From Stegostoma tigrinum (taxonomy: Eukaryota): DNA of 64,000 bases. The stretch lies in the NCBI RefSeq assembly GCF_030684315.1, contig NC_081394.1, positions 5,488,163 through 5,552,162 of the forward strand, in the 5' to 3' direction. How positions within the stretch are numbered: position 1 is the first letter of the stretch; the number at the start of each line of letters is the position of its first letter. The notes under the pieces were generated by a model. The model made no database searches. It worked only from the letters and a program-made list of their open reading frames with translations, and was not told where the DNA came from. The translations under genes were made by a program, and so were the position numbers. Shown here piece after piece: positions 1-64,000 of this stretch.

Positions 1-1055
1 TTTGAAAAGGCTGAGGCGAGTTATATAGCAGCTGTAACGTGGGATACAGGAATGACCAAAAACAATCTGACACTGAGACACACACAAGCAATGAGACATT
101 CCTTGAAAATCAGCTTCAATGAGCACTGCGTGGGTGTGGCTTAGGGTGCATTGATCCCAGCATTCACTCGAGTGAAACTTTCTTACATTCCCTTAAAAAC
201 AAATACATCACACATTTCCTAAAGAGACAAGACTGTGCACAGGCCTCCAGTTTGCTTCTGATACATATCCTTATAGAACCTGCAGCAAGATCTCCTTCCT
301 CTGACCCACCTGCAAGGAAGGTGACTATCCCATTCCCCTTCCTCATTCCTTACATGGTAACTTAGCGATTTGTCTACAATTTCCTCTGAATGACACATTC
401 ACTGGCCTTTCACCTTGTAAAAATAGCCTTTTCCATTCACTCTTCACTTTTTTTTACACAAGCCACGACAGTTATGGTCCAGTCAATTATCCAGCCTACC
501 CCTGTTTGCAGCCTCTGTATCCTCCTCGCAGCTTACTTTCCCACTGAGCTTTGTATCATCAGCAAACTGGGACAATTATTCTCTATCCCCTCATCCCAGT
601 CGCTGATATAGATTGTGAGTCACTGAAGTCCCAGCACTGATCCTTACAGCACCAGTTACATCCTGACAGCTGAAAATGACCGATTTGTTCCTGCTCTGTT
701 CCTGTGCATTAACCAATCCTCAGTCCATTCTGTATAGCCACCTCATTCTATGAGCCCTCATCTTGTGCGACAACTTATTGTGAGTCACCTACTTAAATAC
801 CTCCTGAAATTCCTGATATATGCCCCATCCTCTGGTTTTCCAGTGGGATACCTCTTGCTCCGTTCCAATCCATGAGGACTATTCAGCAACAAGAGGATGA
901 CAAGCAGGAAGTGACTGGGTGATGCTGCTCAGGCTGGATTGAAGCATCCTCACAGCTCAGGGAATGGACAGGGGCAGAGCGCAACAACATTTCATGCAGT
1001 TTCATACAAAGAAAAAAGGGTAACCATGGAAATTGTGAAACATTCCAGAACTCAC

Positions 1056-1161
1056 CACCTTTTTCGCTTCCGAATGTTATAAACCACAAGTACAACAACA
1101 ACAAAAACAGCAACAATCCCGATTCCCAATCCAACTCTTGCTCCAGTGGAGATTCCAGGAC
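1056..1161 (-). CDS. TM exon paralogous to the gene A TM exon
   Basis: tgtctgtag|GT CCT...AAA AGG TG|gtgagt. Open, hydrophobic, followed by a basic tail; flanks are homologous to 24920-25400. Confidence 0.8.
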
Positions 1162-1559
1162 CTACAGACAGAATGAAGACATGAGCAAACTGGGACACAT
1201 GAACAAAACTAACAGCAGAGACCCTCAGCACCTAGTGTTTCAGAATGAGCCCCACTACAAACAGATCCCTGGGCGATTCTAGTCCTGGAGGGATGTGGGA
1301 GGCTAGATCACATAGATGAGAATATAGCTGCAGATAAACAGATATAAACCAATCGCATTGAACACAATCATAATTATAATCCTCTGATACACACCTCCTT
1401 TACGCACAGACATACGCACAAACAAACAGAGAAAATAGATTACTCGCGTGAGTGGAGAAAGCCGGAAAGTCAGTTCAGGCATCTTTCGTAATTAGTTTCC
1501 TGCAAGTTGCAACTGAACTTTTTACAAGCTCAGAGAATGGGCAGCTTCTGCGGCACAAT

Positions 1560-2830
1560 CTTTTGTCTCATTCGTTCTGTGTGTCTGTGTCTCTGGGAAT
1601 TGTTTTCCACCACTCTCCGAATTCAAAAGGGATGGAAAGTGGGAGAGTGAAAAGAAGGCAAGAGATAAGGAAAGGATAACTGGGAACGCTTCACGGTGTC
1701 CTCCTCAGATCAAAAGGGAAAGTACCGAGGGTGGAAGTGAAAGTCAGAAGCCAATGGTGTTTCCATGGTACCAAGGTGGGACACTTGCATTCAGAATGCT
1801 GGAGGTTCAACTGGAAACTGATAGGACGGATTGGAGTTTGTAAGAATGAGTCTGAAAAAGAAAGAAATCAGGTTGTAGCTCGAATTAAAATTAGAGGTAG
1901 ACTCTGCCGTGAATGTCACAAAAATTCATAGCATAGATGAGAAATACGAAGGATTTTTGTGCACGGGCCATTTTCTTCAAAGGAAGAATCCAAGTTGATA
2001 ACTATTCTCAGAGATACAAGGGTTACTCAAACTCTCTTGAGGGAGAAGGATTTAATTTTCCATTCAGAGATTTCAATGAAAGCCACCGTGTTGGGAAATG
2101 GAATAGATGGAGAGGATATTCCAGTTTGCTTTCTCCAAAGTCCAACTGAAGCATAGCTTGGGTTGACTGCGCTCATGGTAGTCAGGACAGTTAAGAAATG
2201 ACCTGTAGATGGAATTCTTTTACTTCTGGGGAATGATCTGACAGATGCAAAAGTTTCAACTTTGCTAATTATCACAGAAAGTCCAGCTGAAGCTTAAATG
2301 ACAGAACAGTTAGAGGAACAGGTCTCAATATTCTTCCATCCTGTAGCATGACCAGATCAATTGATAAAGAAAGTCCAGCCCAGAGGTCACAGCAATACTG
2401 CAAACAGATTCTAGGGTCACTGAAGCTCCATTTAAGAATAAAGATAATTCAAAGGAAGCGTTTGGCATGTCTTCATTAACTGAGAATCAGGAAGCAGAGC
2501 CAAATTTGAGAGCGATAGCACAGACAGCTCAGGCTGAGGCTCCGTCTGCCGGAGTTCCAGACTGTCATTATATTTAAAAAAAAGTTCTGATGAGGAAGTT
2601 GAGACATCCTCATTAACCTGTGAATGACAAATAGATGATTGTTCATCAAAACTGGTACTGTCCAGATATTGTGAAGAAACTTTGTGAATCGCATGTGAAA
2701 GTCCAATAGCAGGAGATATGAGAATATTGAAAACACAGGCAGCAATAAACAGGTATTTTATATGGGTCAGGGCTTCATAAAGACATAGTGCAGTTCTGTA
2801 AAACATAGACATGTCAGGAAGTAAGAATAT
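1560..2830 (+). mobile_element. Degenerate Gypsy (Gmr1-like) LTR-retrotransposon internal fragment: gag zinc knuckle, protease, integrase N-terminus
   Basis: CFHGTKVGHLHSECW (CCHC relic, ORF 1731-1931); ITILRDTRVTQTLL (DTG-type protease, ORF 1959-2156); frameshifted KTQAAINRYF..GLHKDIVQFCKT (integrase HHCC region) at 2700-2830. Confidence 0.7.
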
Positions 2831-3353
2831 TTCAGCATGTAATCACGATACCCACACGAGATTCTGAAGAACCTTTTAGTTGAGTGTTTGTGGGTTGTGA
2901 AGGATCATTTTCATATTTCTGGGAAAGATAATATAATTGCAGATAAATTATCCCAAATGTAAAATGTTAAAATAAGTTAAACATTCAGGGAATTCTAAGA
3001 TTGTGTAAGATTCACAAAATGAGAGGATCAATGAAAGTATGTAAATCTTGCTTTGATGCAGTGTAAAGAGGGAGGACGTGCGGCACGGCGGCTGCGTCCT
3101 TGTTTGGGGTCACTACCTCCAGGTTTAAGGACTTCACCATGAGAGAACGTGTGCCTTAGCTGGCCAAACAGGTTGATTATCAACCTGTAAGCCCCTTCTT
3201 CAGACCTAGTTTCCTGATCAGGAAAAAAACATGTGGCAGCTGCTGTGAAAAAGTTAAGATTCCCCACATTGACGCTTCCCACACAGGTTCTCAGTGCGAG
3301 CATCATCCTCCCTCTGAGGAACAGACAGCTCGCAGAAACAACTTTATCCAGCA

Positions 3354-3567
3354 GGTGAGGGATAATAGGAACTGCAGATGTTGGAGAATCTGAGATAACA
3401 AGGTGTGGAGCTGGATGAACACAGCAGGCCAAGCAGCGTCAGAGAAGCAGAAGGGCTGATGTTTCGGGCCTTGGCTGAAGAAGGGTCCAGGCCTGAAACG
3501 TCAGCCTTCCTGCTCCTCTGATGCTGCTTGGCCTGCTGTGTTCATCCAGCACTACACCTTGTTATCT
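3354..3567. mobile_element. Penelope-type tail-to-tail hairpin insertion with a minimal hammerhead-like motif (3475-3502) and a 12-bp flanking duplication
   Basis: ~75-bp inverted arms (agataacaaggtgt...acaccttgttatct); CTGAAGAagggtccaggcctGAAAcGTC; ctttatccagca at 3342 and 3566. Confidence 0.7.
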
Positions 3568-4160
3568 TTATCCAGCAAGTCGCAGACGCCCACAGCCACA
3601 AGGTGAGATGTTATTTACCTGAAGCAGCGTTGGGTTTTGCTTGACTCTTTGCTTCACCTTCTGTTGGACTTTTCTCAGGAGATCATTTTGAGCAGTCTGG
3701 AAGGTAAAGTTGATCGATTAAATAGACCTCACAGCAGAAATCGAGATGTTTCAGTTTTGCTTGTATTAATCATTCGGGCCCAATATTACAGGCGGTACCG
3801 AATATGACTGATCTGTCACCCTCTGCTCATTCCCGCAGGAGTGGTTCAACCAACTACTCACATTCCCATAGTCCCTAAAGCTATATTCCAGGCATCTTCG
3901 CAGAAGCACAAATCACGGAAACATTTTATACCAAGTCACATAAGGAGACTCTGAATAGGTGACCGGAAAATCGGTCAAAGGGACAATGGTTAAAGGGGAG
4001 TCTTAAAAGACGACAGAGGGAGGAGGAGAGGTTTACGGAGGGAGTTCCAAAGTTAACAGGACACGGCCAACAATGGTGGGCTCACAAAACAAAAATCAGC
4101 AAACGTGCAAATGACCACATGAGGAGCGACGCAGCAGTTTCGTGAGTTCTAGGCTTTGGA

Positions 4161-5990
4161 AGAGGTGACAGAGACAGGGAGGGGGAGTAGGGGCTGGAGG
4201 AGGTTACAGAGATAGGGAGGGGGTGTAGGGGCTGGAGGGGGTTACAGAGATAGGGAGGGGGTGTAGGGGCTGGAGGAGGTTACAGAGATAGGGAGGGCCT
4301 GTAGGGGCTGGAGGGGGTGACAGAGATAGGGAGGGGGTGTAGGGGCTGGAGGAGGTTACAGAGATAGGGAGGGGATGTAGGGGCTGGAGGGGGTTACAGA
4401 GATAGGGAGGGGGTGTAGGGGCTGGAGGGGGTTACAGGGATAGGGAGGGGGTGTAGCGGCTGGAGGGGGTTACAGAGATAGGGAGGGGGTGTAGGGGCTG
4501 TAGGGGGTTACAAGGATAGGGAGGGGGTGTAGGGGCTGGAGGAGGTTACAGAGATAGGGAGGGGATGTAGGGGCTGGAGGAGGTTACAGAGATAGGGAGG
4601 GGGTGTAGGGGTTGGAGGGGGATTACAGAGATAGGGAGGGGTTGTAGGGGCTGGAGGAGGTTACAGAGATAGGGAGGGGATGTAGGGGCTGGAGGGGGTT
4701 ACAGAGATAGGGAGGGGGTGTAGGGGCTGGAGGGGGTTACAGAGATAGGGAGGGGGTGTAGGGGCTGGAGGAGGTTACAGAGATAGGGAGGGCCTGTAGG
4801 CGCTGGAGGGTGTTACAGAGATAGGGAGGGGGTGTAGGGGCTGGAGGAGGTTACAGAGATAGGGAGGGGGTGTAGCAGCTGGAGGGGGTTACAGAGATAG
4901 GGACGGGATGTAGGGGCTGGAGGGGGTTACAGAGATAGGGAGGGGGTGTAGGGGCTGGAGGGGGTTACAGGGATAGGGAGGGGGTGTAGCAGCTGGAGGG
5001 GGTTACAGAGATAGGGAGGGGGTGTAGGGGCTGTAGGGGGTTACAAGGATAGGGAGGGGGTGTAGGGGCTGGAGGAGGTTACAGAGATAGGGAGGGGATG
5101 TAGGGGCTGGAGGAGATTACAGAGATAGGGAGGGGGTGTAGGGGCTGGAGGCGGTTACAGAGATAGGGAGGGGGTGTAGGGGCTGGAGGCGGTTACAGAG
5201 ATAGGGAGGGGGTGTAGGGGCTGGAGGGGGTTACAGAGATAGGGAGGGGGTGTAGGGGCTGGAGGGGGTTACAGAGATAGGGAGGGGGTGTAGGGGCTGG
5301 AGGAGATTACAGAGATAGGGAGGGGGTGAAGGGGCTGGAGGAGATTACAGAGATAGGGAGGGGGTGTAGGGGCTGGAGGCGGTTACAGAGATAGGGAGGG
5401 GGTGTAGGGGCTGGAGGCGGTTACAGAGATAGGGAGGGGGTGTAGGGGCTGGAGGGGGTTACAGAGATAGGGAGGGGGTGTAGGGGCTGGAGGGGGTTAC
5501 AGAGATAGGGAGGGGGTGTAGGGGCTGGAGGAGGTTACAGAGATAGGGAGGGGGTGTCGGGGCTGGAGGGGGTTACAGAGATAGGGAGGGGGTGTAGGGG
5601 CTGGAGGAGGTTACAGAGATAGGGAGGGCGTGTAGGGGCTGGAGGGGATTACAGAGACAGGGAGGGGGTGTAGGGGCTGGAGGGGGTTACAGAGATAGGG
5701 AGGGAGTGTCGGGGCTGGAGGAGGTTACAGAGATAGGGAGGGCGTGTAGGGGCTGGAGGGGGTTACAGAGATAGGGAGTGGGAGTAGGGGCTGGAGGGGG
5801 TTACAGAGATAGGGAGGGAGTCTAGGGGCTGGACGGGGTTACAGAGATAGGGAGGGGGTGTAGGGGCTGGAGGAGGTTGCAGGGATAGGGAGGGGGTGTA
5901 GGGGCTGGAGCGGATTACAGAGATAGGGAGGGGTTTAGGGGATGGAGGATGTTACAGAGATGGGGGTGATGTAGGTGCTGGAGGAGCTTA
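4161..5990 (+). repeat. 38-bp G-rich minisatellite (~47 units), AGAGATAGGGAGGGGGTGTAGGGGCTGGAGGGGGTTAC
   Basis: Period of 38 read directly (4206 to 4244). Four G-runs per unit. Contiguous with an antisense L2-like 3' end at ~3940-4160. Confidence 0.95.
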
Positions 5991-8277
5991 CAAATATACT
6001 TCCGACGATGGGTCCCGATCCGAAACGACAACTTTCCTGCGCCTCTGATGCTGCCTGACCTGCTGTGCTCCTCCAGCTCCACTCTGTGTTATCGTACACA
6101 AATATAGGGAAGGGTGTAAAGAATGGAGGATGTTACAGAGATAAGGAGGTATATAAGAAACGAATTCTCTCTTCAATTTGAGTCTCTTACTTATTCCTGG
6201 AAGCTCTTTCTCAGTATTTACTGAATTCAAACCCATCACCATGTTCAATGTTTTAACAAGTCACGTTGGAACTTTCTCTTATCCAATGGGAACATTCCCA
6301 GCTTTTCCAGAACTGAAGTCTCTCATCCCACTGTAATGAATTTTCTCCCCACTGTTCTAAATTTTCTTTGTTTAAATTAACCTCGGGTCCCTCAGAGAAT
6401 AAGATTTTGAAAACTTACTTTGAAGCTGTATATTTAATGATTTGACAGGAGCTTCATTAAAATCTTTTGTGCCATATTCTAAGTAGTAATGGCCAAGCAT
6501 TTTCCTTAGAGACATTTTTATATAAAAAATGTAACATTCTTTTCTGAATCGAAATGTTCAGCATTAAAAACAAATGTCTTATTATTGTAAATGGTCCTTA
6601 AGTTTTGTTTCATGACAGGATAGTCTGTCCCTTTCACACATATTCCAAAGTTCCCCAATGCATGCACTTTGCAAATCTGAAAAAGAAAAAAAATCATCAG
6701 ATTCTCACAGATTTTCCTGAAATTGCACCAATTCTGCAGAAAAAAAAACAGGCCATTTGGCCCACCTGCTCCATGCTGATGTTTCAGCTTTGCTGAGCTT
6801 CCTCCCACCCGCTTTTCACCTGTCTCAATCACTGCAATCTTCTATAATTTTCTCCCCGTCAACCGTTTGTGGGTAACTGCAAACGAGTCACTATTGTATG
6901 TCAGACTCTGTGCCAATCCCCATATTATTCCCACTGTTCCATTCTCTCCTCATTATATTGTAGCTACTTCCACCATCCTGCTCTCTTCCCCGGTCTTGTA
7001 TCAATCCCAGTTCCTTTCACCACTTCCCAGCTTCAAGAACTATTTGTTCCCCGTCCGCTCTTTCCCCAAATTTCTGTATCGACCCCAAACCAACCCCACT
7101 GCCTTGCACTCTACCCTAGCTCTCTATGAATCCCTAACTAATCCCACTCTCTTTTCCAGCCCAGTTTTGCTAAGTGCATTTTTGCTAAATCACTCCTCCA
7201 CTGAATAAAATTGACCTCGCTCCAATTTTGAACTCTGACTCTGTTCTCACTTTTTTTTTTCATTCTTAGATTAAAACTGATCGAAATGTAATCACCATGG
7301 CCAAAATATGTTGCCATTACCTTCCACTTGCCCGGCCTGATTCTTACAACTAATCCAGACTGTGTTCAATCTTGTTGAACTTGTATCAATTCATAAATTA
7401 ATCCTTCTGCCCCACTCTCTCCCCATTGTCGTGTATCTATCCCCAAAACAGTCCCACGTCCCAATCACACCCTGTAATCGTGTATCAATCCCAAATGAGT
7501 CCCCTTCTTTCCCCCCATCCCGGCCCCGTAGCCCTTTATCAACCCGATATTATGCACCATGCCCTGCCCTCTATTTGTCTCTATCTCTGTACAGAAATTA
7601 ACCCCATAGCCCTGCACAACCATGACCAAGCCAAAGATTGCCTCAGGGTCTCCCCATTTCTCCCCGAATAAACCTGTAACTAATCCCATTGCCTCTCTGA
7701 CAATGCAGTGCACCCTGAGTACGGACACCGGGGGGTGGGGAGATCAGCCTGGAATTAACAGCCCCAACAGCAAGGACCCTAGGGCTCAAGGTTCAGCCCA
7801 AGGATACACTGGTTATTATGCAAAAAATGATGGCCCACCCAAATTACAAATCTTTCCAGGGTATCAATGCTGAGATATTTTCCACTTTTTATCCACACAC
7901 TCCTCCAGCCGAAGGCAGCTCCGATCTAGAGATCCACACCTGCCCTTCGAGTAAATGTGTTCAAAATGCTCACGAACAAGCAGATCCCCGATGAAACAGA
8001 TTACCTGTTTCGCCATCACACACAGGTAGCTCAGTTAGAGCCAAGAGAATGACTGCCCCAAGTACAAACATGTCTAGAAGAAACAGACAGTCACGTTCAC
8101 ATGCCCAGCACATGCCAAATAGCTTCACAGGCAATGAAATTTTTTTTTTTGAAAAGTAATCGCTGTTGTGTTGAAGGAAAAATGGCAGACAATATCCACA
8201 CTGTGATGCCCTAGAGAGACACCTGTAATCAGATCTGATAAAATACTTTACAGACATTCATTCTCCCTCCTCCTCAT

Positions 8278-8555
8278 GGCTCCCTCAGCACTGACCCTCT
8301 GACAGTGCCCGCTCCCTCAGCACTGACCCTCCGACAGTGCCCACTCCCTCAGCACTGACCCTCCGACAGTGCGGCGCTCCCTCAGCACTGATCCTCCGAC
8401 AGTGTCCGCTCCCTCAGCACTGACCCTCCAACAGTGCCCACTCCCTCAGCACTGAACATCCGACAGTGCGGCACTCCCTCAGCACTGACCCTCCGACAGT
8501 GCGGCGCTCCCTCAGCACTGATCCTCCGACAGTGTCTGCTCCCTCAGCACTGACC
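8278..8555 (+). repeat. 32-33-bp tandem repeat (~9 units), CTCCCTCAGCACTGACCCTCCGACAGTGC; probably DeuSINE-derived
   Basis: Direct tandem copies. The unit resembles the antisense 5' edge of the DeuSINE core (recognised from memory). Confidence 0.85.
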
Positions 8556-10744
8556 GTTCACACTGACAGTGCAGCTCTCCCACAGGCTCGCACCCGATCA
8601 GCACTGATCCTCCGTGTGGCTTTTCCTCAGTGCTGTCTTTTGCTGTTTTATATCCACATATCTATTTTTGCTGTCTCCCTTGTGGATTTTCTCCACCATC
8701 CCGGTGGAGTCCTTTCTGCCTGGGGTTTGACCTATATTTGTGGAACTCCTTTTTGGCCGGAATTTCTGGAAGAAGCTTGGAGTCATGTGGAGAAGCAAAC
8801 ATTAAAATCTGATCAGGCACCAGTTAGAGTATTGTATTCCTTTCCACTCACCAAACCCTGTTGGAAGAATGTCTCAGCCTTGGAGAGGGGTATGGAGGAG
8901 ATGAACTGGAATGGTCCCAGGGATGAGGGCTCTCCCTCCATGTGGGAAAAGCTGGGCTTGCTCTTCTCAGAGTAGAGAAGGCTAACAGGAGGTTGAATTG
9001 TAGAGCTCAAAATCATGAGGGGTTTCAATAGAATAAAACAGGGGAGGCTGTTCCCAGGGCAGAAGGGTCAGTCACCAGAGGGGCACTGATTGAAGAGAAT
9101 TGGGAAAAGATACACAGGAGGTGAGGTTTGGGGCTTAGCACGGTGAAGGAGGAGAATTTGTTTTTCTGACCTCGCAATTTGATGTTGTGATCTGAGGTGC
9201 GCTGCCTGCAAGGGAGCAGAATCAGCAGAAACTTTCAAAAGGTTGGAGGGTGGGGAGGGGCGAGGGGAGTTGGAAAAATTTGGGGAAAGATTTGCTGTGC
9301 AGTGTGGGAAGGAGTTGGGCCAAAGTCTCCTTTTGTGTTGTATTTTTCTGTGATGCATGCACAAACAGCCACCAAATAAAACATTTCCAGGCCTTTTCAA
9401 AATGGTTTCTTAAAAGAAATTGCATGTTTCTTGTGGATGGATAATATATTCAGATGACAAAGTGAGAAATGCTGATATTAAATCAAACGCATTTTAATGT
9501 TATGATTTGGCTCAGCTCTCAGGCTCATTACCACCCAAAACAAATGAAACCACTCACAGGATCGGAGAACATTGATCAAAATATCTAGAGTGTTTCCAAC
9601 ACAGAATGAGGCCATTCAGCCTGTCCTGTCCATACCTGCACTCTATAACAGGAACTCCCCTGGTCCCATTCCCCTGCCCTTTTCCTGGAACCCTACAAAT
9701 CTTTTCCCTCCAGAGAGTGACCCAAAGCCACAATTGAATCTGCTTTGAGCACAATCTCAGGCAACACATTCCAGGTACAAATCACTTGCAGAAACAGGTT
9801 TGTCTTCAAATTGACGTTACATTTTCTGCATTCCATTTCAAATGCATATGATTATCAATACTTTCACCAGTAGGAACCATTTCTCCCTCTCTACTATGTC
9901 TACATCCATCAGGATTCTGATCATTTTGATTAAATCTCTTCCTAGAACTGCCTTTCTGTGAGTAGGCACACCCCAGACTCTAAACTATCCACATTAACCG
10001 AAATCCTTTATTTGTGACTCACAAGAGTGGTTTCAGGCAAAGGTTAAAGGGGGAAATCATGGGGTGATATATTACACCTGGACTGGTAATCCCAAAGCTC
10101 TGGTGATGTTTAGAGGATGCAGTAATGTTATTGAATCAGTAATCTTGCACCCCAGGCTTTGGACATGGGTTCAAATCCAACATTGGCAGGTGGTGAAATC
10201 TGAATTCAATAAATTTCTGGAATATTTCTGCCTAATATTGACCTGCAATAATTGTTGTTCAAAACACATCACATTCACTGAGGCCCTTTAGGGAAAGAAA
10301 CCGCCTTCCATGTCTGGTCTGTCCTACATTTGACTCTAGGGCCACAGCAATGTGGATGACTTTGAAATGATTAAGCAAGCTATTCAGTTGTACTTAACCA
10401 TTAGAAACTGAGAAAATGAATGAAACCAGACAAACTGCTTGGCATTGACTGAGGCAGTGGAAATGACAAGGGACCAAACTCCTCTGTCAATTCTGCAAGT
10501 TTTTAATACCAAGGAGTTTGTGCCAAAATTGGGAGGGCTGTCCCACAGAATAGTCCAGCAAAAGCCTGACACAGTTGTCCCCATGGAATTGCAGGCAATG
10601 TCAAGGCACCTCCACCACAATGTTCCCTCGAAGCTATAGATCTGTGTAGCCCTTTGGAGGTCCCACACGCAACGTTCAGGATGCTGAAGCCTTAAGATTT
10701 CTTTGCAGTGTCACTGCTATACACGGACCTGTGAGATTCAATAT

Positions 10745-12215
10745 TCTACATTCCTGAGACTCAAAAAAGTGGTCTTGAAATAGTGGATGCATTGAGGTGG
10801 ATATCTTTCAAAATTTTATCGACTCTGGAACAGTTCCAATGTTTGGAGGGTTGCTAAAGGAACCCCACTGCTTAAAAATGAAACTTGGGAGAAAACTGCG
10901 AATTATAGACCGTAAACCTGACATTGGCAGTGGGGAATTGTTAGCGTCCAGTATAAAAGATTTAGTGGTATAGTGCTTGGAAAACAGTGACAAAATCAGA
11001 TAAAGTCAACAGGGATTTATGAGAGGGAAATGACGCTTACAAATTATGGGATTTCTTTGAGGATTTAAAAGTAGAGTTGATTAGGGAAACTCATGGTTAT
11101 TAATTTACTTGGACTTTCAGACAGCTTTCAACAAAGTGCCACATGATAGACCAGCAGGTCGTGTATTGAGATGGAAAGAGAACTGGTCGGCAGACAGGAA
11201 AGAGGAGTCAGAATAAATGGGTAACTTTGCAAGTGGCACTGAATGACTAGTGGGGTACCACAAGGGACCAGCGCTTGGACCCCAGTTATTCACAATATAT
11301 ATCAGTGATTTAGATGAGGCAGCTAAGTGTAATATCTCGCACAAAGCTGGGTGGGAGGGTAAGCTGTGAAGAGGTTACAAAAATGCTTCTCTATGATTTG
11401 AACAAGTTGACTGAGTGAGCAAGTGAGTAGATGAAGCGTGATATGGATAAAGTATTGGCTTTGGGAGCAAAACTTGAAATGCTTATCATTATCTGAATGG
11501 TGAAATAATGGGAAAGGGGTCAGTGCAATGAGACCTGGGTGTCCTTGTACACCAGTCACTGAGAGTAAGTGTGGAGCTGCAGCAGGTAGTGAGGAAGGCA
11601 GACGCCTTCATGGTGAGAGGATTGGAGTACAGGAGCAGGGATGTCTTGCTGCAATTGAACAGGGCCTTGGTAAGATCACACCTGGAAGATTGTATGCAGT
11701 TTTGGTCTCCTTATCCGAGGAAGGATGTTCTGGCGATGGACGGGTTTACCAGACTGATTCTTGGGATGCAAGACACATATGAAAAGAGACTGGATTCGTT
11801 AGGACTATACTGACTGGAGTTTAGAAGAATGAGGGGGATCTCACAGAAACTTACAAAATTCCATCAGGACTAGACATAGTTAGATGCAGGGAGGATGGTC
11901 CTGATGGTGGGCATTCCAGAACCAGGGCTCACAGTTTCAGGATGCAGGAGTGGGCCATTTAGGACTGAGATAAGGAAAAGTATCTTCACCCAGAGACTGG
12001 AGAGCCTGTGGAATTCTCTACCACAGAGAACAGCTGAGGTCAAATCATTGAGTGTTTTCAAGAATAAGTTACATACAGCTCTTAGCACCAAAGGGATCAA
12101 AGGGAATGGGGAGAAAGCAGGAATGGGGGCCTGAGTTGGATAATCAGTCATGATCACATTAAATGACAGACCAAGGGCTAAATGGTCTACATCTGCTCCT
12201 GCTTTTCTCTGTCCC
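10745..12215 (+). mobile_element. CR1 LINE ORF2/3' end, degenerate
   Basis: YLDFQTAFNKVPHDR; GVPQGPALGPQLFTIYISDLD; EYRSRDVLLQLNRALVRSHLEDCMQFWSP; FTQRLESLWNSLP. Confidence 0.9.
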
Positions 12216-13379
12216 TATGACCTTCCCTCAGTCATGAAATCAGAAATGGGGATGTTTTCTGGTGATTGCACCATGTTCAGCACCGTTCACAATTCCTCAG
12301 ACAGAGGAGGCAGACTGATTGAAAACACAATTATACCTGGATAACATTAAGTCTTGGGCTGACAAGTGACAACTCTCATTGGCATCAGAAATGGCTACAT
12401 TTCTGAAGAAGGGCCTAGGCCCAAAACGTCAGCTTTCCTGCTCCTCTGATGCTGCTTGGCCTGCTGTGTTCATCCAGCTCTACACCTTGTTATCTGACTA
12501 TAAATCTGTAGTTTGGATTCCATTACTGGCCTAAATTATGCCACTGCAGATGTGCAGTGAAGAGGCTATTATTGCCACTCACCAATCTTTGTCACTATTG
12601 AACACGATCGCACACCCTATAAGGCAAAACAGTCCACTTTCAGACCTTCAAAATGTGCTCCCAACACTTGTGGTGCACAGTAGCAGCAGTGTGTACTATC
12701 TATAAGGTACATTGCAGTAACTCAACCAGACTCCTGAGGCCACCCCTTCCAAACTTGAGGCTTCTAACAACCAGAGGCACAAGGATAGCAGATACAGGAG
12801 AACACGCACCCCCAGCAAGTGCCCTTTCAAGTCACTCACCATCCTGACTCATATCACCATTCCTTCAGCGTTGCTGAGTCAATGCCCTGGAACTCCCACC
12901 CCAACAGTACCACATGCACCTAAAGCACGTGGACTGCAGCGGTTCAAGAAGGCCGGTCAACACCGACACCTGCTCAAGGGCCACAAGGGACCGGCAACAA
13001 ATGCTGGTCTCGTCAGCAGTGCCTATACCTTGTGAATAAAAAAAAATCATTATTTTGTAATTCTCCAGTCTGTTCTTCCACTCACCCTGGAAGTGGACTG
13101 ATCGATACATCAAACGAGGCAACATGAGTCTCCCTACAGTCCATGAACTGCAGCAATCACTTTCTCAATCAGGGAAGCAGCAATAACTGCTGACCCAGCC
13201 AGCAACAGCCATATCCTGTAAATGAATGAACCTCTCCTGGGTTCCACATCTCCGAATCCCTTCACTCAAAATAAAAATCTGTCAATCTCAGATTCAGAGT
13301 CTCAGTTAACCTCTCCAAGCTTTGACTGCTTTTTGAGGGACAGAGATCCAGATTTCCACTTCCTTTTCTTCAAGAAGTT

Positions 13380-13483
13380 TTAGTTACTCACTCTTCCTTT
13401 CAGTTTCACTGCTTTAGTTACTCACTCTTCCGTTCAGTTTCACTGCTTTAGTTACTCACTCTTCCGTTCAGTTTCACTGCTTT
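13380..13483 (+). repeat. 33-bp tandem repeat, 3 copies (2 copies in the right arm at ~63165-63235)
   Basis: ttagttactcactcttcc(t/g)ttcagtttcactgct; accounts for the 33-bp shift in arm register. Confidence 0.85.
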
Positions 13484-14049
13484 ACCTCAGTCTTCCAATC
13501 TGATCAAATCGACACAAACAATCAGAGCTTAAGAGTGAAGTCTTGTTGCACAGTGAGAAAATTTCAGGCTAGAAAAGATCCTTTATTTTCAGTCGCCTTT
13601 AACAGGAGACTCCATCTGCCCTGTTGCCGGACACAAATGATCCTACCGACACTGTTCAGCAGAGACTTGAGGACAAAACATTCATTTTCATGGAGCTGAT
13701 GATGAAATCTTAGCACCACGACTTCGATAATTACTTCCTTGTTGGTCAGGACAGGACCTACACTGTACAAATGTGGAATGTTCCTTTTCTGCACGATTTG
13801 GCTTCAGTTTCAATGCTAACCAACAGTTTCTCCCACATTGCCCCGCCATCCCAAGTGGAAAATTACAGATCGCAGGAGAACAGGTGAGTCCTTCTTCAAA
13901 GATTGTTCAAGGTTGTAAAATCTGTAGACAAGTTCTAATATATGGATTTTAATCTCCTGGTACACAGAGTCATTGAGTAATGTCAGAATTGATGAAACAG
14001 CTTCCTTTTCAGACAAGTGAGTCCCAGATCAGAACAACAATGAAATCCC

Positions 14050-14612
14050 CAAGACAAAAGGAACAGAACACGACAGCGCAGGAACAGGCCCTTTGACCCA
14101 TCGAGTTTGTGCTGACATATGGCGCCTTTCTAAGCTAATAGTCTTTTACCGCTACAGCGTCCGTAACCATTCTCTGCCTATTCATACATCTGTCAAGATG
14201 GCTCTTAAATGTTGCTTTTGTACCAGCCTCCACCATCTCCTCTGGCAGCAAGTTCCAGGCACTTACTACCCACTGTGTAAAAAACCTGCCTCTCACATCT
14301 CCTTTAAAATTATCCCTTTTTTACGTTAAACCTATACCACCTAATAATTGACTTTTATACCTCGATGCGAAGACTCCAACTCTGCTGTTTATCCACGAAT
14401 CTCACAATTTTGTAAATTTCTGTCAGGTTGCCCCTCATCCTTTGACATTCAAGTGAAAACAAACCAAGTTTGGCGGATTCTCCTCTCATAGCTAATACAC
14501 TCCAAACCAAGCAACATCCTGGTAAATTGTTTCTGTACCCTCTCCAAAGCCAGCCTGTCCTTCTGGCAGTGTCGTGACCAGAACTGTTCATAATATTCCA
14601 AATATACCAGTA
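14050..14612 (-). mobile_element. CR1 LINE 3' fragment (mirror ~62040-62600)
   Basis: LEYYEQFWS..LERVQKQFTRML..LGLFSLE..RGNLTEIYKI. Confidence 0.85.
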
Positions 14613-15281
14613 CCATCAGCTTCCAGTATTTCAGTTCCTGTTAAATCTGTTGTTTCTGAGGCAGCAGATCACAACAACTCCTCACTAGGTCCAAACAATA
14701 AATTCTCCTCTTCTTCCTGTTCCCATAAGCTAACACTTGGAGACAGCAAGGGATTGCAGATGCTGAAAGCTAGAGTCAATAAATATGGAGCTGGTAAAGC
14801 ACAGCAGGTCAGACAGCATCTGAAGAGCAGGGAAGACAACGCTTTAGGCCGAAACCTTTTGTCAGGAGTCAGGAAGTGTTTCTGTCCAAGACTCACAGTC
14901 CACACCTTTGCTTTGGAGCAAGTGAGTGAAATGAGATGTTGTTTAATATCAGAATAAGCTCAGCCAGACTGAGAGAGATGGTGTTGGAGACTGGAGGGAA
15001 ACTGGCAGTAACTAGGAATGTGTGGTGTTTGGGGTAAAATGAAATTAATTTTATGCAGGAAAAGACGTTACTTAAAAGTTATATTTCAAGGAGTTGACTC
15101 TCCCACATTCCCCAGCTCCCCACACCTCTGCTCCCAACCACCAGGAACATAGACTGGATGACCATTCCCAGCCTCCCACCTGAGTTTCCCACAATCGCTG
15201 ATCCCTGACTTCAGCCAACTTGATTCACTCCAAGTCATATCAGGGACTTACTGCCTGTAGACAGCAGCCCCTCTGTGCAAA

Positions 15282-15474
15282 CCAGGCCAAGCAGCATCAG
15301 AGGAGCAGGAAGGCAGACGTTTCGGGCCGAAACCCTTCTTCAAGGCTCTAGGCCTGAAATGTCAGCCTTCCTGTTCCTCTAACGCTGTTTGGCCTGCTGT
15401 GTTCATCCAGCTCTACACCTTGTTATCTCATATTCTCCAGCATCTGCAGTTCCTACTATCTCTGAAACAATTTT
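15282..15474. mobile_element. Same-family Penelope-type hairpin insertion (mirror ~61175-61367)
   Basis: Inverted arms around the minus-strand motif TTGAAGAAGGGTTTCGGCCCGAAACGTC; agcccctctgt duplicated at 15266 and 15475. Confidence 0.7.
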
Positions 15475-17389
15475 AGCCCCTCTGTTCAAGCAGTTACCAG
15501 CAGAGTCATTAAACGTCAGACTGTAGACCCACTAATATCGGCAGCAGCTTCTCTTTAATCACAGATCAGAGCAAAAACTACAGGCAGAAAAGTAACAAAA
15601 TATCCAGGGTAGAAATACAGATGTATCCAGATCTAAAATATTTACAAAGTTTTATCCTTCCATTGAAAATTATGATCAATCACCATTGGGGTAGATACTT
15701 CATATACAAAAGTCACATTTAAATTAACAAGACATATCTGTAAATTAGGACAAACACCCAGGTTAAAAATACAAACATTTCCAATGTTAAAAAATTCACA
15801 GCAGCAACAGATTTACTTTAATCAAACCCTGGAGCAAACAGTACAGATAGAAAAGGAATCATGATATCTGACAGATTCAGAGATAAAATATTTACAATAC
15901 AATTACTTAGATAAATTTATAGAAAATTAACAGTTAAATGTGCAGGATATATATTTGGCCAGATGCAGTTTCAATGTGTAAACCATCCAGGTTCTGGTTT
16001 CTGAATTTTAAACACTTGCTGGCTCTGAGGGAACCACGTGCTACAGAGGGAGTTTCCGAAGCCTCTTCCCATGTTCCCCAATGAGGGACGACCATCGCTA
16101 CAAGGGCTGCAGTGGGGCAAGTTGAGATGGACAATGAATGGGGCCCTGGCAGCAAATATGCACACTGAGAACAAGTTAACAAATTTTCCAGAAACTACAC
16201 GATGCTCCCACCAACTTATCAACAGGATATTTTGGAAATTTTCTTGGAAAAGTCTCTGAGGGAAGGATCAATGCTAAAAGTGAGCCCGATGATTGAGTTT
16301 GGACACAGTCTGTGAGTGTCATAGTGACATAATACACAGAATGAAATACTTTATCCAGGAATAGGATAATATTTTCACTGGGAATTTTCCTCCTGAAATT
16401 GTGCTGCCCCAAAGGGTTTGCGGAATTTGGGAAGTGATTGTTGATCCCAATCCTGAGCTCAGACTTTCCACCAGGAATCACTTGATCCCAACAATACAGG
16501 GGTGATTTCCTGCTCTCTGAGTCAGGCTCAGTCAGTGTTGGACAGACCTGTTCCCCAGAAGATTTTGCTCTCTAGCCGCTCCATCCTGATGCTCAGGTGC
16601 TGTTGGCACACGGCTCTGTGCTTCACCTGAACCAGGCACCTCTGTCAAAGGGTCACAATTCGATGCTTGATTTTGTTCACTGCTGTGTTGGTTTTGAATA
16701 CAATTCCTGGGAGAGAAAGAAAGCAACAGAATGCATTTTAAAACAATCCAATGCTTTGGACGCATGTATAAAGGAGCTGTTCAGGAGCATAGACATGTAA
16801 AATGACACTTAACATCCTGGGGATGAATGGTAGCTGGAAAATGGATGACAGCAGCTACATGGTGATGGAACACAGTGTGTAGAGGAGAGCAGGTTTACAG
16901 GATAGGCAGTGGGCAAGAACTGGACATTCTACAAGAGCTGACCGACAGAGGGAGGGCCAGAGGTGAGAGTGAGAGAACCCTACAATAGCTCCTCATCCCA
17001 GTGTGAGGGGTGTATGTGGGGAAAGGTAACGAGCACAGCAATGTGGGTATTGAATGAAACAGGAAATCTGAGATGTGCCCAGTGGCTGCATTAAGGGGAT
17101 GGTTTGAAAAGTGCAGGTAGAGTGACAACAAGAAATTGCTTTTTTTGATCGCATTTTTAACACTGTGGTGCAGTAAAAGATACAGAGAACTAAGGGAGAG
17201 ACACTGAAACTGGAAATCTCTGGGATACAGGAGCACAGAGATCTGAGGGCTGTGCAGCTGAAGGTGGGTACAGGTAGGAAGGGCTGAGGCCACGGAGGGA
17301 TTCAAAAGGATTTGAATGATCAAATCTGTCAATCCCTATCTGAAATAGATTTAACAATGGAGCATCCACAACCACAATAAGTATAAATC

Positions 17390-17985
17390 TGAATGAGCTT
17401 ACCCCTGTTTGCAGCCTCTGTACCATCCTCACAGCTAACTTTCCCACTGAGCTTTGTATCACCAGCAAATTGGGACATTTCCATTCCATCCCCTCATCGC
17501 AGTCCCTGATATAGATTGTGAGTCACTGAGATCCCAGCATTGATCCTTACAGCACCAGTTACATCTTGACTGCTGAAAATGACCCACTTGTTCCTGCTCT
17601 CTTCCTGTCTATTAACTAATCCTCAATCCATGCTGTATTACCCCCATTCCCCCTTGAGACCTCATCTTGTCGAACAACCTATTGTGTGGCATCTTCTCAA
17701 ATTCCTTCTGTCATTCCCAACATATGCCCCATCCTCTGGTTTTCCAGTGGGATAATATTTGCTCCTTTCCAATCCATGGGGACTGTTCAGAAGCGAGAGG
17801 ATGACAAGCTGGAAGTGACTGGATGATGCTGCTCAATGACAGACTGGATTGAAGTGTCCTCACAGCTCAGTGAATGGACAGTGACAGTGCTCAGCGACAT
17901 TTCACGCAATGTTATACAAAGATATAAATAGGTTACGATTGAATCTGCGGAACATTCTGGAACTCACCATATTATTCACTTTCAG
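17390..17985 (-). pseudogene. Gene B 3' remnant: post-TM intron block with the TM exon lost
   Basis: Homologous to 490-1060 and 24920-25140 and keeps the tg|gtgagtt donor, but SINE-like sequence sits where the TM exon should be. Partly mirrored at ~60080-60448. Confidence 0.7.
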
Positions 17986-18921
17986 GTCATCATTAGATTC
18001 TTAAATCCAGATATTTTATTGAATTCAAATTCCACCGTCTGACATGGTGGGATTCGAACTTGGGGCACCAGAACATTATCTGGGTCTTTGGATTAACAGT
18101 CCAGTGATCATGGGCAGTTTTATCAATAACAACTTCCTATCTGTAGATTTTTATTTGATAATCAGACTTTAAAATTCACAGCTATGGATCTTGAAGAAAC
18201 TCTGATCCATAACTCTCTGCTTAACATTTCCGTGAGAAGGTTAAAGCTCACGTCTGCAGTGTTCACAATGACAATTCCCTGTCCCCTGTCTTTCTTTCAA
18301 AAAAATTATAAACAGCACAGAGCCAAATGGAACCAAGTAAATCTCAACACAATGAGAAAATTCACTTTCTCGCTGGGACTGTGTGGAAGGGCAGGTTACA
18401 CCTAGTTCAATATTACTCTCCGCTAACTTCAACCAGCATCACTCCCAGTCAGCTTCCCAACAGGAGGGTACTGGTAAAATTGTAGCAATATTCTCCACGC
18501 AGAATTCCAGACACGCTATTGCTAGTGGGAATCAGGAATCCTTAGAGTCCTGTATCTGCAGGACAGGAAGGTGAGTCTCAGAAACAGAAATAACAATTCC
18601 AGGGAGTTTAAGGATCGGTTCCAGGTAACAGTGACCCACACGACTCACTCGCGCAGAGTCATTCTTTGGTAAAATATCACACAGCTTATCAAATCTTCCA
18701 ATATTCCTGTCTATCCAGCATGATCAAATCTAAGAGCTGAAAACCCATGCAGAAGTTTAGAAACAGATTGACCTGGTACAGATGTCTTTGGTCGAGGTGT
18801 GGGAGCTCGCTCTAGAGAAAACAAACTGCAGAAATGTTCAAACACTGTGGACTGCTCAACTAACAATGAATGGACCATCTCAAGTCAGAGATAAAACAAT
18901 AGCTGAAGTAGAGACCTTCAC

Positions 18922-19264
18922 CTGCGACGGAGAGCTTGACTTGAAAAACTCCCTCCCATCAAAAGCGATCCCCCATCCTGCTGTAAATCTGACACTGATA
19001 CTCGTCCTCCTCTGTCTCCCTGAGGTCAGAGATCAGAACTGACCAGTTGCCTTGTTCCAGTTAATCTTTGAATAAATTTGTTGTTTCTGAACTGTGGGTC
19101 TTGGTCTCTCAAATCATCATACCTGCCGACAAACTTGTGTAAAAATTCACTCTTGGGTGTCCCCCAGATTACCTGTAAATCAAAGACTGGGACATTCCCA
19201 CTACAGGCACAGGGCAGCATAACCTGCTCCCCAATGAATCCAGAAACTGGGACAGGACAGTCAC
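18922..19264 (-). pseudogene. Paralogous IgV pseudo-exon (gene B)
   Basis: Clear homologue of the gene A V exon (DCPVPVSGFIGEQVMLPC..VIWGT..QDPQFRN..GNWSVLISDLRETEEDEYQCQIY). Carries a 2-bp deletion near 19083, in-frame TAA and TGA, and a further 1-bp deletion; splice sites are retained. Confidence 0.9.
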
Positions 19265-19932
19265 CTGGAAAAGAGTGAAAGTATTTATCCACAGCTATAA
19301 CCTCCCTGCTGGTACTTTACATGCCAAGCTTCTCATGGTTACGCTGCGATGCTGGATTTACAAGAAGCTCTGATCAGTAACTCACTGCTTTCATTTCTGC
19401 AGAAGGGTTAAAGCTCAGAAATTCAGGAATCCCACCCAAAAGCAGCTTGTGCCAGATATTTGTCAGCACTGAACAGACGAACCACACTTCGAATCACATG
19501 TTTCCCATTTGGACACATGCTGGGAGAACACAGCTGGATACTGTCAACTTCCCTCTTCACCTCACATTCTCTGAGAGAATTTTGAAGTTGGGAAGTGGAA
19601 AATTGTGCCTGAAAGACAAAGATAATAACGACTGCAGGAGAGTCACTGAGGATTCGGGGTGAATTTGGACAGGTCGTGGAACAGTGACAATCTGAGCAGG
19701 GAGTGAGGCAGCACCTGATGGTCAGAAAGGGGCCAAGGCAATGTGTGCCCTCACCTCCCTCCACCACTAACCTGTGAGTCCTTGCTCCTGCACCCCACAA
19801 GATCCAGACTTTAACCATCCCAGGCCCCAGAGCACAATCCCCAGTCTTGGTGACTCCATTCTGCACACTCCGAGACAGGTCCAATTGTGATTTGATGCCA
19901 GCACTGCCCAGACTATCATCCCAGCATGGATG

Positions 19933-21562
19933 AAAGGGGGTTCAGACAGATAAACGCAGAGTCTGGTTCCTGTATTAAAGGGGGTTAGGACAGATAAACC
20001 CAGAGTCTGCTTCCTGTAATACAGGGGGTTCAGACAGATAAACCCAGAGTCTGGTTCCTGTATTAAAGGGGGTTCAGGCAGATAAACCCAGAGTCTGGTT
20101 CCTGTATTAAAGGGGGTTCAGACAGATAAACCCAGAGTCTGGTTCCTGTATTAAAGGGGGTTCAGACAGATAAACCCAGAGTCTGGTTCCTGTATTAAAG
20201 GGGGTTCAGGCAGATAAACCCAGAGTCTGGTTCCTGTATTAAAGGGGGTTCAGACAGATAAACCCAGAGTCTGGTTCCTGTATTAAAGGGGGTTCAGACA
20301 GATAAACCCAGAGTCTGGTTCCTGTATTAAAGGGGGTTCAGACAGATAAACCCAGAGTCTGGTTCATGTAATAAAGGGGGTTCAGACAGATAAACCCAGA
20401 GTCTGGTTCTTGTATTAAAGGGGGTTCAGACAGATAAACCAAGAGTCTGGTTCCTGTATTACAGGGGGTTAGGACAGATAAACCCCGAGTCTGGTTCCTG
20501 TGTTATGGGGGGTTCAGACAGATAAACCCAGAGACTGGTTCCTGTATTAAAGGGGGTTCAGGCAGAAAAACCCAGAGTCTGGTTCCTGTATTAAATGGGG
20601 TTCAAGCAGATAAACCCAGAGTCTGGTTCCTGTATTAAAGAGGGTTCAGTTAGATAAACCCAGAGTCTGGTTCCTGTATTACAGGGGGTTCAGACAGATA
20701 AACCAAGAGTCTGGTTCCTGAATTACAGGGGGTTCAGGCAGATAAACCCAACCTCTGGTTCGTGTATTAAAGGGGGTTTCAGACAGATAAACCCAGAGTC
20801 TGGTTCCTGTATTACAGGGGGTTCAGACAGATAAACCAAGAGTCTGGTTCCTGTATTACAGGGGGTTCAGGCAGATAAACCCAGAGTCTGGTTCATGTAG
20901 TAAACAGGGTTCAGACAGATAAACCCAGAGTCTGGTTCCTGTATTAAAGGGGGTTCAGACAGATAAACCCAGAGTCTGGTTCATGTAGTAAACAGGGTTC
21001 AGACAGATAAACCCAGAGTCTGGTTCCTGTATTAAAGGGGGTTCAGTCAGATAAACCCAGAGTCTGGTTCCTGTATTACAGCGGGTTCAGACAGATAAAC
21101 CAAGAGTCTGGTTCCTGAATTACAGGGGGTTCAGGCAGATAAACCCAACCTCTGGTTCGTGTATTACAGGGGGTTTCAGACAGATAAACCCAGAGTCTGG
21201 TTCCTGTATTACAGGGGGTTCAGGCAGATAAACCCAGAGTCTGGTTCATGTAGTAAACAGGGTTCAGACAGATAAACCCAGAGTCTGGTTCCTGTATTAA
21301 GTGGGGTTCAGACAGAAAAACCCAGAGTCTGGTTCCTGTATTACGGCGGGGGGTTCAGGCAGATAAATCCAGAGTTTGGTTCCTGTATTAAAGGGGGTTC
21401 AGCAGATAAACCCAGAGTGTGGTTCATGTAGTAAACAGGGTTCAGACAGATAAACCCAGAGTCTGGATCCTGTATTGATCAGGGTTCAAACAGATAAGCC
21501 AAGAGTCCTGATCCTGTATTAAACGGGGTTCAGACAGATAAACCCGGAGTCTGATTCCTGTG
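19933..21562 (+). repeat. 44-bp minisatellite (~37 units), AAAGGGGGTTCAGACAGATAAACCCAGAGTCTGGTTCCTGTATT
   Basis: Period of 44 (20041 to 20085); no unique spacers. Confidence 0.95.
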
Positions 21563-21773
21563 CTTAAAAATGCTTGATAACTCATTTGGACACAATGAGT
21601 TTTTTTTTCCAGTTACTTTAAAACTGTTTGGCTCTATAACAGGAAATAGTCTCGAAATCAAAGTGCACAATCTTAAGCTTCCATATTCCCTGAAATTACG
21701 TGCGTTGTTACCGAGTTTATGAATTTTGCAGGATTTTAAACAATTTTTGTGGTTCGTTTTCAGATTGACTCAC

Positions 21774-21960
21774 TTTGGAGGGAGAGTATCAGTCCCTCTC
21801 CTGCCGTGGATCCACGGTTTTCCGGGATTTCCCACTCGGATCGCTGTCTCACTCCAATCCCTTCAGGGGAAAAGCAGCTTCGAACTGAATTCTCCCGACA
21901 GCGGCTGCATCCAGATCACTCACCGCCGCCCCCCCGCCTCAAGGAAACCCCTGAGATTGG
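21774..21960 (-). promoter_or_regulatory. Second promoter and first exon: NF-kB GGGAAATCCC (21824-21833) and GGGGTTTCC (21943-21951), GC box (21923-21938), CCAAT (21956-21960), short exon ending caaa|gtgagt at 21774
   Basis: Local CpG enrichment, a perfect kB decamer and a strong donor. The mirror copy (56465-56498) reads ATG-MAGEGLILSLQ; this copy has ACG. Confidence 0.6.
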
Positions 21961-22249
21961 CAACACTTCGAGGATAGATTGCGTGTCTCTCTATCCTGGA
22001 TGAGAATGTTCTGAGTTGCTCTATCATTCCCGTTTCTATCCAGCTGTTATCCATCATCGAGCTCTGACTTTCCTGATAGTTCTTGCATGGTTATAATTGT
22101 ACCTGGTGTGGATTCCAGAGAGGGTTGAGAACATTAGAAAGAAATCATTGCTGGACAAAGTCAACGTGGGTCAGTGGGAGCAGGATAACATCTGATTAAC
22201 TAAAGAAAGAACATAACCTTAAATAAACTCATTGACCTGACTGTTCAAA

Positions 22250-23165
22250 AAACTCATTTATATATGATTTGGATGTCAATATAAAGCTATGGGTATTAAG
22301 TTTGCAGATGAACACCAAAATAATGGGTGTAGTGGACAGTGAAGATGATGATCTCAGAGTATCATGATCAGATGGGCCAGTGGGCTGAGGAGCAGCAGAT
22401 GGAATTTAATTTCAATAAATGTGAGGCGTTGCATTTTGATAAGGCAAACCAGGGCACTGAATGATCGGGTCCTCGGCCATGTTGTCAAATAAAGAGACCT
22501 AGTCCCTTGGAAGTGGAGTTGCAGGTAGACAGGGTGATGAAGGCAGTGTTTGGCACACTTCCTCTCATTGGTCAGTGCATTATATATAGGAGTTGGTATG
22601 TCACGTTGCAGATGTACGGGACATTGATGCAGCTGCTTTTTGGAATACTGTGTGCAATTCTGGTACCCCTTCTGCAGGAAAGATGTTGTTAAACTTGAGA
22701 GAATGCAGAAAAGATTTAAAGATATTGCCAGGACTGGATGGTTTGTGTAATAGAAAGGCTGAATAGGTTTGGGCTATTTTCACTGGAGTGGAGACGGAGC
22801 GATCACTTTATTGAGGTTTATAAACTAATGAGGGCCATGAGTAGAGTAAATAGCCAAGGTCCTTTCCTAGAGTAGGGGAGTCAAAAACTAAAAGAACATA
22901 AGTTTAAAGGTGAGAGGGAAAGATTTATAAACAACCTGAGGGGTAACATTTTCATGCCGAGAGTAGTGCATGTATGGAATGAAGTTGCCACAGAATGTGT
23001 TGGAGGCTGGTACCATTACAACATTTAGTAGGCATCTGGGTGAATAGGAAGGGCTTACAGATACGGTCCAAATGCTGGTAAATGGGACTAGGTCTGACTG
23101 GAATGTCTGGTTGACAAGGACGAGTTGGACAAAGAGGTCTGTTCCCATGCTGCATGACTCGATGT
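22250..23165 (+). mobile_element. CR1 LINE 3' fragment (absent from the right arm)
   Basis: KFAD motif, QVDRVMKAVFG and a typical CR1 3' end; lies inside the 1.5-kb segment missing from the right arm. Confidence 0.85.
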
Positions 23166-23994
23166 GGAAGAGGCATGTTATAGCTATCAACTCTCTCAGA
23201 AACCATTGAACCAGAACAGAACCAAGTCACCTTGATCATGAAGGCCTACCCAAGGAGGAGGATTTGGGAACTGTTGAGTCCAATGACAAGGGGGACTGAT
23301 ATGACAGTTTCAGCAGCAAATGAGCTGAAGTGAGTAGTAGAAACAGACAGAGTTGAAAGTGCACAGTGCAGGTGATTGATACTAGGCTAGAAACTAAACT
23401 CGGGTATAAATAGGAAGCTGAACTTGTAAACACTTTGATGCAACACACACGGAGACGAGGGAGTATTGTGTCAGGGTTTCAGGATCCGGGAGATGATGTG
23501 ATGTGCAATCAGTTTAGTTTGACTCTATGCCTAGTTATCCCCTGATCCTTGATATACTTCTAAAGTAACTTTGGAGTTGCCTTTATTTAACCTGCCATTA
23601 TACTTCCACGCCCCCGTTTGGCTATCCTAATTTGCTTGTTAAGTTTCTCTTGCACATGCTGTACTCCTGTAGGACTTCAACTTGTTTGACTCCTCAGTAT
23701 CTGGCATTAGTCTCCCTTGTTCTCTTTATCTAATCCTGTACATCACCAGAGTTTGCCGGATTTGTTGATCCCACCCTTTACCTTTATTGGAACATGTTGG
23801 CCCTGTCCTCTCCCTCTTTTCCTTCTTAAATGCTTCCTACTGTTCTTAAACATAGAAACAGATTTTGGACTTAGATTTAACCAAAAGTATCTACCCACAG
23901 TCCCCTCTGGCCAGGTCATATCTCACCTAATGAAAATTGGCCTTCATCGGTTCTAATTCTGATTACAAGCCCACCCTTTCCATAGATCATGTAA

Positions 23995-24580
23995 TGATTG
24001 AATCCCTACAGTGTGGAAACAGGCCACCAGCCCAACAAGTCCACACTGGCCCTCAGACATCCCACCCAGACCCATCCCCCATAACCCATCTAATGTACAC
24101 ATTTCTGAACACTATGGGCAATTTAATATAGCCACCTACCCTGCACATCTTTGGACTGTGGAAGGAAACTGGAACACCCAGAGAAATCAATGCAGAAACA
24201 AGGAGAGAGTTCGAATTTGCATTCGCACAGACAGTCACTCGAGACTGGAATCGAACCCAGGTCCCTGTTGTAGGCAGCAGCGCTAACCACTGATCCACCA
24301 TGCACCAGGGACCTGGATTCGATTCCAGTCTCGGGCGACTGTCTGTGTGGAGTTTGCACACTCTCCCAGTGTCTGCGTATGTTTCCTCCGGGTGTTCTAG
24401 TTTCCTCCCACAGTCCAAAGATGTGCGGGTTAGGTGGATTGGCCGTGCTGAATTGCCCCATAGTGTCTAGTAAGTGAAGTGACGGGGTTTAGGGTAAGTC
24501 TCAGGGAAATGCTCTTCGGAAGGTCACTGTGGGCTTGATGGGCCAAGTAGCCTGGTTCCACACTATCGGGATTCTATGAT
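23995..24580. mobile_element. Two head-to-head HE1-type V-SINEs (mirror ~55215-55800)
   Basis: tRNA-derived head (ggtggatcagtggttagc..gggttcgattcc) and V-domain ggtttcctcccacagtccaaagatgtgc on both strands, diverging at ~24302. Confidence 0.9.
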
Positions 24581-25134
24581 TCTCTTTTTCATTTGAATCT
24601 TGAATCTGATTAAGTTATGATTGCAGTCAACAAAATGTTCCGCAACTGAAACTTCAATCACTTGCTTAGCTTGATGATGTAAAATTAAGCCAAGGACCCT
24701 GTGTCTTGGAGGGTTTGCTAACAGTGTCGTGGATGCACTGCAAGAAGTTCACATACTCTAACCCTTCACACTATGATTACACCAGTTAACATTGTTGATG
24801 TTAAAATTCACCATGATCACTACCCTATTACTCCTACATCTCCCTGAAATTTGCCGAGAAAACTGCTCTTCTATTTCTCTCAGACTTTTAGGGGGTCTGT
24901 AGGACACAGCTACCTTCCAGTAGGATGATATTTGCTCCTTTTTAATCCACAGGGACTATGCAGCAGTGAGAGGATGACAAGCTGGAAGTGACTGGAAGAT
25001 GCTGCTCAATGACAAGGTGGATCGAAGCATCCTCACAGCTCAGAGAATGGACAGGGACAGAACTCAGTAACATTTCACACAATGTTATACAAAGAGAAAA
25101 CAGTAACAATGGAAATTGTGAAACATTCCAGAAC

Positions 25135-28100
25135 TCACCATCTTTTGCGCTGGCGGATGATGCAAAAGACAATTCCAACAACAGCAAAAACAACAGCAGC
25201 AAGAATCCCGATTTGCAATCCAGCACTTGCTCCAGTAGAAAGTCCAGGATCTGGAGACAGTAATGAAGACATGAGCAGACTGGAACACATGAACAAAATT
25301 AACAGCAGAGATCTTGATCAGCTAGTGTTTCAGAACCAGCCCCAGTACAAAGAGATCCCGAGCTAATTCTAGTCCTTGACAGATGTGGGAGGTTAGATAC
25401 CAATAATCTCTCTCTCGCGCTCTCTCTCTCTCACACACACACACACCCACACAAGCGCCTAATCTGTTACAGCGAGTGTAGATGTCCTCTTCTACTAACT
25501 AAACTTGAAACACTCAGAAGTTCGCCTCACCCTTGTATCTATGAAAAGATCGGTTAAAGAAAAGAAAGTCTCTGATCTCCACTCTATGTGAGTAACGAGT
25601 ACAGGTAGTTCTGCTGTTAAACATGTTTTGTCAATGCGAATTGGCTATAATGCACTTGAGAAATTCGTGAATGCTGTTTGGCTAACACGAGTTTTCTGTT
25701 GTACAGATAAAGCGATTTTTTTTCAAAAATAGCAATCGTCTACAGTGCAGTTTTCTACAAGCGCAATTCTCTATAGCATGAGGTTGGGCATGAGCCCAAT
25801 TAATAAGACAACAATAAATTAAAACTTAGTCTGTGCTAACTTGGAGAGACTGTCTTCTGGAGCGCTCTGCCTTCTCCATTATTTCACAAACACTGTTCTG
25901 CTGATTCTGCAGTCAGGGGCATTTTCTGTGTAACCCCTACAGTGAGGATTTTGAGCTAAAATGCCGTGGTATCATTGCTGGGGCTTTTTAAGAGAGCTTA
26001 ACAATTTTGTGAGAAAGCAAGGTTTATTTCTCAGATGGTGGATTCGCTTTCGCTCCAAATGACAAATGGCTCTCTCCCTTATTTTCAAAAACCCTTGTGT
26101 TACATACATTTCAATAACATTTTTTTTTATAAAATGGTGCAGGTTGTCTAAACCATCAGTTTTAAATTCAGTTGGTTTTCTGTATCTCGGCGCTTGGTTT
26201 GAATTAATTGGCTAAATTTAAATTAGTTATCTCAACAGCAAGACAAAACTGCTGTTTTGCCTGCCAAGTGTAAAGCCTTTTGACACACTTGTTTCAATTT
26301 TGGGGCTCTCTGTACAGTACTTGCAAACTTCCAAGACCAGACAAAGCACAATCTCTTAAAGGGGCTGTGCACTGCTTTTGCCTGCTCATTATTTTACAAA
26401 CACGTTCCAGCTGAGTACTCTACACAACTCGGTAACAATATGCTTTCCAATAGAGAACAGGACACTGACCAGCAGCAGTTTACCTTCAATTAAACCCAAA
26501 GGAAGAAACAGAAACCATTTCCTAAATGGGAAAGTCTTGGGATTAGATGGAAATACCATTGATACCCAGGTCAATTTCTTTTTTCTCATTTGTAGGATGA
26601 GGGTGTCGCTGTCTGGGCCCAGCATATAAATGCCTGTCGCTAGCTGCCCCTTGACAAGCTGGTGGTGAGCAGCATTTTTGGTGCGCCGCAGTCCACCTGC
26701 TGTGAGTCGACCCACAATGCCCTTAGGGAGGGAATTCCAGGATTTTGACCCAGCAACAGTGAAGGAACAGCATTATATTTGTATGTCAGCATAGAGAATG
26801 GCTTGGTGAAGAACTTGAAGATGGTGGTGTTCCCATATATCTGCTGGCCTTGTCCTTCGAGATGGAAGTAGTCGTGGGTTTGGAAAATGCTGTCTGAGGA
26901 TCTTCAGTGCATCTCGTCGATAGTAAACATTGCTGATACTGAGTGTCGGCGGTGGAAGAGAGAATGCTTAAGGGTGTTGTGCCAGTCAAGCAGGCTGCTT
27001 TGTCCTGGGTGGTGTCAAGCTTCCTCAGTGTTGTTGCACTCATCCAGGCAAGTGGGGAGTATTACATCATACTCCTGACTTGTGCCTTGTAGATCGTGGA
27101 CAGACTTTGGGGAGGCAGGAGGTGAGTTACTTGTCACCGTATTCCTAGCCTTTGACCTGCTCTTGTATCCAGTGTTTAAGAGGTGAGTCTAGTTGAATTC
27201 TGGACAGTGCTAACACCAAGATGTTGGCAGTTGGAGAATCAGTGATAGTAACACTATTGAATGCCACGGTGGGGTGGTTCGATTGTCTTTTACTGGTGAT
27301 CATCATAGCCTGACGTCTGTATGCTGCAAATGTTAATTGCCATTTGTCAGCCCAAGCCTGGATATTGTCCAAATTGTTTTGCATTTGAAGACGGACTACT
27401 TCAGTATCTGAGAACTTATGAATGGTGCTGATCATTGAACAATCATCGGTGAACATCCCCACTTTTGATGGGAGGAAGGTCATTGAGGAAGCAGCTGAAG
27501 ATGGTTGGGCTGAGGACTCTACCCTGAGGAACTCCTGCAGAGATGTCCTGGAGCTGAGATTATAGGCCTCCAACAACCACGACCATCCTCCTCTGTGTCA
27601 GACATGATCCTAAAGACTGGAGAGTTTGCCCCTGATACCCACTGCTTCCAGTTTTGCTAAGGGTCCTTGATGCCAAACTCGGTTGAATGCAGCCTCGATG
27701 TCAAGGGCTGTCACTCTCATCTCGTTCCTGGAATTCAGCTCGTTTGTCCATGTTTGAACCAAGGCTGCAATGAGGTCAGGAGCTGACTGTGATGGAATGC
27801 TCCCAACTTGTCTGGATGAGTGCTGCCTCAACACGCAAGAAGCTTGACACCATCCAGGATACACTGGGTAATACTGAGCAGGTTATTGCTGAGCAGGTGC
27901 TGCTTGATAACACTGTTGATGATCAAGAGTAGACTGATGTAGTGGTAACTGACTGGGTTGGATTTGTCCTGCTTTTTATGTACAGGACATACCTGGGCAA
28001 CTTTCCACATTGTCGAGTAGACGCCAGTGTTGTAACTACACTGAACAGTTTGGCTAGGGGACCGGCAAGTTCTGGAGCACAAGTCTTCAGTACCATTGCC

Positions 28101-31100
28101 AGAATGTTGTCAGGACCTGTAGCCTTTGTAGTGTCCACAGTCTCCAACTCTTTCTTCATATTACAAGAGTGAATCAAATTGGGTGAAGACTGGTGTCTAT
28201 AATGCTGGGACCACTAGAGGAAACAGTGACGGATCATTCACTCAGCACTTCTGACTGAAGATTGCTGCAAATATTTCAGCCTTATCTTTTGCACTGATAT
28301 GCTGGGCTCTTCCATCATTGAGAATGGGAATATTTGTGGAGTCTCAATTCATAACTGGACGTAGCAGGACTGCAGCTTAGATCTAATCCATCAGTTATGG
28401 GACCATTCAGCTCTGACTATCACTTGCTGCTTATACTGTTTGGCATGCAACTACTCCTGTTTGGTGACTTTACCAGGTTTACATCTCAATCTCAAGTATG
28501 CCTGGCGATACTCCTGGCAATCCGTCCTGCACTCTCCATTGAACCAGGGTTGATCCCCTGATTGATGGTTGACTGCAATATGCTATGTTGTGAAGTTACA
28601 AATGGTATTGGAGTACAATTCTGCTGTTGTTGATGGCCCACAGTGCCTCATGAATGCTAGATCTGTTTGAAGTCTGTACCATGTAGCACAATGGAGATTA
28701 TTTACAATGTGGGTGAGGTCAAGGTTGTTTTTCCCACACCACCTGCCGCAGACCCAGTCTAGCAGCTACGTCCCTTAAGATCCAAACAGTTCGATCAGTA
28801 GTCCTGCTGCCGAGCCACTCTTGGTGGTGGACATTGAAATCTCGCACCCAGAGTTGTTTTAAATACATTCACAGGATGAGGGCACCACTGGCTAAACAGC
28901 ATTTATTACCAATCCCAAATTATGCAGAGGGCAGTTCAGAGTCAACCACATTGCTGTGGGTCTGGGGTCACATGTAGGCCAGACAAGGTAAGGATGGCAG
29001 TTTCCTTCCCCAAAGGATATTGATGAACCAGATGGGTTTTTCCGACAATTGAGAACGGATTCACGGTCATCATTAGATCCTTAGTTCCAGATATTTTATT
29101 GGATTCAAATTCCAAATTCCACCATCTGTCATGGTGAAATTCGAACAAGGGCCCCCAGAACATTATCTAGGTTTCTGGATTATCAGTCCAGTGATAATAC
29201 CACTCGGCCATTACCTCCTCCAGTATGTTTTGTGCCTTGTCATCCTTGATTCCTCCAATTGTTTTCAACATGGAGGAGCACCCATTCATCAGCTGAGGGT
29301 GGATGGTACTGTGGTGATCAACAAGAAAGTTTCCTTACCCATGTTTAACCTGAAGCCATGAGACTTCATGGGTCCAGAGTCAATGGTGAGGACTCACAGG
29401 GCAACTCCCTCCTGACTGTGTATACCACTGTGCTATTACCCCTGCTGAGCCTGACCTGCCAGTCGGACAGGGTATACTCAGGGACGGTGATGGTACCAAT
29501 GCCTGGGACATTGTAAGGTATGATTCCGTGGGTGTGACTGTGTCAGGCTGTTGCTTGACTAGTCTCTGTGAGACGGCTCTCCCAGTAGACCCCAGATGTT
29601 AGTGAGGGGAAGTTTGCAGGGTCGACAGGACTGTTTCTGCTGTTGTCTTTTCTGGTGCCTAGATTGATGCTGGGTTATCTACCTGGTTTCATTTCTTTGA
29701 GACTTTGTAGCGATTGGTACAGCTGAATGGGGCTTGCTCGGACATTTCAGGAGACAACTGAGAGTCAGCTGCATTGCTGTGGGTCTGGAGTCACATGTCG
29801 GCCAGAATGGGTGAGGATGGCAGATGTCCTTTTTCTGAAGAACATTAGTGATCCAGATAGGTCTTTCCCAATAATTAACAAGGATTTCATGCTCATCAAT
29901 AGATTCTTAATTCCAGATTTTGGTAAAAATGAATTCAAATTTCACCATCTGCCGTGACATTCAAATCATTAGCTGAGTTTCTGCATTAATACTCTAGTGA
30001 TAATATCATGAGGCAATTACCTCTCCCTAATATTATGCTCCACTGTCTTCAATGCGGAGATCTTGGGGCCACTCCCTCCTGCCTGGATATCACCATCCCC
30101 AAACCTCTGGTGGGCTCCGCCACCAACCCCAACCCCTACCAAGAACCCTCCCACCCCTCTACCCCGACCTCACCCCCACCAGTCAGACAGGGTATATATC
30201 CAGGGACAGAGACCAAAGCAATCTGGGAGGTAGGATTACTGAGGAGGCTCTTGAGTTACAACTGGGCTATACAATCTCTTTGTTTCCTGATTCAATCCCT
30301 GGGCGACAGTCTGCTTCCCACACCACCACCCTCTCCCACACAGTGTGGGACAACCCAGCTTCTCTTCTCTCCTCAACCACCACCACCTGCCCCCACCAGT
30401 TTCACTTTCTCTCTGACAGTGTGGCACTCCCCCAGCCTCACCCTCTCTCTACCCATGTACTGCACCCTCTATGCCAATAGTGTTCCCCCACCATACTGCT
30501 ACTTCCCCAATAGGATGGTGGTCCAGTAGAGCCCTCAGCAGCAGTGAGTTTGGGCCCCATTTTATCCTGGAGTCTAATAGAGGGATCTGACCCCATGGCC
30601 TTCAAAATCAGGGCTCAGAGGTTAGTTGTACCCACTGAACCCTTCTCCAGCATTATACACTTTCACAGGGGAATACCTTGGGTTCGATTGAGTTGCTTGC
30701 CATGATCTGCTTCTAGGGTTTCATTTGGGCCTTGGGTTGGGCCAACTGGAAAACAAAACATGAAAATGTTAACTTTACCCTTCTTCCAGAGCTCATCAAA
30801 TTCTGAAACATTCATCTGTGTCTTTATGGCCTACAGGTTCAGCTATTCCAATGTTCTCCTGGTCACTGTGTCACATGGAACCCTCTGTTACCTTCAGTTC
30901 ATCCCAAACTCTGCTGTCCTTGTACCTTAACCCACTGCAATGAGTTCTGTTCACGTCACTCACTGTTAGTCACTGATTCCCATTAGCTCAGAGTCTGGAG
31001 ACACAATCAGGTCAATGGTCTACCTCTAGGAAAGGTAAGAGGGGTAGGCAGGTACTGGAGGAGCTTCCTGTGGCTATCTTCATCTCAAACAAGTATGCTG

Positions 31101-34100
31101 TTTTGGAAAATTTAAGGGGGTGATGGACTCTTGTTGGAATGGAGCACTGACAGCCATGTTTCTGGTACTGAGATTGGCTCTGATGTAACACGGGGAACGT
31201 AAGCTTCCAAGGTAAGATAGGAGCTGTAGTTAGAGGCTCAGAGAGATATTTCTGCGGCCAGTAATGTGGTATCAGAATGACGTGTTGTCTCCCAGATGCC
31301 AGGGTCAGGGATGTCTCAGAGAGGGTGCAGAATATTCCCAAAGGGGAGGGAGACCAGCAGGAGGTTGTTGTACAAATTGAAACCAAAGACACGAGAGAAA
31401 GGATGAGGTTCTTAGAAGAGAATATAGGAAATTAGACAGGAAGTTCAAAAGCAGATCTTTTGAGGCTAGTAATATCTGGATTACTTCTGATATCAGGTGC
31501 TAGTAAGGAATAGGAGGATAGAGCAGACGAATGTGCAGCTGAGGAGCTGGTGTAGGGGAGAAGGACACACATTTTTGGATCATTGGAATCTCTTCTGGGG
31601 CAGAAATGACCTGAGTAAGCATTGTGGGTGTGCCTGAATTGGAAGGGGACTAATAAATTGGCAGGGAGATTTGCTACAGCTGCTCGGGGAGATACTTAGT
31701 CTGAGGCAGTGGGGAAAAGGAGCAAGTCCAAATGTCAAGGTGGGCAAGGCCAAAGCAGAGAAAGAGGTAGGTCTGATCAATTAAACTGCATTTATTTCAA
31801 TGCGAGAAGCCTAACAGGTAAAGACAAATTAACTCAGGGCATAGATGGGAACATGGGACTGAGAAATCATAGTAATATCGTAGAAACGGCTCAGGGAAGG
31901 ATTGGCAGCGTTACGTTCCAGGGAATAGATGTGAAGGGAAGGATATAAATGGAGGAGGGCAAGAGAGGAGGGCAGTGGCATTTTCGGTACGGGATAATAT
32001 TACGGCTGTACTATGGGACTCATCATAGCCCCTACAGTCCCCGCAACCTCCATACCAATTATTTCTGCCTCCTCTTCAGTTTAATAATAACCTTCCTATT
32101 GGAGAGTAAGCAGAACTATATGAAGTATTCCAAAAGTGGCATCACCAATATCTTGTACAACCGCAACATTACCTCCCAACTCATATACTCAGTGGTCTGA
32201 GCAATGAAAGCTCGTCTGCCAAATGTCTTCTTTACCACCCTGTCTACCTGTGACACAGTTTAAGTAACCACATACCCGAATTCCTACATCTCTTGTTCAA
32301 CATCACTCCCCAGGGCCATAACATTACGTGGGTCTTGCTCTTGTTCATCTTACCAAAGTGCATCACCTCACATTTATCTCAATTAAACTCAGTCTGCCAC
32401 TCCTCGGCTCATTGGCCTGGTTGTACTCCTACATAACCTCCTTCATTGCATATAATACTACCAATTTTTGGTGTCATCCACAAACTTACTAACCGTGCTT
32501 CCTATATGCTCCTTCAAATTGTTTATAGAAAATGACAAACGACAGTGGATCCAATTCTGTCGACACACCACTGGTCACAGATCTCCGTCTGAAAAACTAT
32601 CCCTCCCACCACTCTGTTATCTACCGTCAAGCAAATTTTGTATCCAATTGACAAGCTCTCCCAAATCCCATGTGATCTAATGTTACTAACAGTCTACCAT
32701 GTGAAATCTGATCAAAGGCCTTGCTAAAATCCATGTAGACAGTGTCTACTGCTCTGACCTCATTTACGTTCTTAGTCACATCCTCAGAAACACAATCATG
32801 TTTGTGAGACTTGATTACCCACACACAAAGCCATGCTGACTATTCCTAATCAGTCCTTGCCTCTCCAAATTCCTGTCTCTCAGAATTCCCTCCAACGATT
32901 TATCCACTACTGATGTCAGACTCAACAGTCCATAGTTCTCAATGTTTCTTGTACAATGGCACCCTGCAGTCTTCTGGCAGCTCACTTGTGCCTGTAAGGA
33001 GTAAGTAAACCCCAGCCATAGGTAGTTTCTGAGCTGCTCATGCTCCCATTGTCCAAGACATCAAGTCACATTCTAAGTGCACGTTGTACAATGAATTGAC
33101 AGGTACTCTCCATTTATCCCAGTTATTAAAACTGTAGCATTCAATGCATTCTCTAGAGGAATATCTGTGATCTTCTTCCAACTAAAGAGTTTGAGTAGAA
33201 CCCGTATTCCTTAACATAGTTATCGACTTAGGCATATTATTTGAAGAAAAAGAGTTCCCTTTCCTTTTGTTGAAAATCCTTTCTGTTACATGTCTACTTT
33301 ATTCATCTCTTCTGCACGCAGCAGTTTTTACCTTTGGTCTCATAGCTGTAGGTAAAGCTACAATATGATCTGTGGTGTTTCACTTCTGGGTTTCTTTTCC
33401 AGACTCTCACTTAGTGAGTCACTAGATCCCATGGGCTTCCCGTACAATCTCCAGCTTTCTGAACGCACGTGTGCCCCTCTTTGCTACGATGGAACACTTA
33501 GGCCTACATCTCTCACATCTGCCCTCAGCATCTTCCTTTCCAGTTTGGACAGAAAGGAGTTCCTGGGGTATTTCCACCTGTCCATTCTTTACCCAGGCTA
33601 CTTGCTTTTCTTTCACTCACCATCTTCGAGCTTTCTCAGATCAATGAGGGTCACAGAAAAGAAAGTTGAGTTTTACAGATCGGGTCACAAACATCTGCCA
33701 TTTCTGCTTCAAGACCTTCAACATGGCTCTAATTTTAGAATCACAGAATATCTATGGTGTGGAAGCAGGCCATTTACCTCATCGAGTCTGCACTGACCTT
33801 CTGACAAGCATCCAAATCAGAGCAATCCCCTGACTCTATTCCTGTAACGCTATATTTCCCATGACTAACTCACCTGGCCTGCACATCCCTGCACACAATG
33901 AATGCACTATGTACATTTAGAGATTTAACCTAATAGCTGGAACAGAAACCTCTCACCTGTGACAGAGAGTTGGATGGAAACAACTTCCTTCCATCGAAAG
34001 TGATCCCCCATCCTGCTGTAAATCTGACATTCATACTCATCCTGGTCTGTCTCCCTGAGGTCAGAGATCAGAACTGACCAGTTGCCTTTTTCCAGCTGAT

Positions 34101-37100
34101 CTTTGAACAGGTTTGTTCTGTTTCTGAACCGTGCATTTTGTTCTCTTAAAGCATCATTCCCATTGACAAACTTGTGTAAGAGTTCATATTTGAGAGTCCC
34201 CCATATTATCTGTAAATCAGAGACTGAGACATTCCCACTGTAGGTACAGGGCAGCACAACCTGCTCTCCAACGAACCCGGAAACTAGGACAGGCGAGTCA
34301 CCTGGAAAAGGATTGAAGATATTTATCAATTATTCACTACTGGTACATTATATCCCAATACCAGTAAAGGCATAGAGTCGTACAGTTATACAGTGTGGAT
34401 ACAGATCCTTTGGTCCAACTCATCCGCACGGACCAGATATCCTAAACTGATCTAGTCCCATTTTCCAACGTTTGGCCCAAATCCCTGTAAACCTTTCCTA
34501 TTCATGCATCAATCCAAATATCTTTTAAATGTTGTAATTTTACAAGCCTCCACAACCTCCTCTGGCATTTTGTTCTGTACAATTATCACCCTCTGCATGA
34601 TAATGTTGCTCCTCAGGTCTTCTTTAAAATCTCATCTTAAACCTACGCCTTCCAGTTTATGACTCCCTCATCCTGGGAGAAAGATCTTGGCTATTCACCC
34701 TATTCATAGTTTTAAAAATCTCTACAAGGTCACCCGTCAACCTCAACTCGTCAGGGAAGAAAGCCTATTCGGCTTCTCCCTACAGCTTAAACCCTCCAAT
34801 CCAAGCAACAGCCTTGTAAAAACGTCTGATGCATGGCTTTTAAAAGTATGAACTGTACTCAGAACCTAATTATTTTAAAACAAAATTAAACACTGCAACA
34901 GATGACTACTGAGGGTTACTGACTTGGTCGATGGATTAAGATGAACAACGACATACTCAAAAAAAAGACAATGTTGCACATTCCACCTAAAGCAGTAACT
35001 CCCAAAACCTGAAATATGGATTTTACCTTCTTCAATCACACTCTACTCCTCTCCATTTGGACTTTAAAGGATACGTTAGGGTACTTTTTAGATAGTATGA
35101 AATTGAATATAGTGGATGTCCAAATAAATGTGGGGGTTCAGGTAAGGATGCACATGTTATAATGTATTATACGAAACCCTAATTTTGTAAACTGTGAGCA
35201 GTGCTGGGCACATCTTAGAAAGGATGCGTTGTTCTTGAAAAGAGTGCAAATTGTAGGCTCAGAGGACTGATATCTGAACTTCAGGTTCAATTATGAGGAA
35301 AGAATATACAATTTCTTTTTCTTCAGAATTTAGAAGAGTAAGTGGAGACCTGATCGAAGTTTTCAAAAGATTGGGTTGATCAAGATAAACTATTACTACT
35401 GTTTGGAGATTCTAAAACTAGGGGGTGTCGTCTGACGATTAGGGCCAGAAGCATTCAGGAGAGATGTTAAGGGGCACTTCTACATGCAAGGTGTGATAAA
35501 TGCTTGAAATGCTCTTACACTAAAGGCACTGGATGCTGGGTCAGTGTTGGGCAACATGGTGGCTCAGTGGTTCGCACTGCTGCCCCACAGCGCCAGGGGC
35601 ATGGGTTCAATTCCCCTCGGGCCACTGTTTGTGTGGACTTTGCATGTTCACCCCCCTGTCTGTGAGAGTTTGCTCCAGTTTCCTCCCACAGTCTAGACAT
35701 GTGCAGGCAAGGTGGATTGGCCATGGTAAATTGCCCATAGTGATCTGTGATGTGTAGGCGAGGTGGGTTTGGGGAATGGGTCTGGGTGGAATGCTCAGAA
35801 GTTCAGTGTGGACTTGTTGGGCTGTAGGGATTCTATGGTGTTGTTCATTTTAAATCTAAGCATTCTTTTATTTAAGCAAAAGTACTAGAGATATGTGCCA
35901 AAGACAGTTAAACGGAGTTTGGCTACAGATCAGACATGATCTCATTGAATGGTGGAACTGGTTCAAGGGGCTGAATGGCCCACTCCTGTCGTAATTTTCC
36001 CTCAATACAACCAGACTTTGCCCACTCCCAGGATTCAAAGCCCATTATGTGCCTTCCTTTCAGCTCAGGGTAACACAGCACCTGAGGTCCTCTCCCAACC
36101 AGTGTCCAGATGTCACTGTGACACATCCCGGGGTTAACCCTTTCAACTCTCTCGTGTCTCCCCCAAGCCTTTGATCACTGCTGAAATGTTCCAGCAGTCA
36201 CAGCACTGACCTGAAACAGAGGCAACAATATTTAGCAGCAGCAGCAGGAATAGTTTCTGTGAGCTGCATCCCTGCGACAAGAAAACACAGTGAGGCCCTT
36301 TCCTTTACAGCAGATCCATCGTTATGCCTCCTCCTCGCGCCTGCGATCTCCCGCCCCAAGTACAGGCCTCTTCTCACCGTTTTCCCATCCCCTCCCTCCA
36401 ACATCCTCCCCGCTCCCCACCCCAACATCCGCCTGTCCTCCCCACTCCACACCAACTTCCCTCCGTCCTCCCCGATGCCCCCCAACTCTCCCCCGTCCTC
36501 CCCGATCCCCCAACTCTCCCCCGTCCTCCCCGATCCCCCAACTCTCCCCCGTCCTCCCCGATCCCCCAACTCACCCCCGCCCACCCCAATCCCCCCCCAC
36601 AACTTCCCCCATCCTCCCGCTTCATCCCCAACTCCCCCCGTCCACCCCAATCCCCCCCCACAACTTCCCCCATCCTCCCGCTTCATCCCCAACTCCCCCC
36701 GCTCCTCCCCAATCCCCTCCCCCCGGCTCCTCCCCAATCCCCCCCCAACTCACTAAGCTTCCCCCCAACTCACCCCCGTCCTCCCCGATCCGCCCCCAAC
36801 TCACCCTCTGTACTCCCTCTTTCCCCCAACTTCCCTGTCCTCCCCCCGCTCCTCCCCAACTCACCCCCGTCCTCCCCGCTTCCCATCCAACTCCCCCGTC
36901 CCCCCCCCCAACTCCCCCGTCCTCCCCGATCAGCCCCAACATACCCCCGTCTTCCCCCCAACATCCCCGTCCTCCCCCCCCCAACTTCCCCCTGTCCTCC
37001 CACTTCCCCCCAACTCCTCTCACAACTTCCCCGTCCTCCCCGATCCCCCCCAACTCACCCCGGTTCTCCCCGATCCCCCCCGCTCCTCCCCCCCGTCCTC

Positions 37101-37531
37101 CCCAATCCCCCCCCCGTCCTCCCCAATCCCCCCCCCCCGTCCTCCCCAATCCCCCCCCCCCCGTCCTCCCCAATCCCCCCCCCCCCGTCCTCCCCAATCC
37201 CCCCCCCCCGTCCTCCCCAAACACCCCCCGTCCTCCCCAATCCCCCCCCACAACTTCCCCCATCCTCCCGCTTCATCTCCAACTCACCCCCGTCCTCCCT
37301 GATCCCCCCCAACTCACCCCCGTCCTCCCCGATCCCCCCAACTTCCGTGTCTTCCCCCCCCCGCTTCCCCGATCGCTCCCCCCGTGTCCTCCCCGAGCCC
37401 ACACTTGCCCATTTCCACCCCTCCCCACTCCAATCGTGTTGCCCCGCCCTTCGCCTATTCCCTCTCACCGCCCGATTCTCTTCGCTTTCCCGTCCACCCT
37501 CACTCGGTACCTGATGTCCCTGACCAGCCAT
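25135..37531 (-). CDS. Gene A: B7/butyrophilin(MOG)-like single-IgV type I membrane protein, 5 coding exons (37531-37511, 36271-36211, 34301-33957, 30745-30677, 25250-25139), ~203 aa if the TM exon reads through to TGA
   Basis: All junctions are GT-AG with compatible phases (0,1,1,1). Protein: MAGQGHQ|GCSSQKLFLLLLLNIVASVS|GDSPVLVSGFVGEQVVLPC..IIW..QNARFRNRTNLFKDQLEKGNWSVLISDLRETDQDEYECQIY..LSVT|VGPTQGPNETLEADHGKQLNRTQ|DPGLSTGASAGLQIGILAAVVFAVVGIVFCIIRQRKRW*. Confidence 0.85.
25139..25250 (-). CDS. Gene A transmembrane exon
   Basis: ctgtctccag|AT CCT...AAA AGA TG|gtgagt. Encodes LQIGILAAVVFAVVGIVFCII followed by the basic stop-transfer segment RQRKR. Confidence 0.9.
25407..25452 (+). repeat. 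(CT)n(CA)n compound microsatellite (mirror ~54341-54386)
   Basis: ctctctctcgcgctctctctctctcacacacacacacacccacac. Confidence 0.85.
26590..29730 (-). mobile_element. Degenerate non-LTR retrotransposon (CR1-group) ORF2 in the gene A intron (mirror ~50060-53200, +)
   Basis: KATGPDNI..WKVAQVCPVHKKQDKSNPVSY..ALDIEAAFNRVWHQG..MFTDDC; many frameshifts. Confidence 0.9.
30677..30745 (-). CDS. Gene A stalk exon
   Basis: 69-bp phase 1-1 exon, tgttttgttttccag|...caag|gtattc. Open frame GPTQGPNETLEADHGKQLNRTQ with two N-glycosylation sequons; the only arm difference is synonymous (GGC/GGT). Confidence 0.75.
31000..32010 (+). mobile_element. CR1 LINE ORF1 (SGNH-like) and start of ORF2 (mirror ~47790-48800)
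   Basis: CCLPDARVRDVSERVQNI..EVVVQIET and LNCIYFNARSL. Confidence 0.8.
32040..32945 (-). mobile_element. CR1 LINE ORF2 fragment (mirror ~46860-47760)
   Basis: AVDTVYMDFSKAFDQISHGRL and SKFVDDTK. Confidence 0.85.
32990..33735 (-). mobile_element. Second Gmr1-like gag/protease relic in the gene A intron (mirror ~46070-46810, +)
   Basis: ITM(L/I)RNTGSTQTL, NATVLITGINGE and LYNVHLECDL; similar to 1960-2230. Confidence 0.6.
33957..34301 (-). CDS. Gene A IgV exon (B7/BTN-type V-set domain)
   Basis: 345-bp phase 1-1 exon, ccttttccag|...acag|gtgaga. Shows B-strand LPC, C-strand W, Q..FRNRTxLF, GNxSxxI and DxxxYxC motifs. Confidence 0.95.
34372..34820 (-). mobile_element. CR1 LINE 3' end (mirror ~44980-45430)
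   Basis: Typical CR1 3' tail, similar to 22760-23165. Confidence 0.8.
35550..35838 (+). mobile_element. HE1-type V-SINE inserted into a CR1 3' fragment (mirror ~43964-44252)
   Basis: gggcaacatggtggctcagtggttcgcactgctgcc..gggttcaattcc..tttcctcccacagtc..gggattctatg. Confidence 0.9.
36211..36271 (-). CDS. Gene A signal-peptide exon
   Basis: ttttcttgtcgcag|GGA TGC...GTT TCA G|gtcagt encodes GCSSQKLFLLLLLNIVASVS with a hydrophobic core; phase 0 to 1. Confidence 0.85.
36370..37400 (-). repeat. G-rich (minus strand) low-complexity tandem tract in intron 1 of gene A
   Basis: Shuffled ~15-30-nt modules such as GGGGAGGACGGGGGTGAGTTGGGG and GGGGATCGGGGAGGAC; almost pure G-runs on the sense strand. 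Confidence 0.9.
37511..37531 (-). CDS. Gene A exon 1 coding part (MAGQGHQ); single copy, located in the spacer
   Basis: gcgcaaATG GCT GGT CAG GGA CAT CAG|gtaccg. Phase 0 matches the leader exon. Lies directly downstream of a CpG-rich promoter. Confidence 0.7.
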
Positions 37532-37559
37532 TTGCGCGGGCTCGGAGAAACGGACTAAA

Positions 37560-37645
37560 CTGCCACTTCCGCATTTCAAATTTCCCGCCTATTCTGAACG
37601 CCGGCTCCTGATTGGCCAGCAGGTCTGCCCGCTGATGACGCAGCG
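37560..37645 (-). promoter_or_regulatory. CpG-rich TATA-less promoter: ETS/GABP (37564-37572), CHR TTTGAA (37575-37580), CDE/E2F GGCGGGAAA (37581-37589), CCAAT (37611-37615), CRE-like TGACGCA (37636-37642)
   Basis: Minus strand reads ggCCAATcag...taGGCGGgaaaTTTGAAatGCGGAAGTGgc, 30-100 bp upstream of the ATG. Confidence 0.75.
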
Positions 37646-37694
37646 CCCTCGCCCCTCTCTGCTTATTTCTGACAGTTTTTCAGTGCGGCGCATG

Positions 37695-37792
37695 TCAAAC
37701 AAAGTCAGAAATTTCTCGAAAAGCTCAGCCGGTCTGGCAGCATTTGTGGGGAAGAAAGTTACCGTTTCGGGTCCAGTGACCCTTCGTAAGAA
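37695..37792 (-). mobile_element. Penelope-type end with a degenerate hammerhead-like motif just upstream of promoter A
   Basis: Minus strand: ttacgaagggtcactggacccgaaacggtaac..gctgccagaccggctgagc. Confidence 0.55.
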
Positions 37793-40700
37793 CCTTTCTA
37801 CAATCTGTCTAAAATACACTCAATGAGTTCACCTGTACAGCTCCCTGTGGCAATGACTGCCACAGATTCACCACAGCCTGGCTAATGAAATTCCTCCTCA
37901 TCTCAGGTCCTAGTGTCTCCTACCGGTGGAAATATCCCCGTGCCCGTTCAGATTCATAGTTCCTTGAAGGTGGAGTCACAGGTAGATAGGGGAGTGAAGC
38001 AGATATGGACAATCTCAGGGGACAGACGCCGTGGACAGAGACAATTGACCTCCTGCCATGCTACCCATGGTTTTCCTTGGAGGAGAGAGTGTGCGTGTTG
38101 GAAAGGGGTTAGAATTTTAACCAGCAGTTAATACTATCAATACTATCTGTAGCTAGAAGCTAAGTGGGATTTTGCATTTTTTTTAATAAAATCTTTCTTT
38201 TGTGACGACTCTAGGAAGAGCAGGACTTGATTTCCAGCATGTCACTCTAGTTCTGTGTAAAAGTGTTAATAAGAGCAATAAAATAACGGATTTCTAATTT
38301 CTGTACCTTTTAACTTCACCCATTTTAAATCATGAAGAAATGGTTTGGTCGGTTTCACTAGTCTGGGTGGTTGTGCTTCATTGACTTTGGCAAAGTGTTG
38401 ATCACTCTTTAGTTCACTGGTTGATGGGTTAGAACCAGGATGGGGTTTTTTCTGACAATCATCATTAGACTCTAAATTCCAGATTTTTACTGAATTCAAA
38501 CTTCGCATTTCCCATGGCAGGATTTGAATCTGGTTCCCCCAGAACATTACCTGGGTCTCTCAATTAACAGTCCTGTGATCATACCACTAGGCCATTACCT
38601 CCCTCAAAGTCAGTCCATTGTTGCCCTTGAGAAGGTGGTCATGAGCAGCCATCTTGAATAGCTTGGATGGCCAATCCCAATGGGAGCATGAAGTACTGAC
38701 TACATGCAGTTCCATCTCCTCATCTGAGGAAGAATGTAATTGTATTGGAGGTGGATTGCAGTGATACATGGAAATGAGGGGATTGTTTTAGGGGGGCTAC
38801 ATGGGACTGGCTGGATTTGTTTCCACTTGAATTTGGAAGAGTGAGCAGTGACTTGATTGAAGTATACAATATCCTGAATGGTCTTGACAGAGCAGACATG
38901 GAAAGATGTTCCCTGTTGTGGGTAAGTCCAAAACTGGAGGGGGGCACTGTTTTAAAAATTTGAGGTCACCCCTTTTGGACAGAGATGAGGGGAGTTTTTT
39001 TTCCTCTCAAAGTGTTGTGCAACTTTGGAACTTCCTGCCCTTGAAGGTAGTGGAGATGGGGTCATTGAATCTATCCAGTGAGAACTCCTCAGAGACCTAA
39101 CCATCATAATCCTCCCAAATCCACCAAATCCAGCTGCAGAGGGAAACTGAAATATCATGCTCTACACTATTGACATAAAAGTTCATGGAAAGCAGAGAAT
39201 CTTTGCACTAATTTTCTACAACATAAATAAAGCTTAATAAAATACAATAAATCATTAAGAGATTATTTAATTTATTTAGCACATTAAGTATTATACTCTT
39301 CAGGAAGAAAAAGCAAAGGCATCATTTTTAAAAATTCATTGACAAAAGGAACAATGACAAATTAAGACAAAACTAACATGTCCTTGTAATATTGTAACTT
39401 TGTTCCCTATAACCACTAGACCTCCCAGTGTCCATTGCTATAGAAAGCTGCAAGTGAACCAGCAGAAATTGTGTCTTCCACTATGCTCAGTTCTTCTGGC
39501 TATTCCAATCACTGGGAAATGCTGGTTTGTCCAGCCCCTTACTCCACTACTCAATAACACTGGGATGTTACTTATACCCAAATTTTCAACTGTATCTAGT
39601 CCACCATTAACACACTCTACAACAATGCTCTGAATTTTGTTCAATGTTGGGGAATGGAAAGAGTCTGAGCCACTGAATTTCTAAACTACAGATAATGCAA
39701 ATGAACAGTTTCTGCAAAATGATCAAAATTTGATCTCGTGTTTCTTAATTGCATATGTTCCAGACCTGACTCCACCATGAGAGCACCATCACTACAAGGA
39801 TTGGAATGATTCAAGCACAAGGTCAATAAGATCAACTTATCCTTGGACATATACACTTGCCTTAGAGAGGATGCAACAAAAGTACACTAGACTAATTCTT
39901 GGGATGAGAGGGTTGTCTAAGGAGCAGGGATTGAGCAGAATAGGCCTGTGTACCTGGAGTTTAGCAAAAAAAAAGTGATCAAATTGAAATATCTGAAGTT
40001 TCTCAAATGTTTGACAGCATAGTGGAGAATATCTGCATCTCCTGGCAGGAGAATCTACAACTGGGGGTCTCATTCTCAGGTTAAGAGATCAACCATTTTG
40101 GACTTGGATGAGGAAAAACATTTTGCCTGAATTTTGTGATTCTTTCAAATCTGCTAAAAAGAGTTGTGGATGATCTGATGTCGAATATATTTACTGCTGA
40201 GATATATTGGTTTTTGGAGAAGATAGTGACAGTGAAATTGATGTGGAAGATCAGCTATGACCTATTTTAATAAGGTAGTGGATGAAAGGGGCCAAATGGT
40301 CTATTACTGTTCCTGTTTATGATGTTCTTATTGATGGAAAGTTTTGTAAGTTGCTATCATGCAAGTGATGAGAGATATACACAGCTGTAAGTGGTGCTGT
40401 ATGTTTCTGAGACTGGGTTTACACACCGTGGAACACGAAGACTTGATAGATAATTAGATTGCCAGAAGAATTCATTATATCCAAGAATCCCAGAATTTTA
40501 GTTCAGCAGGGGTCTCTTTTAACAGGCTGAAATGGAGTGATTGTTTTGATTGCGGTACAGTTCTATGAATTTATTAGATGTTATTCTTGCCCTGATTTGT
40601 TTTCTGCAATAGCTGTAGCTTTATTTGGATAACGTAAGGGGTGTGAAGTGAGAGAAAGCTACTGCTACCTTCCAATTGTCACCATTACCTGAAAAACTTG

Positions 40701-41642
40701 TTATGGTCTGTCTCTACCTTAATCAGTTTGTCAAGTTTTGGATTACTTGTTACTTTGGTTAGACAAAGGCACGCGACTCTTATACCCATCATGTTCTTCC
40801 AGCATTTGGTTTGTCTCCAGCAACACCTTATTTTTAATTTTTTGTATTATCCTCTGCCTCAATTAATCAGATTATAGGCATCCCCTCCATCTGCTATTCA
40901 GTTGTTGACACTTTACTCTCACCATCTGACACTTTTGATCACCCATAGAGACTTGTATTTCTACACTCCACTTACACCATTTGTATGATTTTTGATCTCT
41001 CTGCCTATAAATTCTGTGTCTTTGTGCTTCTCTCTCACTTTACCTGTTGAAGGGGCAATGATACAAAAGCTTGTGATTTCAAATAAAACTGTGGACAATA
41101 GCCTGGTGCCAAGTGACTTCTGATGCTATCAATACAATAATGGGTCTCACTGGTGTCACATACTGGATTTGAAGAGTAGCAGTTTCTTCAAAGCAGTTTT
41201 CTAATTAGGTGCTTTCATTTCGTCGGCATTTTAAGACTTGGCATCATTATTTAATAAGTGGTGAATGGACATGGATTATGACCTTTTGAATATCTTTTGT
41301 AAAGTTTTCCTAATCCCAGGCTATAAATTGCGACTTTTTGGGGAGCTATCATTCACAAGAGTCATAGAGATATGTATGAGATATATAGTCATAGGCACAG
41401 AAACACACACTTCATACCATCTCGTCCATGCCAACCAGATATCCTAAATGAATCTAGTCCCCTTTGCAAAGTCATCATAAGGGCTATTAGGTATCTATCC
41501 CTACAATAGAGCCAGTGTGGTCAGGATTGCAGGGTGCAAGATTACTATCTGTACCCTTGTCCTACGAGAATATAATTTGCTGAGGTCAGGAATGGAGTCG
41601 TAAATCCCGGAATCAGGTCCTAGTCACCACTTCCAAATACTG

Positions 41643-42677
41643 GCATGGTAGACTGGTTAGTGCAGTTAGATTGCATGGGATCCTGGAAGACCTTGCCAAT
41701 TGGATACCAAATTGGTTTGATGGTAGGAGCCAGAGAGAGTGGCGGTAGAGGGTTGTTTTTCAGACTGGAAGCCTGTGATCAGCAGTGTTCTGCAGGGATC
41801 AGTGCTGGGTCAACTTGTCATTTTTATAAACAATTTGGATGAGAATATCGAAAGTATGGTTGCTAAGTTTGTGGATGACACCAACATTGGTGGGATAGTA
41901 GACAGTGGAAAAAGTACAACGGGATCATGCTCAGCTGAGCCCTTGGCCTGAGGAGTGAAAGATGGGTTTAATTTAAATAAATGCGATGTGTTGCATTTTA
42001 ATAAGACAACCATTAGGGTTAATGATAGGGTCATGGGGAGTGTTGCTGAACAGAGATGTCAAAAGTTTCACATACATAATTCCTAGAAAGCGGCATCACA
42101 GGTAGACAAAGTGGCGAAGGTGGGTTTGGCACACTTGCCTTCATTGGCCAGAGAATTGACTGTAGGAGTTGGAATGTCATGTTGTGGCTGTACAGGACTT
42201 AGTGAGGCCACACTGGGAACACTGCGTGCAATTCTGGGTGCCCTGCTATAGGTAGGATGTGATTAAATTGGAAAGGTTGCAGAAAAAAATTTAAGGATGT
42301 TACTGGGACTGGAGGGCTTGGATAAGCTGGGACCTTTTTCCCCCCTCGAGCGTAGGAGGTTTGAGGGGGTGACCTTAACGAGGTTTATAATATCATGAGG
42401 GGCATGGATAGATAAGGTGAATAGCAAAGGTCCTTTCTCAAAGGGTGGGGGAAAACTAGAGGGCAGAGGTTTAAGGTGAGAGGACACAGATTTAAAAGGG
42501 ACCTGAGGGGCAACTTTTTCCACAGAGAGGGTGGTGCATATATAGAATGAACTAGCAGATGAAGTAAGAGAGGCAGCTACAGTTACAACTTTTAAAAGAC
42601 ATTTGGATGGGTTGATGAATAGGAGGGCTTTAGAGACATATCAGCCAAACACAGGCAAATGGGACTAGTTTTGTTTC
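41643..42677 (+). mobile_element. CR1 LINE ORF2 3' fragment in the spacer, truncated at the right-arm breakpoint
   Basis: FSDWKPVISSVLQGSVLG..KFVDDTNIGG; ends gggactagttttgtttcggaa, directly followed by the G-tract. Confidence 0.88.
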
Positions 42678-42679
42678 GG

Positions 42680-43430
42680 AATTGGGGAGGAGCCGGGGGG
42701 GGGGGAATTGGGGAGGAGCCGGGGGGGGAATTGGGGAGGAGCCGGGGGGGGGTGTTGCGGGGGGATTGGGGTGGACGGGGGGAGTTGGGGATGAAGCGGG
42801 AGGATGGGGGAAGTTGTGGGGGTGGACGGGGAAGTTGTGGGGGAGGGTAGGGGTGAGTTGGGGGGGTATCGGGGAGGACGGGGGGAGTTGGGGAGGAGCG
42901 GGGGGGAGTTGGGGAGGGATCGGGGAGAACCGGGGTGAGTTGGGGGGGGGATCGGGGAGGACGGGGAAGTTGTGAGAGGAGTTGGGGGGGAAGTGGGAGG
43001 ACAGGGGGAAGTTGGGGGGGGAGGACAGGGGAAGTTGTTGGGGGGAAGACGGGGGTATGTTGGGGCTGATCGGGGAGGACGGGGGAGTTGGATGGGAAGC
43101 GGGAGGACAGGGGAAGTTGGGGGGAAGCGGGGAGGACGGGGGTGAGTTGGGGAGGAGCGGGGGGAGTTGGGGCGAGCACAGGGAAGTTGGGAGGAAGCGG
43201 GAGGACAGGGGGAAGTTGGGGGGGAAGGACGGGGAAGCGGGGAGGACGGGGGTGAGTTGGTGTGGTTCAGGGAGGATGGGGGTGAGTTGGGGAGGGGTCG
43301 GGGAGGACGGGGGTGAGTTGGGGGAATCGGGGAGGACGGAGGGAAGTTGGTGTGGAGTGGGGAGGACAGGCGGATGTTGGGGTGGGGAGCGGGGAGGATG
43401 TTGGAGGGAGGGAATGGGAAAACGGTGAGA
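42680..43430 (+). repeat. G-rich tandem tract, inverted counterpart of 36370-37400
   Basis: Same modules with different order and copy number. Exact colinearity with the left arm begins only at ~43320. Confidence 0.9.
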
Positions 43431-43530
43431 AGAGGCCTGTACTTGGGGCGGGAGATCGCAGGCGCGAGGAGGAGGCATAACGATGGATCTGCTGTAAAGG
43501 AAAGGGCCTCACTGTGTTTTCTTGTCGCAG

Positions 43531-46500
43531 GGATGCAGCTCACAGAAACTATTCCTGCTGCTGCTGCTAAATATTGTTGCCTCTGTTTCAGGTCAGTGCT
43601 GTGACTGCTGGAACATTTCAGCAGTGATCAAAGGCTTGGGGGAGACACGAGAGAGTTGAAAGGGTTAACCCCGGGATGTGTCACAGTGACATCTGGACAC
43701 TGGTTGGGAGAGGACCTCAGGTGCTGTGTTACCCTGAGCTGAAAGGAAGGCACATAATGGGCTTTGAATCCTGGGAGTGGGCAAAGTCTGGTTGTATTGA
43801 GGGAAAATTACGACAGGAGTGGGCCATTCAGCCCCTTGAACCTGTTCCACCATTCAATGAGATCATGTCTGATCTGTAGCCAAACTCCGTTTAACTGTCT
43901 TCGGCACATATCTCTAGTACTTTTGCTTAAATAAAAGAAAGCTTAGATTTAAAATGAACAACACCATAGAATCCCTACAGCCCAACAAGTCCACACTGAA
44001 CTTCTGAGCATTCCACCCAGACCCATTCCCCAAACCCACCTCGCCTACACATCACAGATCACTATGGGCAATTTACCATGGCCAATCCACCTTGCCTGCA
44101 CATGTCTAGACTGTGGGAGGAAACTGGAGCAAACTCTCACAGACAGGGGGGTGAACATGCAAAGTCCACACAAACAGTGGCCCGAGGGGAATTGAACCCA
44201 TGCCCCTGGCGCTGTGGGGCAGCAGTGCGAACCACTGAGCCACCATGTTGCCCAACACTGACCCAGCATCCAGTGCCTTTAGTGTAAGAGCATTTCAAGC
44301 ATTTATCACACCTTGCATGTAGAAGTGCCCCTTAACATCTCTCCTGAATGCTTCTGGCCCTAATCGTCAGACGACACCCCCTAGTTTTAGAATCTCCAAA
44401 CAGTAGTAATAGTTTATCTTGATCAACCCAATCTTTTGAAAACTTCGATCAGGTCTCCACTTACTCTTCTAAATTCTGAAGAAAAAGAAATTATATATTC
44501 TTTCCTCATAATTGAACCTGAAGTTCAGATATCAGTCCTCTGAGCCTACAATTTGCACTCTTTTCAAGAACAACGCATCCTTTCTAAGATGTGCCCAGCA
44601 CTGCTCACAGTTTACAAAATTAGGGTTTCGTATAATACATTATAACATGTGCATCCTTACCTGAACCCCCACATTAATTTGGACATCCACTATATTCAAT
44701 TTCATACTATCTAAAAAGTACCCTAACGTATCCTTTAAAGTCCAAATGGAGAGGAGTAGAGTGTGATTGAAGAAGGTAAAATCCATATTTCAGGTTTTGG
44801 GAGTTACTGCTTTAGGTGGAATGTGCAACATTGTCTTTTTTTTGAGTATGTCGTTGTTCATCTTAATCCATCGACCAAGTCAGTAACCCTCAGTAGTCAT
44901 CTGTTGCAGTGTTTAATTTTGTTTTAAAATAATTAGGTTCTGAGTACAGTTCATACTTTTAAAAGCCATGCATCAGACGTTTTTACAAGGCTGTTGCTTG
45001 GATTGGAGGGTTTAAGCTGTAGGGAGAAGCCGAATAGGCTTTCTTCCCTGACGAGTTGAGGTTGACGGGTGACCTTGTAGAGATTTTTAAAACTATGAAT
45101 AGGGTGAATAGCCAAGATCTTTCTCCCAGGATGAGGGAGTCATAAACTGGAAGGCGTAGGTTTAAGATGAGATTTTAAAGAAGACCTGAGGAGCAACATT
45201 ATCATGCAGAGGGTGATAATTGTACAGAACAAAATGCCAGAGGAGGTTGTGGAGGCTTGTAAAATTACAACATTTAAAAGATATTTGGATTGATGCATGA
45301 ATAGGAAAGGTTTACAGGGATTTGGGCCAAACGTTGGAAAATGGGACTAGATCAGTTTAGGATATCTGGTCCGTGCGGATGAGTTGGACCAAAGGATCTG
45401 TATCCACACTGTATAACTGTACGACTCTATGCCTTTACTGGTATTGGGATATAATGTACCAGTAGTGAATAATTGATAAATATCTTCAATCCTTTTCCAG
45501 GTGACTCGCCTGTCCTAGTTTCCGGGTTCGTTGGAGAGCAGGTTGTGCTGCCCTGTACCTACGGTGGGAATGTCTCAGTCTCTGATTTACAGATAATATG
45601 GGGGACTCTCACATGTGAACTCTTACACAAGTTTGTCAATGGGAATGATGCTTTAAGAGAACAAAATGCACGGTTCAGAAACAGAACAAACCTGTTCAAA
45701 GATCAGCTGGAAAAAGGCAACTGGTCAGTTCTGATCTCTGACCTCAGGGAGACAGACCAGGATGAGTATGAATGTCAGATTTACAGCAGGATGGGAGATC
45801 ACTTTCGATGGAAGGAAGTTGTTTCCATCCAACTCTCTGTCACAGGTGAGAGGTTTCTGTTCCAGCTATTAGGTTAAATCTCTAAATGTACATAGTGCAT
45901 TCATTGTGTGCAGGGATGTGCAGGCCAGGTGAGTTAGTCATGGGAAATATAGCGTTACAGGAATAGAGTCAGGGGATTGCTCTGATTTGGATGCTTGTCA
46001 GAAGGTCAGTGCAGACTCGATGAGGTAAATGGCCTGCTTCCACACCATAGATATTCTGTGATTCTAAAATTAGAGCCATGTTGAAGGTCTTGAAGCAGAA
46101 ATGGCAGATGTTTGTGACTCGATCTGTAAAACTCAACTTTCTTTTCTGTGACCCTCATTGATCTGAGAAAGCTCGAAGATGGTGAGTGAAAGAAAAGCAA
46201 GTAGCCTGGGTAAAGAATGGACAGGTGGAAATACCCCAGGAACTCCTTTCTGTCCAAACTGGAAAGGAAGATGCTGAGGGCAGATGTGAGAGATGTAGGC
46301 CTAAGTGTTCCATCGTAGCAAAGAGGGGCACACGTGCGTTCAGAAAGCTGGAGATTGTACGGGAAGCCCATGGGAACTAGTGACTCACTAAGTGAGAGTC
46401 TGGAAAAGAAACCCAGAAGTGAAACACCACAGATCATATTGTAGCTTTACCTACAGCTATGAGACCAAAGGTAAAAACTGCTGCGTGCAGAAGAGATGAA

Positions 46501-49500
46501 GAAAGTAGACATGTAACAGAAAGGATTTTCAACAAAAGGAAAGGGAACTCTTTTTCTTCAAATAATATGCCTAAGTCGATAACTATGATAAGGAATACGG
46601 GTTCTACTCAAACTCTTTAGTTGGAAGAAGATCACAGATATTCCTCTAGAGAATGCATTGAATGCTACAGTTTTAATAACTGGGATAAATGGAGAGTACC
46701 TGTCAATTCATTGTACAACGTGCACTTAGAATGTGACTTGATGTCTTGGACAATGGGAGCATGAGCTGCTCAGAAACTACCTATGGCTGGGGTTTACTTA
46801 CTCCTTACAGGCACAAGTTAACTGCCAGAAGACTGCAGGGTGCCATTGTACAAGAAACATTGAGAACTATGGACTGTTGAGTCTGACATCAGTAGTGGAT
46901 AAATCGTTGGAGGGAATTCTGAGAGACAGGAATTTGGAGAGGCAAGGACTGATTAGGAATAGTCAGCATGGCTTTGTGTGTGGGTAATCAAGTCTCACAA
47001 ACATGATTGTGTTTCTGAGGATGTGACTAAGAAGGTAAATGAGGTCAGAGCAGTAGACACTGTCTACATGGATTTTAGCAAGGCCTTTGATCAGATTTCA
47101 CATGGTAGACTGTTAGTAACATTAGATCACATGGGATTTGGGAGAGCTTGTCAATTGGATACAAAATTTGCTTGACGGTAGATAACAGAGTGGTGGGAGG
47201 GATAGTTTTTCAGACGGAGATCTGTGACCAGTGGTGTGTCGACAGAATTGGATCCACTGTCGTTTGTCATTTTATATAAACAATTTGAAGGAGCATATAG
47301 GAAGCACGGTTAGTAAGTTTGTGGATGACACCAAAAATTGGTAGTATTATATGCAATGAAGGAGGTTATATAGGAGTACAACCAGGCCAATGAGCCGAGG
47401 AGTGGCAGACTGAGTTTAATTGAGATAAATGTGAGGTGATGCACTTTGGTAAGATGAACAAGAGCAAGATCCACGTAATGTTATGGCCCTGGGGAGTGAT
47501 GTTGAACAAGAGATGTAGGAATTCGGGTATGTGGTTACTTAAACTGTGTCACAGGTAGACAGGGTGGTAAAGAAGACATTTGGCAGACTAGCTTTCATTG
47601 CTCAGACCACTGAGTATATGAGTTGGGAGGTAATGTTGCTGTTGTACAAGATATTGGTGATGCCACTTTTGGAATACTTCATATAGTTCTGCTTACTCTC
47701 CAATAGGAAGGTTATTATTAAACTGAAGAGGAGGCAGAAATAATTGGAATGGAGGTTGCTGGGACTGTAGGGGCTATGATGAGTCCCATCGTACAGCCGT
47801 AATATTATCCCGTACCGAAAATGCCACTGCCCTCCTCTCTTGCCCTCCTCCATTTATATCCTTCCCTTCACATCTATTCCCTGGAACGTTACGCTGCCAA
47901 TCCTTCCCTGAGCCGTTTCTACGATATTACTATGATTTCTCAGTCCCATGTTCCCATCTATGCCCTGAGTTAATTTGTCTTTACCTGTTAGGCTTCTCGC
48001 ATTGAAATAAATGCAGTTTAATTGATCAGACCTACCTCTTTCTCTGCTTTGGCCTTGCCCACCTTGACATTTGGACTTGCTCCTTTTCCCCACTGCCTCA
48101 GACTAAGTATCTCCCCGAGCAGCTGTAGCAAATCTCCCTGCCAATTTATTAGTCCCCGTCCAATTCAGGCACACCCACAATGCTTACTCAGGTCATTTCT
48201 GCCCCAGAAGAGATTCCAATGATCCAAAAATGTGTGTCCTTCTCCCCTACACCAGCTCCTCAGCTGCACATTCGTCTGCTCTATCCTCCTATTCCTTACT
48301 AGCACCTAATATCAGAAGTAATCCAGATATTACTAGCCTCAAAAGATCTGCTTTTGAACTTCCTGTCTAATTTCCTATATTCTCTTCTAAGAACCTCATC
48401 CTTTCTCTCGTGTCTTTGGTTTCAATTTGTACAACAACCTCCTGCTGGTCTCCCTCCCCTTTGGGAATATTCTGCACCCTCTCTGAGACATCCCTGACCC
48501 TGGCATCTGGGAGACAACACGTCATTCTGATACCACATTACTGGCCGCAGAAATATCTGTCTGAGCCTCTAACTACAGCTCCTATCTTACCTTGGAAGCT
48601 TACGTTCCCCGTGTTACATCAGAGCCAATCTCAGTACCAGAAACATGGCTGTCAGTGCTACATTCCAACAAGAGTCCATCACCCCCTTAAATTTTCCAAA
48701 ACAGCATACTTGTTTGAGATGAAGATAGCCACAGGAAGCTCCTACAGTACCTGCCTACCCCTCTTACCTTTCCTAGAGGTAGACCATTGACCTGATTGTG
48801 TCTCCAGACTCTGAGCTAATGGGAATCAGTGACTAACAGTGAGTGACGTGAACAGAACTCATTGCAGTGGGTTAAGGTACAAGGACAGCAGTGTTTGGGA
48901 TGAACTGAAGGTAACAGAGGGTTCCATGTGACACAGTGACCAGGAGAGCATTGGAATAGCTGAACCTGTAGGTCATAAAGACACAGATGAATGTTTCAGA
49001 ATTTGATGAGCTCTGGAAGAAGGGTAAAGTTAACATTTTCATGTTTTGTTTTCCAGTTGGTCCAACCCAAGGCCCAAATGAAACCCTAGAAGCAGATCAT
49101 GGCAAGCAACTCAATCGAACCCAAGGTATTCCCCTGTGAAAGTGTATAATGCTGGAGAAGGGTTCAGTGGGTACAACTAACCTCTGAGCCCTGATTTTGA
49201 AGGCCATGGGGTCAGATCCCTCTATTAGACTCCAGGATAAAATGGGGCCCAAACTCACTGCTGCTGAGGGCTCTACTGGACCACCATCCTATTGGGGAAG
49301 TAGCAGTATGGTGGGGGAACACTATTGGCATAGAGGGTGCAGTACATGGGTAGAGAGAGGGTGAGGCTGGGGGAGTGCCACACTGTCAGAGAGAAGGTGA
49401 AACTGGTGGGGACAGGTGGTGGTGGTTGAGGAGAGAAGAGAAGCTGGGTTGTCCCACACTGTGTGGGAGAGGGTGGTGGTGTGGGAAGCAGACTGTCGCC

Positions 49501-52500
49501 CAGGGATTGAATCAGGAAACAAAGAGATTGTATAGCCCAGTTGTAACTCAAGAGCCTCCTCAGTAATCCTACCTCCCAGATTGCTTTGGTCTCTGTCCCT
49601 GGATATATACCCTGTCTGACTGGTGAGGGTAGAGGGGTGGGAGGGTTCTTGGTAGGGGTTGGGGTTGGTGGCGGAGCCCACCAGAGGTTTGGGGATGGTG
49701 ATATCCAGGCAGGAGGGAGTGGCCCCAAGATCTCCGCATTGAAGACAGTGGAGCATAATATTAGGGAGAGGTAATTGCCTCATGATATTATCACTAGAGT
49801 ATTAATGCAGAAACTCAGCTAATGATTTGAATGTCACGGCAGATGGTGAAATTTGAATTCATTTTTACCAAAATCTGGAATTAAGAATCTATTGATGAGC
49901 ATGAAATCCTTGTTAATTATTGGGAAAGACCTATCTGGATCACTAATGTTCTTCAGAAAAAGGACATCTGCCATCCTCACCCATTCTGGCCGACATGTGA
50001 CTCCAGACCCACAGCAATGCAGCTGACTCTCAGTTGTCTCCTGAAATGTCCGAGCAAGCCCCATTCAGCTGTACCAATCGCTACAAAGTCTCAAAGAAAT
50101 GAAACCAGGTAGATAACCCAGCACCAATCTAGGCACCAGAAAAGACAACAGCAGAAACAGTCCTGTCGACCCTGCAAACTTCCCCTCACTAACATCTGGG
50201 GTCTACTGGGAGAGCCGTCTCACAGAGACTAGTCAAGCAACAGCCTGACACAGTCACACCCACGGAATCATACCTTACAATGTCCCAGGCATTGGTACCA
50301 TCACCGTCCCTGAGTATACCCTGTCCGACTGGCAGGTCAGGCTCAGCAGGGGTAATAGCACAGTGGTATACACAGTCAGGAGGGAGTTGCCCTGTGAGTC
50401 CTCACCATTGACTCTGGACCCATGAAGTCTCATGGCTTCAGGTTAAACATGGGTAAGGAAACTTTCTTGTTGATCACCACAGTACCATCCACCCTCAGCT
50501 GATGAATGGGTGCTCCTCCATGTTGAAAACAATTGGAGGAATCAAGGATGACAAGGCACAAAACATACTGGAGGAGGTAATGGCCGAGTGGTATTATCAC
50601 TGGACTGATAATCCAGAAACCTAGATAATGTTCTGGGGGCCCTTGTTCGAATTTCACCATGACAGATGGTGGAATTTGGAATTTGAATCCAATAAAATAT
50701 CTGGAACTAAGGATCTAATGATGACCGTGAATCCGTTCTCAATTGTCGGAAAAACCCATCTGGTTCATCAATATCCTTTGGGGAAGGAAACTGCCATCCT
50801 TACCTTGTCTGGCCTACATGTGACCCCAGACCCACAGCAATGTGGTTGACTCTGAACTGCCCTCTGCATAATTTGGGATTGGTAATAAATGCTGTTTAGC
50901 CAGTGGTGCCCTCATCCTGTGAATGTATTTAAAACAACTCTGGGTGCGAGATTTCAATGTCCACCACCAAGAGTGGCTCGGCAGCAGGACTACTGATCGA
51001 ACTGTTTGGATCTTAAGGGACGTAGCTGCTAGACTGGGTCTGCGGCAGGTGGTGTGGGAAAAACAACCTTGACCTCACCCACATTGTAAATAATCTCCAT
51101 TGTGCTACATGGTACAGTCTTCAAACAGATCTAGCATTCATGAGGCACTGTGGGCCATCAACAACAGCAGAATTGTACTCCAATACCATTTGTAACTTCA
51201 CAACATAGCATATTGCAGTCAACCATCAATCAGGGAATCAACCCTGGTTCAATGGAGAGTGCAGGACGGATTGCCAGGAGTATCGCCAGGCATACTTGAG
51301 ATTGAGATGTAAACCTGGTAAAGTCACCAAACAGGAGTAGTTGCATGCCAAACAGTATAAGCAGCAAGTGATAGTCAGAGCTGAATGGTCCCATAACTGA
51401 TGGATTAGATCTAAGCTGCAGTCCTGCTACGTCCAGTTATGAATTGAGACTCCACAAATATTCCCATTCTCAATGATGGAAGAGCCCAGCATATCAGTGC
51501 AAAAGATAAGGCTGAAATATTTGCAGCAATCTTCAGTCAGAAGTGCTGAGTGAATGATCCGTCACTGTTTCCTCTAGTGGTCCCAGCATTATAGACACCA
51601 GTCTTCACCCAATTTGATTCACTCTTGTAATATGAAGAAAGAGTTGGAGACTGTGGACACTACAAAGGCTACAGGTCCTGACAACATTCTGGCAATGGTA
51701 CTGAAGACTTGTGCTCCAGAACTTGCCGGTCCCCTAGCCAAACTGTTCAGTGTAGTTACAACACTGGCGTCTACTCGACAATGTGGAAAGTTGCCCAGGT
51801 ATGTCCTGTACATAAAAAGCAGGACAAATCCAACCCAGTCAGTTACCACTACATCAGTCTACTCTTGATCATCAACAGTGTTATCAAGCAGCACCTGCTC
51901 AGCAATAACCTGCTCAGTATTACCCAGTGTATCCTGGATGGTGTCAAGCTTCTTGCGTGTTGAGGCAGCACTCATCCAGACAAGTTGGGAGCATTCCATC
52001 ACAGTCAGCTCCTGACCTCATTGCAGCCTTGGTTCAAACATGGACAAACGAGCTGAATTCCAGGAACGAGATGAGAGTGACAGCCCTTGACATCGAGGCT
52101 GCATTCAACCGAGTTTGGCATCAAGGACCCTTAGCAAAACTGGAAGCAGTGGGTATCAGGGGCAAACTCTCCAGTCTTTAGGATCATGTCTGACACAGAG
52201 GAGGATGGTCGTGGTTGTTGGAGGCCTATAATCTCAGCTCCAGGACATCTCTGCAGGAGTTCCTCAGGGTAGAGTCCTCAGCCCAACCATCTTCAGCTGC
52301 TTCCTCAATGACCTTCCTCCCATCAAAAGTGGGGATGTTCACCGATGATTGTTCAATGATCAGCACCATTCATAAGTTCTCAGATACTGAAGTAGTCCGT
52401 CTTCAAATGCAAAACAATTTGGACAATATCCAGGCTTGGGCTGACAAATGGCAATTAACATTTGCAGCATACAGACGTCAGGCTATGATCATCACCAGTA

Positions 52501-54658
52501 AAAGACAATCGAACCACCCCACCGTGGCATTCAATAGTGTTACTATCACTGATTCTCCAACTGCCAACATCTTGGTGTTAGCACTGTCCAGAATTCAACT
52601 AGACTCACCTCTTAAACACTGGATACAAGAGCAGGTCAAAGGCTAGGAATACGGTGACCAGTAACTCACCTCCTGCCTCCCCAAAGTCTGTCCACGATCT
52701 ACAAGGCACAAGTCAGGAGTATGATGTAATACTCCCCACTTGCCTGGATGAGTGCAACAACACTGAGGAAGCTTGACACCACCCAGGACAAAGCAGCCTG
52801 CTTGACTGGCACAACACCCTTAAGCATTCTCTCTTCCACCGCCGACACTCAGTATCAGCAATGTTTACTATCGACGAGATGCACTGAAGATCCTCAGACA
52901 GCATTTTCCAAACCCACGACTACTTCCATCTCGAAGGACAAGGCCAGCAGATATATGGGAACACCACCATCTTCAAGTTCTTCACCAAGCCATTCTCTAT
53001 GCTGACATACAAATATAATGCTGTTCCTTCACTGTTGCTGGGTCAAAATCCTGGAATTCCCTCCCTAAGGGCATTGTGGGTCGACTCACAGCAGGTGGAC
53101 TGCGGCGCACCAAAAATGCTGCTCACCACCAGCTTGTCAAGGGGCAGCTAGGGACAGGCATTTATATGCTGGGCCCAGACAGCGACACCCTCATCCTACA
53201 AATGAGAAAAAAGAAATTGACCTGGGTATCAATGGTATTTCCATCTAATCCCAAGACTTTCCCATTTAGGAAATGGTTTCTGTTTCTTCCTTTGGGTTTA
53301 ATTGAAGGTAAACTGCTGCTGGTCAGTGTCCAGTTCTCTATTGGAAAGCATGTTGTTACCAAGTTGTGTAGAGTACTCAGCTGGAATGTGTTTGTAAAAT
53401 AATGAGCAGGCAAAAGCAGTGCACAGCCCCTTTAAGAGATTGTGCTTTGTCTGGTCTTGGAAGTTTGCAAGTACTGTACAGAGAGCCCCAAAATTGAAAC
53501 AAGTGTGTCAAAAGGCTTTACACTTGGCAGGCAAAACAGCAGTTTTGTCTTGCTGTTGAGATAACTAATTTAAATTTAGCCAATTAATTCAAACCAAGCG
53601 CCTAGATACAGAAAACCAACTGAATTTAAAATTGATGGTTTAGACAACCTGCACCATTTTATAAAAAAAAATGTTATTGAAATGTATGTAACACAAGGGT
53701 TTTTGAAAATAAGGGAGAGAGCCATTTGTCATTTGGAGCGAAAGCGAATCCACCATATAGAGAAATAAACCTTGCTTTCTCACAAAATTGTTAAGCTCTC
53801 TTAAAAAGCCCCAGCAATGATGCCACAGCATTTTAGCTCAAAATCCTCACTGTAGGGGTTACACAGAAAATGCCCCTGACAGCAGAATCAGCAGAACAGT
53901 GTTTGTGAAATAATGGAGAAGGCAGAGCGCTGCAGAAGACAGTCTCTCCAAGTTAGCACAGACTAAGTTTTAATTTATTGTTGTCTTATTAATTGGGCTC
54001 ATACCCAACCTCATGCTATAGAGAATTGCGCTTGTAGAAAACTGCACTGTAGACGATTGCTATTTTTGAAAAAAAAATCGCTTTATCTGTACAACAGAAA
54101 ACTCGTGTTAGCCAAACAGCATTCACGAATTTCTCAAGTGCATTATAGCCAATTCGCATTGACAAAACATGTTTAACAGCAGAACTACCTGTACTCGTTA
54201 CTCACATAGAGTGGAGATCAGAGATTTTCTTTTCTTTAACCAATCTTTTCATAGATACAAGGGTGAGGCGAACTTCTGAGTGTTTCAAGTTTAGTTAGTA
54301 GAAGAGGACATCTACTCCCGCTGTAACAGATTAGGCGCTTGTGTGGGTGTGTGTGTGTGTGAGAGAGAGAGAGCGCGAGAGAGAGATTATTGGTATCTAA
54401 CCTCCCACATCTGTCAAGGACTAGAATTAGCTCGGGATCTCTTTGTACTGGGGCTGGTTCTGAAACACTAGCTGATCAAGATCTCTGCTGTTAATTTTGT
54501 TCATGTGTTCCAGTCTGCTCATGTCTTCATTACTGTCTCCAGATCCTGGACTTTCTACTGGAGCAAGTGCTGGATTGCAAATCGGGATTCTTGCTGCTGT
54601 TGTTTTTGCTGTTGTTGGAATTGTCTTTTGCATCATCCGCCAGCGCAAAAGATGGTGA
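43531..54658 (+). CDS. Gene A': mirror copy (exons 43531-43591, 45501-45845, 49057-49125, 54543-54654); frames intact but no exon 1 or promoter upstream in this orientation
   Basis: Exons and splice sites match gene A except S>G, K>T and Y>C in the IgV. The upstream G-rich intron tract abuts CR1 sequence at ~42675, and no in-frame ATG was seen. Confidence 0.75.
45501..45845 (+). CDS. Gene A' IgV exon
   Basis: Within ORF 45473-45877. Acceptor ccttttccag ends at 45500; donor gtgaga starts at 45846. Confidence 0.93.
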
Positions 54659-56708
54659 GTTCTGGAATGTTTCACAATTTCCATTGTTACTGTTTTCTCT
54701 TTGTATAACATTGTGTGAAATGTTACTGAGTTCTGTCCCTGTCCATTCTCTGAGCTGTGAGGATGCTTCGATCCACCTCGTCATTGAGCAGCATCTTCCA
54801 GTCACTTCCAGCTTGTCATCCTCTCACTGCTGCATAGTCCCTGTGGATTAAAAAGGAGCAAATATCATCCTACTGGAAGGTAGCTGTGTCCTACAGACCC
54901 CCTAAAAGTCTGAGAGAAATAGAAGAGCAGTTTTCTCGGCAAATTTCAGGGAGATGTAGGAGTAATAGGGTAGTGATCATGGTGAATTTTAACATCAACA
55001 ATGTTAACTGGTGTAATCATAGTGTGAAGGGTTAGAGTATGTGAACTTCTTGCAGTGCATCCACGACACTGTTAGCAAACCCTCCAAGACACAGGGTCCT
55101 TGGCTTAATTTTACATCATCAAGCTAAGCAAGTGATTGAAGTTTCAGTTGCGAAACATTTTGTTGACTGCAATCATAACTTAATCAGATTCAAGATTCAA
55201 ATGAAAAAGAGAATCATAGAATCCCGATAGTGTGGAACCAGGCTACTTGGCCCATCAAGCCCACAGTGACCTTCCGAAGAGCATTTCCCTGAGACTTACC
55301 CTAAACCCCGTCACTTCACTTACTAGGCATTATGGGGCAATTCAGCACGGCCAATCCACCTAACCCGCACATCTTTGGACTGTGGGAGGAAACTAGAACA
55401 CCCGGAGGAAACATACGCAGACACTGGGAGAGTGTGCAAACTCCACACAGACAGTCGCCCGAGACTGGAATCGAATCCAGGTCCCTGGTGCATGGTGGAT
55501 CAGTGGTTAGCGCTGCTGCCTACAACAGGGGCCTGGGTTCGATTCCAGTCTCGAGTGACTGTCTGTGCGAATGCGAATTCGAACTCTCTCCTTGTTTCTG
55601 CATTGATTTCTCTGGGTATTCCAGTTTCCTTCCACAGTCCAAAGATGTGCAGGGTAGGTGGCTATATTAAATTGCCCATAGCGTTCAGAAATGTGTACAT
55701 TAGATGGGTTATGGGGGATGGGTCTGGGTGGGATGTCTGAGGGTCAGTGTGGACTTGTTGGGCTGGTGGCCTGTTTCCACACTGTAGGGATTCAATCATT
55801 ACATGATCTATGGAAAGGGTGGGCTTGTAATCAGAATTAGAACCGATGAAGGCCAATTTTCATGAGGTGAGATATGACCTGGCCAGAGGGGACTGGGGGT
55901 AGATACTTTTGGTTAAATCTAAGTCCAAAATCTGTTTCTATGTTTAAGAACAGTAGGATGCATTTAAGAAGGAAAAGAGGGAGAGGACAGGGCCAACATG
56001 TTCCAATAAAGGTAAAGGGTGGGATCAACAAATCCGGCAAACTCTGGTGATGTACAGGATTAGATAAAGAGAACGAGGGAGACTAATGCCAGATACTGAG
56101 GAGTCAAACAAGTTGAAGTCCTACAGGAGTACAGCGTGTGCAAGAGAAACTTAACAAGCAAATTAGGATAGTCAAACGGGGGCGTGGAAGTATAATGGCA
56201 GGTTAAATAAAGGCAACTCCAAAGTTACTTTAGAAGTATATCAAGGATCAGGGGATAACTAGGCATAGAGTCAAAGTAAACTGATTGCACATCACATCAT
56301 CTCCCGGATCCTGAAACCCTGACACAATACTCCCTCGTCTCCGTGTGTGTTGCATCAAAGTGTTGACAAGTTCAGCTTCCTATTTATACCCGAGTTTAGT
56401 TTCTCGCCCAGTATCAATCACCGGCACTGTGTACTTTCAACTCTGTCTGTTTCTACGTGGATCCATGGCAGGAGAGGGACTGATACTCTCCCTCCAAAGT
56501 GAGTCAATCTGAAAACGAACCACAAAAATTGTTTAAAATCCTGCAAAATTCATAAACTCGGTAACAACGCACGTAATTTCAGGGAATATGGAAGCTTAAG
56601 ATTGTGCACTTTGATTTCGAGACTATTTCCTGTTATAGAGCCAAACAGTTTTAAAGTAACTGGAAAAAAAAACTCATTGTGTCCAAATGAGTTATCAAGC
56701 ATTTTTAA

Positions 56709-58478
56709 GCACAGGAATCAGACTCCGGGTTTATCTGTCTGAACCCCGTTTAATACAGGATCAGGACTCTTGGCTTATCTGTTTGAACCCTGATCAATAC
56801 AGGATCCAGACTCTGGGTTTATCTGTCTGAACCCTGTTTACTACATGAACCACACTCTGGGTTTATCTGCTGAACCCCCTTTAATACAGGAACCAAACTC
56901 TGGATTTATCTGCCTGAACCCCCCACCGTAATACAGGAACCAGACTCTGGGTTTTTCTGTCTGAACCCCATTTAATACAGGAACCAGACTCTGGGTTTAT
57001 CTGTCTGAACCCTGTTTACTACATGAACCAGACTCTGGGTTTATCTGTCTGAACCCCCTGTAATACAGGAACCAGACTCTGGGTTTATCTGTCTGAAACC
57101 CCCTGTAATACACGAACCAGAGGTTGGGTTTATCTGCCTGAACCCCCTGTAATTCAGGAACCAGACTCTTGGTTTATCTGTCTGAACCCCCTGTAATACA
57201 GGAACCAGACTCTGGGTTTATCTGACTGAACCCCCTTTAATACAGGAACCAGACTCTGGGTTTAACTGCCTGAACCCCGTTTAATACAGGAACCAGACGC
57301 TTGGTTTATCTGCCTGAACCCCCTTTAATACAGGAACCAGACTCTGGGTTTATCTGTCTGAACGCCCCCTGTAATACATGAACCAGAGGTTGGGTTTATC
57401 TGCCTGAATCCCGTGTCATTCAGGAACCGGACTCTGGGTTCATCTGCCTGAAACCCCTTTAATACAGGAACCAGACTCTGGGTTTATCTGCCTGAACCCC
57501 CCTTTAATACAGGAACCAGACTCTGGGTTCATCTGCCTGAAACCCCTTTAATACAGGAACCAGACTCTGGGTTTATCTGTCTGAACCCTGTTTACTACAT
57601 GAACCAGACTCTGGGTTTATCTGCCTGAACCCCCTGTAATACAGGAACCAGACTCTGGGTTTATCTGTCTGAAACCCCCTGTAATACACGAACCAGAGGT
57701 TGGGTTTATCTGCCTGAACCCCCTGTAATTCAGGAACCAGACTCTGGGTTTATCTGTCTGAACCTCCCTGTAATACACGAACCAGATTCTGGGTTGATCT
57801 GTCTGAACACCCCTGTAATACAGGAACCAGACTCTGGGTTTATCTGTCTGAAACCCCCTTTAATACAGGAACCAGACTCTGGGTTTATCTGTCTGAACCC
57901 TGTTTACTACATGAACCAGACTCTGGGTTTATCTGTCTGAACCCCCTTTAATACAGGAACCAGACTCTGGGTTTATCTGCCTGAACCCCCTTTAATACAG
58001 GAACCAGACTCTGGGTTTATCTGTCTCAACCCTGTTTACTACATGTACCAGACTCTGGGTTTATCTGTCTGAACGCCCCCTGTAATACATGAACCAGAGG
58101 TTGGGTTTATCTGCCTGAACCCCGTGTAATTCAGGAACCAGACTCTGGGTTCATCTGCCTGAAACCCCTTTAATACAGGAACCAGACTCTGGGTTTATCT
58201 GCCTGAACCCCCTTTAATACAAGAACCAGACTCTGGGTTTATCTGTCTGAACCCCCTTTAATACAGGAACCAGACTCTGGGTTTATCTGTCTGAACCCCC
58301 TTTAATACTGAACCAGACTCTGGGTTTATCTGTCTGAACCCCCTTTAATACAGGAACCAGACTCTGGGTTTATCTGTCTGAACCCCCTTTAATACAGGAA
58401 CCAGACTCTGGGTTTATCTGTCTGAACCCCCTTTAATACAGGAACCAGACTCTGGGTTTATCTGTCTGAACCCCCTTT
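56709..58478 (-). repeat. Mirror copy of the 44-bp minisatellite (~40 units)
   Basis: Reverse complement of the same unit; ~139 bp longer than the left copy. Confidence 0.95.
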
Positions 58479-61400
58479 CATCCATGCTGGGATGATAGTC
58501 TGGGCAGTGCTGGCATCAAATCACAATTGGACCTGTCTAGGAGTGTGCAGAATGGAGTCACCAAGACTGGGGATTGTGCTCTGGGGCCTGGGATGGTTAA
58601 AGTCTGGATCTTGTGGGGTGCAGGAGCAAGGACTAACAGGTTAGTGGTGGAGGGAGGTGAGGGCACACATTGCCTTGGCCCCTTTCTGACCATCAGGTGC
58701 TGCCTCAATCCGTACTCAGATTGTCACTGTTCCCCGACCGGTCCAAATTCACCCTGAATCCTCAGTGACTCTCCTGCAGTCGTTACTATCTTTGTCTTTC
58801 AGGCACAATTTTCCACTTCCCTCCCAACTTCAAAATTCTCTCAGAGAATGTGAGGTGAAGAGGGAAGTTGACAGTATCCAGCTGTGTTCTCCCAGCATGT
58901 GTCCAAATGGGAAACATGTGATTCGAAGTGTGGTCCGTCTGTTCAGTGCTGACAAATATCTGGCACAAGCTGCTTTTGGGTGGGATTCCTGAATCTCTGA
59001 GCTTTAACCCTTCCGCAGAAATGAAAGCAGTGAGTTACTGATCAGAGCTTCTTGTAAATCCAGCATCGCAGCGTAACCATGAGAAGCTTGGCATGTAAAG
59101 TACCAGCAGGGAGTTTTTCAAGTCAAGCTCTCCGTCGCAGGTGAAGGTCTCTACTTCAGCTATTGTTTTATCTCTGACTTGAGATGGTCCATTCATTGTT
59201 AGTTGAGCAGTCCACAGTGTTTGAACATTTCTGCAGTTTGTTTTCTTTAGAGCGAGCTCCCACACCTCGACCAAAGACATCTGTACCAGGTCAATCTGTT
59301 TCTAAACTTCTGCATGGGTTTTCAGCTCTTAGATTTGATCATGCTGGATAGACAGGAATATTGGAAGATTTGATAAGCTGTGTGATATTTTACCAAAGAA
59401 TGACTCTGCGCGAGTGAGTCGTGTGGGTCACTGTTACCTGGAACCGATCCTTAAACTCCCTGGAATTGTTATTTCTGTTTCTGAGACTCACCTTCCTGTC
59501 CTGCAGATACAGGACTCTAAGGATTCCTGATTCCCACTAGCAATAGCGTGTCTGGAATTCCGCGTGGAGAATATTGCTACAATTTTACCAGTACCCTCCT
59601 GTTGGGAAGCTGACTGGGAGTGATGCTGGTTGAAGTTAGCGGAGAGTAATATTGAACTAGGTGTAACCTGCCCTTCCACACAGTCCCAGCAAGAAAGTGA
59701 ATTTTCTCATTGTGTTGAGATTTACTTGGTTCCATTTGGCTCTGTGCTGTTTATAATTTTTTTGAAAGAAAGACAGGGGACAGGGAATTGTCATTGTGAA
59801 CACTGCAGACGTGAGCTTTAACCTTCTCACGGAAATGTTAAGCAGAGTGTTATGGATCAGAGTTTCTTCAAGATCCATAGCTGTGAATTTTAAAGTCTGA
59901 TTATCAAATAAAAATCTACAGATCGGCAGTTGTTATCAATAAAACTGCCCATGATCACTGGACTGTTAATCCAAAGACCCAGATAATGTTCTGGTGCCCC
60001 AAGTTCGAATCCCACCATGTCAGACGGTGGAATTTGAATTCAATAAAATATCTGGATTTAAGAATCTAATGATGACCTGAAAGTGAATAATATGGTGAGT
60101 TCCAGAATGTTCCGCAGATTCAATCGTAACCTATTTATATCTTTGTATAACATTGCGTGAAATGTCGCTGAGCACTGTCACTGTCCATTCACTGAGCTGT
60201 GAGGACACTTCAATCCAGCCTGTCATTGAGCAGCATCATCCAGTCACTTCCAGCTTGTCATCCTCTCGCTTCTGAACAGTCCCCATGGATTGGAAAGGAG
60301 CAAATATTATCCCACTGGAAAACCAGAGGATGGGGCATATGTTGGGAATGACAGAAGGAATTTGAGAAGATGCCACACAATAGGTTGTTCGACAAGATGA
60401 GGTCTCAAGGGGGAATGGGGGTAATACAGCATGGATTGAGGATTAGTTGCGAGAGAGCAAAATCTTCTGGGGAACGGGTCTGTCCAGCACTGACTGAGCC
60501 TGACTCAGAGAGCAGGAAATCACCCCTGTATTGTTGGGATCAAGTGATTCCTGGTGGAAAGTCTGAGCTCAGGATTGGGATCAACAATCACTTCCCAAAT
60601 TCCGCAAGCCCTTTGGGGCAGCACAATTTCAGGAGGAAAATTCCCAGTGAAAATATCATCCTATTCCTGGATAAAGTATTTCATTCTGTGTATTATGTCA
60701 CGATGACACTCACAGACTGTGTCCAAACTCAATCATCGGGCTCACTTTTAGCATTGATCCTTCCCTCAGAGACTTTTCCAAGAAAATTTCCAAAATCTCC
60801 TGTTGTACTGTTTGCTCCAGGGTTTGATTAAAGTAAATCTGTTGCTGCTGTGAATTTTTTAACATTGGAAATGTTTGTATTTTTAACCTGGGTGTTTGTC
60901 CTAATTTACAGATATGTCTTGTTAATTTAAATGTGACTTTTGTATATGAAGTATCTACCCCAATGGTGATTGATCATAATTTTCAATGGAAGGATAGAAC
61001 TTTGTAAATATTTTATATCTGGATACATCTGTATTTCTGCCCTGGATATTTTGTTACTTTTCTGCCTGTAGTTTTTGCTCTGAGCTGTGATTAAAGAGAA
61101 GCTGCTGCTGATATTAGTGGGTCTACAGTCTGACGTTTAATGACTCTGCTGGTAACTGCATGTACAGAGGGGCTAAAATTGTTTCAGAGATAGTAGGAAC
61201 TGCAGATGCTGGAGAATATGAGATAACAAGGTGTAGAGCTGGATGAACACAGCAGGCCAAACAGCGTTAGAGGAACAGGAAGGCTGACATTTCAGGCCTA
61301 GAGCCTTGAAGAAGGGTTTCGGCCCGAAACGTCTGCGTTCCTGCTCCTCTGATGCTGCTCGGCCTGGTTTGCACAGAGGGGCTGCTGTCTACAGGCAGTA

Positions 61401-64000
61401 AGTCCCTGATATGACTTGGAGTGAATCAGGTTGGCTGAAGCCAGGGATCAGCGATTGTGGGAATCTCAGGTGGGAGGCTGGGAATGGTCATCCAGTCTAT
61501 GTTCCTGGTGGTTGGGAGCAGAGGTGTGGGGAGCTGGGGAATGTGGGAGAGTCAACTCCTTGAAATATAACTTTTAAGTAATGTCTTTTCCTGCATAAAA
61601 TTAATTTCATTTTACCCCAAACACCACACATTCCTAGTTACTGCCAGTTTCCCTCCAGTCTCCAACACCGTCTCTCTCAGTCTGGCTGAGCTTATTCTGA
61701 TATTAAACAACATCTCATTTCACTCACTTGCTCCAAAGCAAAGGTGTGGACTGTGAGTCTTGGACAGAAACACTTCCTGACTCCTGACAAAAGGTTTCGG
61801 CCTAAAGCGTTGTCTTCCCTGCTCTTCAGATGCTGTCTGACCTGCTGTGCTTTACCAGCTCCATATTTATTGACTCTAGCTTTCAGCATCTGCAATCCCT
61901 TGCTGTCTCCAAGTGTCAGCTTATGGGAACAGGAAGAAGAGGAGAATTTATTGTTTGGACCGAGTGAGGAGTTGTTGTGATCTGCTGCCTCAGAAACAAC
62001 AGATTTAACAGGAACTGAAATACTGGAAGCTGATGGTACTGGTATATTTGGAATATTATGAACAGTTCTGGTCACGACACTGCCAGAAGGACAGGCTGGC
62101 TTTGGAGAGGGTACAGAAACAATTTACCAGGATGTTGCTTGGTTTGGAGTGTATTAGCTATGAGAGGAGATCCGCCAAACTTGGTTTGTTTTCACTTGAA
62201 TGTCAAAGGATGAGGGGCAACCTGACAGAAATTTACAAAATTGTGAGATTCGTGGATAAACAGCAGAGTTGGAGTCTTCGCACCGAGGTATAAAAGTCAA
62301 TTATTAGGTGGTATAGGTTTAAGGTAAAAAAGGGATAATTTTAAAGGAGATGTGAGAGGCAGGTTTTTTACACAGTGGGTAGTAAGTGCCTGGAACTTGC
62401 TGCCAGAGGAGATGGTGGAGGCTGGTACAAAAGCAACATTTAAGAGCCATCTTGACAGATGTATGAATAGGCAGAGAATGGTTACGGACGCTGTAGCGGT
62501 AAAAGACTATTAGCTTAGAAAGGCGCCATATGTCAGCACAAACTCGATGGGTCGAAGGGCCTGTTCCTGCGCTGTCGTGTTCTGTTCCTTTTGTCTTGGG
62601 GATTTCATTGTTGTTCTGATCTGGGACTCACTTGTCTGAAAAGGAAGCTGTTTCATCAATTCTGACATTACTCAATGACTCTGTGTACCAGGAGATTAAA
62701 ATCCATATATTAGAACTTGTCTACAGATTTTACAACCTTGAACAATCTTTGAAGAAGGACTCACCTGTTCTCCTGCGATCTGTAATTTTCCACTTGGGAT
62801 GGCAGGGCAATGTGGGAGAAACTGTTGGTTAGCATTGAAACTGAAGCCAAATCGTGCAGAAAAGGAACATTCCACATTTGTACAGTGTAGGTCCTGTCCT
62901 GACCAACAAGGAAGTAATTATCGAAGTCGTGGTGCTAAGATTTCATCATCAGCTCCATGAAAATGAATGTTTTGTCCTCAAGTCTCTGCTGAACAGTGTC
63001 GGTAGGATCATTTGTGTCCGGCAACAGGGCAGATGGAGTCTCCTGTTAAAGGCGACTGAAAATAAAGGATCTTTTCTAGCCTGAAATTTTCTCACTGTGC
63101 AACAAGACTTCACTCTTAAGCTCTGATTGTTTGTGTCGATTTGATCAGATTGGAAGACTGAGGTAAAGCAGTGAAACTGAACGGAAGAGTGAGTAACTAA
63201 AGCAGTGAAACTGAAAGGAAGAGTGAGTAACTAAAACTTCTTTAAGAAAAGGACGTGGAAATCTGGATCTCTGTCCCTCAAAAAGCAGTCAAAGCTTGGA
63301 GAGGTTAACTGAGACTCTGAATCTGAGATTGACAGATTTTTATTTTGAGTGAAGGGATTCGGAGATGTGGAACCCAGGAGAGGTTCATTCATTTACAGGA
63401 TATGGCTGTTGCTGGCTGGGTCAGCAGTTATTGCTGCTTCCCTGATTGAGAAAGTGATTGCTGCAGTTCATGGACTGTAGGGAGACTCATGTTGCCTCGT
63501 TTGATGTATCGATCAGTCCACTTCCAGGGTGAGTGGAAGAACAGGCTGGAGAATTACAAAATAATGATTTTTATTTTATTCACAAGGTATAGGCACTGCT
63601 GATGAGACCAGCATTTGTTGCCGGTCCCTTGTTGCCCTTGAGCAGGTGTCGGTGTTGAACGGCCTTCTTGAACCGCTGCAGTCCACGTGCTGTAGGTGCA
63701 TGTGGTACTGTTGGGGTGGGAGTTCCAGGGCATTGACTCAGCAACACTGAAGGAATGGTGATATGAGTCAGGATGGTGAGTGACTTGAAAGGGCACTTGC
63801 TGGGGGTGCGTGTTCTCCTGTATCTGCTATCCTTGTGCCTCTGGTTGTTGGAAGCCTCAAGTTTGGAAGGGGTGGCCTCAGGAGTCTGGTTGAGTTACTG
63901 CAATGTACCTTATAGATAGTACACACTGCTGCTACTGTGCATCACAAGTGTTGGGAGCACATTTTGAAGGTCTGAAAGTGGACTGTTTTGCCTTATAGGG

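Follow-up and report, generated by a model that had tools for sequence, protein, structure and literature searches.

A stretch of 64,000 nucleotides from the zebra shark (Stegostoma tigrinum) assembly, analysed at its full length and hereafter called the window (contig NC_081394.1, positions 5,488,163 to 5,552,162, forward strand), contains one whole gene for a B7-like protein with a single IgV domain and, in the opposite orientation, a 99% identical partial copy that has neither promoter nor exon 1 and keeps only a minor part of the tail exon. The two arms, their exon content, the gaps between them and their uneven divergence were observed in the window. The arrangement probably reflects a single inverted segmental duplication within a fast-turning and probably autosomal immune cluster, the copy being a likely pseudogene that conversion may still occasionally overwrite.

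The inverted repeat was delimited by self-BLAST and by global alignment of the arms, and consisted of the following parts.

12615–37400, no strand: left arm, its start being the point where the mirror exits the window and perhaps not its true end.
37401–42677, no strand: single-copy spacer of about 5.3 kb, whose left end holds the promoter and exon 1 and whose remainder consists of repeats.
42678–64000, no strand: right arm, inverted, continuing beyond the window edge.
36390–37400, no strand: C-rich minisatellite of intron 1, which contains the inner arm boundary; its mirror at 42678–43413 is rearranged.
19933–21561, no strand: 44-bp minisatellite of 36.9 copies, with a mirror of 39.9 copies at 56711–58478.

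The minus-strand self-matches paired 12615–15845 with 64000–60804 (97.96% identity), 16220–16576 with 60805–60449, 17614–18954 end for end with 60448–59108 (99.3%), 19299–21816 with 59116–56456 (a match that includes the 44-bp minisatellite) and, as the longest, 23337–37130 with 56456–42678 (13,842 columns, 97.9% with the C-rich minisatellite included). When both minisatellites were left out of the global alignment, 141 of 18,801 columns differed by substitution (77 transitions and 64 transversions), which corresponds to 99.25% identity; with the minisatellites counted in, the differences amounted to 324 of 21,161 columns (98.5%), and all these identity figures leave 3.3 kb of gaps uncounted. 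The uninterrupted core of the arm (23337–36389) was 99.37% identical, with 82 differences in 13,042 columns. The right end of the spacer is formed by the 3' end of a LINE, which we take to be CR1-like; it is severed at the right junction and continues in the other copies displayed. An Rfam search of the window returned no matches. A palindrome of at least 51 kb with a 5.3-kb spacer, arms of at least 21–25 kb at about 98–99.8% identity and a right arm extending past the window had been proposed in an earlier, sequence-only reading of this DNA, and each of these features was borne out: the arms measure 24.8 kb on the left and at least 21.3 kb on the right, the mirror match runs to base 64000, the last of the window, and the inverted structure spans at least 51.4 kb. 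This confirmation concerns the assembled sequence, that is, the letters of the window, among which there is no N and no assembly gap. Both arms exceed the 8 kb, and outside the minisatellites as well as in the core also the 99% identity, of the operational rule for large palindromes (arms >8 kb, >99% identical; excerpt of PMC8327919).

The V exon of the left arm is letter for letter that of the zebra shark gene LOC125448525 (protein models P0016 and P0039), and every exon of P0039 mapped at 100% to the minus strand of the left arm and spacer. The gene and its surroundings were laid out as follows.

37401–37800, minus strand: CpG-island promoter region, with a CpG observed/expected ratio of about 1 versus 0.28 window-wide; single copy in the window.
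37511–37574, minus strand: exon 1, with one ATG at 37531 (isoform X1) and another at 37574 (isoform X2); no counterpart in the right arm.
36211–36271, minus strand: leader (signal peptide) exon, left copy, from exon mapping.
33957–34301, minus strand: left copy of the IgV exon, recognised as V-set by Pfam at E=3.8e-10 and matching P0016 over 115/115 residues.
30677–30745, minus strand: stalk exon, left copy, from exon mapping.
25139–25250, minus strand: transmembrane exon, left copy, from exon mapping.
16532–16706, minus strand: cytoplasmic-tail exon with the stop codon, left copy, from exon mapping.
18920–19265, minus strand: pseudo-IgV exon in the last intron, with a frameshift and two stops; missing on the right through a 353-bp gap.
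1055–1162, minus strand: orphan transmembrane exon of a paralogue, beyond the visible arms, matching P0054 at 35 of 36 residues.

Within the window, 37401–37750 matched nothing but itself. The window has 232 frames of at least 70 aa; the Pfam scan was run on 138, a set that excluded frames in minisatellites and those mirrored in the right arm, and yielded two matches, namely the V-set domain and a sub-threshold RVT_1 hit (a weak reverse-transcriptase piece). The earlier description of an immune-type gene cluster encircled by the palindrome held for the immune-type character, which was supported by the V-set match and the B7-family relatives of the gene, and failed for the cluster: the repeat carries one whole gene and one truncated copy plus debris. 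A second correction is that the gene sits in the arms, and the spacer holds just the promoter and exon 1.

The exons recognised in the right arm were the following.

43531–43591, plus strand: leader exon, right copy, identical to the left.
45501–45845, plus strand: IgV exon, right copy, open; it differs from the left by one silent change and the replacements S>G, K>T and Y>C, the variant sites being 45563, 45612, 45615 and 45796.
49057–49125, plus strand: stalk exon, right copy, encoding the same protein.
54543–54654, plus strand: transmembrane exon, right copy, encoding the same protein; if its donor is not used, translation runs straight into an in-frame stop.
60449–60493, plus strand: tail-exon remnant comprising the last 14 codons, its acceptor gone with a 1037-bp gap.

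The introns and four exons are mirrored 5.3 kb away, as expected of an unprocessed inverted copy lying near its parent, and disabling lesions are present in the sequence: the promoter and start exon are absent, and the deletion in the tail exon removed 43 of its 57 codons (14/57 kept). An intact gene in each arm, as a gene-maintaining sex-chromosome palindrome would have, was not found. The right copy is likely a pseudogene, judging from these lesions; it is not plainly decayed, since its leader, V, stalk and transmembrane exons are open with intact splice sites and the Cys in its V domain is also present in whale shark P0001. Two homologue searches revealed no annotated protein with the right-arm V residues among their 65 and 38 matches.

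Four blocks are exclusive to the left arm, at 15844–16219 (376 bp), 16577–17613 (1037 bp), 18949–19301 (353 bp) and 21816–23336 (1521 bp), and the microhomology at their junctions is 2, 0, 6 and 1 bp, respectively. The longest of them extends over a further CpG island.

21816–23336, no strand: left-only block of 1521 bp, covering most of a second CpG island (21701–22100).

The microhomology deletions that had been noted between the arms were recovered as a clear case in only one block of the four. Because two of the gaps truncate exons, they represent losses from the right arm; the direction of gain or loss is settled for these two only, the 376- and 1521-bp gaps not being polarised.

The divergence of the arms was distributed unevenly. 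The inner arm differed at 44 of 9,739 columns (0.45%) versus 97 of 9,062 (1.07%) in the outer arm (p=1e-6), and one segment stood out.

26640–30175, no strand: near-identical intronic tract, mirrored at 49627–53151; a candidate conversion tract that includes a frameshifted LINE piece.

Only 5 differences occurred in the 3,525 columns of this tract. The lowest count in any 3.5-kb interval was 5 versus a shuffle median of 17, and none of 3,000 shuffles gave a count as low; the dispersion of the differences was still high once clustered SNPs had been merged (p=0.0008). The arm differences showed no skew towards G/C (54 vs 60), the trace looked for as evidence of G/C-biased conversion. Selection is an unlikely cause of the tract, because it is intronic and contains a broken LINE piece. 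The pattern is consistent with local gene conversion, which would be its simplest reading for a single arm pair. The sequence-only reading had invoked arm-to-arm conversion that keeps genes; the conversion-like tract agrees with the first half of this proposal, whereas the second does not stand, since the right copy has no promoter, no exon 1 and little of the tail, and the structure does not keep two genes.

The closest solved relatives of the V domain were CD276 (E=1e-17) and VTCN1 (3e-14), together with MOG, BTN1A1 and PD-L1. In Pfam, P0039 contains the V-set domain alone, followed by a 23-residue stalk, with neither an IgC nor a B30.2 domain, and its cytoplasmic tail of 57 residues has no Pfam match and no tyrosine. 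Canonical B7 proteins combine an IgV with a subsequent IgC domain, and butyrophilins carry a cytoplasmic B30.2 domain. By its domain content the protein would be classed as a B7/CD276-like single-IgV receptor, with a B7-type V-set and without the IgC of canonical B7 or the B30.2 of butyrophilins. The shark family resembles B7-, butyrophilin- and MOG-type IgV proteins in its N-terminal V-set and one membrane segment, and differs from them in lacking IgC and B30.2, in having one or two V domains, and in its short stalk and tyrosine-free tail. The relatives found constitute a shark multigene family that carries inconsistent automatic names. In a quick tree of the V domains (115 columns, 20 of 63 forks open), the V domains of the two arms were sisters (support 99) and adjoined a single V domain of the whale shark. 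A second recent group, at 95–98% identity, was formed by three further zebra shark genes from the same 19.0-Mb record, and species labels were clustered on the tree (29 changes versus 51.9 when shuffled). This pattern suggests that genes of the cluster are born and lost rapidly. No dedicated paper on shark single- or double-IgV B7-like genes appeared among the literature matches listed, and the excerpt of PMC10751288 gave no support for MHC linkage.

The inverted copy could in principle have been created during assembly, by a head-to-head fusion, within the G-rich minisatellite, of two haplotypes that carry different alleles of the gene. The junction does fall in low-complexity G-rich sequence, the right arm ends exactly where an allele would run on into the promoter, and the 3.5-kb tract lies at the allele level (p 0.10–1.0 vs the spacer), which fits conversion and would also fit two unevenly aged alleles. 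For an allele-level baseline, we used contigs from four publicly available runs, which represent two samples of a single study, and compared the eight pieces listed for each. The spacer contigs differed from the window at 1/4,262, 4/4,260, 3/4,159 and 4/4,216 positions (0.02–0.09%), and the arm divergence of 0.75% was 8–30 times higher (Fisher p<2e-8 in each run), in a comparison whose baseline comes from the spacer and not from an arm, and in which one of the two samples may be the window's own source. Immune loci can hold much more divergent haplotypes. In each of the four runs the spacer lay at one level of depth (on the 2.2-kb contig, 20, 10.4, 10.5 and 8.1), which also speaks against joined haplotypes. 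The listed contig pieces left 42185–42750 uncovered, and the count beyond the right end was zero; as contigs built from short reads tend to end at repeats of this kind, the result speaks neither for nor against the junction. A contig reaching 780 bases leftward from 37450, with a single-copy depth of 19.6, was considered as a copy-number test and dropped, since the minisatellite of the window has 31-mers that are repeated and shared between the arms (178 of 1,031 are shared). The joining of alleles would in addition require four large deletions and a rearranged minisatellite in one of them. Paralogues, and with them a real duplication, are favoured over alleles or a read fold-back, because the window is gapless, four large indels separate the arms and their divergence exceeds the allele level of the spacer; the earlier argument against a fold-back was upheld on these grounds. 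We consider the artefact unlikely. Dating of the duplication with the epaulette shark mutation rate of 7e-10 per generation (CI 1.4–14.1e-10; excerpt of PMC10587355) gave about 5 million generations and was abandoned as too loose to support anything beyond 'old'.

A real duplication might also have left the right copy alive, driven by a bidirectional CpG island or by an inversion allele that places the promoter on it, in which case it would supply a tail-less variant paired with the tailed receptor. The four open exons and intact splice sites of the right arm are compatible with this idea, as are an inner arm free of gaps >11 bp outside the minisatellite and, at 37692–37703, an ATG on the plus strand together with a donor that is in phase yet weak. 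Read-through of the transmembrane donor ends in frame just past the membrane segment, and the annotated paralogue P0054 ends alike. Against it, the proposed donor (AAA|GTCAGA) is a weak one, 5.8 kb away from the leader exon, and chance matches of this sort arise; the ATG within that exon does not share the reading frame of the V exon; no protein matching the copy is present among the homologues retrieved; and three of the four V substitutions alter the protein, with no sign of constraint. A live right copy appears improbable, somewhat more so than an artefact.

A related and still less probable scenario treats the locus as a promoter switch. The promoter lies in the spacer and the tail exon is present in the left arm only, and a crossover between the arms would therefore yield a tail-less receptor. 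Under this scenario, a crossover within 17614–36389 would invert the centre so that the same promoter drives the tail-less form, which stops just past the membrane segment, conversion would feed right-arm V residues into the live gene, and the 3.5-kb tract between the stalk and transmembrane exons would be the scar of an exchange. If this were true, a B7-like checkpoint protein would exist in zebra sharks in two allelic forms, one with and one without the tail.

The least credible alternative is a palindrome of the sex-chromosome type, X-linked and held by selection, with conversion maintaining two working copies: the formal size and identity rule is satisfied over 23337–36389 (99.37%; excerpt of PMC8327919), a conversion-like tract is present and the zebra shark record of 19.0 Mb fits the X size range, but one copy has no promoter, no exon 1 and little of the tail exon, the large gaps strike exons while in primate X palindromes they spare coding sequence (same excerpt), and the G/C skew is absent. 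The chromosomal evidence, which is indirect, points the same way. Homologues of the gene reside on records of 165 Mb in the small-spotted catshark, 44 Mb in the horn shark and 40 Mb in the epaulette shark, whereas the X of the non-myliobatiform species in one study, a set that includes these three sharks, measures 16.4–28.8 Mb with shared synteny (excerpt of bioRxiv 2025.02.26.637739), and shark X chromosomes are reported as homologous in excerpts of that preprint, bioRxiv 2025.03.13.642935 and PMC11406177 (a further source on the shark X, also in excerpt, is PMC10620051). X linkage, which the sequence-only reading had raised, is unlikely, because in three sharks the homologues lie on records larger than the X, and the locus is probably autosomal. 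At 19.0 Mb in the zebra shark and 16.5 Mb in the white shark, the records of these two species do fall within the X size range, and the autosomal assignment consequently leans on conserved X synteny. The LOC identifiers of the gene had no match in the published supplements searched. As to the earlier premise that large gene-bearing palindromes are established mainly for mammalian and avian sex chromosomes, large inverted duplicates are described elsewhere too (excerpts of PMC13688818 and PMC12632684). No shark palindrome was found among the best 20 literature matches, in a search of papers outside subscription, and the string 'palindrom' is absent from the excerpts of the three reports on shark sex chromosomes (bioRxiv 2025.02.26.637739, bioRxiv 2025.03.13.642935 and PMC11406177).

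For the inverted duplication that we prefer, the left side would be the original, because it continues into the promoter, while the right arm starts within the intron-1 minisatellite and cuts the 3' end of a LINE. A template switch at the G/C-rich minisatellite may have copied at least 21 kb backwards; later deletions would have stripped the copy of its tail exon, its pseudo-V exon and a CpG island, and conversion, once or repeatedly, may have made the inner arms alike again. Reshuffling of the minisatellite prevents the breakpoint from being located exactly.

By analogy, the shark structure would work like an inverted gene–pseudogene pair. In humans, IDSP1 lies 3.9 kb from IDS in the opposite orientation and drives inversions (excerpt of PMC11610362), and 411 inverted gene–pseudogene pairs, e.g., SORD/SORD2P, are given for the human genome (excerpt of PMC12632684). 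As in these two examples, a working gene is accompanied by a partial inverted copy a few kb away, in a layout that allows conversion or inversion; unlike in them, the copied block of the shark is unbroken over 21 kb or more and the promoter is in the spacer, and the predicted product of an inversion is a tail-less protein rather than a scrambled gene. Primate X palindromes, as far as the excerpt of PMC8327919 describes them, share with the shark locus arms >8 kb at >99% identity, a short spacer, gene sequence in both arms and spacer, and instability of the inner arm. They are X-linked and up to 99.99% identical, contain mostly testis genes and have their large indels outside coding sequence, in contrast to the single truncated copy, the immune-type gene and the likely autosomal position seen here. 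Autosomal palindromic segmental duplications are known in the mouse; SD12A1 is, like the shark pair, a lineage-specific inverted duplicate flanking a single-copy spacer, and it lies on an autosome (excerpt of PMC13688818). SD12A1 measures 6.5 Mb at approximately 93% identity and no evidence of its conversion is given in that excerpt, whereas the shark pair covers about 50 kb as seen, is 99.25% identical and has a conversion-like tract.

In its most likely reading, the locus merely adds to the known inverted duplicates, here within an immune cluster of fast turnover, and as such would matter little. It nevertheless cautions that not every long shark palindrome is a sex-chromosome structure, and its layout yields a prediction that can be tested by PCR, namely an inversion allele that removes the tail of a B7-like receptor. 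More broadly, the locus draws attention to B7-like genes with one or two IgV domains as a family spread across sharks.

The zebra shark proteins P0023, P0054 (the LOC132206695 product) and P0062 are encoded by three further genes of the LOC125448525 family, all located with LOC125448525 on one 19.0-Mb record. They share 95-98% identity over their first 168 residues, and this group represents a second recent amplification within the same cluster. The window contained exon remnants, a second CpG island and minor repeats:

1055-1162: orphan transmembrane (TM) exon, near-identical to LOC132206695
3393-3567: small old self-inverted element (about 83%), made of repeat fragments
4157-5992: G-rich minisatellite beyond the visible arms, with 48 copies of a 38-bp unit at 92% matches
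17950-17990: remnant of a second TM exon, with just the final bases and the donor (at about 17981) left
21701-22100: second CpG island, left arm
23993-24581: small old self-inverted element (about 71%), made of repeat fragments

No V exon was found upstream of the orphan TM exon. The introns around the two TM exons were 80-82% alike, a similarity that points to older tandem units.

The second CpG island lies upstream of the frameshifted pseudo-V exon (18920-19265, minus strand), reading along the minus strand, and is possibly the promoter of a second, dead gene unit. It includes an NF-kB-like 10-mer at 21824. In the right arm, the 1521-bp gap has taken out most of this island.

The annotated isoform X2 of LOC125448525 starts at an upstream ATG in a different frame (exon 1, 37574-37511) and skips the leader exon; it would therefore be devoid of a signal peptide.

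The family members compared (P0001-P0070) are membrane proteins with single or double IgV domains, spread across sharks and inconsistently named by automatic annotation; 29 of the 70 share a conserved EQNLLG-type tail end. Among the papers listed in literature searches, none was dedicated to this family. In the Cetorhinus maximus model P0029, the IgV-TM protein of this family is joined with a KRAB/SET (PRDM7-like) region, probably through annotation fusion of neighbouring genes; if they are neighbours, the KRAB/SET gene would be usable as a synteny marker.
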